Source: Podarcis gaigeae (Eukaryota). Taken from it: a stretch of 64,000 bases of DNA. This document shows positions 1 to 64,000 of this stretch, one piece after another. The notes under the pieces are model-generated. The model made no database searches and was not told where the DNA came from. It saw only the letters and a list, made by a program, of their open reading frames with translations. Numbering within the stretch: position 1 is the stretch's first letter; the number at the start of each line of letters is the position of its first letter. Position numbers and translations under genes: made by a program. Location of the stretch: NCBI GenBank assembly GCA_964106915.2, contig OZ066917.1, one strand, 5' to 3'.

Positions 1-33
1 AATGAATTAAGTACTTAACCTGAGGTACCACTG
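1..33 (+). mobile_element. 3' end of a Tc1/mariner-type MITE cut by the window edge (same family as 22547-22788)
   Basis: GAATTAAGTACTTAACCTGAGGTACCACTG followed by TA nearly matches the right end of the 22547-22788 element. Confidence 0.85.
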
Positions 34-1831
34 TATATTCAATCGACTATGCTTTAGAATCTTCTTTTGCTGATTTTGGTGTTAGGTGCACGAGGATCTG
101 AAAAGCAGCATTCTCAGCAGGTACTGGACTGGACTGTGGTAAAGTCTTTTAGTGTATTGCTGGTACAGTGGGAAAGTGCAGGCACAATGCAGTGGCAGGA
201 AGTTTGGTTTCTTAAGCAACAGGGACACATTCTCTCTTTCTTCCCCCTTTACTTTGACCTCCTGTTGCAAATCTGATTGGCTATCTATCTGTGACATCAA
301 AATCACTGTGACTATGTGATCTCTAGTTGCACTGGAATTTCGTAATAACCATGCAAACTTGCCTTCTTGGAAATAAGATCCTTTGAGTTCATTGAAGCTT
401 ACTTCCATGTAAATATGTATAGGATTGCAATCTAAAGAATTCATTTCAGAAAAAAGTGGGAGGGGGGACCCAAATGCAGGCAGGAGAGATGACAAGGTTG
501 AGGGGAGGGTTGGGAGGTGGGGAAGAGATTGCTTTATCCTTCCACATCCAAAATCCTGCTTTTTCATTGAAAATAAAAGTGTACAAAAATCCATTGCATC
601 ACTAATGCTGTATGGTAAACCCCAGATGTCTAAATTTCTATGGACAATATTATTGTAATATCTGCCCATCCAGCCTAAAAAAATCACTCAATGGGCAATT
701 TTCAGTGAAAGACTCTTTAGCAATTAACATCTAATCTGACAGCATAAGTGTGTGTTGGAGGAGGGGTCCACAAAACACAGGCTTTTGTGGCTCTTGAAAT
801 TGGGAAGACATGTTGGCACAACTTTAATAATGGATCAGTTAACTAAATGGCATCATCACCAATATAAATATGAGTTGCTTTACAGACATTGCCAAGAACC
901 CATCACATTCTTGAAAAGCTCTACTGCTTTAACATGTGCATATCAACCAAACTATTTGAAATTTTGTTACTTTTGGCAAGGGCATGGCCAGACCATCAGC
1001 TTGCTGTCAAAACTGATCATGCAGCTTTTTATTTTATTAAATGTAAAATTATATGATAGCATGTCCAATATTCTTTTTTTCTTATATAAAAAAACAGACT
1101 ATTATAGTGTACTGCCAGAGAACTGGAGAGAATTCTTTCCATATTTGTTGTTACACAAATGAATTACTGATCTCTCAAAGCTGGATATGAATGTTTTATT
1201 GATTTTATTTTTTTACAGGTGTCCTCAAGCTTGCTGGCTGTAGTGACACATATGAAGAGCCTGTTCTTACCAGGACATATGGTCACTAGTAAATCCAAGG
1301 ACGCAGTGTTCTTGTGGATCTGCAGGAATTCATCATTACTGGTGTCATACATCTTATTGCTCCAGGGAAAGTAGTCACCATTCTTGCTGAAGGACGTTTC
1401 CTTGTTCTTAATTTAACATATGCTGTCCAGAGAAGGGGGGAAAGTGTCCTTGAAATATTACGTTCTGTTTTGGTTGGCTGTTACTCACTTTCTTAAGCTT
1501 AGTTTTTTCTGGGTGGTTTGTAAGAGAAGGAATTGAATACTCAGAAAAGTGAAAACTTGGCACCAAACCTATGACTTATTTAATGTATACCACAGTTGCT
1601 GAAAATGCAGCATGATAACACCAAATGCCCCAATTCCACCAAGTTCAAAAAAATTAGCACACAGGATGTGAAATGTTGTTTAAGACTGCTGTTGAACTCT
1701 GACTACCATGAAACCTTGTTTATAGAAATCACAGCATGTGATTTCTACATTTACTGGAAACTTAATGGGCTTGTACAATTAAGTCAACTATGTTGGATCT
1801 CAAACTAATTAAAAATGCTCCATTATATATC

Positions 1832-1838
<7 letters not shown>

Positions 1839-1866
<28 letters not shown>
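1839..1866. repeat. (CA)n microsatellite
   Basis: Direct reading. Confidence 0.95.
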
Positions 1867-2802
1867 TGACTAGAATTCAGCTACTAAGCCATGTTCAGGG
1901 TAGACCCACTGAAATAATAACACACTCCCAGTACCAATAATCTTTCTTGGGAAAGTTTAAATATTTGTTTAAATATTTATTTAGCCACAAACCCACAATG
2001 TCCCCTTCAATATTCATGTTAAACTGGCTTCTGCAGTATAGGTGCAGGATCATCATGTATACATTCCTGAATGTGGAATGTTTTTCAACTCTGGCCCACA
2101 AAGAGTCAGATCCGCATGTTGATTTGCATTTACATAGCCATGCACATGGGAGACCAATTAATATTGGAAATTTGAACACAGAAACAATATCCAGCCATGC
2201 TACCTGTGAAAAAGCCTGGTTGAACCAGCATATCTTTAGGAGATACTGAAAAGGACATATTGTTGGTGCTACATAGTATATATATTTGCTGCGCCCCTCT
2301 CCCCTCACTTGTTCTCCTTCTTTCATATGCAACAATATCTCTTATGCATACTAGCAGAGCAATCTTAACTATAGAAGACATATTTTAGGGTGGTGTAATT
2401 TAAGCTGGTATAATTCATTCCAGTCTAAGTTCCCTCTATTACAAACTCTATTCATGAGCCCCTGGGAGGGGCTACTGCTGGCCCCAACATTTGAGGATTG
2501 GGCCCAAGTGAGCTGACCAGGGTTTGGAATAGATCTGAGTCCCTCCTTGCCCCACTATGCCCTGAGAATGCTCCTTTATGAAGACTTAATTTCCACTGGC
2601 TTGAGTTCTGGTGTCTGAGGCAGCAGAGCCCCAGCTAAGCCAGAATGATGGTTGCAGGACTCAAGCCAGCTAAATCCCAAGACCCACCAAATCAAAGCTC
2701 TCTCATCCCGGGAGATCTTGGGTTTGGATTGCACCATTAAACCCACAGTGTTCTATGGACATTACTCAGGTAAGTGTGCACTTCAGTTAATGAACTGGAG
2801 GA

Positions 2803-2949
2803 CAGTGGCGTAGCGTGAGGGGTGCAGGGGGGGCCGGCCGCACCGGGCGCAACATCTGGGGGTTAGGGTTAGGGGGCACAAATCCACGGGTTAGGGGGCA
2901 CAAATTACTTGCCTTGCCCCGGGTGCTGACAACCCACGCTACGCCACTG
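2803..2949 (+). mobile_element. hAT-type MITE, 147 bp, with internal TTAGGG motifs
   Basis: 15-bp TIRs CAGTGGCGTAGCGTG/CACGCTACGCCACTG; perfect 8-bp TSD CTGGAGGA at 2795-2802 and 2950-2957. Confidence 0.9.
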
Positions 2950-3684
2950 CTGGAGGAGCCTCAGTTTGTGTTTAATTCTGATATCTCACCCTGGGACCTT
3001 AAAGTGAAGGATGGGATGATGATGATGATGTCATTAGGAACCTTAAGTAGAAGGCTGTCATGTCCTCCTGTCAGTTGTTCTCCTGCCTGGTAAAATGCAC
3101 CTTTCCCTGTCAGCTGCCTGCCACACTGTGCCAGAGAATTCAGTAACAGGAGGCATCCTTGCTCATTGCAAAATTTTTGTTTCAGCCATTTCTCTCTGTT
3201 TTATTTTGGCGGGGGACGGGGAGGGTTAGTGTTTATGTTTTTAGAATATGAAACAGTTGGATGTGGAGAGAGCAGAGTAAATCTACATATCGCTGAGGAT
3301 GTTTAATGAGGCCAAGTGGTGGGAATATGAGAGAAGCACTGGCGATGTAGGTATCAGCCACACAAAATGACAAGGACTGGCTTTGCCAACACACTTCTCA
3401 GCTGCCAGCTACAGAATCACAGGGCTCTTTGGCTGATGTCCTAATAAACTGCAGGTGGGCAAGAGGCTAAGGTTGTGCCATTACAAATTCTCAGGGCTTA
3501 GATCAAAGGGCATAAGGAGAGCTGCAGGTGTGCAGAATTAATAGCTACATTTATCTTTCCAGTCATTTAATAATTGCTTCTAATGAGGTTTTCATGTAGC
3601 GTGCAACCTTATAGAATCCAGAAAGCAGTCATATGATGCATCATTGGTTGTCAGTATTCATTTATAAACTATGTTTTACACAAA

Positions 3685-3685
3685 T

Positions 3686-3740
<55 letters not shown>
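3685..3740. repeat. Compound (TG)n(AG)n microsatellite
   Basis: Direct reading. Confidence 0.95.
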
Positions 3741-3745
<5 letters not shown>

Positions 3746-4104
3746 ATTTTGGAATCTGCCCTTCCTCTAAAGAGCTCAGGTAACAACCAAAGTATTAATC
3801 CATTTTGTTCTCTGAACAAGTAGGTAGGATAGGGTAAGAGGCAGTCTCTCACCTGAGGTAACTTCATGGCTGAGCATATATCTCCACTGCCCAGGAAAAA
3901 AGACAGGTATATTCAGTAGTGGCTGGCTCATCTGGTTTCCTATGATGAAGTTGCAGCAGCAGAGCCAATCCAAAGCTTTGATACTGTGCTTGCACTGTGC
4001 TGATATTGCCAATATTCATCTCTCTCCCTGTAACGACCACCCATGATCTCCCATGATGACCACCACCAGGGAAAGCCTATCTAGGAGATAACTGCAAATA
4101 GGCA

Positions 4105-4212
4105 ATGTGATGCGATGCGATGCGTTGCGATGCGACGTGACATGACGTGATGTGATGTGATGTGATGCGACACAATACAATACAGTACAATACAATACAA
4201 TACAATACAATA
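4105..4212. repeat. Compound pentanucleotide repeat (GATGC/GATGT units, then ACAAT units)
   Basis: Direct reading; it abuts the TA target site of the MITE at 4213. Confidence 0.9.
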
Positions 4213-4464
4213 CAGTAGTAACTTGGTTTATGAACTTAATCTGTTCTGGAAGTTTGTTCTTAAACCAAAGTGTTCTTAAACCAAGGCGTGCTTTCCCATA
4301 GCAGCAGGGGACTCAATTTACAAATGGAACACACTCAATAGGAAGTGAAACATGTTCTTATTCCAAGGCAAAGTTTACAAACCAAAACACCTACCTCCGG
4401 TTTTGCAGTGTTCTTAATCCAAGTTGTTCATAAACTAAGCTGTTCTTAAACCAAGGTACCACTG
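4213..4464. mobile_element. Tc1/mariner-type MITE related to the CAGTGGTACC-TIR family
   Basis: TA|CAGTAGTAACTTGGTTT ... AAACCAAGGTACCACTG|TA; internal GTTCTTAAACCAA repeats. Confidence 0.85.
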
Positions 4465-4639
4465 TACAATGCTGGAACATCAGGATTCTAGAATGTGCAG
4501 GGAACCCCCATGAGTAAGTATTGAAGTATTCCTGCTTGAAGATTGACCTTTACAATTTGGAGGGTGATGGAAACAGATGAGCAGTGTGATGGATGTAATG
4601 CACGTATCTCCACTACCTTAACTTTACTTCACTGTTCTT

Positions 4640-4723
4640 CATAAGAACCACCTGCTGGATCAGGCCAATGGCCCATCTAGTCCAGCATGCTGTTCTCACA
4701 GTGACCAAACAGATACCTGTGGG
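4640..4723 (-). mobile_element. CR1-type 3'-end remnant, host of the hAT MITE at 4724
   Basis: CTGCTGGATCAGGCCAATGGCCCATCTAGTCCAGCAT is close to the reverse complement of the CR1 tail at 27950-28000. Confidence 0.6.
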
Positions 4724-4862
4724 TAGTGGCGTAGCGTGGGTTGTCAGCACCCAGGGCAAGGCAAGTAATTTGCCCCCCCAACCCGTGGATTTGCGCACCC
4801 TAACCCCCAGATGTTGCACCTGGTGCGGCCGGCCCCCCTGCACCCCCCACGCTACGCCACTG
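4724..4862 (-). mobile_element. hAT-type MITE, second copy of the 2803 family in opposite orientation
   Basis: TIRs TAGTGGCGTAGCGTG/CACGCTACGCCACTG; perfect 8-bp TSD CCTGTGGG at 4716-4723 and 4863-4870. Confidence 0.9.
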
Positions 4863-6298
4863 CCTGTGGGATCTTAAACTTATTTGCAATACTTGAAGTA
4901 GACTGCAGTAGACATCTGATCTGATCACTATTTTTTGCCATTCCATTGGGCCTTGATGCAGTGAGACTTTCCTCTTCTATTCCCAATCCGCCTCCAATCT
5001 AAAAATAAAGAGAAGTACGGTGAACATGCCAATAATGTTTGTAGTATACGGAACACCAGGAGAGGAATTTTAATGATGAAACTACAAGGGCCTTGCAAAT
5101 GGTTGCAGTCGACTTGTTGCACAAGTAGACAGAGTGAATCATTTTACCACTGAGTCAAGTAAACAATTTTTAGTGAAGTCTCACAACTGGGCTAGCTTGC
5201 ACCTGTTAAGACGGGAAGAAGAGAAGCATGCTGTCTTTTGCCAAATCTGTTCTGAAGGAACATGCTATTTGGCCGGCAGAAGACAGGTCAGCACTGGCTC
5301 TTTCTCCCCAGTGTCACTTAAAATAACGAAAGTTCCTTTCTAAGGGAGGAGGAAACATAACCTGCCACTTTCATTACTTTTATTTGCCAAGCAGCTGTGT
5401 TTACCAAAAAAAAAAAAAAAAAAAAAACCACCCTAAAACAAAACAAAAAAATCCAAACCCCATGTTATGAATTTTAGTTTTGTTTAGAAGAACTTTGAGA
5501 AGAAAACTGGTGTAGAACTTAAGGAAGAACTTAAGGAATCTCAACAGTGTATTCATGTTTGTTTTGTTTCCTCTTATTAATAGCTAGTTTTAATTTATCT
5601 CCCCCCCAAATAATGTGCTACAATTATTTCCTAGCGACTGAAGTAACGGCAGCAAAAAGAGAAGAGCTAATTAAACCCAGATTCTGGCTGATGGATCTAG
5701 CCAACAAGCCACTCATGATTGCAACAGATGTTTCTGCTTCTTGGGCCAAAGGAAACTTTATAAGGTTTTTCCTCCCTTTTGGGGACATATGCCAGAACAG
5801 TCAGGAGATGGGAAGTTTATAATTCTGTACAAAAGAGTACATAATACAAGAGGAACAAGGAAGCTGGTGTGTGTGGGGGGGGCAAATTCTGTTGTAGTTA
5901 TACAGACACAAGTCACTCCACCCTGACTAGGAGTTATTTATACATTTCAGAAAATTAAGAATTGCAGTTAACTTTGCTCACCGACAATTGTAAAGCCAGA
6001 ACTTTACTATTTCATTTTTATTTATTATCTCACTGGTAGGTGAAATAAACGCTAACTCATATCCATAATTTTAATTTAGATTTCATGTAAAATGTTTAGA
6101 GGATTTTTACAATTAAGCAGTATACAAATTCTGTTAAATAAACAAAATAGGTCATCTCTCAGAGAGCTCAGCTAATGCCTAAATATTGAATTGAACTCAT
6201 GTCTCTGAGATTTTAATTTAGGTTTACAATTAATGCCGCAGACAGAGCAATCATATGTATGTCTATTCAGAAGTCCCACTGAGTTGAATGAGACTTAT

Positions 6299-7488
6299 TG
6301 TGGTTCGAGGACCCGACCCCCGCGAAGTAAAATGAAGACACAGGGACACACGATATAAGGTTAATGGGCTAGAAAAGGCCACAACTTTATTGATTACAGC
6401 AATGAAAAGGTATTGGCTTAGGCATTGGATCGCGAAACAAGTGGGTTTATTCACCAGGGGTTCATCACCTGTTGATGCTAATCCAACTATAGGCTCACCC
6501 CTGATGTCACCGAGGGTCATGCCATGGCCTCCCGCCAAGCAGGCTTCGGACAGAATACACGACCGCCAGATTCCTTTAGCAGAATACCCCTAGAGATTGA
6601 AGGCATAGGCGATGGCCACACCTAGCACTTCGACACACCACAACACATTATTCCAATGCCTAACCGCCACCCGAGCTAAAGGCTCGCCGCCAATACCTTC
6701 AAAGCTGCAACCAATCCCAGATGCTTTTGCTGACACTAGCTAACCAAATGTCGTTCCCCAGATCCGATAAGTGGACACCGTCATTCCGGTATAAAGCTTC
6801 GTCGCTGATCCGGATACGGTCATGATAAATGACTCGGCCATACATAAAGTGCACCCAACGGGCTACCGCCCGATTTACGAGTTTCCTGGTTCTTTCAATG
6901 GCCATACAGCTTTGCGCACCGCACCAAACAGTTCATTTCAAGAAGGAGGACCAGAACACCGTTTTTCTGGGACACAAGGCTGCAAATGCATTCAAGTCTC
7001 TTTTTATGCTCCACAACAAGTCCACACTCCTTCTGTTAGCGAGGTGATTCTCCCCCAAATGAATTACAAGGATGTCGGGAGGGCCGAACTTGGCTACTTT
7101 CTCCCACAGCAATGGCATAAGCTCCTCCCAATGCATGCCTCTTCTCGAAAACCAGGAAACTCGAACACCATGTGGAAGGCCAAGATTGTGTGCAAGGCCG
7201 CAGCTCACCGCTCGTATGCGGGCCCAATGAACTATACTGTGGCCGCAAATCCACACGCTTCTCGACTCGCACAGGATGACAAAGAGAAATGAGGCCGGGG
7301 AAAGGCTGGCACTGCAGCATAAAGGTTGCTGGACACGCCCCCCCCATGGCACCTGGTTGGACGGCCACCGGGGGGGGGCGTGAGTGCCAGCCAGGTGAGC
7401 TGGAGGCAGGGGGCAACGCCCCCTGCTAGGAGCAGTGTTCAGGCTCCCGCCCACAACCACTCCCCTCTCTTTCAGGGAGGAGAGTCTT
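6299..7488 (-). mobile_element. Short non-autonomous DIRS/Ngaro-like (tyrosine-recombinase class) retroelement carrying only an SGNH hydrolase ORF
   Basis: CpG-rich block in AT-rich DNA; SGNH ORF; minus-strand AATAAA at about 6386-6391; it splits a small host repeat (CAGAAGTCCCACTGAGTTGAATGAGACTTA | TCCCAGGAGACTGTGCATAGAATT) with no TSD, only T microhomology. Confidence 0.7.
6699..7270 (-). pseudogene. SGNH/GDSL hydrolase ORF of the DIRS/Ngaro-like element, broken by one in-frame TGA (6933-6935)
   Basis: ORFs 6933..7529 and 6699..6905 are in the same frame, joined by K*TVWCGAQSC. Motifs: block I VWICGHSIV, block II RRG, block III IHLGENHL, block V YRNDGVHLS. The TGA is compatible with CGA deamination. 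Confidence 0.85.
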
Positions 7489-8312
7489 TCCCAGGAGACT
7501 GTGCATAGAATTGGAGGCCTGGCTATCACAGTGGAAAGTTAAGGGAAAATGTAAATGTTCATGAAAAAAATGTTCCCTTCTCTGCCAACCCTGAAAAGAC
7601 AAAAGTTGCAATTTTGTGAAAATTCAGTGAAATCGTTTCACTATGAAGACCCAAATAGTTCCTTTAAAAATCTGCTTAATTTCTATACTAAATTACAATG
7701 TCTCCAGTCTTCATAGTTTGCAAAGTACTGAATTCAATGGTCCTACAGGTTAAGAAACAATGATTTTCTCCATGGCTCCATAGCATACCTTTGGAAAAAT
7801 AATAATACATTTTTGCACTAAAAGTATCTGAATAAAACAGAAATGAAGAATAGGAACAAAGTGAAATACTTCAGAGGTGCAAGAAAGTAATAATAGTCCT
7901 ATTAGATAATGAAAGAAGCAACAATAGATGGCTTGTATTGACTTCAAATTGTAAGGAGATTAAAAACAAAAACAGAACAAAAATATAATAGCATTTTATA
8001 TTACTTTAAAACTCTTGCAAAATACCTCAGGTTTATTATTTCAGCAAAAAAACATAGGTGTAACATAGGTTATTTCTATGGATTTCAGTGCAATGTGACC
8101 AGATTCACATCTCCTGGACTAATATGCAGATCAAATATAATAATGCTTTGGATTTTACACTTCTCTGAACTTTATGATATAATTTCTCAGCTCAAAAAAT
8201 TACCAAAATAGATTTGAAAATGCATATTTTAGAATGACATAATTTAGAAATGCATGCATTGACATAAATACATATCTAAATAGGATATTTTATATAAGAT
8301 ACATATTTTAAT

Positions 8313-8720
8313 TAGAGATGGGAGAATCTGTCAATTCTGGTTCTCATTTTTCTAATCTTAAATTCAGTTCTCCAGATTTTCATATCAGTTTGCGAATTCT
8401 TTTCTTTTAAATTCCTCATGAGAATTTGCTAGCATTTTATTTTTATTTTTTTTAAAAAAACTAATGTATGCATTTTAATGCACACTTTTCCTAGTTTTTG
8501 CATTTTGGGGTATGTGCCACCACAGATGATGGAGCGGCCTGCCCCCATTGCCCCCCTTCCTATTACCCTGGAATAGGAAATAGGGAATATTGGAAAACTG
8601 CATTTCAAAATTCAGTAAATTGAGAATTTCAAAGGATGACTATGTTTTGGTTAGCATATTGTTTCAGTAAGCATGAACTAAGTAGATTCATGTACAGAAT
8701 CAATTTTCTCTTCTTTTCCT
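8313..8720 (+). repeat. Old unclassified interspersed repeat; related minus-strand copies at about 16100-16430 and 63180-63492
   Basis: AGAGATGGGAGAATCTGTCAATT...TTCTCATTTTTCTAATCTTAAATTCAGTTCTCC resembles the reverse complement of 63430-63492 and 16380-16430. Confidence 0.55.
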
Positions 8721-9705
8721 ACTGTTCATTTTTTATTTTTTAGAAAAGTAGATTCACTCGAGAAAAGGATGGGATGGATTTCTAACAGTCCATAACTAGA
8801 CTAATCCATACTAAAGTATGGATTATTAGCATCATGTTGAGAGTGAGAGAAAAGGGCTTGCCCAAAAGCCAGCAAGGGAATTCATTGCAAAAGCAAGATT
8901 TGAATCTGCGCAGTGTTTTCATGCTTTGCCACTATGGAATATCAGCTCTTAAATGGCACAAATTGATTCTATCTAGCAATTTCTATCAGATGTATGTATT
9001 ATATATTTCACACAGAGGTCTTTTCAGGCTATTCTTTGCATTCTCTATCATTTATGGCGTAATATGAATGCACATTGACTTCCAAGTTGCTTCCATGCTT
9101 GTCCTTTTCATTAGCCCAGGTTTTCTTTTTGGAACACTGAATGATATATTTGACATATTGTTGCCATATTGTGTGTCCTGTGTCATTCTTTCATGTTGTC
9201 TCCACCCTGCTGCACCACTCCCATTCTGATTTGTGACTGTTTTACCTCAGTCAAGCTGAAGACTAAAGAGGATTTTAAAAGAATAAGAGGGAAAACCACA
9301 CACCAATCAAAGCCTGCTTATCAAAATCATCATCATTTTATTATTATTTCATGCATTTTAATTATCTTTTCATGAAAAGTGGATCAGTAACTTACAAAAT
9401 AATACAACCATCAAAACAAAGCATAAAAAGTATTGTCCTTTTTGTTATTGCAAGATAAGCTCATTTAACATTAAAAATTAATTTTTAAGAATGTATTTTC
9501 AATTTTGTATATATGATTTTATAATTGTAAGTTGCTTTTAGACAATTTTGTAGCACACAAGCCAGTGTAATTATTATTGTTGTTATTATTATTACCCAGA
9601 ACAAGATCAAAAACAAAAAAAAATCCATAATATTTGTTACTATGGTATGTATTTTTGTGTTTTTCTATCGTAAACAACCCTGTGATATTCGGAAATTTAA
9701 TAAGA

Positions 9706-9707
9706 GT

Positions 9708-9762
<55 letters not shown>
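9706..9762. repeat. Compound (TG)n(AG)n microsatellite
   Basis: Direct reading. Confidence 0.95.
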
Positions 9763-9767
<5 letters not shown>

Positions 9768-9799
9768 GGGTCTAACACCCCACTAAAAGATGAAGAAGA

Positions 9800-9811
9800 A
9801 ATAATAATAAT

Positions 9812-9861
<50 letters not shown>

Positions 9862-9945
9862 TTATTTGTATCCCGCCCATCTGGCTGGGTCTCCCCAGCC
9901 ACTCTGGGCAGCTTCCAACAAAGATTAAAAATACATTAAAATTAA
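9800..9945 (-). mobile_element. LINE (probably L2) 3' end with (AAT)n tail
   Basis: (AAT)n then TTTATTTGTATCCCGCCCATCTGGCTGGGTCTCCCCAGCCACTCTGGGCAGCTTCC; the same end occurs at 54040-54151 (+) and from 60300 (-). Confidence 0.7.
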
Positions 9946-10529
9946 AAGAAGCCACACATATTCTTAATAACCTTCAAGTTAAAGCCAAAAGCCTATGTAT
10001 GTGTGTGAATGTGCATATACTGTACACACACATACACAGAGTGCTAGTTTTACTTCTCATAAGAAAAACTCCTTTCCTATAAATGCATCCAGTTATTTCT
10101 GGAAACAAAGGAAGTCCATTGTTCCTATGGCTGGTGGTACTCCAATTCCTGTAGATGGAGAAAGGAGAAAAGATAGTTTAGGAAGCTGCTTGTTTCAACA
10201 TGTATAAAATAAATTGCCTATGGACTGAATTGTGACATTCTGCAATAATGCCTGAATAATTGAAGACTATTGTGTACTCCAAGTTCCATGCCTTAAAAAG
10301 TTGTTGTTGTTAGTTGTTCAATGCAATATGTTTGGTATTGTGTCTTTGAGAGCTATATGAAACAAATTACATTTATTTGAGTCAATCACAAATCTTGCTC
10401 TCATACAAAATGTATTTTTGTGTGTGTGTTAGCTTCTAAGCGAGGAACTATATTAAGGAAGACATGGTTATTGCCTAACATGGCAGCCCCATATTGGAGT
10501 CCACCCTCTCCACTGTAACATCCAGTTTG

Positions 10530-10706
10530 ATGTAGGAAGCTGACTTACAGTCAGACAAACTGCCCGTTTTAGCTCAGCATTGTCTACATTGACTTGCAGT
10601 GGCTCTCCAGCAAAGATCTTTCCCAAACATAGCTGGAGGATGCTGGGAATTGAACATGGAACCTTCTGCATTCAAAGAATGTGCTCTGCCACTGAACCAT
10701 AGCCCT
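10530..10706 (-). mobile_element. tRNA(Ala-like)-derived squamate SINE
   Basis: Minus strand reads GGGCTATGGTTCAGTGGCAGAGCAC...GGTTCCATGTTCAATTCCCAGC (degenerate A/B boxes); body resembles 59702-59895. Confidence 0.65.
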
Positions 10707-11449
10707 TTGCCAAACTGGGGATACCACCCAGCGTCTGGTTAGTTGTTGCGCTTAGATTTTGGAGGTTTCATCTTCTTCCTTCTTGTGAACAGGAATTCGT
10801 GAATTGCTGGCATCCATCTGCCTTGAGAAACAATGGTGTGTGCCTCTGGGGGGTGAAGCCAACCACTTGAGAATCACAGCTCCTTCTGTGAACACAGAGA
10901 CAGGTATCTTGTAACTGCTGCCTCCTGTGTTGTTTCTGCTGCATTAGCAGCACAGAAGTGACTCAAGCCTGGGCAGTGTGTATGGAGGTCCTGGGCTGCG
11001 CAGATGACAAGACCCTGCTTTTGGTCTTGCTGATGTGGTCCAAAGGAAAGTGGAGCAACACATTTGGCACCAGCTTGGCTGCAGGAGTTGCCAGGAGGAG
11101 GCATACAAGGTGGCATCCAGGGGAGCCAACATGAATAAAATATTGGGGAGGCCAGGTAAGCCCCACCCTGCATAACCGATCACATGTTGTCATGCATGCT
11201 CACCATTTGAATGTCAATAACCACCAACTTTTTGGAGGAATGGTCCCATCAAATATTATATTGAGACCTCTCAGCCCCTAGGAGTTGGCTCCTATGGTGA
11301 CATCCAACTAGTGAATATGCTATTGTTCATGTGGGTCTTCAATGTTGTCTATTCTTCTCTTCTCCTAGATAGTTGGGGTGGTATCCAGCAAAGTTGTCCT
11401 ATTAGCACAATAGATGAGTTTGGGAAACATGCAAATCTTAATATGCAAG

Positions 11450-11907
11450 TGTCAGATGCGGCTGGTGGTTGCTCATGAGTAACCAGGCATGACTCTGACC
11501 TGTCTTTTACAGGTTTATTAGTGCAAACTATTTACAGTGCAGGAAACACAAAGTTCATGTCCGTCTAGTCACTTGCAGAATCTGGGAGTGGTCTCTTCCG
11601 GCTTCTCCCCCAACATAAGAACTTAGACACACCAAATCTTCACCTACCCTCCTTGTGTTTCATCTCTCTGCACAGGCTGGGCGACAGACATGGCGTGCCT
11701 GTCTCCTGGCCAGTCGGGCTAGGTGAGGTGCTTGGGCTCTCAGTAGCATCTTCAAGACCTCCCCTCGCTTGGCTACCCCCTTCCTCCTTTGTTCCACTGG
11801 AGGTGTGGCTTTCTCCACCGCTTGATGAGTTGCTGCTCCTCAGCAGCGTCAGAAGCTCTCTGTATTCACTTAACTCCCTCCCCTGCTCCGATGGCAGTTC
11901 CCTAACA
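11450..11907 (-). mobile_element. Solo LTR (458 bp, Gypsy-like) with an embedded reading frame
   Basis: Minus strand TGTTAGG...TCTGACA; flanks CAAG/TAAG (4-bp TSD with one mismatch); AATAAA at 11514-11519 (-). Confidence 0.75.
11565..11906 (-). pseudogene. LTR-embedded frame: S/E/G-rich tract plus basic motif, one internal TGA at 11640-11642
   Basis: VRELPSEQGRE...ATESPSTSPSPTGQETGTPCLSPSLCREMKHKEGR*RFGVSKFLCWGRSRKRPLPDSASD*; open from LTR base 2. Confidence 0.6.
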
Positions 11908-12900
11908 TAAGAATGCTGATACGGCGAGGATAGAAAATATAAATTTGGCAGCAATGACCACTTCTTGAGGCAGGCCTGGCAGATGCTAGAGCATTCAAAC
12001 AACATTCCAGTATCAGGACCACAATGTACACTTTTAATTAAGTAAGTAGTTAAAATTAGATGCATTATCAATCAGTTATCAACACTACATTACCAAAGAA
12101 AAGAATAAAAAGTAAGCAGAAAAAACCAGAGTTGACTGTATAAATATTATGTTGTAGAGAATATTATACTAAATGCTATTTAAACACTTTTTCTTGAATA
12201 AGTCGCACTGATACTTTTATTTCAGTATTTAATTATATTGCTTCTGGGACAGTGTACCCTGCATTTATATATTTTTGTTTGTTATGCCAATAAAGAATAA
12301 ACTTATGCCAAGGTTTTTTTTTAAGTCTTTGTGGTATGACTAGCATTCTTTCCTAGAACCACAATGTTCAAACAAATATCCACATATTAGTGGGATGTCT
12401 AAGGAGCGGGTGGAAATACTAAGAATAAAGAGTTTTAGTACTTTCTCTAGCTATCTCTGTACAGTAAGCACATGACAGGTTTCACCTTCATTTCAAAGCA
12501 CTTCTCCAAATAAATGTAAACATGCTTGCCTGGTTGTTCTTTGCCAACGTATCGCCAATTTTCTTTTCATTTACAATTGATATGCAGAGCACAAAAAAAA
12601 GGAAAACTCTTCTTCCAAAAGGCAAGGAGGAAGACATGGCCTCCTTTGAAACTTTCATGGGGCTATTGACACATTTGCCTGAGTATTTGAGAGCTTGACC
12701 TTGAACCACGATTGTTATAAATCAAATCTCCCTCATGTGGCTATTATTAGGAAATGAATGTAGAGGCTTATGAATTTGAATTTAATTTGTGTTTGAATGA
12801 GGATGTGGAAGTCCTTATGGGTGGTGTTTTTTTGTGTGCAGGTTGGTCAGCATACTTTAAAAAACATCCAGAAGTTAATAAGATTTTCGCTTCCACTTAC

Positions 12901-13041
12901 AGGGTGAATGCAACTGACAGAGCAAGTTCCTTGTAAGGCATCGCACGACTCCTTTGAAAACTCTTATTGCTCTCTGTGGACTGATTCTCAGGAACACAGA
13001 TCTTTTTGTCAGCCAAGGGAACTCCCCCTTCTCGCCTGCAC
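12901..13041 (-). other. Candidate internal exon (141 nt) of an unidentified minus-strand transcript
   Basis: Long pyrimidine tract TTTTCTCTGTGCTTTGCCTCTCTCTCTATCACAG|G and consensus donor CCT|GTAAGT; length is a multiple of 3; two frames are open; no protein recognised. Confidence 0.4.
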
Positions 13042-13724
13042 CTGTGATAGAGAGAGAGGCAAAGCACAGAGAAAATGTATGGACTGCAGAGTTGAAAACT
13101 GGTATATTTCAATAACACAATAACAGGATAGGGTTTTTTATTATTTGTTTCATGACAACAGCATAGAGCATTAATATCTAGGGACTGTCCCAGTGTAGCT
13201 GAAACATCTGGTTACTTTTTAGCATCTGGATCATTTTTCCTTTCCTTTCTTTCTTTGGCTTCGTGCTGGTGTAGGTTAAGCAAGTGATGGCAGTGAAAAC
13301 TGATGGACTCTCTTCCGTTGGTTTGGAAACCCGCCAAGATGACATTCTATAAGTTGCTCTGTATTGACCCTGAAGTGATTGTAATCTGGATCAAAAAGAG
13401 ATCACACTCTCCAGGGAATAGGTGTTTGTGTACATAGATACTCGTTTTAATCTGAGGTCTTCTTACTGTAGGCTGACTGTTCAGCTGTGGTGTATAGACT
13501 AAATCCTCAAACTGTGATTGAAATCCTTTAGAACTGTTGGTCTCTAACCAGAAATGAAGCACTTGTGGGTTTTTTGATATATATTTTTGGCTGCTTCCAG
13601 TGATGAGAAATTCTTGTATGACATGAACGAAGAACAAATGTTCTCAAGACAATCTGTACAACCAAACTTGTATTTTGCGGATATGAACTGCATGGATTGA
13701 TGCACCATTAATTAAAGCACTTAA

Positions 13725-13728
<4 letters not shown>

Positions 13729-13776
<48 letters not shown>
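13729..13776. repeat. (CT)n microsatellite
   Basis: Direct reading. Confidence 0.95.
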
Positions 13777-13779
<3 letters not shown>

Positions 13780-14074
13780 GCTGCCATTGTCTGCTTCATT
13801 CACTAAAGCCAGCAAAGATCCACTAACACAGCACAACAATTGTTTTACATTATTGGCCTGTAGACTCTGATTACTTTCCTACTCCTGCTTAAATACCATG
13901 GTCATTAGGCAGATACTTAACTGTGGAAACCTACAACTACTTCTGAAACTTTTCTATCATAAGAGAGAAGCCAAAAGGTTTGGGGTATTAGCCAAGAAAT
14001 GTGACTTTACTGCTCCTGAAAAATAAAACAAATATTTATTTATGTGTACAAATGTGCAAGCATTAAAAAAAAAA

Positions 14075-14300
14075 TCAACGCTATCAATGGCTACTTGCCA
14101 CAATAGCTATATTGTCCCTCTAGGGCCAGAGGCATTATGTCCCTGAATGGTAGTTGCTAGGAATCCAAAGTTGGATGAACACAATCACTTGCAAGTTGAG
14201 CTTGTGGGCTTCCCATAAGGGCATATGGTTGGCAACTGAGAGAATCAGATGCTGAACTAGATGAGCCTTTCATCTGATCTAACAGGGCTCTCCTACTATG
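14075..14300 (+). mobile_element. Decayed CR1-type 3' end
   Basis: CTATCAATGGCTAC...GATGCTGAACTAGATGAGCC...CTGATCTAACAGGGCTCT resembles 27800-28000. Confidence 0.55.
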
Positions 14301-17300
14301 TTCATATAATAGAAAAGTAAATCAAAGCAGTGAACAAGAAATATAAATGCATAAAAACATGACAGTGAAATTACACAGAACAATAAAACAGTAAAGCTAA
14401 CCAACAACTGGCTGAGTTACATATCAGAGAAAGTCCACCTGAACAGAAAATTTACAATACCTATAAGGAGGGAATATATATAATCTATGTAAACATGTAG
14501 CGAGTATTTCATAAAATGTTAAAGGGAACATATTTACTGGCTCTGGTTCAACCTGATAAGAACTGTCATGTCACATCACTTCTGTAGATCACAGTCTCTA
14601 ACATTCTTTTAGATGAGCTGGCCGGAAGTTGGAGGAACTCATGAGAAAACTACTCACTCTACTTTGGGGATATTTTTACTACTATTCTGAGACACAGCAA
14701 TACAGGAAGTTCTAAATTATCAATATTTACTCCAATATTATTTGTTATCCTTAAAAGCTATGTGCCAGAAAATCCCATTCCAGCAATTGTAGGGGGGGGG
14801 GGGGAATCACCACACACACACACTCACACACAGACTTCTGATCTTTTTTTGTAGTGATAGCCTGCTAGTTTTGTTTCGTTTTTGCCCACAATACACCAGA
14901 ACATCCAGGCCAATGTATTTAGGGGAAATTGAATTGGTGGTTGCAACAGCAGCCAATGAGAGGAACAGACATTCATTCTGTTTACTGTCCACATAGGAGG
15001 GACGCTTGGGTGGCATTCAGCTGAGAGCTCCTCAAATCCTGGAACCACTCCTGGTTTGTTTGAGTGGTGAGAGCTCTCCAGAGCCTCAAAGGGGCATTTC
15101 CTGTCAACTGTCTTACCCTATGTTCTTTTTTCAAAACAAAAACCAGTAGGTGGGATCAACATGCAGCCTTCTGCAGGCATTGCATATGCTCTGCTTCTGA
15201 GAGCCATGGCTTGATACTCCTATTCTCTCCACCCTGCTTGACCTGGATGAATATTAGGGTAAGCTTATGCAGACTGTCAATTCAAATCCTGCTTCACAAC
15301 CTCTTAATATCATACTTGACTTTTGCTTCCTCGATAGCCATTCCTCTGTGTTCAATCATATTTTATGCTGGTTTCATAAAAAGCTCTGTATTATTTTTTT
15401 AAATCCCTCTGAGGAAATGTAAATCTTTTGAATTCCTGCTCCACTATGATCTTTTTGAAAGAAGGAGGGGAGTGAAAGGCAGCTGCCATGTATTTCACTT
15501 CCTGCAGTAAATTTGTTTAAAATATGACTCTTCTAAAGTACCTTTATATGTGGTTAGGAGTATCGTATTTTACGGCTTTACCTTCTTCAAACGTTCCAGA
15601 CATGGATTCTCAGAGCACATAATTTGGCACAATCCACTGAGGGACACTACAAATCAGGAAGCAAAGACCTCAAGGAAATGGTTGATAGTAACAAGACTGT
15701 GGGGGGATATGAGCATGAGAAAGATGCTTAGGAAGGATCTCTATATTGATGCAACACTGATGGACTCATTTTAGTCACACCCTTTCTGCCGTAAGGTATC
15801 CACAATCTCCATTCGTCATTAAGAAAACGATTAAATTTTCAAATCCATTTTTCAACACACAGATACATTTACAAATAAATTGGTGAAGCTAACACTAATT
15901 GGATTTAGTTGATTTACATACTAATGGCTTCAGTACAACTTAGTCATCTAGTGGATGACTGTGGATACAAATATCTTTTGGAGCTATGCTACCTTTGATA
16001 ACAGAATATTGTGGGTACAATATTGCAGGTTTAAAAAGGGGATCCTTTTTAATCTGTTGATAGACCTGTGATGGTGCTGGGCAGGACTGGCAGAAGATGA
16101 GCAGTAATTCTCACTTTCCAAATCAATCTGAGGACCAAAACGCAGCCATTATTTTGAAATCACACTCCTCTGAATTTTGCAGTTCAGTTCTCCAACCAAG
16201 TAAAGTGTACAAAAATGCATAAACTGGATTAAAAAGTGCTTAAAATGCCTTAATTAGTGAAAATAACATTCCAAAATAAATTACATGATGCAGAATTGCT
16301 TTGCACAAATGCGTATACATTAGGATAAATTCATATTAAAATACTAGCGAATATTCACATGTACTTTTAAAAAATGCAAACTGATGTTGGAGTGTTAAAG
16401 AATGGAGCTTAAGACTGCGAGAATGAGAGATCCTTAGGGAGCAAAAACAGCAATGAGTGGGGTCATCCCCTCTCTTTCTGTTGTTTCCTTGGACTCAGAT
16501 TGGTAAAGAAAAAGCTTCTTATATGCGTCATATATGCATTAAAACACTGCGACACCAGATGGCGATGTGGAGTTCCATTTTTGCCAACGCGATTTCTCAT
16601 ACAAAGTTTACAACGTGTTTTCTTGAAATGTGTCTAGATCCAGCCCTTGTTTCTCTTTCTACCAGCCATTATCTCTGCCTCTCCGTGGGCTCCCAGTGGA
16701 TGTCCAGATCACTCTTCCCAAAGGTCTGAACTGATTGCTTATGCTCACCCCTTCTTCCATCACATCATTCATTTTTTTGTTTTTAGCTTGTCCCCCTTCC
16801 ACTCTCCTTTTCTCCTGCACAGGCTCCAGGATCCCTGCTCCCATCTAAAGCATTGGAGTCTCTCCTGCACATCACCTGTCCAGCTTTCTTTGTTTTGTGT
16901 GCAACTTAGCAGTGACTGGAAATTATGGCCCTCCATAGCCAGAGTTCCGTAACTATTATTCCTTACTAAAGCACGGAAAGCTAGTTTCCTTGCAAGCTCA
17001 ACCTACTTCTTTGGCCTTCTTTTTAATGATGTTCTCTTTATCCATCATTTCCTGATGAGTGGTGATGGAATGCAACATCTGAGGCTACGTACAGCTAAAT
17101 AATACACCTGATGGGTGTACTGGCCAGCTGCATATCCAACTCTATAGACTTCCAACTCCTTTCAACTCTATGATTCTATGGCTGACACTGCCCATGAATT
17201 TATGCAACACAATTACCAACTACAGCATACCTGAGAATTGGAAATGTAGAACCAAACAGACTTTCTAATCAAGAGTAAGGCAACATCTCTCTCCCTCCCA

Positions 17301-19369
17301 CACACTCTCTCTCTCACATACATACACTACTGAAAAAACATATGGGAAACAGCTTGTAGGTGAGATCTGCATGCAGATTTAAAGGTGACTCTAATACATG
17401 CAGGTGAGAAGAGACTGTATCTTGAAAAAGCTTTGCAGAATAATGTGAGATGGTTGGGAATCATATTTCCAGAGGGAATCCTTTTTTCATTCCCCAAAAC
17501 ATTATGTTGGCCAAAACAGCACAGAGAAGTCATGGGGTTGGAATTTCCCATTTTAAAAAGTTGAAATCTGCTGCTCTGGATGCACAAATAAGCTACAGCT
17601 TCTCCGACAGTGGGTGGCTGGGAAAGATCTCGCAGCTTTAGTTCAGGTGAACTAGCCATACTTTAACTTATGGGCACATTTTTCTACAGTAGTTCCTCTT
17701 TTAAATTGACATTAGTGTGCATCTTATTAAAATTGTTGGAGGGGTTATGTCTGTTGGATGCATTGTGAGTTAAATGGTCTATTCAAATGTACTTGCTTTT
17801 TTATTTTTACAGGTGAATGCTTCTCTGAGCATCATATATTCTTAAACCCCATTTTATTAGTTAGCAAGCCATTTGCTGATTGATTGCCTCCCTCTATATG
17901 CAATTGATGGAAAACACACAGTTTTGCCAGGAAAAGTTCCAAATTGCCACTCCTTCCACTTGAAAGCAGTTCTTCGTGGGTTTCCATTTTAAACAAGGGC
18001 TTAATTATTATTCTGGCATTGTCAGTGTAATGCAAGCCTGATGGAAGAATCTGTGGAAAGCAGGCTACAGCTAGATGTTCGTTATAGCAGATGTTTTAGA
18101 AGGGAGCAATTGATGTCTCTAATCTGTTTATGACCTAGAGGAGTAATGCTGAGCTTAATTAGATTGTCATTCCCTACATACTTAGCACTTTCAGAGTGCA
18201 AAGTCCTTCACAACTTTTATATTTTATGTTCTGACTTACTCACAACTATGAGGTGTGTCTACCATTTCTACCAAGTTTATTCCCATTGCCATTTTACAGA
18301 CACGTGGCAGCAATTGGTTTCGACGTTGCTTTAGTGAGTGTTGCAGACTCAAAAATCATCTGCACCTCAGCAAAACCATTACCATAGAAAGTGTGCAGTA
18401 AAGACATAAACATGCACTTAAGTGTCTAGTTAGAATCAACAACTGAAACTACTTACATTTGGGTTTGATTGTGCCCTGATATTCAGGGAAACTAGAAGCA
18501 CAACTCTGCTGCCTCCTGCTATGCTTATCCAAACACCCACTATCAGATTTCCCCACCTCACCACAATGTCAGATGTGCAGTCTGTTCCTGCATAGGCCTG
18601 AGCATCAGCAGGGGCAGATGAGGGGTGGCTGTGGAATGGCAACATGTATGTTCACCAGGCTGGAGCAGCAGAGCTGCCACTTGGTGGGATGCGTTGGGAC
18701 AAGGCAGTGGTTTGCAGCATGAGCATCCCACAGCTCTGCACATTTGCAGAAAACTGGCATCACCAACCCAAAGTTCCCCCAACCTTAAGATTGCTTCGCC
18801 TCATCTTATCCCCATCCCAGTGAAAGGAAGTGCTGTTTCCCCTGACCTCCAAATGACAAACAGGATATGTGTGATTCCTGTGGCTTTTTATTCTGTATTT
18901 CTCCCTTTCAAGAGCTTTAAAACTGCTCAAACAGTTAGGGACTTGCTCTGGTTCCAAATTTAATGTGTTGCCCACTAGTTTTGCAAAGATGGCTATTATC
19001 AATTTCACTCATTTGATGCTGCAGATGAGATTGTGTAAATCACATGCCAGTCTTGGATGGAAGAGGAAGACAGTCTTATCTCTTCCGCTGCAGGTACCAT
19101 TACACTGTACTTTCACTTTTATTTCTTTCTGTTTGTTCTCTCGGAGCTGGAAAGACCAGACACCATTATGCTTTTGTCTGTACATAGTGTGTAAATAAAT
19201 AGTAGATTAGCTCCACAGTGTCTCACTCTTCTTGCTGTGTTTTGCCAGAAAATTAGTGTGCATACACCAGTTGGAAGTGCACTGGAAGAGAAGGGAGATG
19301 CCTTTTCCAGAGCTGCATGTACCGGAGGGCGCTCAGAGATTTGGGGGCTTGCAGGCACCCACAGGGCGT

Positions 19370-19608
19370 TTTTGTTGTTCGGTCGTGTCCGTCTCTTTGT
19401 GGCCCCATGGACCAGAGCATGCCAGGCACTCCTGTCTTCCACTGCCTTCCACAGTTTGGTCAAACTCATATTAGTAGCTCCAAGAACACTGTTCAACCAT
19501 CTCATCCTCTGTTGTCCCCTTCTCCTCGTGCCTCAATCTTTCCCAACATCAGGGCCTTTTCCAGGGAGTCTTCTCTTCTCATGAGGTGGCCAATGCATTG
19601 GAGCCTCA
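19370..19608 (-). mobile_element. RTE/BovB LINE 3' fragment
   Basis: Minus-strand translation RWLNSVLGATNMSLTKLWKAVEDRSAWHALVHGATKRRTR followed by a (CAA)n-type tail, typical of the BovB/RTE ORF C-terminus. Confidence 0.85.
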
Positions 19609-22546
19609 TAGCCTAAATCCCAACGACGTGTAATTTCACTACAAATCTATGCCTTTTACTATGTCATGGATGTACTCTCTGCATTTAGTGGGAGAATATC
19701 TACAAAGTCAACTCATACTTTCTCCAGTCCGCTCTGACTTAACTGAATGTAGAATATCTATACAAATTTAAAAAAACACAACACAAAGCCTATACCAAAT
19801 AGCCAAAGTGAATGGGATTGGCCCTGGCATTTTGAGTGTGTGCTGAACTTCTCCATTTTATTTGAGCACATGAATACACATGTTTAACTTCTACATTTGG
19901 ATAAAGGGATTAGGCAGTGAGTAATGTCTGACAACCACTGTGCGTGGTTTATTTGCTTTAAAACATCTGTTGGATCTGCTGAAGATCAAAATCAATTAAA
20001 AAAATAAAATTAAAAAACAGCATGCTCCAGCAATGCACAATACTAGAAAGCACTTTGCTTAAAGACAAATCTTCCTAAATTTGGGTGGTGGTGGAGGGGC
20101 AGAGGGTGGAATAGAGGAACTAAAGGAAGGCCATAAATTACTCTAAACAGCCCATGCTGTTTGGATGTCTGAAGTGGCAGGATTCCAGTCACTTATAACT
20201 ATTTGCATCACTGATGCCAAGAGAAAAACACAAACGTGAAAAGAAGACAAACAAGGGGAAGAGAACAAGGGGCTAAATCAATACACAGCTGAACTAGTCT
20301 GAAAGGGATTAAAAAGGGAGAGGGAGAGGGAGACGGACACCAGAAAACACAGGAGACTTGAGAGATGTAGGTGGGAGAGGGAAAGGAAGGAACTCTGAGG
20401 AGGAGTAATTGGAAAGTGCTGCTGTGGATGAAGCTCTTGTCTCCAAAAGGCTTTGCCTTAACTTTAAACAAACGTTACATATGCAAAGAATTTGGGTGGC
20501 CCTGGATTTTCCCTTCTCATTTTCTCCTTGAAAGGTGATATGCAGAGCCTGGGTATTTTGAGGGTCTTCACGGGAAATGACTCTGCATAACAGATGGAGA
20601 GGAGCCCCCCCCCTTAAAGGAATCACACTTCTTTCATGATTAGCCGTGTCTCAGCTAGTCTTTGTATGCAAGGGGGATGCGATTCTTTGAACAGTGTTTT
20701 GCATGGCCCCCTCATGGAAAACCCTTACGGGCATTTGGGACTGAAAACATGCGCTTCTTCTCAACTGGCATCCTGCTTTTGACTGGTTTTTATCATTGTG
20801 TTTTGGACATCCCATAACATATTGAAATGCTTTCTGATGACCATTCTCTGATTACATTTTATGCATTATCTTCACAAGCATGATTAAAGTGGACCAGGAA
20901 ATGGAGTAAATATATAGGCTGGGATCAGTGAAGCTACTTTAGGTGTCTAAGGGCTTGGACACATCCAGTGGTATTTTTGAGGATCCCCCTCCACCTTTAA
21001 ATACTTAAAGTTAATATGATTATACCTGCATTCTCGTTGATTGCTTGTAGGGCCTTTAATACAAAGATGACTAGTACCCTGCAAAAGCATATTCTGTGTT
21101 GCACTTTTTCTTACAGTGCCTATGGAACAGTCCTGATTTTTGGGTACCTGTCATTAGTAGTAAATGACTGATCCTATTTTGTTGCTCCTCCTTTTTATAT
21201 ATGGGAGAAATGTTGGATACATTATTAGAATGTTACTGTTGAGTGCACACATAGGTGAACTGGAGTTATTCAGGTGTCATATACTGTAGTTTGAATTTTC
21301 TCTGAAGAGCTCAGATATCTTCCTAAGGAAACTAGGAACTATCCCAAGCCTGGGAGAAAAGCTTCCTATTCCCACCAGATTTCTGCCACCATCAAATTCC
21401 CCTTTGCACCCATGCAACATTTGGAAAGGGAAAACGATTGCATCTTCTCTTTTCTCAAGTTGTCAGGCCTTCCACCATCAATGCCATAAGTGTCCATTGC
21501 TAGAGTGAAGCCTGCAAACAAGAGCTTTAAGTATCTTTGGAGTCAAAACTGAGCAAGAAACAATTGTCAGTGGCAGTTCCCAGGATCCCAAGAAGCAATG
21601 AATGCCTTAAGATTGAGACTTCTAATAGTGTGGATTTTCCTCAGTGGCATCTTTGACCCATTGGAAGCATACATTTGGGAAAGGAAAGCTGAATGCCTTG
21701 TCTGAACTTCTACGGAGGTGCAGAGATGTAAATCCATTCCAAATTCAGTATTCTGAATCTGAATCCCCTCCTGCCCTTACAAGATTCAGAACCATTGCTA
21801 GTTTATTCATCCTTCTGGATTTCTCCAAGTTAAATCTTTCACTGTTGGGCGGATATAACTTGGTTGCAATGTACATGACAAATGAATGCATGCACACATT
21901 ATATCAGCATACTGCTTCCCCTTTTAACAGCATGTGCATATGCAAGTGTTGTTAAATGAGTCTGAATTAACAGCTATTCTGTGATATGTACCAACGTTTC
22001 CACTGTGGTTTGAACCATGGCTAGAAGTTTAAGGGAATGGACAACTTACTGCTTCAGAGAAAGACATTACAGAGTTAATGGATGCAAAGAGTAGCAGATG
22101 GAAAAGAGCCTCTAGCAATGTATAATGGGTGGCACTCAAGCATTGATCCCTGGCATGAAGATAGAGCCGTTCCAAAAGTGTCTCTATTTTTGTCTGTGCA
22201 GCGTTAGAGGGTAGGCATTTTCATGGTGCTATGACCCCAGAAAGCCATTCATCTACCACATCCTGACAAGTGATGAGGAGAGTTTTATCAATTCTTTGAA
22301 GCTTGCCATGTCTATTGGCAAAAGCAAGAATGCTATCCAGACTTTCAACAGACCACACTGTATTGAAGAGCCGTAGAACATTATGCGTTGAAAATATTCA
22401 GAAGGTACAGACTGTTTTACAATTACTAACAAGAAGTTTTTGAGACTATGTCTTTTTTCTTTTAAGTCACTGGATGCTCAATTCCTCCATCAGCAAAACT
22501 AATACATGTACACATGCACAAAGACTAAAAACAGAAGAAATGGTTA

Positions 22547-22788
22547 CAGTGGTACCTCGGGTTACATACGCTTCAGGTTACATACGCTTCAGGTTACAGA
22601 CTCTGCTAACCCAGAAATAGTGCTTCAGGTTAAGAACTTTGCTTCAGGATGAGAACAGAAATCGTGCTCCAGCGGTGTGGCAGCAGCAGGAGGCCCCATT
22701 AGCTAAAGTGGTGCTTCAGGTTAAGAACAGTTTCAGGTTAAGAACGGACCTCCGGAACGAATTAAGTACTTAACCCGAGGTACCACTG
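22547..22788 (+). mobile_element. Tc1/mariner-type MITE, 242 bp
   Basis: TIRs CAGTGGTACCTCGGGTTA/TAACCCGAGGTACCACTG; TA on both flanks; internal GCTTCAGGTTA repeats. Confidence 0.92.
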
Positions 22789-23196
22789 TACTCATTTGTC
22801 CCTTGGATACATTTCACACAAAAAACTGTTGCTTCCTCTACATATGACAGACCATATTTTAAAATATCATTATGCATATTCTGTCCAGGTATAATACTGG
22901 TGCATGCCACCCCAATCTCTGTAGCCTTTTTTCTAGCTTCTAGCTCATATGACTCAAAATCTCAACTCTGGCCTTTGTTTTTCCACTGATCAACAAATTG
23001 AGGGAGGAGAGTCCACCCATTTGCTATCTGGTACAGAGCCACTTCCTTTGTGACTTTAATGTCCCATTCTTAGAAGGCCATTATGTCACCAGGAAGCCAA
23101 TTTGGCTATTCCAGGAATTGAATCTGTGCTGGATCCAGGAATTAGAAAGGGGCTCAGGCATACAACCCACCCCAAACTTATAACAATATTGTTAGA

Positions 23197-23926
23197 CAAA
23201 AAGGTAAAAGTAAAGGTGGCGCTGTGGGTTAAAGCCTCAGCGCCTAGGACTTGCCGATCGAAAGGTCGGCAGTTCGAATCCCTGCGGCGGGGTGCGCTCC
23301 CGCTGCTCAGTCCCAGCGCCTGCCAACCTAGCAGTTCGAAAGCACCTCCGGGTGCAAGTAGATAAATAGGGACCGCTTACCAGCGGGAAGGTAAACGGCG
23401 TTTCCGTGTGCGGCTCTGGCTCGCCAGAGCAGCGATGTCATGCTGGCCACGTGACCCGGAAGTGTCTCCGGACAGCGCTGGCCCCTGGCCTCTTGAGTGA
23501 GATGGGCGCACAACCCCAGAGTCTGTCAAGACTGGCCCGTACGGGCAGGGGTACCTTTACCTTTACCTTAAAGGTAAAGGACCCCTGGATGGTTAAGTCC
23601 AGTCAAACTTGACTATGAGGTGTGGCGCTCATCTTGCTTCAGGCCTAGGGAGTCAGTGCTTGTCCACAGACAGCTTTCCGGGTCATGTAGCCAGCATAAC
23701 TAAATTGCTTCTGGTGCAATGGGACACTGTGACAAGTGCCAGAACGCACAGAAACGGCGCTTACCTTCCCACAGAAGTGGTACCTATTTATCTCATAATC
23801 ATCATTTATCTACTTGCACTGGTTGCTAGGTTGGCAGGAGCTGGGACCGAGCAATGGGAGCTCACCCCTTCTGATTGGCAGGCCTAAGAGACTCAGTGGT
23901 TTAGACCACAGTGCCACCCGCTCCCC
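23197..23926 (-). mobile_element. Sauria-type SINE (outer, older copy) whose tail is interrupted by a second SINE
   Basis: TSD AATATTGTTAGA on both sides (about 23185-23196 and 23927-23938); AAAGGTAAAGG tail; head ...GTGCCACCCGCTCCCC. Confidence 0.85.
23216..23569 (+). mobile_element. Sauria-type SINE (inner copy) inserted in the tail of the outer SINE
   Basis: GTGGCGCTGTGGGTTAAAGCC...GTTCGAATCCC (B box)...GGGGTACCTTTACCTTTACCTT; flanked by AAAG(G)TAAAG. Confidence 0.9.
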
Positions 23927-25574
23927 AATATTGTTAGAAACACACACAATAAACAATATATGCATGTTCTAAGTTGCACACATACATGGACACAAATATG
24001 TAATGCAAGTGACAGCTACATTAAAATGTTGCATTGTGGAGAGCAAATGGGTTGGATTCCTATACCCACTTCCCTGGGAGTAAGCACCTTGAACTCAGTG
24101 AGACTCACTTTTGAGGAGACATATAGATTGACCAGAAAACATTCCTGCTTTTATTTTTGCTTTGAGGTGACAATATTTTCCCGTTGATTAACTGGAATCT
24201 ATTGAAATGTTTCACATTCAACAGCCAGTAAAGAGCCAGCATAGCCCCAGCACAAATTCCCCATCATCTTGTACCTAACCACCCTATAGAGATGCTTCTC
24301 TAATGATAACAAGGTGGGTAACAAGTTCTGGCAGGTGACCAGATGGTGCACATCACTTCACTGCCCTTTTAGACTTGTTATATGAGTCTGTGGTTTAGGG
24401 TTGGAGAAAATAATGGAAAGTTAGGCAGCAATGCTGGTTTTCTTAATCCTATGCAATTCCTGAATATTTAATGTGTAATAAAACCAATGCTCATTTCCCG
24501 AGCCAGCTCTCATTTCTCAAAAACACCCTCTGGAAATTCTGAGAATTATATAAGAAAAAGGACCAGCCATTTATGAATAATTGGCCCACTATGCTTCAAA
24601 TGTATGGTGCAGATGTATCCATAAAGTCAAATGAGATGAAAGAGACTTAATAAAGAAAGACAACTAGGAATAATTCCAAGTGACGTCAATTTCCAATCAG
24701 AAGCCATCACACCTGGATCCGTATACAATCCAGAACACAGCTTCAAAATAATAAGAAATAAATAAGAAATTAAAAAACCACTTTCATTTAACACTCTACT
24801 TCTCAGTGTGTTCTGGAGAAACTAAAATTATATCTACCTATCCAATAATCCTCACTTGTTGTAATATCAGGCCATCAGTTTTCATTTTCCAATATTACAG
24901 TTCAGCTAATCCTTTTAGAAAGCTGTTCTGCTTTACTGTCAAGATGACCACATTTAATAATGGCAGGATTTTTACAAAAGGTTTCCTGGAGCTACAATAA
25001 CCTATTTTTCTTCTTTCTTCCTGGCTTATAGATATTTGTTTAGCTTAAGGATATTAAAAGTTGTGAAAGCCTGTGGAGCCTCCCACTCCATTCACTGCAT
25101 TACTTAGGGCACCATCCGGTTATTCTATTGAGCACACAGAGCCCAAAGTGCAGAGAAATGTCTAGGTACTAAGTGCACCACCATATAGCAGCTCAACCTG
25201 AGGAGCAACTTGAGGAGGAGTGTGTGGCCTTGTGGGTACACACAGACTGCCACCAGACAATGGAAGCCATAGAGCTTGGCCCTTGGAAAACTATAGAAGC
25301 GACCTTGATCCATTGGAAGTGCACAACCACATTCATGTGTGGTAGAGTCCAAGCACTCTTCCAGTGCCAAACAAGACATCCACGGCTGAAGCATCACGCC
25401 ATTCAGCAAAGCTCTCAACATTTCACAACAAGAATGACTATCCACCCCAAAAACTATGCACATGTGTGGGCAGTCCAGTTGGGAAACCTGTTTTCTAATA
25501 TTCCTTTAACACTGCAGTACCTTTTGTGTTATGGCTTTTTGACTGATACACCAGCATGTCACCAGTGTACATGG

Positions 25575-26066
25575 TGTCAGGGACTGGACTGAGGAGGAAT
25601 GGTGGGAGCCACCCCCTTTTTCTGAACCTTCCCAAGGGCAGGAGGAAAGTATTAATTTAGAACAGTGGTTTGCAGAAGGGCACAGTCCAGAGGAGAAAAG
25701 CTGGGAAATACTGGATGACGAACAGCTAGAAGAGGAAATGCCGAGAGAGACAGCTGGCAGGTTCAGTGTCCTTGGACAGCATTCCTGACCCCCCCCCCTT
25801 CACTCAAGACTAGATGGGCTTGGAAAGTGATAGAACAGAAAGCACAACGACAACGAGCTCAGATTACCCAATTTAGGAGTGATATAGATTAATGGGGATG
25901 GAGTGGGTGAACATTTATTGGGAACAACACCATTTTTTAAAGAGATATGCATTCCTTTGTCTCTTGCTGTGATGATTAAAGAATTTATCTGGTAAGAATG
26001 CTCTTTTCGTTTGATCTGCTTATTTACTGCCACCGGGGGAGGGATCTGATTCACTGAAGCCTGACA
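25575..26066 (+). mobile_element. Solo LTR (492 bp, Gypsy-like) with an embedded, frameshifted reading frame
   Basis: TGTCAGG...CCTGACA termini; perfect 5-bp TSD CATGG at 25570-25574 and 26067-26071; ATTAAA at 25975-25980. Confidence 0.88.
25576..25892 (+). pseudogene. LTR-embedded acidic frame with two inferred frameshifts (GA run near 25745, poly-C near 25790)
   Basis: VRDWTEEEWWEPPPFSEPSQGQEESINLEQWFAEGHSPEEKSWEILDDEQLEEEMP / RQLAGSVSLDSIPDPP / PSLKTRWAWKVIEQKAQRQRAQITQFRSDID*. Confidence 0.5.
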
Positions 26067-26887
26067 CATGGTGTGACACAACAGCAAATGCCATTGGAGA
26101 ATGTCACTATGCCCCATGACCTTTCTGCACATGTGTGTGTCTGTTCCCCCATGATTTACCCATGACAACGGCAGAAAAGAACTGTATACTACCTCAATTT
26201 TTGTGAATTTACTCCCTCCCACCTTCGCCGACTGCCTCCGCTGCAACCATCTCAACCACCTCAGTCTCTGCATCAGCACCAATACCACCGGTGTGTGCCC
26301 CTCAAGAGATTATTTTGGAGGAAATGTGGCCCTCAGCAGCAGCAATAGGTTATCCATTCTTGTTTTTAGGATTATGCTCTTTTTACTGATTCTGAGACTT
26401 CATGGAAAGACAAACGATAGAAAGTTCCTTTGTAAGAAAAGTACAAATTGAATCACCTCAATGGCTCTGAAATCTTTAACACATGACAGTGTTTATAATT
26501 GGGACAATGACGTTTGATTTCTTATTCTTAATTTGCAAGCTGTTGCAATGATAAAATGTGTCATAACAAAGGCAGGCCTCCCGGAATTTTGTACCCAGAA
26601 GAAAAAAGCTATTGCACAGACAAGATCAACATTTGAATGACATTCTGTCTGCATAAACTGCTTGCTTCTAGTGCTGGCATAAGAAACAGGTGTGTGGGGT
26701 GTCTTTCCAAAAATTCCATACACTTTAGAGCATAAGTTGGCATGGAAGATGACGCTTTGCTTTTGGGAGGCTGCAACATTTTCAGTGTGTGTTTGTGGAG
26801 TGAGAATATTATTCCAGTCTGATGCCAGATTTGTACACCACAAAATGGAATCACTGTGTCATATGTGCATTCTCTGGGTTAGGTGCC

Positions 26888-27215
26888 CCAGGCTCAGGGA
26901 ACAAGTGCAACCCTCCAAGCCTCTCTGTTTGGCCATTGAAATTCTCCTTAGGACATGCACCATCTTTCCCCAGGCCACACCCTCTCCAGCCTTGCTTAGT
27001 GTTCTCCTTGAGTGTTTTAGCCTAGCTGGAATGTGTCGTCTGTAACCCCTTTTGCTTGCCTGAATGGAAGCTACAGAGGGGTGTGACTGAGTCTAAAAGT
27101 TAGCATATTGTACACAGATAAAATGTGTATTCATTGCTTTGCCCACTTTTGCCCATGGTATGTGGCTCCCAGATGGCACTGTGGCCCCCAGTCCAAAAAA
27201 GCTTCCCCACCCCTG
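26888..27215. mobile_element. Degenerate hAT-like non-autonomous DNA element
   Basis: CAGGCTCAGGGAAC ... GTGGCCCCC...GCTTCCCCACCCCTG termini; no clear TSD. Confidence 0.4.
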
Positions 27216-27489
27216 ATGTTGGTCCTAGGTAAGTACAACATCCATTATGTGGACAAACCTAGTATATTTTCCACGGTTTGGACTGACTATGTATATAGGA
27301 ATATGAACAGAAGGAGTGGTGCTTTTTCTCTGGATAAAAATCATTAAAGTATAATGCAGTGAGATCAAATGCAAGATGTGCCTGACTGACATTATAAGAG
27401 GCGAGACAGCAAGTTAAACCTGGATTTTAGACAACAGCCATGACATTTCATGAAAAGCATGCAGCTGGAGTACTGTCTACAATTCTGGC

Positions 27490-28000
27490 TGTGTCACCCC
27501 AAAAAGAGATATTGTATTGTTAAAGGCAACCAAAGGGGATGGAGCAACTCACCTTTGAGAAAAAGTCAGAGTATTTGGGTGACGTGGTAGAAGTTTCTAA
27601 AAGTATGCATAGCATGGAGAAAGAGGATAGAGAAAAGCTTTTCTCCTGCTCTCATAACACTATAGGCAATATTGGATGACCCAGGACAGAATAAAAGAAA
27701 GTACTTATTCATGCAGCACATAGTTAAACTCTGGAACTCACCCTCACTGGCAGTGATGGCCACCAACCTAGATAAGTTTAAAAGATGGTTCATGCAAGAG
27801 AGACCTATCGACAGCAACCTGCCATGATGGCTATGCTCTGCCTTCACATTTGGAGAAAGGAAGGCTCCTGAATACCAGTCGCTGAAATCCACAGGAGTGC
27901 AGAGTACTTGTGGGTTTTCCTAAAGGTATCTGATTGGTCACTGTGAGACTAGGATGCTGGACTAGATGGGCCATTGGCCTGATCCATCAGGCTCTTCTTA
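27490..28000 (+). mobile_element. CR1 LINE 3' fragment
   Basis: GGGATGGAGCAACTC...GGACAGAATAAAAGAAAGTACTTATTCATGCAGCACATAGTTAAACTCTGGAACTC...CTAGATGGGCCATTGGCCTGATCC. Confidence 0.75.
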
Positions 28001-30359
28001 AGTTTAGTTTGTATGTGTATTTTAGTGGCTGCACCTAGGCTGGGATTTCCTTCTTTGGGAACTTTGCCCTACACTTAAGGGATGTGTAAGTGGTGCTGTG
28101 GTTAGCATTGTCTTTGTGTTCCCTTCTTTGGTTCCTCACCTGAGGGCATAAATCTTCCTTCTGCCTTAGCTCTGCCCTGCTATGAACCACCTTCTGCAGC
28201 AGACTTAGCAATATCACAAAGGCAAAGAAGAACAGAAGGGAATTTGATACAAAGGGCTGCATACATGGAATGTATTAGAAGTAGAATACTGAAATCTAAG
28301 AAATGTGGTTTGTGATTAGAGAGAGAAAAAGAGAGACAGTGCTCTGAAACATAAGACAGGCTAAAGGAATATTCAGATATACATCACCAGGATATGTATC
28401 CAAGCAGGAGATGGGGAAGCTGCAATAATTTTGTGGTTATTTATTTTTTGGCAGGAGATGCTCAATAGCTCTTGTCATACAATATGTTTCACAGTGTTTG
28501 CTTTCCCAGTGTCGTATATTTTAAATGCTTACTTCCCCCCTTCAGATGTGTTAGTCTGTCCTTCGTAAAGAACATCCATGGAGATTGTCTTTGTTTAATT
28601 CCCAAAGGATTACTGGAACAAGGCACTTAGGGCAGGGCCAGGGGGCCTGTGGCCCTCCAGATGTTGATGGACACAAAATCCCATCAGCCCCAGCCAGCAC
28701 AACCAATGGGAGTCATAGTCCAGAAACATCTGGTTTTAAGGTATCAATATAGGCCAAAAATTTAGTGGGAGAAATGCTAAAGAGGCATATAGCCTAGGAT
28801 GATCCAGACATGATCAGCTGCACTTTTACAGCAATCAGCCCATTTCCAGAACTGGACTGTGAAGCATACCAGTAAATTGAATGCTGGCTGAAGTGGGGAG
28901 TCCTGCCAATCTGCACTTCTCTGGCACATACTACAGCTTCCTTTTCTACATGCCCTCAGCTCCTCCTCCTCTTCAAGGTGGACAATGGTGCTACTTCAAC
29001 CTTTGACTGGGGCCAGATTGGCCTCTTCCACCCAACGCAGAATGTAGACGTGTGGGGGGAAATGTCAGCATAGATCAGCTGAATTATGGCACCAGTGAAG
29101 GGATCACATATCCAAATAATCCTAGGGAGGAACATTTGGTTGTATCGTAACTTCTTTGTGGGAAGAAAAGTGGAGAAGGAAGGGAACACTTGACCTTGTG
29201 GTCTGCTCTGTAACACTTCAGAAAAACACTCTGTTTTGGGCGTTCTTCATGCTCCTTTCTGAGCATGGCAAATAGAGGTTCTTGTCTCTCTCTGAGGTAA
29301 ACATGAACATTCTCGATTGGGGAGGGATGAAGGAGGCTGAGTTATGGCTGGAGAAGATTAAAGGTAGAGAAGAGAAGAAGAGCTGAGAGAAGGCTAAGAA
29401 AAGGACTCTGCCTAGATTCCAATAGCCAGAAAAAGGATTGCTTCTGCTCGTATCTGCTTGTTTCCTTGTATGTAGTCAGCCTGAAGAGGACAAAATGGAT
29501 CCTGGAGGAGAAGATGACACATTCCATAGGTCTATTCTCCATTCTTCCTATGAATAGCATATTCTTGCATCCTGCAAACCTTTTCAACTATAACAAACCC
29601 TTACAACTGAAATCAAGCTTCAGAAGAACACATTCTAATATATGAGATATTTTTCTCCCACCGGGGTCAATGTCACTTCAAGCATACTAAAACCAGACAT
29701 GTCCAATTAGTACCCTCTGCACACACACATAAACAAACACACTTTTCTGACTACTAACATTGGGGAAGAGTAACTCTAGGCATCTTACACAAAATTCCTT
29801 GATTGTATTGAAATGGGGCTTGGTGGTTTAAAATCCTATAAGTTCTGGATTCCCTTATCCCACCCAGCCACAAAAGATGCAGGGAAAAAGGTAAACAAGG
29901 AAGGTACTTTCACAAGAGGCATTCATACCAAATAAATGTTATTATGGGAAAGTGGCAATTAGGATTCCCTTAATTATCTGTCATTTTGTATTTATCATCG
30001 TAATGTTTGGTTTACAATGCTTTATTAAATCTGGCTTGATGACAAACAGTCTGCTGGCAGTGTATCCTGCTGTGTAACATATGGTGTTACACCTAATGAA
30101 TATTAATGCTCTGAAGTACAAATGGTCTTTAGGGACCCTCACTGATGGCTGGGAAACTCCAGCAGATTGCCATTATTATGCAGGAAGGTTGCTTCTCACC
30201 AGTCTAGTTCAGAGCTGCTGGTGGCTTTTTGCCTGCCAATTTGTTTTGTGTGACTATCACTGGTGCGGCTAAATAAATAAATAAATAAATAATCAGTCAA
30301 TCAATCAAGCTGGCAGATCCTAGGGCTCATAGTTTAGTATGGGCAAGAAAAGCCAGAAG

Positions 30360-30545
30360 TAAGTCATAGCTCAGTGGTAGACCCCTGTGTTTTGAATGCA
30401 GATTATCCAAAGGTTTGGTCTTTTCCATCTTTTGGGCTGGGAGAGATCTCTGTCAAAATACCTGGAGATCAACTCCTGGCCAATTTACATAGTGCTAAGC
30501 ATTGATCACCACTGGTCTAAGGCAGCTTCCTTTCTTCCTGTATGG
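30360..30545 (+). mobile_element. Decayed tRNA-derived SINE
   Basis: CATAGCTCAGTGGTAGA A-box head; AAGGCAGCTTCCT tail. Confidence 0.55.
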
Positions 30546-30933
30546 GAACCAAGCAGACCAGATACCTTCAAAATACAAGTGCCAGCTATGTGGCCTGCAT
30601 GACCCATACAAGTCCTGTGTTTGCTACAATCAAAGGTATGGGTAGGCAAAGCTCAGCAATGGATCAGTGAGTGATGGAGCTGCAGATTCTAAACATGCAA
30701 CTGAGATAGAGATATGATGGTTAGGAGGGCTTCCCTACCCTTTGAACCTATGCTTTTCTGGTACCAAATCTTGTGGTTTGCTTTGTTAATAACATATTTT
30801 TATGCTTTGGCCATTATTGATTTGTTTAAAGCAATCTCGAATGCTTATCAGTAGAGGAGTTGGGCAGAAAATATCTTCAATAGGTATTTCCATCTGATTA
30901 GGTATGGTGGCACACCTTAACAATACTAGTAAC

Positions 30934-31383
30934 GTTGGGGATAATTCAGACTGAAATTCCCAGGTGTCAAAAATGGTTATTTATGTATGCCACTATTGTG
31001 GCCCATGTTTTGTTAGCCCCCAAATGGAAAACAAGCGAGGTCCCAACCAAAGAAGAATGACAACTTAAATTGACAGAATACGCACAGCTTGCAGATTTAA
31101 CATATAGAATAAGAGAAGAAAAAGAACATATGTTTAGAGAAGTTTGGAAAACATTTATTGAATATATGTGAAATAACTGTACAGCTGAAAACGCTGACAG
31201 CATTAAGTTAAATTCAACAGTGTAAACAAGTTTTGATGGATGTAATAATGGATTACTGAATGGGATAATTTTTGTAAAACATTCAGGAATTTATGATATG
31301 CAAAATAAACCACCCTTGTATCTTAAGAATGTAAAAATGAGTACTTTACATTGTAAAACAGAAAAAAAATTAATTAATATATA
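30934..31383 (+). mobile_element. 5'-truncated L1-clade LINE (ORF2 C-terminus plus 3' UTR)
   Basis: From 30935: LGIIQTEIPRCQKWLFMYATIVAHVLLAPKWKTSEVPTKEE*QLKLTEYAQLADLT...VWKTFIEYM*; 16-bp TSD TAACAATACTAGTAAC at 30918-30933 and 31384-31399. Confidence 0.85.
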
Positions 31384-31399
31384 TAACAATACTAGTAAC

Positions 31400-31567
31400 C
31401 AGTGATTTTTTTTCTTTAGAAAAATGTTTAGGGGTACTCTCATTTTGACTCAAGAAAATCACCATTTTATAGTTCAAATCAGGAAAAATAAGTACACTAA
31501 ATGGACAAAAGCACAAAATTCACAAAATATTTAGGGATATGTGTCCCCCCCCCCGAAAAAAGCACTG
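31400..31567. mobile_element. hAT-type MITE
   Basis: CAGTGATTTTT...AAAAAGCACTG; 8-bp TSD CTAGTAAC/CTATTAAC. Confidence 0.8.
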
Positions 31568-31583
31568 CTATTAACACACATAA

Positions 31584-31744
31584 TTTTGTTGTTGTTGTTT
31601 AGTCATTTAGTCGTGTCCGACTCTTCGTGACCCCATGGACCAGGCACTTCTGTCTTCCATTGCCTCCCGCAGTTTAGTCAAACTCATGCTGGTAGCTTCG
31701 AGAAGACTATCCAACCATCTCATCCTCTGTCGTCCCCTTCTCCC
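31584..31744 (-). mobile_element. Short 5'-truncated RTE/BovB insertion
   Basis: Translation RRGRQRMRWLDSLLEATSMSLTKLREAMEDRSAW; (CAA)n tail; TSD ACACACATAA at 31574-31583 and 31745-31754. Confidence 0.85.
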
Positions 31745-32446
31745 ACACACATAAACACACACATATCCTGGATCCTTCTGTAGCTGTTTCAGGGTCTCCC
31801 CCAACTCTACAATTCTATGATTCCACAAGTCCATGTTGCTTGCTAAGTCTGTAGCCGTTCTTCATAATAAAATCATGCCAACTAGCGAGTCTATTTCCAG
31901 TGATTCATTCCCTCCCTCCCTACCGTGCCCTTTGTACCTCAAAGAAACGTGATGTATAAGTCTTGCTGAAATGCTGCTAGTCACCTTCCAAACTTTTATA
32001 GCTAAATTCTGAACCTAAACAAGTATTCCTTCACTCATACATACCCTCTGCTGCCCTGTGTCTTGGAGGGGAATTTGTGAAGAAACATTCACAAAGATTT
32101 TCTTGCAGCGGTGTACACTGCTTCTGCTGTATAAAGTGAGACCCCTGATTTTCACCAATCCCTTTACCTACTTCAGCCCTCTGTGTGATATCCCATATAG
32201 TTCCAGAGGCCCCCAATTTATTACATGTTTTACAAATGGAAGTTAAGAACTCTGTAGCTGTTAATAAGGGACTAAGATCAGGACTGAATGTAATTGGATT
32301 AAACAAGATTTTTGAAGCAGGAAGAAATAAGAACTTTGCACACAAAGTCACACAAATTTTATAATTGGCTTTATAATTGATATATATTTTGATATGAATT
32401 GTAATTTGACATTGATAAAATGTGGCTGTTATTGGATTTTAGAAAT

Positions 32447-32447
32447 T

Positions 32448-32490
<43 letters not shown>
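32447..32490. repeat. Compound (TA)n(GA)n microsatellite
   Basis: Direct reading. Confidence 0.95.
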
Positions 32491-33695
32491 GGCCCCAACA
32501 CTCAGGAGCAGATTTGGGGAGGTAGGCAGCAATAAAGAAGCAAGAATCATCACTGAATACAGCCCTATTGCTATAGCTATCTATCTGCAAATAGTCTGTG
32601 CAAAATCTCTTCACAATGCATTTACAAATGAGTCACCTCTAAAATAAACTAGATCTGAAGCTTGGCCTAGAGATCAAAATATCTACAGCTCATGAGCTCT
32701 TCCACAGGTCAGGCATTGTTCCCTATTGACATTAGTAATTATTTCACCCCTATTTTATTTAAAGGTACTTTTCCACACGAGGAATTATCATCCTGACAGC
32801 TCCTGCAAAAATCAATGCTGATTAACTGTATGAATTCCAGTAAGAAACTCCCATAAAAAATTAACTTATGCTATTTTGCTATCGCAGCAACAAACCAAAC
32901 ATATTGATTGCTGTAGGCAAGACCCGATATCTCCCCTCACACACTTACCTGCGCACACTCACTCACACATGCCTGGCTTCCTAAACAGTTGCAATCTCCA
33001 GCAAACATCTGAGGAACTAATTAAATGACAAATTAGAGCAATCTATTTATTCTTGGAGAGACAGCAAATAGTGTCATATCTATTAAGATATCAGGACCAG
33101 AGGGAAGCACAAATGAAAAGGGATAAAGCAGAAGGATTTCCTTTTTGGTACATGTTTGTGGTCTTTCATTTGAAAATTATTGCCTACATCGCCAGTGCAT
33201 ATGTGGTATGATCTAACAATCCAAGGAGAACAAGGGAAATGATAATGGAATTAGCTTTTGTACAGAAGCATTCTCAGTTATAATTCCAAGCTGCAAATCC
33301 TTGGCAAGGCCTTGAGATCCGAGCTTAAAAGTTGTCCTGCCTCGGTTCTTTGGTTCTTAGTACTGTTATGCACCTCTGCCATTTGGCAGGCGCCTTTCCC
33401 AACTGAGTACATGCTCTCATTAAGCTCAAAGCCAAATTGGCTGTCGTCCTTTTGTTTTCCCATTCATATACTAACACCATCAATAATGCAAGTAAAAGTC
33501 ATATGAAGGAAGACTCCACATCCAGTATTTAAAATACGATTAGGCGTGTCATGGACACAAGCTGAACACCTAATTAATGAACTGTTCACGTATTGGCTAA
33601 AGAGCAGAACAATGTGGGGAAAGAATAAATATTTTTTCAACAACAAAGCAAATATAAATTCTAAATTACTAATTGGAATAGCTCAGTCAGCTCTG

Positions 33696-33828
33696 GGATA
33701 GCTCAGTTGGTAGAGCATGAGACTCTTAATCTCAGGTTGTGGGTTCAAGCCTTACATTGGGCAAAAGATTCCGGCATCGATTAGATGATCCTTGTGATCC
33801 CTTCCAACTCTGCAATTCTATGATTCTA
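33696..33828 (+). mobile_element. SINE with a tRNA-Lys(CTT)-like head and CR1-type tail
   Basis: GGGATAGCTCAGTTGGTAGAGCATGAGACTCTTAATCTCAGGTTGTGGGTTCAAGCC then CCCTTCCAACTCTGCAATTCTATGATTCTA. Confidence 0.8.
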
Positions 33829-34897
33829 AATCTCATCAAAGCTAGCTGGAGGCATATGTAGGTGGACTAACCAAACCATAGAGAATATTGAGATTCCTGG
33901 ACAGGCCTTCCCTACAGCCCCATTTCTGTCTCTTGCTTCCCTTGTTAGGGCTCCCCATGAAAGCTTTGGTTTCTTTGCTACTCTTTATAATCCATATACG
34001 AGAGTTAAGTTATCCATTAAAGAGCAGATCCACACAGTGCATTTTAATACAGTTCATTAATTCTACTGCATGGGGAATGAACTTATAAAGACTGCAGATT
34101 GCTGTTAGATTGGAAGGGGTGCAAGGAGAATTTAAAATAATTTACCATATTGTTCCTTCAGTTCTGCCACTTGGCCTGCAATATGTACTGAGTTATTGAA
34201 ACAACTAACAGAACGATCAAGCCACTGCAGGACTGTTATATATGAACTTGTTCATAAGTGGGCCTAAGTAGCACACTGTCATTAAAATGAACAAATCTGA
34301 CTCTGCCATTCAGTCTTCCTGGGCTCATGTCTAAAGGAGCACTACAAATGATGGGCAGTCCTTTTATTGCTGCACCATATGGAAGAGGGGCTCTTTGCTC
34401 TACCCCAGTAGCAGTTGTGGAGTGTTTGAAACCTACAAAAGCTTTGTAAGACATGTATTATTCTCTCCATATTTTTGGGAGACAAAGGGGTAATGCTAGG
34501 AGCTGACACCTTGATTGAGACTGTTGAGATTTACATTGAGGCTAACTTGACAGAAGGCTTCCCACAGCTTCTAGATCATGTTCTTAGCCACATCTGTTCT
34601 CAGTATCACCATAGAACATTTCAGGCATATGCTCTACATGGGCAGTAAATGTGGGAGCACGTAGTGCTTCCAGAAGCATGGATTAGAAGCATGAGTCAGG
34701 TCAGTGAAGAGTTGTGCCTTCTGTATTGTGGGCCTAACTCCATGGACCTCCTTCTCATAAGAAGTTAACTTGGTCATGTTTATATATCATTACAATATCC
34801 CAAGGGAAAAGTGATCAACCAGGCTTTTGGAGAAGATTTCAGACATAAAACACATACTCCTTTGCATGTGAATGGCTATTGCTTGCCTGGATAGAGG

Positions 34898-34929
<32 letters not shown>
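34898..34929. repeat. (TG)n microsatellite
   Basis: Direct reading. Confidence 0.95.
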
Positions 34930-34931
<2 letters not shown>

Positions 34932-35018
34932 CAATTGGACTACTGTACAAAGGTAAAATACATACTCATTGCTCCACCCAGTCTGGCCTCTTCCCCCCGC
35001 CGACCATTGGCATGTGAC

Positions 35019-35287
35019 TACAGTTGCCATACACCCAAAATTTCCTGGACATAGCCGACAACTGGCCATTGGAAACAGTGTCTGGACAGAAATCAGGAAA
35101 ATCTGGACATAGGGCAACCCATGCTGGCAGTGTTGCATTTGGCGATTTCCCTTATAAATAGCTCAAAAACTTCAATGTTTTTCAACAATCTTGCCCCCCC
35201 CATAAAGCTTAACAACTTTGCCCCTCTCCCCAAAAGCTCAATAACTTTTGTGTCTGGATTTTCACTTTTTAAAATATGGGAATGCTA
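35019..35287. mobile_element. hAT-type MITE (TAGGGTTGCCA-like TIRs, decayed)
   Basis: Perfect 8-bp TSD CATGTGAC at 35011-35018 and 35288-35295; termini TACAGTTGCCATA/TATGGGAATGCTA; internal AAAGCTCAACAACTTT-like repeats shared with 60004-60240. Confidence 0.8.
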
Positions 35288-36291
35288 CATGTGACCCTCC
35301 CCAAAGGTTTCCCTGAAGGGAATGTTCCCCTTGGGCTGATAAAGGTCCCCCCCCCCCCCCAAGGATTGTGCTCAAACTACTTTTCTGTTTTATAGTAGTG
35401 CTACACCTCTGGGAGTACCTCTGACAACATTACTTTGCTTAGAAATTAATGGTAATCTACAATAACCTTCCTCAACCTGGTGCCCTCCAGATGCATGTGC
35501 TGGCAGGGGTTGATTGGAGTTGTAGCGAAAAACCTCTAAAGGACACAAAGTTATGGAAGGCTTATCAAAAGTAAGAGAATGACAGCGGTGACCAGTTTTC
35601 CCCACCTCTTAGCTGAGTATAAGAAGGATAATCTATGCATGCTGTTGATCTAAAAGGAGCTAAAACATAAATTGTTATTACTATGCAAAGGGGGTTGGAC
35701 AGCTTGATGATTGTTTCATCTAAATAATTCCAGGAGCTCTAACGATAATGGAAGAAATGTCCTCAACCCAATTGCAAAGTCAAAATTGTGTTAGTGCTGA
35801 TTACTTGCTTACAGGTTCCTACACAGCTGAAATATAAGGAATTCACTATACTGAACAAATTCAATATCTAATTCAATTAACTTACATTCTCCGTGATTGA
35901 ATAATGGAACAAGGTGTAAAGAAAACTGAAGGGTGAAGATATTATATTAATAATTATATATTGAAACTGTGAATCACACCCAAACTGTTATATTCTTATA
36001 GATGTATCTATAATAATAATAAAAATCTATGAGATATATTTTATATTGCCAGTACTTATGCCTATATCCAGAGAATAAAACTAAAAATGTAACCTTAAAT
36101 TTTACAGTCTTTTTAATAGTGGAAGAATAATGGTTAAAAGTTGCAAGGTGCATGAAAAAGCTTGTGATGGAGGTTACTGTAAGAATCATTGTCCTCAATC
36201 CAAAAATAAGTTAAGGAAGTTCACAGCTATCTGCACCTCTAAAAATTGTCTGTGAATGTAAGCAGTCCTTCTTAACAATGGGAGATGCCTA

Positions 36292-36420
36292 CAGTGCTTT
36301 TTTTTCTGGGGGTACTCAGGGGTATGTAGTACCGGCACCATTTCCCTGCCAGATGTTAAAAGTGTGGCACTTACTGTAAAAACTTCATGGTGACACACTT
36401 TTTTCTATATATAAAAAGAT
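36292..36420. mobile_element. Truncated MITE related to 31400-31567
   Basis: Starts CAGTGCTTTTTTTTCTGGGGGTACTC; right end unclear. Confidence 0.45.
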
Positions 36421-37454
36421 GGGACTTGGGGTGCGAGAATGGATAATTACCCAAAATCAAGGGTGTGTGTCAGCAGGAAGCAGAGACAGGACTAGAAATT
36501 TTCCTTCTGTAAACTTCCTTAAGTTAACTTATCTTGGAATCCAGCACATTATTGACAAGGGAAACACTAGAGATGGGCAGAGAAGTTATTGACTGACTAA
36601 ATATGGCTTGTAACATCGTCAAGATGATGTCAGCTCAAATATTTATACAAGGTAACAGTAAATACTAGGGGTATGTACATATGGGGTACAAGGTCCACTT
36701 TTTTCTGTATCTGCATTAAAATATGCAGATCTCTTTCTGAGTCACTCTGTGTTCTCTGCAATTCAGGTTCTGAACCAGTCTGTTGAAAACAAAGCCCTGT
36801 GTTCCCCATTTGCCATAATGGGGAATCTAAATATGGCTATAACTTCCCCTGCTTTTGGCCCACATAGATGACATTTACAGGCACAGGAGCCTCTCCAGAG
36901 TAGGTTGTGCCTGCCAAATTGCAGATGAATAGGTCCAGGGCCTTTTTGTTAGGGACAGTAAAAGGGATTCATTTTCCTTCATAATCTGTTATGGAGGAGG
37001 GGAGCAGGAGGTTGCTTTTCTCTCACATGTTCAGGAAACCTTTCGTGGTTTTGTGTGTAAGGGGCTTGTATGAAATTTTGATGCAGAATTAATCTTTCAT
37101 GTTTCAAGACACAGTTGTAAAATTAATCCCTGAACAGAATGTTCTTATTATCCATGTATGTTGGACAATGAATATATCAAGTTTCAGTTTTTGTGTGTGT
37201 TGTGGAAGTACAATTTTCATGTTCTTCTCAGTGTGGACTATTTATTGTAATCCTATTTAGTTTAAACTATGTCCAGGCTTTATTGAGCATTTGTTCTGAT
37301 TTGTTTGGAAGTTGGACAACGAGCATCAATTGCGATTTGCTTACAGGGTGTTTATACTTCTTCCTTTTAATCATTCATTCACCCTACACTTTCCAGGGCA
37401 TTTCCCTGTCACCTTCCTGTAGCCCTCCAGATGTTGCTAGACTACAACTCCCAA

Positions 37455-38330
37455 CAACACAGAATCATAGAACTGTAGAGGCCAGGAATCTTAACTAAAA
37501 CATCCATGACAGATGGCCATCCAACCTCTGCTTAAAAACATCCAATGAAGGAGAGTCCGCCACCTCCCAAGGGAGTCTGTTCCACTGTCAAACAGCTCAA
37601 TATCAGAATTTTTAGTCGGAATCTCCTTCCTTGTAGGTTGAAAGCCATTGGTTTCTAGTCCTACCTTTCATAGCAGGAAAAAACATGCTTGCTCCATCTT
37701 CCATGTGACAGCCTTTTAGATATTTGAAGATGGCTATCATATGTCCAAGGGACGTGGGTGGCGCTGTGGGTAAAAGCTCAGTGCCTAGGGCTTGCCGATC
37801 GCATGGTCGGCGGTTCGAATCCCCACGGTGGGGTGAGCTCCTGTCATTCGGTCCCAGCTCCTGCCCACCTAGCAGTTCAAAAGCACCCCCAAGTGCAAGT
37901 AGATAAATAGGTACCGCTTTATAGCGGGAAGGTAAACGGCATTTCCGTGTGCTGTGCTGGTGCTGGCTTGCCAGAGCAGCTTCGTCCCGCTGGCCACGTG
38001 ACCCGGAAGTGTCTTCGGACCGCGCTGACTCCCGGCCTCTTACCTTTACCTTTTTATCATATCTCCTCTCATTCTCCTCTTATCCAGGGTAAACACACCT
38101 AACTCCTTCAATCATTCTTTATAAGGCTTTGTTTCCAGAGAGTTGATTATCTTGCTCGCCCTCCTCTGCACATGTTCCAGCTCATCACTATCCTTCTTGA
38201 ATTGTGGTGTCCAGAATGGGACACAGTATTCCAGATGTGGACTGACCAAGGCATAATATATTTGTACTTTACTTCCCTTGAGTGCGACAGTATACTTCTG
38301 TTGATGCAGCCTAGAATAGCATTAGATTTG
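37455..38330 (-). mobile_element. CR1 LINE fragment (ORF2 C-terminus and 3' tail), interrupted by a SINE
   Basis: Minus-strand SKSNAILGCINRSILSHSREV is a CR1 ORF2 signature; AGAATCATAGAA tail at about 37461. Confidence 0.85.
37747..38054 (+). mobile_element. Sauria-type SINE with a 3' internal deletion, nested in CR1
   Basis: GGGACGTGGGTGGCGCTG head; TACCTTTACCTTT tail; TSD TATCATAT(G/C)TCC. Confidence 0.9.
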
Positions 38331-39011
38331 CTAATCAACATCTGGAGAGCCACAGGTTTTCAATCTCTGTGCTAGAGCAAAAGGGAACTTTAATCTACTT
38401 TAATTGCACAACCCTTAATTTCTGGTATGTGCTTTAAACTGAGATGAACAAATTTTTAGCAGAATTCTTTATATGTCTACTGAATATTGAATTCAATGGG
38501 CTTACTCCTGGATAATCATAAGATATAGTACTGCAGCCTAAATATTTACACATTTTACTACCTATAATATAAAGAATTGATATACATGATGACTTTATTT
38601 CCTCTCAATATCCTTTGGCATGTTCGTTTTTTAAAAAAGAAAAGAAAATATTGGCAGTCCAACTCTTTCTCATTGCGTACATGAAAAATCTTTGCAATTT
38701 CACAGTACATTGGTTTCTGCTTTGTTATCTAAATCATAATTAGAAAATAGCAATTATCAAACAAGCTGGGCCATTGTAAACCAAAAATGTAGATCAGCAG
38801 TAATATTTAAATTCTCAATGCCCAGTTAAATGTTTACATGCTTAGGCTGCAGCAAATATGTGTTATCTGAAGTTGCTGGATGCGGAATGGATTATACCGA
38901 TACCTAGATGCTACCAAGAGCTAATGAAAAGGGGAACAACTATATGAAGGGTTTTCTTTTTTTCTTTTTAAACAAGCATTGTGATACGTCTGGAGTCTGG
39001 ACCCACCAGAA

Positions 39012-39165
39012 TATCAGAGCCCTGCTGGATTGGACCAATCTAATGCAGCATCCTGTTCTCACAGTGGCCAACCAGATGCCTATGGGAAGCCTGTAAGCAG
39101 GACATGACTGCAACAGTGCTCTTCCCAATGTGCTCTTCAGCAAGTGGTATTCAGAGGTGTCATGA
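39012..39165 (-). mobile_element. CR1-type 3'-end remnant
   Basis: AGAGCCCTGCTGGAT...CAGCATCCTGTTCTCACAGTGGCCAACCAGATGCC. Confidence 0.6.
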
Positions 39166-40963
39166 CACTGACTTTCAACAGTGGGGTCATAGGTGAGAAG
39201 GAATGGGTTCCTTCCCCAGCGATGACTCCCCTAAACTGCCTCCCCTCCAGAGCCTTGGAAAAGTATTCTATTGTACAAGGCTTCTTTCAATGCTAACTGT
39301 GGAATGGGAAGTGTTTTCAGTGGCAGGATCAGTGATTGGGAAGGGAGAGTTAACCCTGTCCAGATGGGACCAACCTTAAAACCACTCGATGCATCACAAT
39401 TAGCCTTGAAAATATCCTTCTATTGGCTGCAGTGGGTGACTTTTTTCAAGTGCAAGGAAAATCTTCTCAGGAACACTTGCCTTGCACAAGTGCAAGTCGA
39501 TGATCTATATTGTGAAACAGATCCAAGTCCCACTGATTTCATCAAAAAAACCTTGAGCCTAACTCTTTCCATTTGAAATTAGTAGGGCTTACAAGTACTT
39601 AGCTTTGGGTGCCCAAGGTGTTCTGCTTCACATGTTAGACAGTCACTAGCCTTCTGGATTCTCCCTTGACAGCAAAGGCAATTGCTGCTTCTTGTCTTCT
39701 GATGAAGGAAACAGGCCCCATTGTCCAATGCTGGGAGCAGGAGAATACATGATGTGAAATAAGTTTCTACTCATGGCTTTCTACTGTTAAGCATATAAAG
39801 GAGTGTGAAGGAGGGCATATCCGGGGGTGTGCAAGCTGTGCATTACTGAACTAATGATCAGCACAATTACTGCCTTGAACAGCACTGCTAGGATGAGGGA
39901 CTCTTCCTCCATTCATCCACTCAGCAGGGAAGGATCTTTGAACAGCCTTCTTCTGCTCTTCAGCATCTCTGAACTGCATTCCACAGTCTCCACTGGAAAA
40001 CTTGTAGATGATTACCCACCTGATCACACAGATCCCATTTAGCTAAGACCCAATAGGACCTGGTATTGTACTTAGTTTAATGGTGAATCTGGGCCATGCA
40101 TTGCCTGTTTTAACCCATAGCACACCAAGTCATGTATTTATATAAGTTTCAGTTTTTGCCCTCATAGTTAATGTGAAAAGCTTGAAAATAAGCCCTGTGT
40201 ATGGCTTAATGATGGTTATAGTTGGGAATTAAACAATTCGACATATACTGTGTTAAACTGTCATAATTTGCAGGCTATTCCCAGGATTTGGGAGTTCACA
40301 GGCATTTAACTCAAATGCATTTTGTCCTCCTAGCCTCAGGGCAGCCCGTTTTTAATTGCATGATGAACATGTGGTTATCATTACCTGGGAATGGGTCAGC
40401 TTTCATAGAAAGATTAACTTGGGTGAACTTAATCTGGAAACTTTCAGGTGCAGACTGTCTGATATTTATGTCACAGAGGCTTTTCAGATATGATATAAAA
40501 CAGTGACAATTTTAACTCCTGCGAAGAATGATGAACGTGCCCCCAAAGATTCAGTTTTAATCTCCATAGATGAAGGAGCCCATATGGTTTGCAGTGAAGA
40601 ATAAAAAAGAAAACAAAAACCAAAGCAAAAACCCAACCCTCTGGAGGGGGCAGAAGAAACTAAAATTGCTGAATAACGAGAGTACTGTTTCATCATAAGA
40701 CCTGGGTGACATTGATTTGATGCACCCAAGTGACATCTGAAACATTTAGATAAGAGATCTGCCCTATTTTAATAATCATAGTAGTTACACAGATTTGTTC
40801 TGACAAAGAGTTGCATGGATGTAGAAAATAAAATAAATAAAACCAGATAACGGAATGTGATAAAGAAGAGTCCACTACCCAAATGGCCTTACTGTTGGAA
40901 CACAGCAAATCACTTCAGTTCATCAAACTTTGACATTAAAGAGATGCCACTAAACTTGCTTAT

Positions 40964-41104
40964 GAGGGTTCCCATATGTCCTCTTTTTCCAGGACTTCTT
41001 TTTCTTCTTTTTCATGGGTACAGTCGTCATCACGATCCATAGCTAAAAGTAGAAGTCAGCAAATGTGTTCTCATTTTTTTGCTCTTAAAAATATGGCAGC
41101 CCTA
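40964..41104. mobile_element. Decayed hAT-like MITE
   Basis: GAGGGTTCCCATAT ... ATATGGCAGCCCTA imperfect TIRs; no TSD recovered. Confidence 0.5.
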
Positions 41105-43051
41105 TCAGGCATAACAACTTAACCCTTGTTAAGGGTTAAGGGTTTTGACACCATTAAATTCAGGGATGGATCCAGGGTGGGGTGGGTGGCCTCTAGAGCA
41201 GCATGGTGCAAATCAGCCTGATCTGAAGGTCGCAAACTGGAGCTACACTCCAGTTGTCACTTTGTGACAACTTTGGCAGGGGGAGACACTGAGCAAGAGA
41301 GATATCTTGTGTGAGGACTCCCATACATACCATTGTCCCAAGGAATCTGGGAATAAGTCAGATCTTGAAAAGCATGTAGACCTGAAAGAGGAAGTGGGAA
41401 AGAGTGTAACTCTTCAAATTTCCTCTTTAGCTCTTTTCAAGGCATAAACACTTAACCACCCTCACTACCCCATTATCAAAGGAACAGCGAGCGGATTTTC
41501 ATGGGCACCAGGAAATATCTCAAAGGTGTCATTGTAATCACAGACACAAAGCTGCAGCACATAGTTTGGCTCTCAGACAGAATAAAGTTATATCACTTCC
41601 ACCTAAGGAATGGGAGGATGCTCTACATTTTGAGCATCCGGTGCTGAGGCTTAAAAAAAAAAATACACGAAGGAGGAAGAGGAAGTAGCAGCAGACAGGC
41701 AGCTGAGTGGGAGGGAGAGCAAGATTAATACAATGAATTATTCAGTTCACTGGTATACTAGAGACAGATATTTAATATAAAAACAGAGCTTCGAGCTCTG
41801 AGTTTCTTCAACCATCATAAAAACATGGTATGTTTACTGGGGTGGGGAGGCAGGCAGAAGGAGCGAAATTCATATTCACTCCTATAAAACATCTAAAAAG
41901 ATGGCCCTAAAGTCCTGAGAGCAATTCCAGTGCATTGAAAATGAATGAATAGATGTAAATCTGACACTGTTTATGCAGGCCTTGAACAGGGTGGCACTTA
42001 AGATTCTTTAGCATCAGGCGAATGCTGTTGAAAAGTCTTGTACGTGTGCCAGTTCTATCAAATGGGGGAAAGAATTTGGAAGTGCCAAAGCACGTTCTAA
42101 ATTGAATATGCCGCCTCTGATCTTAAGTACATTTTGCAAGCACTAGAGGTTGTTATAGGAAGCTGATTGCAGTTCTGCAAAAGAGAAATTAAGCCATATT
42201 ATGTGTTTTGATTGGCCTTTCACCAAGCCGGGCTGCATAGCAAGGACTTCTAAAAGGATTTGCTTTGTGAGGTACTGAGAGGCAAGATATGGAAAGCTAA
42301 TGCTATCTACCCTCTCTAGCAAACACTGTGTGTTCCTGGGCCTGTGGGATTTTCAGCTGGTGGAGATGGCATTCAGAAAACTTTCAAAGGCACTAGCAAT
42401 TCCTGTGCTTCTCGGCAGAATCTTCTTCACACATCTCTGAAAATCTGGGACGTGCAGTCTTTAACATTTCTGAATGCATTTTCATCCCTGAGACTGAGAA
42501 ACTGTCAGCGTTAAGTATGCCTGGGGGAGTTCGTGAACATTGGCACCTTGTTCATTATTTTCACTGTAAAATAATTAGCTGACCTGAGCAAATTTATGTA
42601 GACAACTTTTCTATTTATATGACCTGCCAGTTTCCTGTGCTTGTGGGGGTTGGTTTTTTTTAACCACCAGTTGAGCATAATGACCCATGAGAGGCCACAT
42701 TATGATTCTCCTCTAAGCCCAGATCCAATCCTTTCCTCAATGGATTGAAGGGAAGAGTCTTCTTCAGAATGTGAGATGTCAAAACTGTGCATGGAGTAGC
42801 AGTTAAATCATTTGTCCCCCATGCAAATGTTGCCCTTTTATACACATTTCAACAGTAGAAACAGTAGAATGGACCAGCTCTATCATGAGGTAGAATGAAC
42901 CAACTACTTCAGGTACCCATTGTCAACTGGTTGGGGAAACACCAGGAGCCCTTCCCATGACCCACCACACTGACCATTCACATCCTCCTAAGGCAGAGCA
43001 GTGAGCAAGCGGACTGAGCTGTGATTGCCATTTGACCTGAGTAATGGTCTG

Positions 43052-43474
43052 TGTCATAGGCAACAGCAGTCCAGACCTGACATGCCAGGACCAGGGTATG
43101 GATGGTAATAATGGTAGCAGTTCAATGGAGGACGGAAACTCAGTGGAACACAGGAACAGAAACTGGAACAGGAGAAGGAACTGGAGCAAAGACAGGAGTG
43201 TGGAAGCAGGATCAGGAACTGGATCAGGATCAGGTATTGGATCAACATCAGGAGCTAAAACAGGAACTGGCAACAGCAGGGTATAAACCATGTTGTTGGC
43301 TAGAACCAGGGGCACAATGCTGGCCTTATATCTGGGGTTTGCCTTCAGGTGCTGCACATCTCCTGATCTGGCCACACCTGACTCCCGCAAGACAAACACA
43401 GCAAGGGCTTGGTTCTGCAATGCTTCACTGTGCTCAGGGCCTGGCCACTGCAAATACTCATGGCACTCCTTACA
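43052..43474 (-). mobile_element. Probable old Gypsy-type solo LTR
   Basis: Minus strand TGTAAGG...TATGACA; TATAAG box near 43325-43330 (-); CAGGA(A/T)C-type short repeats; flanks GTCTG/ACCTG match only 3 of 5, so the left boundary is uncertain. Confidence 0.45.
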
Positions 43475-46400
43475 ACCTGTCCAGTACCCAGTTATCTACC
43501 TTCAGGTGTGATGAAGGATGCTGTCCTTTTGCCAGTGTTGAAGTATGTTTCAAGCTGCGGTCTGGTTGCCTTCTCTTTGTTGAGTAGGAGTGCCACCTTG
43601 TTCTTCCGCTGTCTATGCCCTTCCTTGATTGGCTAAAATGAAAGGGAAGTTGGATCAGATTACCTTCAAGGTCTTGTCCAACTCTGTTATTCTATATGGG
43701 GTGAGAAGTGAGGGAGATTTATTGCACAAATGGAAATCCTTGCTTTGACTAAAACAAGTTAGTGGGATGCCGCTTGCATAGCAAAATTGCATCGCAAAAT
43801 CCAGTGGAGTATGTAATCTGCCTGGGAGCTTTTCCAATTCACAAGCAAGTTGGGGAGCATTGAGTTAGGTTCATGCACCGCAGAAACTGAACTAAATGAA
43901 TACTTTCCTGATGCTTAGTAAGACTGGTGACTGAATGGAAACTTAACTGCATGTGCTAATAAAAAATGCTGGTTCTTTTATATTTATTTCTTTTCTTCAA
44001 CAAAGAGCAAGCATTCTGTTTTGTTAAATAGAAGTGATAGAACTTCAGGGAAAAGTATATGAATAAGATCCCCTCCACTCCAAAAAAAAAAAAAAAAAAA
44101 AAAGGGGCCTAAAAGAGAAGTTGATCAAATAAAACAGAATTAAAGAACAACTTTTTAAGATGAATGTGGGTGTTTTTGTCATTGATTAATGATAAAATTA
44201 ACTGTAAGGTGCTGAAAAAATAATAAATTTAAAATTCCTCTTCTGAGCCAGAGATATTTTCCCTTTCTTCTGTGGAGATTTAGATTTTGTAAGACTGAAG
44301 GGACTAACTTGTTCAAACCACTGACCACTGTAAAAAAAAAAAAAAAAACTTGAAATATGATCTCATCCTCAGAGTATTGCTTTTTACATCCCATTGTGAG
44401 CATATTTAATGGTCAGGACAACTTACACACCCCACTACACTCAGCATTTTCTGGGAAACTAGGCATTCCTCTCAATAGTGTTATAAAATTGTAAGTATTC
44501 ACATAATATGTTTTTAGAGATCTAACAGATCCACTAGTCTTTCATCTAGAACATCACCGACTGGTCTGCTATATTACCATTGCAATGTATAGGCCCAGAC
44601 TGGGTTGAGTATACCCCATATGAACAATTTATTTTCTGGATCAGGTCTGAATAGTATTCTGGGATAAATGCTAATATTAATGTCTGAAAAATAAGCTGAG
44701 TCCATTCCAAAGGAAATCATTGTGATCTGCAAATTCTTCATGCATCCCCACTTGTAGAGGCCAGAGAGAAGGAGCCTTCATTTCACAGGCTTCTGTGAGG
44801 CCATTTTGAAGTTCATCAAAACTCAGTAATTGATCTTGTGAACATAACACCCTTTCAGCCATGAGAGGAGAGTTAGAAGAGCATGTTACTCTGCTCATGG
44901 TTCTTCAGTCCTGTGGTCCAGCTTCTGGGTTTAAAATTAGTTTAAAAGTCTATTCAGCTGTGAAGACATCTGTACCATTTACAGAGGCATCTGTAGTATG
45001 TTAGGTTACATCACACAAGCATTTAGACACCATCTCTACATCTTATGGCAAACAGCACCTCTCTTGACAGTATGTAGAAAAGATGTTAAGGCAATATGAT
45101 TAATGATAGTAGTTCGCTTCCAATTTTAGGTACATTCCCCAAGTGGAGGAAGGTGAAAGCAGCATCCTCCATCACCAAGTTAAATGATTGGCCGGAAGCT
45201 ACCGCCTCATCCACCAAAGAGCACTTCCTCCCTTGTGAGGATGTGTCAGAAGCATTGTTATGTGTAAGACCCTGAAAACATAACATACAATGAATTATGG
45301 AAGGGACTAAATACACATTATGTGCAAATGTGCCTATTAGAGCCCTAACGCTGGGTGGTTTGACTTTCCTTGTTTTGTTCAAGAAAAGTAGCTTTAGGAA
45401 AGGAGTGTGATTGAGAATGGAGTTGAAAAGACTCTTGGGGACAATTTAGAGTGGCAAAATGATAGGCAGGGAAAAGGTTAAGCCACTCCCTACTGCTGTG
45501 CTCTCAATTGCCTACTTCCAATGAAGTCTTTCTTTTAAAAACCATGCACACACACATCCAAAGAAAAACTCAACATCACAGCTATAATGCAAACATCTGC
45601 ATGTAGCTACCCCTGCCCTATGGGGCTATATTTATCATATTTTAGTGTAGGCTGCAGCAGTTTTAAAATACAAATTGAAAACAGTGAAAACTGAATGTTA
45701 CATACCTTAACCTTTTCAAATAGAGTTATCTTCTTTGTGGAATGACTGGGTGCAGAAGAGTTATTAGTGGGGCAAGGGGAAGCAATATTGTTCTAATCTA
45801 ATTAATTAGAGTGCATCATCATAATGAAGAGTTAATTCCATGAATATAATTAGGCATTTCAGAACACAGGAAGTGAGGAAGGCAACAGATATAAGTAACT
45901 AATTAGATGGCACTTCAGTCTTAAACATTTTGGCTGATAAATCTGTCAGCAACACTAGTGCAATGCCGGGGTTTATGAAGTTGCCTTGGAGAGGCTGCAG
46001 CAAGACTCGTTGTCAGTACCTTTTTGCTGATAAAACAGGGCTTAAGATCAGGTGTGGAATTACATGAAAATGTGAGATCACACTATTTGTTGCTGACTGT
46101 GTCTGCTGACCTACTTTAGACGCTCAAAATAGATGTTATAGAAGACATGCACTTGCGCACGACTCCTTAAGAAGCCCTTCATGCAATATACATTGTGCAC
46201 CCCCTCCTGCCACCACCCTAGCAGCAGCCAAACATGAGAAACAGAGTCGGGAAATGGTTTGCATGGCACATCCAACATCCAGGTGATCTAAATCAGGACA
46301 CTCGTTTTTATGGTCCCAAGGTCTTGTGGTAGCCAGCTAACTAATGCCGGAGCACAAGACTAAAAGCAAGTGCTTTTTGGTCTGTTGCGAGCCAGCTGAC

Positions 46401-47840
46401 TTGTACCAGAGCGTGGAACCAAAAAAAGGGACATTCCAGGATCAAATCAGAACCTGGGAATGGCTTCTGTAATTCTAGGGTGTCTTACTTAAATTGGACA
46501 GTTGAGTGGTATATATGGCAAGAGCATGTCGCAATCCTCACCTGCTAGATGTGATAGAAAGAGAAGAGGGCAGTAGAGGTATGTTGCTGATTTTGGCGAG
46601 GAACTCCACTTTCCCCATAATGGCCTGCTTTCCACAACATGGTTAAGTCCAGCTATGGATTTCATGCTTTCAGCCAGTTTGCTCCTTCCTGGTCTTTCTT
46701 AGTTGTGTGCCACACTGAACCAAGGTTTGGTTTGTGTGTCATCTGAACCCAGGATCACAACTCATGTTTTTCCTTGCTAAGCATGACCTACTATATCAAC
46801 CCACACATTTCCTTCTCCCAAAGCCACAAACTGAATGAGGAATGTACCAGGCTGTGTCTATGCTGAACCCCATTGTGTTCCAAAACTAAGTAAACTAGAT
46901 AGAGGAACAGCCATTGATACAACAGTTTGGCTACTTGATATACAGTACAACTCAGTGACACAGAAGGCCTTGCTTCACTACTATCTTCTGCAGAGAAACA
47001 TGCATTGTAAACTTATGACATGGTAAGAGGATTAATCTCTGAAAGCTAAGAAAATATAGTGCTCTGAATATATTTTCATGCTTCTACAGCAGCCACACTC
47101 TACACTCCATATTTTGTTGGCAAGAGCCATGATGAATCAAACAGTGCTGGATATTTGTATTAATATCTGTTTACACCTTTCAAGAGGTGTAAATCAATGA
47201 TGGCAAAATCAATCACGATGGTAATTTTCTGCTTAGATATGAGAACATTCCCTCAATTGAGTTCTGTATCTGTTTTGAAAGGCCAACCTGAACGTCTGCT
47301 AATTTTCCATTTGTTAACAGCATTCATGGCTCTGACTTGAATACATATATTTTACTGCACACCGAACAAGCCATTGCATTAATGTGCACTAAAAGTCATA
47401 GCTGTAACAAAACAGCACACATATTAACATAAATCAAGGCAACATTGCTCCTGGTGGTCTTACAACATCATTTTCAGCATAAACACAATGCACGCATACA
47501 ACTTTGGTTGGCCAATGTTGGATCAACAATTTCTACACATTAAAAGGCAGAGCTTAGTTGTTCCCAAAGAGGGGAAAAGATAATTATTTTCCAAGGGTCT
47601 ATGGGTCTACACTTGTGTGCGTGCAGGTGGTCTCTTCTCTGTGCAGCAGAAGCCTCACATTACTTATGATGTCATGTGCTTATAGAATTATAAAGTCTTA
47701 GACTGCATTTTCAGTCTGGAATGGTACATGAAAGAAGCCTTACACGTCCAAAGGGCTTAATATTTGCTGGCACTGAAAAAGGAAAAGGAAGGCAGCCTAG
47801 TCCAGAGCATAACATTAAGGCTGGGATACAAAACCCTATA

Positions 47841-48196
47841 GGGACGCGGGTGGCGCTGTGGTCTAAACCACTGAGAGACTAGGGCTTGCTGATCAAGAGG
47901 GTCGGTGGTTCAAATCCCCATGACGGAGTGAGCTCCCGTTGTTCAGTCCCAGCTCCTGCCCACCTAGCAGTTTGAAATCACATCAAAGTGCAAGTAGATA
48001 AATAGGTACCGCTCTGGTGAGAAGGTAAACGGTGTTTCCGTGCACTGCTCTGGTTCGCCAGAAGTGGATTAGTCATGCTGGCCGCATGACCCGGAAAAAC
48101 TGCGGACAAACGCTGCCTCCCTCGGCCAATAAAGCGAGATGAGTGCCGCAACCCCAGAGTCATTTGCAACTGTAAGGGATCCTATACCTTTTTTTT
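47841..48196 (+). mobile_element. Full-length Sauria-type SINE
   Basis: 14-bp TSD TACAAAACCCTATA at 47827-47840 and 48197-48210; canonical head. Confidence 0.92.
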
Positions 48197-48533
48197 TACA
48201 AAACCCTATATGCAGTGTTTCACCTGACTTTATGTTCCATTGGCATATGAACTGTTCCTTTTTAAAAAGCACTTCCCTCTCTCTAAAAGACCTGGGACTC
48301 TGTGGAGCACAAATAACCAAGAGGACAAATCAGCCACATCCCACCCTGTGTCTTCACGATATTGCATTTTATGATTCTAGATCCCAAGCAACATCCCAGT
48401 ATTTGTGTAGAAGAAACCCAAACTCATTTATGTTGGCTAATACATTTCTGCAAATGAAAAATAGCAAGTAAGAAGTTTTAAGCCATCTCCCACCACCTGC
48501 ACAGAAATAATGGGAAAGCCATATTCAGAAGAA

Positions 48534-48775
48534 CAGTGGTACCTCGGGTTAAGTACTTAATTCTTTCAGGAGGTCTGTTCTTAACTTGAAACTGTTCTTA
48601 ACCTGATGCACTACTTTAGCTAATGGGGCATCCTGCTGCTGCCACGCCACCTGAGCCCGATTTCTGTTCTCATCCTGAAGCAAAGTTCTTAACCTGAAGC
48701 ACTATTTCTGGGTTAGCAGAGTGTGTAACCTGAAGCGTATGTAACCTGAAGCGTATGTAACCCGAGGTACCACTG
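48534..48775 (-). mobile_element. Tc1/mariner-type MITE, inverted copy of the 22547 family
   Basis: Same 242-bp length and TIRs; flanked by AA on both sides. Confidence 0.9.
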
Positions 48776-48830
48776 AAATTGTAATAGATTTGGTTAACAA
48801 CTGAGCAGCTTTACATGTACTTTAACCATA

Positions 48831-49189
48831 AAGGTAAAGGTACCCCTGCCCGTACGGGCCAGTCGTGTCCGACTCTAGGGTTGTGCGCCCATCTCACTTA
48901 AGAGGCCGGGGGCCAGCGCTGTCCGGAGACACTTCCGGGTCACGTGGCCAGTGTGAGGAAGCTGCTCTGGCGAGCCGGCACCAGCGCAGCACACGGAAGC
49001 ACCGTTTACCTTCCCGCTGGAGCAGTACCTATTTATCTACTTGCACTTAGGGGTGCTTCCGAACTGCTAGGTGGGCAGGAGCTGGGACCGAAAGACAGGA
49101 GCTCACCCCGCTGCAGGGATTCGAACCACGACCATGCGATTGGCAAGCCCTAGGCGCTGAGGTTTTACCCACAGCGCCACTCGCGTCCC
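48831..49189 (-). mobile_element. Full-length Sauria-type SINE
   Basis: 13-bp TSD TACTTTAACCATA at 48818-48830 and 49190-49202; AAGGTAAAGG tail. Confidence 0.92.
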
Positions 49190-52100
49190 TACTTTAACCA
49201 TAGCCATCCATAAATAACCAAATTAATGTAAATCCTAATGTTCAACTTAAAAGCGTTGTGTACTGAATCTCAACAACCTTTCTAGATGGGCAGTTCTTAC
49301 TGATTTGTCATAGGAAATCCAGATGTCTCTCCTCAAAGCAGTGTGTCTGCTCTAAGGATGTTTCCTTCTTCCCCATCATGCCAGCAGAACATTATTTTGC
49401 TCCTAGGATAATGCAGTGTATGCCACAGCTAGTGCATTCATTGTGGGTTGTATCCAAAGCAGTGAGGTGTGAACATTCTTTCAGCGCAATGATTTCTGCA
49501 GTGGGATGTTTTCCTTTTCTCCTCCCCGTGTGCACCCCTCAATCTGTCCTAGGATTTCCTCCAACCCCGGGAAGCAGATTTGGGGAGGGTGTGGCATGCA
49601 CATTACCATTACATCACCCATCTTTCTGTGTCAGCCAAAACCATTTCTCTTCAGCCTGGAACTCAGTTAGTTTTGCCACGGGCTGGTGACAATAAGTGTG
49701 TGGTAACACAGACAGGCTTTTTCGTGGGTGGCACCAGTGTTGTGGAACGCTCTCTATTGGACTATAAGAGGTCTCATTGGTACTGGGATTTCACTAGCTC
49801 TTGTTTAGACCAGCTTTCCCCTGATCTCCTGACCTGGACCTCCTGTTTTAATGGCTATTTTAACTGCTTTAATAGTACCATTTTAATTGACTTTTTATTG
49901 CACATTTTTATTGTGGATGTTTATTTTAATGTTTGATGGAACTATTTTATTAAGCATTTTAATCATCTTTGTTTACACCTGTAACCTGCTTGGAAGCCAC
50001 TTGGGAAACTGAGTGGTATGGAAATATAATAACAATAGTACATGGCAGCAGAGAGGAAGATTTTATTGGATACCTACGGTTGCTACCCACAATACACATT
50101 GCAGACTTATCCAATGCATCCAGAAGGATCTACTTGGGGTGGGGGGAAATGATGGGTTCTTTAGTGGTTGTCCTACCCTTGTACCACTCAGTCTGAAGTG
50201 ACTTCAAGACTATTCACCTGCAGGACCAGAATTCCAAACCCATACCAAAGAACCAAACCTTGCAATCACTTCTGAACTATTATCTGCTTACCCAACACAG
50301 TTAGGATCTGAATTGCATCACCTGCAAGCAATGCCCTACCTCTCTTTTCACAGGTCAAACAAATCATCAAGATTCCATAGCCTCTATGTGTTCCCTTGCT
50401 AATGTAACAATATATATAGCAGTGAGGGCTGCTGACAGCCCCTGGTTTTGGCAGAAGTTCCAGTCAGGTTCCAAAAATGCTGAGCCAAGTGCTTATGATC
50501 CCATCTTTCCGCTTTCGCTGCTCATTTTCATGCTGAAACCCTCAAGCACACTTAGGTCTGTATCTGTTGACTTACTGTCAACTGGAGCTGCAGCATTATT
50601 TGGGCAGGGGCTTTCTCACAAAGCTACCCAACAGACCCAAATTTGAAAAAGCTTTTTTTTTTTCAGGTGTGGATGAAGACATGACCCTTCATCTCCACCT
50701 CCCACTGTTAGTTATATAGTCTAACCTTTTAGCCACTTTTTCCATGACCATGGAATGTGTACCTTGGGAAAGCAAATTCCAGGAGGGAGTATGCTGAAGA
50801 ACGTTCCTCTATCACCCTCGTTGCTTCACCCACTGATTTACAAGCTACTGATTTACAAGCTGTGAATGAATAGTAGCCTTCAACAACAGGAAGCTTGGTC
50901 ATTGAGAAACCTGATCTCTTCACATGGAGCCAGGAGACGAGCCCTGGTGCCTACAGGAAAATTCACTCCAGGAATCCCAGTAATCAGAGCTGTTAACCAG
51001 AAGGAAATGTCTTCAGTGCGCTTACATGGCGCTTAATCAGCTACTGACAGAGCACCTTTGATCAATGGGTTTTCAAAACGAGGTTAACTGCAGTTTACAA
51101 TATGTCCACATACATTTCACAGTCAATCCCAAATGTACACATTCAGAGAAATTATTCAGTCATGGATCTTTCCACTAGTTCCCCATTGATTTGCTGGTAT
51201 CTTAGAAAACTGACTGAAAGAGATAGCTATTCACATATGTTGGAGTACTCCCAATGGCTGCAATGGTACTGCACTTGGCAATTGGATCCCACTCACAGAA
51301 ATTAGTGATGGAGCTCTATATTTATATCCAGGAGAAGGAAATGTGTTAAAAATAATAATATTAATCCCTGACCTTATCTATTTAGAAAACGCTACTGGTA
51401 ATAAGTAAACAGCACCTACAAAGATTTGTTTTCCAAGTTGATTGTGTACAGATTCATATCACCAAGCCTGAGTTTGAAGATTTCTGCTGCACATATTACT
51501 GCCACTAATATTTTGATTTTAACAGTACCAATAGAAATCAAAACTAACCCAGACTATGTAAACTGATCTTAGGTCCCACTGAAATCAAGTTAGACATTAT
51601 TTAACACCTTACTTCCCAAAAGCTGAGTTGGTACAGTTTACCATAAAGGAGCCAAGAAGGGGCAAGGCAGAATGCAGAAGTTGTCACAGTACAAACATAA
51701 CGGCAGGAGTACTGGATTGGCCTCCATGGATTGTTTGCACTGCGCCAACCTTCCTCCATGAAACATATTTTCTGTGTAATATCTTTTGTCATTTGTCTCT
51801 AAGGTTGGCCATGCTGGGTCACCTGGACAAGTTCTTCCCTCAAGGAAAGTAAGGGAGTATATAGAAGGTGAAGTTTTGTATAGGCTGTCAAAGAAAGAAT
51901 TGATGCCTACGCACCTGGTGGTACAATAAAGCATGATGTTAACATGCGACTTGCTTTTCACAATGTCCAGTGATAAACCCTAAGACTGGGCTTCAGACAC
52001 GACCCTGCAAAAACACATGTTGCCTCTGCCCCACAGCCCTGGACCCTTATGAGACTTAGAAGTATTGCCTCTAACTAATGGCTGAATAGAGAATTAATGT

Positions 52101-53127
52101 GCTAAACCTTACAGGTTATTTATGAAAGCTCTACATTCCATATCCATCTACTTTTGTGATTAATGGATTCATGCTGGCCAGAGAAAGAGAGTATTGGGAA
52201 TCCATGTTTGGTTCAAAACGGATTGAAAGAGAAATCCTTGCTATATTCCTCTGGCATTTCTTGTAAAAACATTACCCAAAGTTTTTTTCTCCTCTACACT
52301 GCAGGCCCGGGCCTTTGTCAGCAACACAGGTCTACAAATGAGCACGTGGAAAGGAATGTGTTTATAGTCAATGGGACAGCAACCTAAGTGAGTAACATTC
52401 TTGAAACTTGGTAAAAGATGCTAATATTAAACATGATATAATACTTAGGGGCCTAGGGTGATGAGATAGATTGCTACAATTATAACAATTTGGGAGCCTG
52501 GATTCACTTTCAAGAGAAAGGAGCAAAGGAAAAGACAATATGTGTGGGGGTGGGTGGGGTGGGGGGTGTATACCAGTTAACAACACTGAATGTGGCTTTA
52601 AAATTCCAGGTTGTTAAGAAAATATGGCCCAACTACATAAATACATCTTAATTAGACAGCCAAGCCAACCTTATCTCACCTGGCAGTTGCTTGGTACAGC
52701 AGGGGTTTTAGAACTGTAGGTGATCTAACATAGCACATGCAATGAACTGTTTAGCACATATGGCACATATATTGCAGAAAGGTAACATAAAAGTTTACCT
52801 ACTGCTCTGGGACTTCCTTCATAGAGTACCTGTTCACCATGGGGTAGATTAAAAAGGCAACAGCCGGTTAACTACTAAATTTCTCAGATGCTTTTGCCTT
52901 GGACAAACAAAATAAAATCACTTAATAAGATATCATACTTTCTTCAATTATGAAATGGCTACAATTCACTGAATTTCTCTTTATTATGATGTTGTTATGT
53001 GTAAAAGTAATTTCTGTCTGAACCCTGCCTCAAATAGGAATCTGCGCTACAGCCTTATTCTACCCAGACTTCTGGAGCCTGTTGGCTCCATAATTACTAT
53101 GCTGCCTTGAAGGCATCCCAAAAGAAA

Positions 53128-53425
53128 AGGGCTGAGGCTCAATGGCCAAGAAGCTGCACTGCATGTAGGAGATCACAGATTCAATCCCCAGAATCTCCAG
53201 GTGGAGCTAAAAATGCCTCCATCTGAGACTCCGAAGACTTGCTGTTGGTATAGACCAGAGATGGTCAAAGTGGTCCTCTCCAGATGTTGTAGGACTCAGA
53301 CTTTCACAAGCCCCTTTCCAACATGGCAAATGGTCATGCGTCATCTGGAGATCACCATATTGGCTATCCCTGGTGCAGACGAAACTGAGCTAGATGATAC
53401 TGAACCAGATGGACCAATGGTGGAG
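53128..53425 (+). mobile_element. Decayed tRNA-derived SINE interrupted by a ~120-bp palindromic insert (about 53254-53373)
   Basis: GGGCTGAGGCTCAATGG...GATTCAATCCCC head; CTGAGCTAGATG...GGACCAATGG tail; inner CTCCAGATG...CATCTGGAG inverted repeat. Confidence 0.5.
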
Positions 53426-53499
53426 CCCAAATGGCACATTCTACTAGGGCATTTACAAAGTATTGCTGTATCATTTAGAAGCATTTCCTGCTTTCATCT

Positions 53500-54030
53500 G
53501 CTATTATTATTTGTTATTATTTTTTTCATTTATATACTGCGTATATGCCAAAATGGCTTCTAAGCAGTTTGCAATTATAAAATCTGTTATAAAACCCATA
53601 CATAATCCAAATACACAATAACAATTCCATTAGTGCCTTAAAACACTCTTAGTTAAAATATACAATAAAACAAGCCCGTTAAAATGCACGACAATTGAAG
53701 CAGTTTTTTTAAAAAAACATGAAAACAATAAGAGCAGAAGTTCAGGGGGATGCTTGCCTGAACAGATGTGTCTTTAGGAGCCGGTAGAATGCCAATGCTG
53801 ATGGTGCCTCTTGTATTTCAGTGGGGGGAGGACATTCTGTAACACTGGTGCCACCAGTGAACCACAAGCTGAAAATCATCAGGCTGTGGCACACTGGGTT
53901 CCATTTGCCAATCATAATGCCTTTACTAAGCAACAGAGCTGAATATAGTTTTTCAGGAAAACTGGTACAGAGTTATTTAGGGTTTTGAATGTAATTAACA
54001 GAACCTTAAAACTAGCTTGATGGCTAATGC
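53500..54030 (-). mobile_element. Old L2-like LINE fragment
   Basis: Minus-strand PTEIQEAPSALAFYRLLKTHLFRQA resembles the L2 ORF2 C-terminus (FK..LKTHLF motif). Confidence 0.7.
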
Positions 54031-54101
54031 TGTATTGTTTTTAACACTTGATTGGGAGCTGCCCAGAGTGGCTGGAGAAACTCAGCCAGATGGGCAGGGT
54101 A

Positions 54102-54150
<49 letters not shown>

Positions 54151-54151
54151 G
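54031..54151 (+). mobile_element. LINE (probably L2) 3' end with (AAT)n tail
   Basis: GGGAGCTGCCCAGAGTGGCTGGAGAAACTCAGCCAGATGGGCAGGGTAAAT followed by (AAT)n. Confidence 0.75.
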
Positions 54152-56654
54152 GCGACTACTTCACATCCCTCAACACCGGTACAATATGTGTCTGATAAAG
54201 AGCATCACTCGCCACTGAGGCTGCTGCATTCTGCCTCTGGACCATCTACCTGCCTCTCCTCATGGTTACTTTACCCTGCTGAATTGTAAAGCTAACCCTG
54301 GGCAAGCAACAGTGGGTATGTTTACCTGTCCTTCTAGCTCAGCCACCACACCTTCCTTAGAAAATGCCTCAGTGCATACTTACCTCTCCTGTAGGTAAGG
54401 AAAGTAGGTGGGGTATATTAATAGTAACATGATGTGAATCCTGCATGTCGCAGAGCTGGCTGTGTTGTGCCTGTGTTGGACCTTTTCAGAATCGGCTTTA
54501 GAGCTTCAGCACAAAGAACTTTGGTCCCAAGCTGTGCCGTGAGTGCATTTAGCAGTGCTCAGGAAATCATTGAATCATATATTTGGAAGGGCTCTAAACT
54601 TATCCCCTGCCCTCAGGTAGAACCATCCATCAGCCAGCCCCTCCAATAAAGTCACTAATTCAGCTTAGCAGCTTGATTCACAGCTCAGTTAGAATGAAGC
54701 CTGCTAGATACCGATTCCAGAGGTTTACGAGTGCTCAGTTGTGCGCATGGACGGCCCACCAATCACAGGCCTCTCTGCTCATTCCAATGCATGGGGAACA
54801 AGACCCGTGCTTGCAACTTCGTAACAGTATCTTTAATTCAAACACTTGTCCAAATAAAATGTATCTATAAATTTGAGAAAACCTCCTTGGCGAGCCGCAC
54901 AATGAACAGAGCAAGGGGAGCCAACGAATAGAAGCAAAACTATCTGGAAAGAAAATCTTTATTCAGTGAGCTGACGGAGCAGTCGAGGCTTGAACTCATT
55001 AGCTAGAAATGATTAATACAGATGGGAGAAAATGGTAGAGCATTCCCCTAGGAGAAGGTGAAGCAATTACAAATATAATAAATAAGATTAATTTTCACCA
55101 ACAGTGGGGAGTTTGTTTGGTTAGGTTACGACCGCAAGTCTCTACTGGCAAGTCTGAATGTCCGTATGAATAGAGAGCATGAGATATCTTGGTATCTGTT
55201 CACTACAGTACGGCAGACTTCAAACATTACAACATTGTTGTCTCTGTGCATGTTTACATGTAATTTAAAAACCAAACCATAAATAAACAAAGGGGACAAC
55301 TGTGCAAGCACCAGGACAAGAAGAGCCTTGTGTGCTGACTCTGAGATTGAAAGCAGATGTCCAGTTCTCTAATTAGGCACGATTCAAGCTGCCTGTAGCG
55401 CATAAAAGCCGTTGTTTGGGAATTGGTGGGAGGGGCCAATCTAACATAAACATTATTTGTCTTTTTTTGCTGCACATGGCAAGAGATTAAAGCAAACGCC
55501 AACACATTAATCACGGGGAAAATAGTCTTCAGGGAAGGCACTTACATATGTACCTCTGGTATCTTTCAAAAGTGAAATGTTTAGAAGTCGGGGTTTACGG
55601 TGCTTATTATTCAGGCATAGTAGGCCTGAATAGTTAAGGCACAACCCCATGCACCGTTCCTGAGAGGGAGGTCTGCATGGCTTGGCTATGGCTGACCATG
55701 AAATTGGGTATATTGATTTGTTCCAAGCAAGTTCCAAAAGGATTTTTCACATGATAACAAGTGAATGAGAGATTGGAGGGTTGGTCTTTCCCCCACCTAT
55801 CAATACACTTTCCTAAGAGTGAATTATTTTCATGTATTGAAAATATCAAGATTCACTTTATGTCCTTCCTGGATGATTTGTGGATTTGAGGTGAGTTATA
55901 TCTGCAAAGCTCTTGAGAAACTTTTGGCTTTGTTTGGCAGCACCACAGCCAACTTTAGTTCTATACCCCACTATTTCACACTTGAAAATCCGGCATGCTT
56001 GCAATACTCCAGTGATCATTGTCCAAGGTCCTACCTTTATATCAGAGTTATATCGGCCTGTTGGCTTCCATTATGCTGTTGCTCTCCAGCTCTCATCAGC
56101 CCCAACTACTGGGTAATGGTCAGGGATGACTGGAGATCCCCTTCCCTGCTTTACATATGAAAGGTTGTTCACCACTTGCTATATGGTGTCTTGGTTTATT
56201 CTGCAATAGTCCAGCACCCACTGATTTAAAAGCTGAGATACATTTTTGTATCAATGTGAAAGTATTTTATCAATATTAAAGGTGTGAAACCCCCCTTTTA
56301 AAAAAATGCTGTTGATGTTCACTTGGAAGCATCGAAACATTTTGATTACATACTTGTGACCTCAATGCTATCAGTGTGAAATGATGTGATTTGGATCAAC
56401 TGCCATTTGAGCACATCAGTTTATGAGGTGAAAAGAACGAACCCAGAGTCTATCAGCCATTTCCCCCTGTTTTTGTTATCTAAATTTTATTGATTTTTCA
56501 GCATAGTTACAATAACAATATAAAAGCATTCCACCCCACTTTCCCAACACACTTCCTTTTGTGCCATAACTAAGTTCTAATTGCATTAGAATTTTAATTG
56601 CATTAACTTTAGCTTCCATAGTTTTTATATTGCTTTTATTACAGGGTGAGTCAT

Positions 56655-56840
56655 GGAAGAGCATAGATGAGCAGTACAGCACCTGCTATGCATTCATAAT
56701 GTCCTAAGTTCACTCCCTGGCATCTCCAGGTAGGTATGGGAAAGATCCACACCTGAAACACTGGATAGCTGCTGCCAGTCAGTGTAGACAGTACTGTGCA
56801 AGATGAACAAATGACCTGACACAGTATAAGGTGGAATGTA
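56655..56840 (+). mobile_element. Decayed tRNA-derived SINE
   Basis: GTTCACTCCCTGGCATCTCCAGGTAGG...GCTGCTGCCAGTCAGTGTAGACAGTACTG body shared with 10530 and 59702. Confidence 0.6.
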
Positions 56841-57071
56841 CACACATAGAAAAAAAACACTGTGAAAAAGATTTTTTTTTTAAGTTTTGAAAAATACATG
56901 GAATTTTGCATAGCTCCCTTTCACCATCTAGTGTCACATTTGTATATTGCACTTTACAACACATTTAAAACGTTTCATTTACAGCTGTATAATACAGATT
57001 CCTATGTTTCTATATGCCATGAGTGTTTGGTTAGAGTATAAATTCTGTAAACAAATAATCAAATACGTAAT

Positions 57072-57831
57072 TGTCAGGGGTTCAGAAGGAGAGACACAGG
57101 AGGGGGAGCAAATGGAGAGTGAGGAGGAGGAGTACGAGGGAGGCGCAGGCAGTGACAGTGGCCAGAGTTATTCCACAAGCCTCTCTAGCGAATCGGAGGA
57201 CTCACAGAAGGGAGCGCCGGTGGCCAGAGCGAAGGGGGCTCCAGGGGGGAAGCCCCAGGAGGAAGGGGCTAGCGGGGAGTCCCTGAGCAGCAGTTGGAAA
57301 TCAGGACCAGCTTCTCCACCAGAGCGCAGTGGGGAGGGGGAGTCCCAGGAGTCGGGACCAGTGTCCTCACCACCAGAGGGAGGAGAGGAGTCAGGTTTGG
57401 CAACGCCCACATCAGGAAGCGGGGAAACGGTCAGAAGGAAAGTCACCGGCTGGGCGCGCGCGCCAAGTTCAAATGTACAGGAGCGCGGCACAGCAGGGAG
57501 CCCAGAAAGGGAGCCAGGTCCTAAAGCCCTCCGGAGTGAGGGGCAAGACTCAGGAGGTTCAGCGTCAGAGGAGTCCAGGAAGGAGGGAACCCCAGAGGGC
57601 AGAAAGACCCAGCGAAGGAAAGAGCAGCGTAGGAGGTGGAGCTGGGCTAGAATCTTAAACTGGTGTGGGTGGAGCAGTGAGTCAGAGGGGACTTAGCCGG
57701 TCTAGCGTTGAGACGTGGGTCTGCGCGCCCAGAGCTTGGAAATGGAAACTAAACTTTAATAAAGACTTTTGTATATAACATCCACTGGGCGTTGGTCCTC
57801 TGTGAGCTGGGACCTAGTGGCAGTCCTGACA
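57072..57831 (+). mobile_element. Young-looking solo LTR (760 bp, Gypsy-like) with an uninterrupted internal ORF
   Basis: TGTCAGG...CCTGACA termini; perfect 5-bp TSD GTAAT at 57067-57071 and 57832-57836; AATAAA at 57758-57763; CpGs retained. Confidence 0.92.
57073..57696 (+). CDS. LTR-encoded 207-aa S/E/G-rich disordered polypeptide with a C-terminal basic/Trp motif (first ATG at 57112)
   Basis: No stop from LTR base 2 to TAG at 57694-57696; ends TPEGRKTQRRKEQRRRWSWARILNWCGWSSESEGT*. Confidence 0.55.
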   Translation, partial: VRGSEGETQEGEQMESEEEEYEGGAGSDSGQSYSTSLSSESEDSQKGAPVARAKGAPGGKPQEEGASGESLSSSWKSGPASPPERSGEGESQESGPVSSPPEGGEESGLATPTSGSGETVRRKVTGWARAPSSNVQERGTAGSPEREPGPKALRSEGQDSGGSASEESRKEGTPEGRKTQRRKEQRRRWSWARILNWCGWSSESEGT

Positions 57832-59199
57832 GTAATGAACTCTGGGACCGAGTGTGACATGAAATAATATTTCAACAGTTCAGGCTACATACACAGAGAG
57901 AAAAGAAGTGTCAATGAAAAAGGGAAGGCAAAAGGTGGAGGAAGCCTGAATATGGTTTTCATAAAACGGCACATGCTTTTGCCATGTGGAATGCTTTTGT
58001 CACACTTTCCTGTGATTTTCATTCCTGTGAGTTTTCCCTCCTTTTGGTTACCCTAGATCTTAGAACAATCTGCAATCATGGCTCCATGATCTGGGAAAGC
58101 TTCCATGAACAGAGATCAATGAATGAAGGCTTACATGTCTCAGATGTCCATGCCAATGTGTGAGTGAATTGTGGGCTTGCCCCATTCAACATCCTGTACC
58201 TCCTCATGCATATGAATAATCAACATGTGGAGGGGGGTTGGTACTGTCCCTTCCTTCCTTCCATGAACTGATCTTCTCCAAATGCACAGAGCCTATGCAT
58301 TTAGAAGCTGTACATTTGGAGGTGGCTGGGGCTCATTGACACTGGTGGGGCAGAAGGAAGAGAGACCAATATTAGGTGGACCAAACGAATGATAGGCAGC
58401 ATCAACAAATTCTAGTCCCAATGATCCTTCCTGTTGACATCTACAGGGGTCAACACTGACCCAAGAAGAAGGAAGCTAGCAGACAGTTCTACAGCTAGCC
58501 AGCCAGCCAGCCAGTTGGGAGTTGGTGAAGGTTGATTGGGTAATGCAACATTTGTCCAAATGAAGCAGTCTCCTCTGTCATGTGTTACATTGTGTTCTCT
58601 GTGCATGATCTAGAAACCATATGTACAAAATGTGCAGCTTGCAGATGTTTAAGCTTTGACTGCACAAAGTCAGTCAACATGTGGGTCGTAGGGGTGAGAC
58701 CAGTGGGCACCCTCACTCTTTCTACATATACTTTTGTTGTACTCAAAGTATGTGGACCTTTATTTAGCATAGTATCAAAAGACTGCAAGCGTCTCTCCAG
58801 TGTCTCAGAACTTTGTCATGTTTTTCACATTATCCGCTACCCACCTGGTCTGTGCAGCTGTCCATCTCTCCACCAGTGCCATCCAGGGGGCCATAAAGAC
58901 TTCACCTTTAGTTTTCAGACAGACACAATGCACAATACAAAGTGAAGTGCCATGTCTTACTTGTAAAGATTTCATCATCGTCGGATAGCCCTGTACTGTA
59001 TGCAAATAATTTCATTTTCTTCCCCCTGTCCATCAATTCATATGGCTCAATTAACAAGGAAAATGTTTGTGTTTTGTCTATTCAGCAGTGGCTAATCACC
59101 ATATACATAATTATCTATCCCTTCTTGAATAGGAATAATCACTGCGAAGATTTAAGAAACAAGAGGCAAAGGCAGGAAGATTAGTGTGCTGGCGACATA

Positions 59200-59610
59200 G
59201 GTGATTATCCTAAGCAACTATCTAATTATTTATAACCTTGATTCACGTATATAGTAAATATATCTCTTTTCCCCATGCTTGTTGACACCTAGAGTAATTA
59301 TTCACTGGAAGGTAACTCTCCGAGGCACCATTTCTATCTTCCTTAATTGCTCAAGTACCAGCTTACACTAGATCAGCATTGATGAGCAGTGACATCGCCC
59401 TGTCAGCCAAGTAATTTGTTGGCAGCAAATGCCATCGACGGTTTAGTCCCCGTCTTTCAAGATTCCTCATGCAAATAAGACACCATAATTAGCACTGACC
59501 TTTGCCTAATGCTGGTTGCCAATCACTCGCGCACCATCCTGGCCGGGATGCGGGGGGTGCACCGTCTTTGAGCCAGTTATAGCAATTGAGACAATGAGTG
59601 GCAGAAGTAG
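59200..59610. promoter_or_regulatory. Candidate developmental enhancer or conserved non-coding element
   Basis: Repeat-free; octamer ATGCAAAT 59469-59476; TAATTA at 59223, 59295 and 59486; GCCAATCA near 59518; retained CpG cluster 59528-59563. Confidence 0.4.
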
Positions 59611-59701
59611 GACCAACACAGAAAGACAAAGATGCTGCTTGGTGAGTCTGCTGTGCTTATGGTATCTTAAGGGATTTAATGGTCTTACAGAGTGTGTGCT
59701 G

Positions 59702-59895
59702 GGGAAGGGCCATAGCTCAGTGATAAAGCATTTGCTTTGCATGTTGAATGTCCTGGGTTCAATCCCAGCTGAGGTAGGGTAGGAAGAGAACTCTGCCGGA
59801 AGCTCTGGAGGAATCCTATCAGCAAGTGTAGACCATGCTGTCTTAGATAATTCAGTGGTCTGGCTTGGGTATAAGACAGCTTTGTTTGTTCCTAG
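59702..59895 (+). mobile_element. tRNA(Ala-like)-derived squamate SINE
   Basis: GGGCCATAGCTCAGTGATAAAGCATTTGCTTTGCATGTTGAATGTCCTGGGTTCAATCCC (A/B boxes, TGC anticodon-like loop). Confidence 0.75.
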
Positions 59896-60003
59896 GCTAC
59901 CTACCTCCACCGTTTTTCCCATGGAAGCTTCCAGCTCATGACTCATTCTCCATTAATAGGAGATTCCAGTTTTTCATGTCACTGTCATGGAGATGCTTTA
60001 TTT

Positions 60004-60240
60004 CAGGGATGGCCAATAGGTAGATCGTGATCTACTGGTAGATCACGGGGTGCCTGTGGTAGATTGCGGTAGATCTTGGAACCTCTCCCACCCCCCCAAC
60101 AACTTTGAGCTCCCCCCAAAAGCTCAACAATTTCAACATTAAAAAAAGCTCACCAACCTTGGTCAATCCAGTTGGTAGATCACTGCCAGTTTTTTTATAG
60201 TGGGAGTAGATCGCAGTCTCTTGGAAGTTGAACAAACCTG
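60004..60240. mobile_element. hAT-type MITE with internal GGTAGATC repeats
   Basis: CAGGG...CCTG termini; 8-bp TSD CTTTATTT/TTTTATTT. Confidence 0.75.
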
Positions 60241-60271
60241 TTTTATTTTATTGTGACATTCAAAGCTGCAG

Positions 60272-60685
60272 TTGATGATGATGATGGTGATGGTGATGAT
60301 AATATATTTATACCACACCCATCTGGCTTGGGTTTCCCCAGCCACTCTGTGCAGCTCCCAACAGAATATTAAACATGATAAAACATAAAACATTAAAAAC
60401 TTCCCTAAACAGGGCTGCCTTCAGATGTCTTCTAAAAGTCAGATAGTTGTTTATTTCCTTGACATCCAATGGGAGGGCATTGCACAGAGTGGGTTACACG
60501 ACAAAGAAGGCCCTCTGCCTGGTTCCCTGTAACCTCACTTCTCACAAAAGGCCCTCAGTGCTGGACCTCAGTGTCTAGGAAGAACGATGAGGATGGGGAC
60601 GCTCCTTCAGGTATACTGGGCCAAGGCCATTTAGGGCTTTAAAGGTCAGAACCAACACTTTGAATTGTGCTTGGAAATATGCTTA
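60272..60685 (-). mobile_element. L2-like LINE 3' fragment
   Basis: Same 3' end as 9860-9945, continuing into GGGCTGCCTTCAGATGTCTTCTAAAAG...GGGCTTTAAAGGTCAGAACCAACACTTTGAATTG. Confidence 0.75.
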
Positions 60686-63600
60686 TGATGGACAAGACAG
60701 ATGCACTGGCAGGACACGTTAGAGGGACTGATTTGTTTATTTGAAGTTTTGCATGCTCCCCTTCATTAGAGGGCCACACGGTGATTAATATCAAAATTTC
60801 TGCAGCTCCCAGAATCTCCTGAATGAAAATAAATGCTCATTCTGATGTGTTGGGTTTTTAAAAAAATATATAAAGTACCTTGTAGTGTATCTTGGTTTGG
60901 ATCCTAGTTTCGAGAGCTTCCATTCAGAGAAGGAGATTTGCATTCAAAGGAGGGGACTTTCTAAAAGCAGAGAGGGTGCTTCCATCAATGGAGGTAAAAC
61001 ATAGGATCCAAACCTTTCGTTTCAGCAAATCTTTTGGTCAGCTGCATGAAGGAGCAGACTTTCCCAAAGAAGAAGTCAGTGGCATACACTGCTTTCATGT
61101 ACCAAAGTGTTCATACCCAGTTCCCCAAAAAGGAAGAATCAGGGAAGCGAATAAGACCTTACCTTGGTGCCCACCAAATGTCCCTGGGCTGGCTGCAACT
61201 CCCATAATCGGTGATCAATGACTTTGCTGGCTGGGGTTGATGGGAGATGTAGATTGGGCCTTCCTGATCATATCCCTTGATGATTTTAAAAGAGGATTAG
61301 GCAAATTCACACCAAAACTATCAAGAAATTCTAATGCCCTCTGTGAATGAGTCAAGAAAATAAAAGCCTCTTTCACAGGGCATGAGCATTAGAGGTGAGG
61401 TTTTGGCATAGCACTGCCTTGTAAAATTTCCCTTGTACCACAATTTAAAGTAGTAGATCCAAGTACCTTATATCACTAGGTGGCATGCAATTAACTTGGA
61501 AGCAACTTTTTAAAGCTGGCAAGACAGAATTCAGGATGCTCAGAGACAGAGTGCTGCTATTGCAATGTTTAAAACAACTTACACACCAGGACCTCACATA
61601 TACATTTTTGCTTTGCAAAGAAGTGAGCGGTGAAGAACACGCTGAAAAACACAAGTGTTAAGCAAAAGAAAACTGCCATTTACAGCTCTTCAACCAATGC
61701 ACCAAACTGGAACTTAATTAATGTGTCAAAAGTAGAGCAGCAGAGAGCCCCGATCCATACCATGCTAGGGCACATAAAGGAAAGAAGATATTTTGTATGA
61801 CAAACCAAAGTCTTATAAGGGTCAATAATCAACAGTATCTAGGCATTACGGTGTTATCCGGAAAGGAGGCTTCATAAATATAAATGGGCAGAGCTGAAAA
61901 GCCATTAGAATCCACTGAGAAGGTTAAAAACTTTATTCATTCTTGGAAAGAACTAGACAAGCATACCTTTCCACTATAATCAATTCTTTAAGGATTATTC
62001 TTCTTTTGTTTGGGGCAAATTGCTTGCTGTCTCCTTCACTGTCAAGTCAATCCATTAGAACATAAATCTCCTAGAGTCAGTCTTTTATTGCCTACGTAAA
62101 ATACAAAGGAACAGTAACCCGACACTTCAATAATTTCATTCCACAAGCAGCTGCACTGACAGTTCCTGGTGCACTACGAGCCACCCCACCCCTTCCATAG
62201 AATGGAACACTTTCTCTTGAATTGCTGGCTCAGCCCATCGGATGACTCTATTAATCTTCACTCATTTAGCAAATAGCTGCTGCTGAACACCACAAAAAGG
62301 GGCCTTTTTGTGGATATGATCTGTATCTGGTCAGTTTACGGAATTTGCATCTCATGCCACAACCTGCTCTGAAGACATTCCATATCCAGGTACCCTTTGC
62401 CACCCATCAGTGCAGGACTATATATGCCTCACAACTATCAGAGCTGTGTGTGGACATAGCGTGGTCTTTTAATCACAATTGCTACTTTCCCTTTCCAGTG
62501 GAATAGCAGTCAGGCAGAGAAGACAATTGGTCCCACTCACATAGGGCTGTGCTGAAACCCGCCCTCCGGTTTCTCCAAAGGGTTATTCCACTACAAAAGA
62601 GATTTTCTGATTTTATGCCTCATTTGAGATGGTGAAATGAAAATGTACAAGATTATTTTCATGTGGGTATTTTGAGATGGGTGGAAATAAATTAAGTAGG
62701 AATCTAATCACAGAGTTGTCTAGTGTAGCAACTTTTCTCTTGCTAGTTTTCTTCAGGAAAAGGGAGAAGCAAAGGGCTGATGGGCTGGAAATAGAGGGTG
62801 ATTTTTGTCCAGCTTGTATCTTTTTTAATGTAGTCGTAAACCACAAAGTTGCTTTTCTTTTCTTCTTTCTTCTCTGAACTGGAATGATCGTGCAATGTTG
62901 AAATATTGTCTGACACCAGCTCATTCTTTTAATAGAGATGCAAAGTTTGTCACTAATAGAACTGAAACCATTTTGTTCTTATGTTGTGAACTACCATACA
63001 GTGTGTTGAATTGTGCAGCTTTTTCATTTAATCTGTGATGTTGAATTGCCTGCATTAGATTGTACATTAGATTATGACACAGAGAAGAGTGTTTTATGAG
63101 GGATGGGGGAGAATGTCAGTTAAGTTTACATTTAAAAGGACCAATCAAAGACACACTTTCCGAAGCAATGCACAAGCTGTCACAGACGCCCTTCAAAATT
63201 TACACTGCTCTGAACTTGCAGTGCAGTTCTGCGGCCAAGTAATGTGTGCAAAAGTGCATATTACCGAGTAGCATACACATTAAAAACCATATAGTAGTGA
63301 AAATGGCACACAACCATGTATTATGTTAGACAAAATTGCATACAGACATATTAGGATAAATTCACACTAAAATTACGATAGATTTTCATGCGGATTTTTC
63401 CTAATAAAATTGCAAACCGATAGGAAATATGGAGAACTGAAAACATTGGGAAGAAATGAGAACAACCAAAATTCACAGCTTTGTCCATTCCTGATATCTA
63501 TACAGAACGGTCTGCAGTTTGGGGCTGTACATTTATTTCAGTATGTCAAATATTTGTAATCAGATATTTCTTTTTTTATTTATATCCATTTCTACCAGGC

Positions 63601-64000
63601 ATACACCAGTCATACCAATATCTATACTTGCCATGCATCATTTTATTGCCGGAGTTTACCCTGCTGAACTGCTGGGAGAAAGCAATGGCAGAAAGAAGGG
63701 TCATTGGGAAAATATAATCTTCTTTTATGTATCTGTAATATGTGATTTCAAAGTTATGGAGATACCTGCTACATTTGAAGGATAAGGCAAAATATAGAGT
63801 GCCAACAATTTTCCTTTATTGGATGCTGAGATCTCTTAAAGCTTATTTCAGTACCTTTAATTCTGGTAATACATTGGCATCAGCATGTAGATGAAAAATG
63901 TTTCATTAGGTTAGAAGACATGCTAATATAAAATAGCAACAGAGGCAGAATGGGACAATAAAATATGAGAGGCAGTATGGCATGGCAATTAAGTGCAGTA

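Follow-up and report, generated by a model that had tools for sequence, protein, structure and literature searches.

The hydrolase-bearing element in the window, the 64,000-nt stretch of Podarcis gaigeae DNA analysed here, is a one-off, dead and internally truncated copy of an Ngaro retrotransposon. It holds only a repeat A, a hydrolase remnant and one repeat B, whereas gag, reverse transcriptase (RT), tyrosine recombinase (YR) and the internal B1-A2 joint are missing (Table 1). Since it has a single A and a single B, lacks a start codon and carries an inherited stop, the copy is unable to code or to rebuild its ends. Taken by itself the locus is of little importance, being an ordinary dead fragment among hundreds. 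The break spot that it shares with many of its relatives gives a hint at the copying mechanism of a class of elements that is poorly understood. Leads at the level of the family are a hotspot of breakpoints, one-ended copies, a conserved splice acceptor and a folded spacer.

Structure of the element in the window

An extent of 6299..7488 had been proposed from the letters of the window, and these boundaries are correct to within 1 nt; in the genome the locus lies at G000:C8, ~68,888,300-68,889,490. The left flank of the element matches 14 other genomic places. All seven intact copies of the small host repeat that were inspected continue with sequence resembling the right flank of the window element (8–14 of 22 positions identical, ungapped). 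Consequently, the insertion split the host repeat and left an AA dinucleotide on both sides. The flank matches and the recombinase-type ends thus support the proposed insertion as a unit between the two halves of a host repeat. The description "without a TSD" holds insofar as there is no true duplication, but the wording should be a 2-nt AA core on both sides.

The GC-rich boxes and the 3' AATAAA of the sequence-only reading were found. The "leader" and "3' region" that contain them are real segments too, but they are actually the split direct repeats A and B of the element. Window A is 96% identical to A1 of longer copies and to the internal A2 of copies ending in B1-A2-spacer-B2, and window B matches the B1 and B2 repeats of sister copies at 95–99% identity. 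The leader-hydrolase junction exists as well, although at 7264/7263 and not at 7265-7290. About 6.5 kb (UTR, gag, RT and YR) are missing at this junction.

Table 1. Features of the truncated Ngaro copy and its flanks, in window coordinates.
Feature	Position	Strand	Remarks
Whole element	7487-6300	minus	AA on both sides, 7489-7488 and 6299-6298
Split direct repeat A, 226 nt including AA core 7489-7488	7264..7489	minus	GC boxes at 7423 and 7342
Putative core promoter/start region	7264..7323	minus	TATA-like TTTATG 7323-7318; pyrimidine-rich initiator-like motif at ~7290
Junction A/hydrolase	7263..7264	minus	Last A base joined 8 nt after parental hydrolase ATG
SGNH hydrolase remnant	6699..7263	minus	GHS, GEN and DGVH motifs kept; without start codon; one in-frame TGA
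Split direct repeat B, 368 nt including AA core 6299-6298	6298..6665	minus	Single B; AATAAA at 6451 and 6391
Interrupted small host repeat, left half	6225..6299	plus	Matches elsewhere in genome
Interrupted small host repeat, right half	7490..7515	plus	Resembles continuation in intact repeat copies

The hydrolase frame runs from 7262 to 6699 and is interrupted by a single in-frame TGA at 6935-6933. It was confirmed that no in-frame ATG precedes the GHS motif, since both leader ATGs (7347 and 7320) are out of frame. In the window copy the SGNH hydrolase identity is weak by Pfam (Lipase_GDSL_2, E 0.016), but it is clear from the structure model of a sister copy that is 88% identical. The predicted model has a pLDDT of 90.9, and Foldseek matched it to GDSL/SGNH hydrolases down to E 2.8e-8 (4iyj, TM 0.78). 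Searching PDB sequences with the hydrolase gave 0 matches at an E cut-off of 10. Among named proteins, those of lacertid lizards come closest (85% identity).

The motifs of the SGNH residues (Ser, Gly, Asn, Asp-x-x-His) are present in the window, but they are split by the stop and lack a start. Since the TGA is common to three other copies, the stop was inherited. The window hydrolase is 98.2% identical to its nearest copy, and four changes are unique to it, all of them nonsynonymous. A domesticated hydrolase gene under selection would fit the long near-open frame with SGNH motifs and the promoter-like A upstream. In such a gene, however, an in-frame stop ahead of the DGVH motif, the missing ATG and the exclusively nonsynonymous unique changes are not expected, and the length of the frame reflects the youth of the copy; we give domestication practically no credence. 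The dN/dS of 0.16–0.18 between hydrolase subfamilies points to selection in the active lineage and not at the window locus.

Among 25 distinct hydrolase copies one TGA is common to 11 (copies given: L036, L037, L038, L039, L009, L198, L033, L015, L012, L019 and L041), and another TGA to four. Source elements whose hydrolase was already dead have thus been copied more than once, which shows that the enzyme is not required in cis.

Parent family and expression of the hydrolase

The genome was searched with the window element, and the best 40 of 2392 candidates were scored; the query fell into three blocks. Sister copies end in hydrolase-B1-A2-180-nt spacer-B2, and the full form of the parent family is A1-UTR-gag-RT-YR-hydrolase-B1-A2-spacer-B2. 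In the longest copies (L045-L048, ~8.5 kb), which represent one event duplicated with its flanks and have A1 cut at the 5' side, gag-like, RT and integrase-family ORFs lie ahead of the hydrolase. The split direct repeats A1...B1-A2-B2 were seen by self-comparison of L045, L048 and L032, and also occur in a second family (L229/L226).

The parental RT is matched by Pfam RVT_1 (E 1e-8 and 2e-11), and the recombinase ORFs by Phage_integrase (E 3e-4) and a SAM-like domain (E 2e-4), both under the Pfam curated cut-offs. Pfam gave no RNase H match after RT in the ORFs scanned; by eye there may be a resemblance to RNase H. No methyltransferase was matched in the seven parental ORFs scanned. The SGNH hydrolase after YR is recognized in the parents by Pfam (E 3e-5) and by a fold match. 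Among copies with both ends read, the AA core is present on the right side in 35/35 and on the left side in 28/35, 20 further rows having been left out for want of a matched B end.

The split direct repeats, the order RT, YR and SGNH hydrolase and the core-type integration support the Ngaro-group origin that had been suggested for the element. Based on this structural layout, the parent family most probably belongs to the Ngaro superfamily. A LINE ORF1 esterase, which the sequence-only reading had named as the finding that would speak against it, is at odds with parents that carry RT and integrase-family ORFs upstream of the hydrolase. The ORF1 esterase of ZfL2-1 (PDB 4c1b) is likewise a retroelement-borne SGNH fold (Foldseek E 2.5e-7; PMC3905857). 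It shares only 19% identity with the Ngaro hydrolase, however, and lies inside LINE ORF1, whereas the Ngaro enzyme is encoded after YR, between split repeats. Lipid and membrane binding was proposed for the ZfL2-1 esterase (PMC3905857) and is a lead for the role of the Ngaro enzyme.

The Ngaro-like elements DIRS-53_XT and DIRS-54_XT from Xenopus have the same split repeats A1...B1-A2-B2 together with gag, RT, YR and an SGNH ORF, and a similar size of A (236 in Xenopus, 226 in the Podarcis family; PMC9210276). In contrast to them, the Podarcis family has the 180-nt unique spacer between A2 and B2, and the window copy is reduced to A, hydrolase and one B. Degenerate Xenopus copies that have lost repeats were reported, with no breakpoint mapping in the text examined (PMC9210276). 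DIRS-1 of Dictyostelium is similar in that its YR integrates via a short shared core and leaves no true TSD, in that an internal copy of the terminal joint serves to rebuild its ends, and in its linear cDNA and an RT acting in trans (PMC7192593). It differs by inverted repeats with an ICR and by a methyltransferase, where the Podarcis family has split direct repeats and a hydrolase.

A polypyrimidine tract and YAG are found six codons before the V/I-W motif of the hydrolase, in phase 1, both in the parent family and in a distant young family. The hydrolases of the two families are ~37–55% identical in aligned blocks. The acceptor AG is kept in 17 of the 18 distinct parental contexts listed, whereas the ATG right after it is not conserved and is GTG in one subfamily. 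Hence, the Ngaro hydrolase is probably expressed as a spliced exon. The conserved acceptor thereby suggests how this hydrolase, which is without proven function, is expressed. A branch-point-like motif, the polypyrimidine tract and the phase-1 acceptor were observed just 5' of the hydrolase at L003:1440-1500 and L226 ~4810-4860, but no matching donor turned up. Contigs from four runs were aligned on the young family; 15 of 32 joints are listed and include no GT..AG, which has no bearing on splicing.

Two origins had been offered for the window element. The first is a retrocopy of a spliced subgenomic RNA in which the leader is joined to the hydrolase exon. The acceptor upstream of the hydrolase, conserved in both families, makes a spliced hydrolase RNA plausible, and the window nucleotides directly before the join are also AG. 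Such an RNA is very unlikely to be the origin of the window copy, however. A GT donor is missing at the 5' side, since in the parents A is followed by AGG, AAC, ATC or ACC (UTR or spacer). By comparison with parental copies, the window copy is joined 10 nt beyond the conserved acceptor, and all 23 sister copies with a match starting here keep the upstream tract. Moreover, if the RNA began late in A, its retrocopy alone would not account for a complete A. A spliced retrocopy is thus largely refuted, and we consider it hardly credible.

The second origin, membership in an amplifying non-autonomous satellite family that carries only the hydrolase, could draw on another A-hydrolase-B copy of 1.14 kb, the only one more among the 40 places scored, on further copies of similar composition and on the non-autonomous sublineages L223 and L224 of the parent family. 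However, the 22-nt window junction has one genome-wide match at up to two mismatches, and the 1.14-kb copy and all comparable copies seen are each joined at a point of their own. None of the 11 genomic matches to the end of A followed by AGGAG runs into hydrolase. The window copy also lacks the canonical internal B1-A2 joint, and its hydrolase is broken. In this assembly a satellite family is therefore highly improbable, barring copies that lie in collapsed or missing sequence. A junction unique to this locus and a missing segment without splice signals, the combination that the sequence-only reading had itself held against its proposals, are what was found.

The sublineage L223:4950-7161 and L224:5008-7282, to which L136, L147 and L152 also belong, lacks most of RT, and a ~93-nt unit is tandemly repeated across the 5' part of its hydrolase. 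It represents a genuine non-autonomous subfamily.

Breakpoints at the end of repeat A

Repeat A starts 623 times in the genome. The first 100 of these starts gave 97 places, four tandem duplicates being counted once, of which four are internal A2 repeats and 93 are host-flanked A. The A-only and junction classes were called by visual inspection of alignments. On this basis, the 93 comprise 52 solo A-spacer-B copies, 19 copies in which A runs straight into an internal or 3' point, 13 with A alone, four with A and some UTR before a jump, and five with A and UTR in an unresolved class. None of these older-family insertions is an intact full-length copy (five unresolved). The window copy belongs to the class in which A is joined to an internal point.

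The 52 solos have counterparts elsewhere. SIRE of Trypanosoma cruzi, which consists of A2, ~30 bp and B2 of VIPER, is a similarly short A-to-B derivative (PMC6681497), and in Cafeteria Ngaro solo AB repeats are a direct counterpart (PMC8547959). The window copy differs from both, because it has hydrolase and not spacer between A and B and represents a single event.

In 17 of the 19 direct junctions the left break lies in the last 21 nt of A; the others are at -71 and -163. Compared with a uniform break within A this clustering has p ~5e-11, the nine UTR cases being counted as misses (17/28). The right breaks fall in B (six), spacer (two), A2 (one), the hydrolase region (four), YR (three), RT (two) and gag (one), with a lean to the 3' end as expected for premature cDNA ends. 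All but one of the 19 junctions have one B. Among the A-only copies, 10/13 stop in the last 35 nt of A. In 4/13 a repeat of the left flank, with lengths of 14, 7, 5 and 4 nt, follows directly after the insertion (p ~1e-4). In an earlier, non-random sample of 22 junctions (one without a parent match) the overlaps at the junctions are 0–14 nt, with occasional fillers. A-only insertions with a left-flank repeat were recorded at L182, L179, L183, L205, L099 and L168, and in L099 and L168 the final bases of A are repeated as well.

In both families a TATA-like motif is located 56–60 nt before the end of A, in the second family as TATTTAA at 56 nt. We take the TATA-like and initiator-like motifs to have their usual meaning and spacing in a promoter. 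From these motifs transcription may start ~27 nt before the end of A, so that transcripts would begin with this last stretch of A. The breakpoint zone would then coincide with the stretch of A carried at the RNA 5' end.

We lean towards truncation at birth, that is, incomplete cDNA joined to a fixed A end, with an enrichment of such copies later as full-length copies were purged. The transcript would begin ~27 nt before the end of A. When the cycle runs normally, the B|A joint would be copied into a DNA that ends where A ends, and the last nucleotides of A would link this DNA to the distal end of the finished cDNA. If reverse transcription halts early or jumps, in the window copy at the hydrolase start, the fixed A end may be joined to the premature cDNA end, either bluntly or over a short microhomology. 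A tyrosine recombinase provided in trans would still insert the resulting molecule at an AA target, using its B|A joint. Short copies would then outlast the full-length ones, which are purged, and A-only copies with flank duplication would be one-ended integration events. For DIRS-1 mostly linear cDNA and an RT acting in trans were reported (PMC7192593), and for L1 in a lizard truncated copies were fixed and full-length copies purged (PMC3787681).

A serious rival is deletion after insertion: a complete copy inserted, then lost its interior by microhomology-mediated break repair at a hotspot at the end of A1, and lost A2 and spacer by recombination of B1 with B2. It agrees with the solo AB repeats of Cafeteria Ngaro, which were attributed to recombination (PMC8547959), and with a 7-nt word common to the parental breakpoints. 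This word is shared by the A1/UTR boundary and the hydrolase start of the parents, two nucleotides of it being absent from the window copy, and it is compatible with both a DNA deletion and a template switch. Deletion, however, needs two events at most loci, as 18/19 direct junctions have one B. It also gives no ready reason for a break zone of ~20–35 nt in both A1 and A2/spacer contexts, for right breaks crowding at the far 3' end or for left-flank duplications after A-only copies. The latter duplications count for truncation at birth, since deleting a full copy would not create them. The reciprocal class gives truncation at birth no support, because a right-flank duplication at the left end of copies lacking A is scarce, with at most 1/10 (4 nt). 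Subfamily discordance between A and B, scored with coarse clusters, was found in 1/43 non-solo and 2/55 solo copies. As A2 and B are on the same RNA and the clusters are coarse, this test of mosaicism is uninformative on template switching.

Deletion is also favoured by the age contrast with the second hydrolase-bearing Ngaro family, which is very young (L229:2327-2751 and L226:1-6661, G000:C1, ~28,296,326-28,303,360; L227; L228). Three of its copies are 99.8–99.9% identical, and a single score is common to 114 of the 150 hydrolase matches listed. The majority of the insertions sampled are complete (~7 kb) and have AA at their ends. A tally by hand among the first 100 of 391 A starts gave 57 insertions, namely 44 full length, nine solos, three unpaired A1 and one candidate A-end break; in the 93 older insertions no intact copy was found (five unresolved). 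Motif counts of 391, 405 and 413 in the whole genome show no drop at the end of A. Breaks at the A end are thus rarer in the young family (1/57 compared with 27/93, p 8e-6), while their ratio to solos (1:9 compared with 27:52) does not differ significantly (p 0.16). At most about 9% of copies would be broken at the A end at birth in the young family. Hence, truncation at birth needs a strong later loss of full-length copies. Weighing these points, we regard later deletion as possible but doubtful.

The spacer after A2 folds back from its first base (z -2.0; 7/200 shuffles as good). Its inner helices are kept in the distant family, with 8/52 pairs changed on both sides (four sequences, three of them close). 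The multi-helix structure is a candidate priming or packaging signal. An Rfam scan of B1-A2-spacer-B2 for a ribozyme fixing the A end gave only two chance-level matches. Between the two families the spacer (L031:8827-9006 and L226 ~6084-6241) is more conserved than the coding DNA would suggest.

More generally, it is conceivable that the DNA to be integrated carries a free end whose position is fixed at the A end, where the folded spacer begins, that the recombinase integrates linear incomplete molecules, even one-endedly, and that the hydrolase is expressed as a spliced exon; we put this combined proposal forward tentatively. If true, the broken copies would preserve a so far unobserved step in the retrotransposition of split-repeat YR elements, and Ngaro elements would make LINE-like 5'-truncated copies, but with the left repeat restored. 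LINE copies are truncated with a variable 5' loss and an intact 3' end, and retroviral strand-transfer deletions have a fixed break at the strand-transfer point. Compared with both, the window copy keeps its left repeat whole and was integrated by a recombinase at an AA core.

The replication experiments in the DIRS order that were considered here concern DIRS-1 with its inverted repeats (PMC7192593). In the case of split-repeat elements, only models exist so far for where priming and strand transfer take place and which form of DNA integrates. The hotspot of 20–35 nt, the one-ended insertions and the spacer fold are exact places to test such models, and the RNA and cDNA ends could be observed in the young family of the same genome. 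A-end breakpoints or a spliced Ngaro hydrolase did not appear in titles and abstract openings of the literature searched, a scope outside which the founding Ngaro, PAT and kangaroo papers and Repbase lie. PAT elements have a preferentially deleted region, so that part of the breakpoint pattern may be in print already.

Three further observations concern single loci. At L124:251-703, A is followed by ~160 nt of UTR and then by an inverted piece of A. A lizard protein annotated "lipase member M-like" (P0020) includes a segment that matches 29% of the Ngaro hydrolase at 78% identity; either its gene model or a real transcript has taken up a fragment of an Ngaro element. The 29.5-Mb contig G000:C32 contains 13 of the 40 best hydrolase places, including four copies duplicated with their flanks, and is possibly, as a guess, a sex-limited chromosome of low recombination.

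Follow-up and report, generated by a model that had tools for sequence, protein, structure and literature searches.

The small folded junction that lies directly behind the hydrolase gene of a retrotransposon piece in the lizard Podarcis gaigeae is, on the evidence of its sequence and position, likely to be a cis-acting replication signal of Ngaro elements, which would fix the left edge of their split direct repeat B. A short motif within it, UGGC(G/A)G in the RNA sense, probably marks the place where a copying enzyme starts or stops. The first-pass annotation of our window (64,000 nucleotides of contig OZ066917.1, assembly GCA_964106915.2) had attributed the surrounding domain to a cis-acting RNA for packaging, priming of reverse transcription, circularisation or export; a conserved cis-element is indeed present, and among these roles the coincidence of the motif with the B boundary favours priming or circularisation, whereas packaging and export gain no support.

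The junction belongs to an insertion of 1,190 bp (positions 6298-7487, minus strand), recognised as such and as having no counterpart in two related species because contigs from runs X1 and X14 join 6297 directly to 7488, at single-copy depth. This joint fits with two letters at either side, namely the crossover core TT at 6298-6299 (assigned to neither strand), whose letters recur at 7488-7489; the joint and the end sequences show no longer target-site duplication, and insertion via a short core without real target-site duplication is a trait of Ngaro-like elements. Judged by its sequence, the insertion derives from a lacertid Ngaro-like tyrosine-recombinase retrotransposon carrying an SGNH hydrolase, of which it is a non-autonomous piece; it consists of an A-like end, the hydrolase, the 3' motif and a B-like end. 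No match to gag, reverse transcriptase/RNase H or tyrosine recombinase was found in the window, all of which are present in relatives, and it is because these reading frames are absent that the copy is taken for a non-autonomous derivative. The 6298-7487 copy has neither internal direct repeats nor direct or inverted terminal repeats, whereas the split direct repeats A1...B1 A2 B2 are present in invertebrate-type relatives; such a unit may have originated from an A2-spacer-B2 unit, or else by a deletion combined with recombination between B1 and B2. The copy in the window is an ordinary dead insertion.

Both ends of the insertion are far commoner in lizard contigs than most of the hydrolase. 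In run X1 the depth over the high-copy A-like terminal segment (7273-7487, minus strand, with an uncertain inner edge at about 7270-7380) is 150,000-660,000, against 6,000-95,000 over the hydrolase, and contig record 7 departs from the window sequence at 7273. The highest-copy part of the unit is the putative B repeat (6298-6665, minus strand), delimited by the depth profile and by comparison with relatives. A head-to-tail B|A junction (7488/6300) occurs in two low-depth contigs of run X1 (8.1 and 2.7, against 65.7 for single copy), which could be extrachromosomal circles or errors. Elsewhere in the window, dispersed repeats of 100-250 bp and 83-94% identity (22544-23576, 37748-38042 and 47900-49190) are probably SINE or LINE pieces.

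The SGNH hydrolase reading frame, of the kind that Ngaro-like elements place after the recombinase, occupies 6699-7268 on the minus strand; its final stop is the TGA at 6701-6699 and an internal stop lies at 6935-6933. It is 82% identical to a Podarcis muralis protein and gives a profile match over 7268-6702 (E 2e-73), the Pfam domain PF13472 being weak in the window frame and above the cut-off in P0003. A hydrolase after the recombinase is the order described for Ngaro-like elements in the available part of PMC9210276, and the lacertid gene models P0002, P0004, P0005 and P0015 fuse recombinase sequence to the same hydrolase. In the gene models P0018 and P0022-P0024 a basic Gag-like stretch is spliced to the hydrolase, which is preceded in the window by a pyrimidine tract at 7300-7270; together these suggest that the hydrolase may be expressed by splicing. 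The same domain also ends long cold-shock-domain proteins (L053 and L054; P0063, P0072, P0093, P0112, P0123 and P0127), apparently encoded by a host gene, L053 and L054 having neither motif nor recombinase. In L111 a hydrolase-like frame (7451-8005) lies upstream of gag and not downstream of the recombinase.

Between the last base of the hydrolase stop and a point 15 nt before an AATAAA (6391-6386, minus strand; a candidate poly(A) signal), the minus strand holds the domain of about 290 nt that the first-pass annotation had placed there, and its description of the helices proved accurate. The closing stem P1 pairs 6689-6699, which includes the start of the first UGGCGG (6692-6687), with its exact reverse complement at 6407-6417; helix P2 pairs 6652-6663, equally exactly, with 6418-6429; the small hairpin Pa (6672-6686) has five exact pairs (6672-6676 with 6682-6686); and the inner 10-bp helix within 6452-6506 (6506-6497 with 6461-6452) has one mismatch, a G-U in the minus-strand RNA. 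The four copies of CCGCCA (UGGCGG in the RNA) start at 6532, 6563, 6664 and 6687 as had been claimed, and the remaining 63.7 kb of the same strand contain just two more; none of 5000 shuffles had CCGCCA four times, and 36 of 2000 had any hexamer four times. The minus strand of 6380-6710 folds at -125.2 kcal/mol (z -3.32; one of 100 shuffles as good) into a minimum free energy structure that contains all four helices, with pair probabilities of 0.96-0.97 for the three long ones and 0.55 for the small hairpin, while a predicted extension helix (6715-6704 with 6400-6389) takes in the first three bases of the AATAAA. Two perfect helices of at least 11 bp were found in none of 5000 shuffles (30 had one) and in none of 218 genomic tiles of 293 nt.

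The same annotation had found no canonical hammerhead core. We likewise saw no CUGANGA on either strand of the element, and a search of Rfam with the window domain and three relatives gave nothing near the gathering score, which together rule out a hammerhead or a curated ribozyme. A PDB sequence search returned no match and scans of viral contigs returned nothing; an exact pattern taken from the paired 3' arms had 48 prokaryotic matches, all due to chance by BLAST. Upstream of the hydrolase, at 7304-7392 on the minus strand, this layout is repeated in another three-way junction, made of a 10-bp helix, a 12-bp helix and a small hairpin (z -4.6, none of 200 shuffles as good, pair probabilities 0.92-0.98). 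The loop CCUUUA is common to the small hairpins of both junctions, a match that a frequent variant at 7326 brings to eight bases; a run of nine C sequestered in the upstream junction may be the C-rich tract which, as detailed below, stands behind A.

A metagenome scan yielded 19 host-derived loci whose proteins are 29-38% identical to the hydrolase; the recombinase lies directly upstream in 14 of them, and L068 shows the order gag-RT-YR-SGNH. (G001, the bin behind L068, is a bacterial bin with dozens of animal retrotransposon contigs and 80 reverse transcriptase matches, that is, host contamination.) Several of these relatives have, after the hydrolase stop, the same succession of closing stem, G-rich linker, hairpin and UGGC(G/A)G. 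The stem sequences are wholly different between families and the pairing is retained: the hairpin equivalent to Pa has a stem of 5-8 bp or longer with another sequence, the equivalents of P1 are likewise replaced, and the window and its distant relatives have in common only the UGGCGG after the hairpin and the G-rich stretch before it. As compared across these tails, deep conservation is confined to the small junction (6699-6664 together with 6417-6407) and does not extend to the 290-nt domain, which stands as a feature of the window; similarly, all four UGGCGG are found in the domain, but only the one after the hairpin (6664-6669, minus strand), at the putative left boundary of repeat B near 6665, is common to distant relatives.

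A strict descriptor of this layout matched the window, L049, L064 and L068 among 21 tails, with no full match in 390 kb of background, and when applied unchanged to seven new hydrolase tails of G001 it matched four, one of them of the L064 family; the other three have the same layout by eye, with longer or bulged hairpins. A relaxed descriptor matched the window and 10 of 25 other tails (nine families), against two matches in 124 kb of background (these descriptors, and the boundary offset window used below, were set after the first cases had been seen); among the 15 tails missed, two belong to the host gene and six are under 180 nt. RNAalifold gave no consensus structure on a MAFFT alignment because the helices are out of register, and compensatory change among diverged copies is seen instead in helices that are replaced yet kept, a claim of covariation drawn from the descriptor matches. 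Among read-through proteins that extend at least 45 residues beyond the catalytic motif, 8 of 13 tails include the translation of GTGGCGG, compared with 6-10% of the control windows, and back-translation of such tails in search of hairpins went beyond the null in one of eight; we infer a vertebrate range of the motif.

Since the closing arm comes 252 nt after the motif in the window and 6-19 nt after it in most relatives, the 12-bp P2 (whose 5' arm, at 6652-6663, begins this part) and its 220-nt interior are read as an insert of the lizard lineage, absent in invertebrate-type relatives. It encloses the third and fourth UGGCGG (6563-6568 and 6532-6537, minus strand), the third of which has no counterpart shown in distant relatives. 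In the tails of L074/L087, L075/L090, L076/L088 and L077/L089 a further long-range helix of 9-15 bp has its first arm right behind the motif and its second some 400 nt farther downstream; it has changes on both sides between L087 and L088, and is a possible counterpart of lizard P2.

The lizard paralogues were viewed as read and contig summaries, a full-length lizard element not being among them. Sense-strand pairing is kept by all eight listed frequent variants at predicted paired sites (from 40 of 275 variant rows), by G-C/G-U or A-U/G-U exchanges; by chance, about half of such variants would be expected to keep it. Two reads keep P2 with its interior replaced by 33 nt; in loose-end consensuses, altered outer pairs of P1 and matching changes of P2 occur on separate molecules and are only suggestive of compensation. 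A common lizard variant on the 3' side of the inner helix is complementary over about nine further bases (loose-end consensus at 6468 and 6447, by eye). In RNA run X24 one read direction outnumbers the other about 10:1 over 6455-6658, as sense RNA would do in a stranded library, if this is one, and the read ends of two RNA runs show no pile-up (start, end, poly(A) or cleavage), a weak test of self-cleavage. Two observations fit, indirectly, a start of B at the second UGGCGG, namely a step in depth across 6659-6709 and the loose ends that two RNA runs show at 6665; the loose letters at 6665 retain a P1-like arm, and a sister family without the hairpin may explain them too. Over 6376-6428, about 300 opposite-direction reads of X24 hold only this 50-nt piece between unrelated flanks, pointing to one transcribed locus with a fragment around the AATAAA.

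The meaning that we propose for the junction derives from its position relative to the long repeats. In four near-complete elements with both copies of B (L086, L087, L088 and L061), the point from which B1 and B2 are identical falls within the motif; 20 further contigs were fetched, and among the 22 examined seven had resolvable B pairs, some of these without a 3' hydrolase. Across the resulting 11 elements, nine or ten of which come from the single bin G001 and whose assemblies probably collapse many repeat copies, the offset of TGGC from the first identical base is -6 to 0 in eight (chance per site 0.049; it is missing in L114, L117 and L123) and TGG lies within -8 to +2 of the B start in all 11 (chance per site 0.187). 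For the seven elements fetched after the rule had been noted, the corresponding figures are four and seven. The fold appears looser at these seven later boundary sites, only one of which is matched by the relaxed descriptor. L061 and L104, with repeats 85-89% identical, obey the boundary rule. The edge position is common to families with unrelated repeats, and therefore the edge is probably reset during replication. A trait of polypurine tracts is also found in the relatives, in that the motif stands immediately at the 5' edge of the long repeat; set against the 10 or so consecutive purines, or more, of such a tract, the motif plus A-run is purine-rich in L086-L088 but C-interrupted, and not purine-rich in the window or in L108-L111.

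The other repeat has a landmark of its own. After A2, 8-9 C within 12 nt are found in nine of nine elements, against 0-2 after A1; in element-sense numbering these tracts start at 2608 in L086, 5570 in L087 and 6186 in L088, the remaining ones being those of L108, L111, L114, L117, L121 and L123. Five of the nine tracts have a pattern of four C3 runs that is its sole match in each contig, and the complement of the tract could form a G-quadruplex in at least five elements. The spacer that follows, between A2 and B2, is 27-1,433 bp long, unrelated and non-coding in L086, L087, L088, L108, L111, L114, L117 and L123, and may be captured host DNA; one such spacer seems to contain a small inverted-repeat element. 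The idea that the motif pairs with the C-rich tract was discarded, as the pairing is no better with the tract of its own element than with those of others (permutation P 0.91).

On this geometry B1 plus A2 would act like an LTR. The minus strand would be made first and plus-strand DNA would then begin at the motif, a start to which the repeat geometry is our sole guide and to which we allow somewhat less than an even chance; its primer could be a G-rich RNA remnant, or the folded site behaving as a polypurine tract. The plus strand would run through B1-A2 and stall at the C-rich tract, the complement of which is able to fold into a G-quadruplex, then transfer to the end of the minus strand, with completion and circle closure to follow, and integration by the recombinase at the B|A junction would produce A1-ORFs-B1-A2-spacer-B2. 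The strand that folds at the motif may be RNA or single-stranded cDNA; a folded RNA sits awkwardly with a plain polypurine-tract model, since RNA hybridised to cDNA is not expected to be folded. The same geometry would result if the minus strand stopped, started or transferred at the motif, a course that we consider unlikely. The lizard domain of 290 nt would consist of the replication signal plus a structured insert of 250 nt.

A broader proposition, to our mind somewhat unlikely as a whole, is that Ngaro split repeats are built without a tRNA by two folded signals, a hairpin-junction primer of the plus strand at the left edge of B and a G-quadruplex of the minus-strand cDNA as a stop at the right edge of A. 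If this were true, the split repeats would amount to a two-LTR circle in permuted form that brings its own primer and terminator, and the lizard domain would be the vertebrate form of the primer signal.

Other functions could be envisaged for a fold at this place. P1 could serve as a switch for poly(A) read-through, masking a nearby poly(A) signal at B1 so that genomic RNA continues to B2; P1 would close only at B1, because its 5' arm lies upstream of the B boundary. This would suit the AATAAA 15 nt past P1 in the window, three bases of which are covered by the predicted extension, and the AATAAA or ATTAAA that L086, L068 and L088 have about 17-110 nt downstream of the start of B. However, L087 has no such signal near B1, P1 excludes the signal in relatives, the RNA ends in two RNA runs do not pile up, and neither the invariant UGGC nor a boundary fixed within 6 nt is explained, so that we regard the switch as improbable. 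No better prospects can be given to a site of packaging or RNP assembly, where a Gag zinc finger would bind the unpaired guanosines of the junction and the repeat edge would follow from proteins sitting there. Retroviral nucleocapsid binds exposed G, most of the G-rich loop is left unpaired both in the window and in several relatives, the lizard domain has four copies of the motif, and the Gag-like frame of L068 ends, by eye, in a Cys/His finger-like stretch; yet a packaging site need not fall on a repeat edge, as happens in 8 of 11 elements, and the identity break falls inside the motif itself.

The four GG doublets that flank the hairpin in L049, L065 and L068, and that can be found in the window, raise the alternative of a two-tier G-quadruplex joined to duplexes as the motif itself. 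This is very improbable, for L064/L086 (UGGCAAG) and L087 (UGGCAG) have no fourth doublet and still retain both helices and the boundary. Read-through, Gag binding and the quadruplex each explain less of the boundary pattern than a replication signal at the left edge of B. It is hardly credible that a repeat rich in G+U folds here by chance, or that the domain is a ribozyme or DIRS complementary region of a known kind: the G-rich sense strand does favour G-U pairs and the descriptors are partly post hoc, but the shuffle and background controls speak against chance, and inverted terminal repeats, a hammerhead core and an Rfam match are all absent. The internal complementary region or terminal repeat arrangement of DIRS, which the first-pass annotation had weighed as a full explanation of the pairing, is excluded, the element being Ngaro-like with direct repeats in relatives. 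In the available part of PMC7192593 the complementary region of DIRS pairs with inverted termini; the window element has no inverted termini, and no perfect pairing of 8 bp between its termini or from a terminus to an internal copy, which rules out such a region.

The replication signal that we propose bears on two questions at once, the priming of DNA synthesis and the regeneration of the odd terminal repeats in tyrosine-recombinase retrotransposons. A motif that is conserved between lizards and very distant animals and sits on the repeat edge shows which nucleotides to mutate and where a cDNA end is to be expected; it also offers annotators a landmark for locating the edges of B and A, and would add an RNA family to the present content of Rfam.

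The closest known systems are the Ngaro-like tyrosine-recombinase retrotransposons with an SGNH hydrolase as ORF4, for instance DIRS-53_XT of Xenopus (PMC9210276, available part). Our elements agree with them in the hydrolase after the recombinase, the gag-RT-YR-SGNH order of L068, the direct-repeat ends of the relatives and the short crossover core, while the window copy differs in having no gag, reverse transcriptase, recombinase or repeated ends. Solo AB repeats of Ngaro (PMC8547959) and SIRE of VIPER (PMC6681497), as far as the accessible portions of these texts describe them, are similarly short, high-copy units that run from an A end to a B end, whereas in the window unit A and B are separated by the hydrolase frame and the motif's upstream half. 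The published texts on Ngaro-like elements, in the portions covered, describe the repeats and mention neither a motif or fold at their edge nor, between A2 and B2, a spacer of variable length that includes a C-rich tract; this tract and the motif are likewise undescribed in the covered main text of PMC9210276, PMC7192593, PMC8547959, PMC6681497, PMC13465315 and PMC3783388. The junction is thus a real and apparently undescribed conserved cis-element of a known retrotransposon group, the founding Ngaro papers lying outside the literature covered and a prior notice being possible.

The polypurine tract of LTR retroelements, which gives rise to the plus-strand strong stop, is a G-rich tract whose 3' end defines the first base of the long repeat. 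The Ngaro motif is likewise G-rich with its 3' end at the first base of the long repeat, but it is short, is not free of C and U, and forms part of a conserved hairpin junction. At the other repeat edge, the C-rich tract of Ngaro lies downstream of the 3' repeat, whereas the tRNA site of LTR elements lies behind the 5' repeat. The epsilon signal of hepadnaviruses is a stem-loop with a conserved unpaired stretch tied to the start of DNA synthesis. The Ngaro junction shares with epsilon and with the 3' hairpin of DIRS-1 the stem-loop with a conserved unpaired stretch, and one to four bases of its motif are common to the downstream copy of the repeat. The DIRS-1 hairpin, of 14 nt and at the element's end, has been suggested as a primer, the cDNA primer of the DIRS order, DIRS-1 included, being stated as unknown in the same source (PMC7192593, available part). 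By analogy, the signal at the left edge of B may resemble a polypurine tract or an epsilon-type signal in its working.

Follow-up and report, generated by a model that had tools for sequence, protein, structure and literature searches.

Three solo LTRs in the window

The window analyzed here, 64,000 nucleotides of Podarcis gaigeae contig OZ066917.1, contains three solo LTRs that belong to self-priming Ty3/Gypsy families of the chromodomain type in this lacertid lizard, designated here 57k, 11k, and 25k:

57072..57831, + strand: solo LTR of a young chromovirus-type Gypsy family (57k), copies approximately 99% identical
11450..11907, - strand: solo LTR of an older family (11k), copies 82-88% identical
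25575..26066, + strand: solo LTR of an older family (25k), copies 83-88% identical; lineage with a more canonical chromodomain

All three lie where a preliminary description had placed them and show TG..CA ends. Perfect 5-bp target duplications flank the 57k (GTAAT) and 25k (CATGG) LTRs; the 11k duplication is imperfect, with flanks that lack a clean match. The LTRs are 56-64% purine and, as had been proposed, show no obvious DNA similarity beyond their termini (pairwise blastn found nothing longer than 20 bases; best E 0.003). Each family is represented by 791-2165 first-look candidates in the genome (G000). The features discussed below are as follows:

57073..57696, + strand: 57k U3 frame, 207 codons plus stop, equivalent to the end of pol in the 3' LTRs of full-length copies
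57589..57666, + strand: 57k tail end, with basic block and I-L-N-W-C
57758..57763, + strand: AATAAA poly(A) signal, 57k
11565..11906, - strand: 11k U3 frame, 113 codons in family copies, with an internal stop (11640-11642) in the window copy
11607..11684, - strand: 11k SP, basic block, and F-L-C-W motif, with decayed CpG sites
11514..11519, - strand: AATAAA poly(A) signal, 11k
25576..25788, + strand: 25k acidic U3 frame from base 2, 70 codons open in the window copy
25800..25865, + strand: 25k SP-x-x-RR basic segment, out of phase in the window copy and without an L-x-W end
25975..25980, + strand: ATTAAA poly(A) signal, 25k

A frame open from LTR base 2 and its C-terminal motif

The preliminary description had reported that all three LTRs are open from base 2, begin with V-R, run through an acidic tract into a shared motif, and carry a poly(A) signal after the stop. 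The poly(A) signals are present, at LTR bases 687 (57k), 389 (11k), and 401 (25k), and so is the V-R start, which is not independent evidence because it is encoded by the shared TGTCAGG terminus (the Sushi end motif is TGTYANR; PMC3601003, Table 3). The frame is open into the motif in the 57k copy (207 codons), but the 11k copy has a stop at codon 89, and the 25k copy has a stop at codon 71 with the motif in a different frame; in the commonest length classes among 50 copies of the 25k family, the basic segment is in phase with base 2. Under a first-order Markov null, an equally long open frame 2 arose for each LTR in 4 of 3000 trials.

The exact motif ([ST]P-x-x-R-R-x-x-[KR]-x-x-E-x-[RK]) proved to be over-fitted: none of the three window copies matches it, and it occurs in 1/30 (57k), 11/30 (11k), and 7/30 (25k) family copies, and in none of 16 open sister-family tails; the P. 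muralis Pol models that were checked lack it as well. Its absence from 3000 Markov trials is to be read with the motif's own derivation from these three LTRs in mind. By contrast, the suggestion that deviations from the motif reflect CpG transitions held for each column across family copies; other 11k copies have Arg at the window's C and H columns (17/29 and 21/29, respectively) and a sense codon at the window's stop column (27/28), and 25k copies have Pro in 23/26 and Arg in 18/29 at the deviating columns. What stands in the 11k and 57k lineages is a basic block with hydrophobic-[LIV]-[CNS]-W behind it; the 25k motif did not match the 11k/57k profile significantly (best E 0.18). Most 11k-type, 25k, and window-genome 57k copies have a proline-directed site, but it is not universal; its Pro is found in only 4/10 P. 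muralis tails, and L204, L213, and P0026 lack the SP-RR block. A Pfam search with the three window U3 frames gave no match at E<0.001.

The U3 frame as the end of pol

Full-length copies of the 57k family are 6.6 kb long, with gag and PR-RT-RH-IN-SH3 between the LTRs and no env seen; pol and gag remnants were found for the 11k family, and the integrase end alone was recovered for the 25k lineage. In full-length relatives, the integrase/chromodomain frame crosses the PPT, enters the LTR at base 2, and continues through all of U3 to a stop just downstream of the inferred transcription start. Natural copies free of stops from the chromodomain to the U3-end stop were found in several families (L204, 205, 222, 230, 231, 234, 237, 238, 240, 241, 243, 244, 249, and 250), and Logan contig protein P0004 likewise continues from pol into the tail. 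Conservation extends to P. muralis, where the tail is terminal in 10 of 15 members of a Pol cluster among those listed. Of the two possibilities initially raised, the U3 frame is thus an integrase C-terminal extension, continuous with pol, and not a separate, nef-like accessory gene as a general rule. The tail is not expressible from solo LTRs, and the 57k frame in the window is therefore untranslatable.

Pol was in phase with LTR base 2 at 20/32 junctions (p=7e-4 versus one third, with loci partly selected for long frames), compared to 10/23 in an older junction set (p=0.2) and 34/100 57k-family junctions among those listed in the assembly. In short-read contigs from three runs under one species label, the in-phase junction class was approximately 3 times deeper than both one-base-shorter classes combined; this excess was not seen in a run of another species label. 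Out-of-phase junctions are not explained by a general under-calling of homopolymers alone, as other G6/G7 runs differed in 3/113 scorings versus 25/81 in the tract.

Purifying selection on the U3 frame

Selection on the frame, predicted in the preliminary description as dN/dS below 1 and indels in multiples of 3, was found in all three lineages (pairwise dN/dS 0.1-0.6). Among 57k subfamilies, dN/dS was 0.19-0.38 in frame 2 versus 0.76-2.44 in the remaining two sense frames. Shared non-CpG 57k variants fell at codon positions 1, 2, and 3 in the numbers 13/16/35 (p=5e-4), and variants between the 25k group and its sister group in the numbers 13/14/35 (p=3e-4); the 11k family by itself (6/6/10) was without a third-position excess. 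The 57k contrast between singleton and shared variants gave p=0.0095 with CpG sites and p=0.15 without them. In 11k-type families, dN/dS was 0.13-0.25 in the SP-basic block, 0.39-0.56 in acidic U3, and 0.08-0.13 in the chromodomain. Codon models estimated omega at 0.3 over the final 42-48 codons and at 0.5-0.6 in the linker, and omega=1 was rejected in all four tests. Shared or subfamily-diagnostic U3 indels were multiples of 3, including the single U3 indel common to several copies and every indel of the most diverged copy, while a shared indel downstream of the stop was 1 base long.

Overlap with the putative promoter and self-primer

The end of the 57k frame coincides with two further elements:

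57654..57659, + strand: CTTAAA at the TATA position (-30 to -25 from the inferred start), with a putative promoter role, overlapping the I-L-N codons
57684..57695, + strand: 12 bases complementary to the 57k family PBS, the putative self-primer and start of R

A PBS with a 10-12-base complement to the element's own LTR was found in 6 of 11 two-LTR elements; it covaries between families with its LTR target, which puts R at the end of the ORF. A pattern search for the 11k family 5' LTR gave 12 matches with no PBS in common, and the 5' LTR was not recovered for the 11k or 25k family itself. In two lineages, the stop lies 10-22 bases downstream of the inferred transcription start, and in both the Trp codon ends at -21. 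Because the TATA position and the self-primer lie over the L-x-W and P-L-x-D codons, conservation may be partly at the DNA level. Synonymous variation is nevertheless seen in L-L-C-W at the Leu codons, and the AT run is lost in L244 and L205.

Tail composition and a degenerate chromodomain

The Pfam chromodomain (PF00385) scored above cut-off in 4 of 5 11k-type and 25k-type lineage proteins, with L204 just under. The 57k family, which has the longest tail of the families, gave no such match, but a putative remnant can be aligned with the chromodomains of sister families. The selection tests, frame continuity, and P. muralis models support a selected tail of the kind that had been proposed, acidic, low in complexity, and basic at its C-terminal end; in 15/16 tails, the final 42 residues contain 11-14 K/R versus 3-5 D/E. 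Hydrophobic-[LIV]-[CNS]-W is retained in the most distant tails, with Cys adjoining or inside it and Arg/Lys flanking, and is kept even without SP-RR (L204, L213, P0026, and P0086). A reading as a cyclin-docking RxL motif was dropped, since the 11k and 57k families have Phe or Trp in place of the Leu. A PDB profile search with the tip motif gave no matches at E<=10, and the ESM Atlas returned nothing usable for the U3 part and only chromodomain clusters (<0.8) for a longer part. An AlphaFold2 model of chromodomain plus tail (mean pLDDT 43) left the chromodomain itself unfolded and was uninformative, and a predicted complex between the tail tip and H2A-H2B from this genome (score 0.01) provided no evidence in either direction.

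Interpretation and alternatives

We consider it probable that, in these self-priming lizard chromovirus families, pol runs across all of U3 under purifying selection, giving the integrase what is likely an acidic linker and a basic tip. By analogy, the tail would likely tether the integration complex to chromatin or bring about its nuclear import. U3 would enter RNA from the 3' LTR only and, because of this, each genomic RNA would yield the tail a single time, at the end of Pol. The DNA of U3/R would then be in triple use: it would act as promoter in the 5' copy, encode the protein end in the 3' copy, and provide the self-primer.

Alternatively, the open frame could mainly shorten the 3' UTR (through NMD escape or RNA stability), with the tail as tolerated filler and its conserved end as core promoter and self-primer. 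This would fit the position of the stop, which lets Pol span almost all unique RNA, the shared position of the Trp codon, and a linker that is least constrained (omega 0.4-0.6); selection for openness only, however, predicts omega near 1, and values of 0.13-0.25 were obtained for the SP-basic block, which lies ahead of the TATA position. Together with the synonymous variation of the L-L-C-W Leu codons, this makes the explanation unlikely in our view. We likewise judge it rather unlikely that the tip, with its basic and hydrophobic residues and Cys, serves Pol as a signal for membrane targeting, particle assembly, or RNA binding (e.g., a palmitoylated amphipathic end) instead of as a chromatin anchor. 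Hydrophobic, Cys, and basic residues together are a mark of S-acylation, and this combination is what persists in distant tails without SP-RR; however, the same codons coincide with the TATA element, and the tail follows the chromodomain as part of integrase, where chromoviruses carry their targeting domains (PMC3059260).

A separate nef- or sag-like accessory gene, expressed through splicing or leaky scanning in the 57k lineage at least, appears improbable. That lineage has an in-frame ATG in strong context 5 bases ahead of the LTR, after unstable G runs, and the resulting M-D-V is also present in P. muralis models; a GTAAGT follows the 5' LTR, and pol is out of phase at two thirds of the assembled junctions. 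Yet this GTAAGT is the self-priming PBS, the PBS of other families starts with GCAATC, which is not a donor, and these families have not preserved an ATG ahead of the LTR (GTG in 50/55 junction matches from outside the 57k lineage); the depth of the in-phase class under one species label also argues against it. A chance open frame in purine-rich LTR DNA, to which the purine content and the post hoc choice of motif might point, is highly improbable given the Markov null and pol continuity, and is already refuted by the frame-specific omega below 1 in three lineages.

Relation to known systems

HIV nef and MMTV sag also have coding sequence that overlaps U3 and is expressed from the 3' LTR only, but they are separate genes on spliced RNAs of enveloped retroviruses; the lizard frame is the end of pol, without its own start codon outside the 57k lineage, in elements where env was not seen. 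An LTR-encoded Pol end has precedent in the plant CRM CR motif and in fish relatives that appear to read 20-26 residues in. In plant CRM group A, as in the lizard elements, pol extends beyond the PPT into the 3' LTR, where it encodes a putative targeting CR motif (PMC3059260, PMC3605345). While plant CRM uses a tRNA-Met primer and its CR motif replaces the chromodomain, the lizard elements have a PBS complementary to their own LTR, retain an upstream chromodomain that is group II-like or decayed, and gain 100-230 residues across all of U3; the likeness drawn here to CR is one of position.

Fish Tf1/Sushi-type models (catfish and carp) show a chromodomain, a G-G-x-V junction-like motif, and, in 10/13, a 20-26-residue continuation with an S-P/L-x-F/Y-like end, at putative LTR positions. 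Read-through into the LTR is therefore probably ancestral. The fish type has an Arg-rich stretch directly after the chromodomain, ahead of the junction, that is missing there in lizard elements, whereas lizard tails are 4-10 times longer than the fish continuation, their linker being acidic and their distal tip basic. Probably the job of the Arg-rich stretch passed to the U3 tip. The tree built here relates lizard families only.

In gammaretroviral p12 (CTD), foamy virus Gag (CBS), and LANA, an Arg-rich segment with an upstream phospho-Ser tethers the integration complex to nucleosomes (PMC6021111, PMC9040877); MLV p12 combines S61 with the SRLRG tether (PMC6021111). A similar layout, with Ser/Thr-Pro ahead of an Arg cluster, occurs in only part of the lizard tails, although these tethers are Gag-derived or herpesviral and unrelated in sequence, and lizard binding is putative.

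A bolder proposal, which we find doubtful, is that lacertid chromoviruses independently repeated the CRM innovation, with decay of a methyl-lysine chromodomain and conversion of the whole U3, including the core promoter, into the gene for a phospho-regulated nucleosome tether on integrase that would steer insertion to chromosome ends and heterochromatin, and with PPT G-run slippage disabling the tether in some daughter copies. Plant CRM group A is concentrated at centromeres; in the lizard, junction copies lay within 1 Mb of a contig end in 34/93 cases (1.8% expected), but the youngest insertions in only 3/32.

In the main texts of the papers searched, a selected tail of 100-230 residues beside a decaying chromodomain was not found. 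U3 is usually taken to be promoter DNA without coding function; in the elements described here it also encodes protein, with selection measurable across a radiation of vertebrate retrotransposon families, and coding selection reaches codons over the TATA position and the self-primer. LTR trees and dating in these families are shaped by protein selection. The tail is a vertebrate equivalent of the plant CR motif, to which the literature consulted assigns no known partner, and a short conserved peptide is now available for direct chromatin-targeting tests. Thousands of lizard solo LTRs also represent a ready-made coding exon, and two P. muralis host gene models terminate in the tail.

LTRs of the window and their families

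The three solo LTRs, which also give their names to the families to which they belong, are as follows.

57072-57831 (+), solo LTR 57k
11450-11907 (-), solo LTR 11k
25575-26066 (+), solo LTR 25k

All three have TG..CA ends, exact 5-bp target duplications flank 57k and 25k (11k lacks an exact one), and pairwise comparison found no DNA similarity over 20 bases among them, in agreement with their preliminary description as mutually dissimilar LTRs. Each is part of a large family in the genome assembly searched for copies (G000), with identities of approximately 99% among the 40 best 57k-family matches and 81-88% for the 11k and 25k families; neither gag nor pol was found within the 64-kb window. 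The window also contains dispersed SINE-like repeats (23227-23576, 37748-38042, 47832-48062, and 48818-49190), presumably resembling the Sauria SINE, as well as an inverted pair (22544-22792 and 48530-48778; 249 bases, 94%).

An open reading frame across U3

The frame read from LTR base 2 across U3 (frame 2) has 207, 88, and 70 open codons in the window copies of 57k, 11k, and 25k, respectively; under a Markov null, openness as long as that observed arose in 4 of 3000 trials for each frame. The preliminary description had this frame open from base 2 into a motif, [ST]P-x-x-R-R-x-x-[KR]-x-x-E-x-[RK]. This holds at the family level, as 28 of 30 57k copies are open for 207 codons, 9 of 30 11k copies are open for 113 codons, and the 25k motif is in phase with base 2 in the commonest length classes (50 copies), but not for the window copy of 25k, where the motif lies in a different frame and frames had thus been joined. 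The residues previously named as deviating are minority states at their alignment columns. The exact motif is absent from the majority of family copies and was matched by none of the tails checked from sister families and Podarcis.

Continuity of pol into the 3' LTR

U3 enters RNA from the 3' LTR only; the product of frame 2, a tail composed of an acidic linker and a basic C-terminal tip, would hence be translated as the end of Pol, with solo LTRs representing silent copies. We consider it very probable that the U3 frame is such a Pol tail. In the 57k family, six copies with both LTRs contain gag together with a pol of the order PR-RT-RH-IN-SH3; their length is 6.6 kb, except in one copy that has an insertion. 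Their primer-binding site is not a tRNA site and has 12 bases complementary to LTR positions 613-624; a sister lineage has such a match of 10-11 bases, beginning at LTR 285-287 and covarying with the LTR (6 of 11 two-LTR elements). This complementarity locates the start of R and shows that the frame covers U3 and ends 10-22 bases inside R. Self-priming has been described for the Tf1/Sushi group (PMC6317226).

A chromodomain search of G000 yielded 150 matches, of which 70 were examined; in 14 of these, the frame is uninterrupted between the chromodomain and the stop at the end of U3, and in matches from further families the reading extends well into U3. At junctions between the polypurine tract and the 3' LTR, pol was in phase with base 2 in 10 of 23 cases in a first set (p=0.2) and in 20 of 32 detected cases in a second set (p=7e-4; partly picked for long frames), and one junction of the 25k family was in phase. 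Counting against continuity, for the 57k family, with 232 junctions, only 34 among 100 listed were in phase. The phase differences map to three of the G runs in the polypurine tract; these were scored as short in 25 of 81 cases, compared with 3 of 113 for G6/G7 runs elsewhere. In short-read contigs, where depth is a crude measure of the share of a junction class, the in-phase class had approximately three times the combined depth of the two classes that are one base shorter in three runs of one species label; a run of another species label did not show this excess. Slippage thus looks real but exaggerated in the assembly. The 57k-family tract has four G runs within 40 bases, a G-quadruplex-like arrangement; three of the four are length-unstable, and other G runs are stable.

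The closest named proteins are from Podarcis muralis, which points to a lacertid, or a near relative of lacertids, as host. A P. muralis cluster of 23 members has a 57k-type tail at the end of 10 of 15 listed members, with full models of approximately 1500 residues (automatic gene-model predictions), and three further tails occur in Logan and ENA proteins (P0004, P0026, and P0086). UniRef already contains the tail, uncommented, within automatic Pol models. In two other P. muralis models, P0005 (A0A670JKR6, phospholipid-transporting ATPase) and P0057 (A0A670J3D8, SEC7 domain), a tail of the 11k type (the 11k family and its sisters) forms the in-frame end, representing either an annotation artefact or an LTR-derived last exon.

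Three 25k-like loci (L148, L170, and L171) carry an in-frame duplication of 45-48 bases, a multiple of 3, comprising LTR start and purine tract, ahead of the LTR start. Tandem elements with a common LTR (purine tract before, primer-binding site behind) occur at L016/L035 (G000:C3:106.25-106.26 Mb) and at C8:8.30 Mb, and locus L036 has an insertion of approximately 2 kb inside the pol tail (internal 5575-7540), whose opposite strand contains a frame of 582 codons.

Selection on the U3 frame

The preliminary description had pointed to dN/dS below 1 and to 3n indels between subfamilies as marks of a selected tail, and both were found. Between the window copy and ten diverged 57k copies (pairs that are not independent), dN/dS was 0.19-0.38 in frame 2 versus 0.76-2.44 in the other sense frames, 0.19-0.28 in the spacer before the tract, and 0.06-0.14 in the integrase region (0.46 in one frameshifted copy). 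In 57k subfamilies with identities as low as 78%, the frame remains open over 210-233 codons and the net indels are multiples of three. By codon position, shared non-CpG variants of 57k numbered 13/16/35 (p=5e-4) and singletons 28/32/45 (p=0.055), a contrast that is significant only with CpG sites included; among 29 young copies, shared variants were 7 synonymous and 1 nonsynonymous, and private variants 11 synonymous, 17 nonsynonymous, and one stop. The 11k family alone, which is star-like, gave no selection signal. Between groups of its sister families, dN/dS was 0.13-0.25 in the SP-basic block, 0.39-0.56 in the acidic U3, and 0.08-0.13 in the chromodomain; values within groups were noisier (0.2-0.9). 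The 25k group, compared with 5 sister copies, gave 13/14/35 by codon position (p=3e-4), and in codon models (17 and 15 open copies) omega=1 was rejected both for the linker and for the tip. The tail is thus a real, selected feature; its function we infer.

The tip across lineages

The 11k-type and 57k lineages share a core of an Arg/Lys block followed by hydrophobic-[LIV]-[CNS]-W, and the 57k tip outscored 498 of 500 shuffles against a profile without 57k rows. The 25k tails are in register at SP-x-x-RR without significance (best E 0.18), which makes them candidate homologues. Relative to the inferred start, the last base of the Trp codon is at -21 in the 11k-type as well as the 57k lineage, and the codons before it cover the TATA position, a real confound for tip conservation. 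These codons nevertheless show synonymous changes, some of which abolish the AT run, and omega is low upstream; we would argue from this pattern that the protein is selected in addition to the DNA.

Relatives and possible function

A Pfam chromodomain is present in the 11k-type and 25k-type lineages and was not found in the 57k family, where a remnant still aligns. As judged by eye, none of the three has the first cage aromatic; the 11k-type lineage also lacks the third, and 57k both the second and the third. The definition of group II chromodomains follows PMC3605345. Among 148 new profile matches, 77 have a canonical chromodomain, with an Arg-rich stretch directly behind it in 43. The G-G-x-V motif occurs in 13 chromodomain proteins, followed by 20-26 residues in 10; named proteins with this continuation are from catfish and carp. 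Short read-through was probably ancestral, if the presumed LTR position in the fish proteins holds. Unlike these fish relatives, in which the Arg-rich stretch is proximal to the chromodomain, the lizard elements lack a proximal stretch and have their basic tip distally, at the end of a long acidic arm.

Judging from where it lies and what it is composed of, the lizard tip would most likely serve to tether the complex to chromatin or to signal import, and may be likened to the CR motif (PMC3059260) or MLV p12 (PMC6021111, PMC9040877). Given the Pol-tail reading, a chromatin or nuclear role appears favored, though with appreciable room for others. Extension of pol into the 3' LTR is known from group A of the plant CRM elements and from some families of Beta Bingo (PMC3059260, PMC3605345; also consulted: PMC3601003 and PMC2832683); in the openly accessible literature, titles and abstract starts yielded no squamate or vertebrate report of a pol tail in the LTR.

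With regard to genomic distribution, 34 of 93 57k-family junctions are no more than 1 Mb from the end of a contig (expectation 1.8%), compared to 3 of 32 among the youngest insertions, which would reflect either targeting to chromosome ends or retention there. The 29.5-Mb contig G000:C32, possibly a W chromosome, accounts for a large part of the 150 chromodomain matches.
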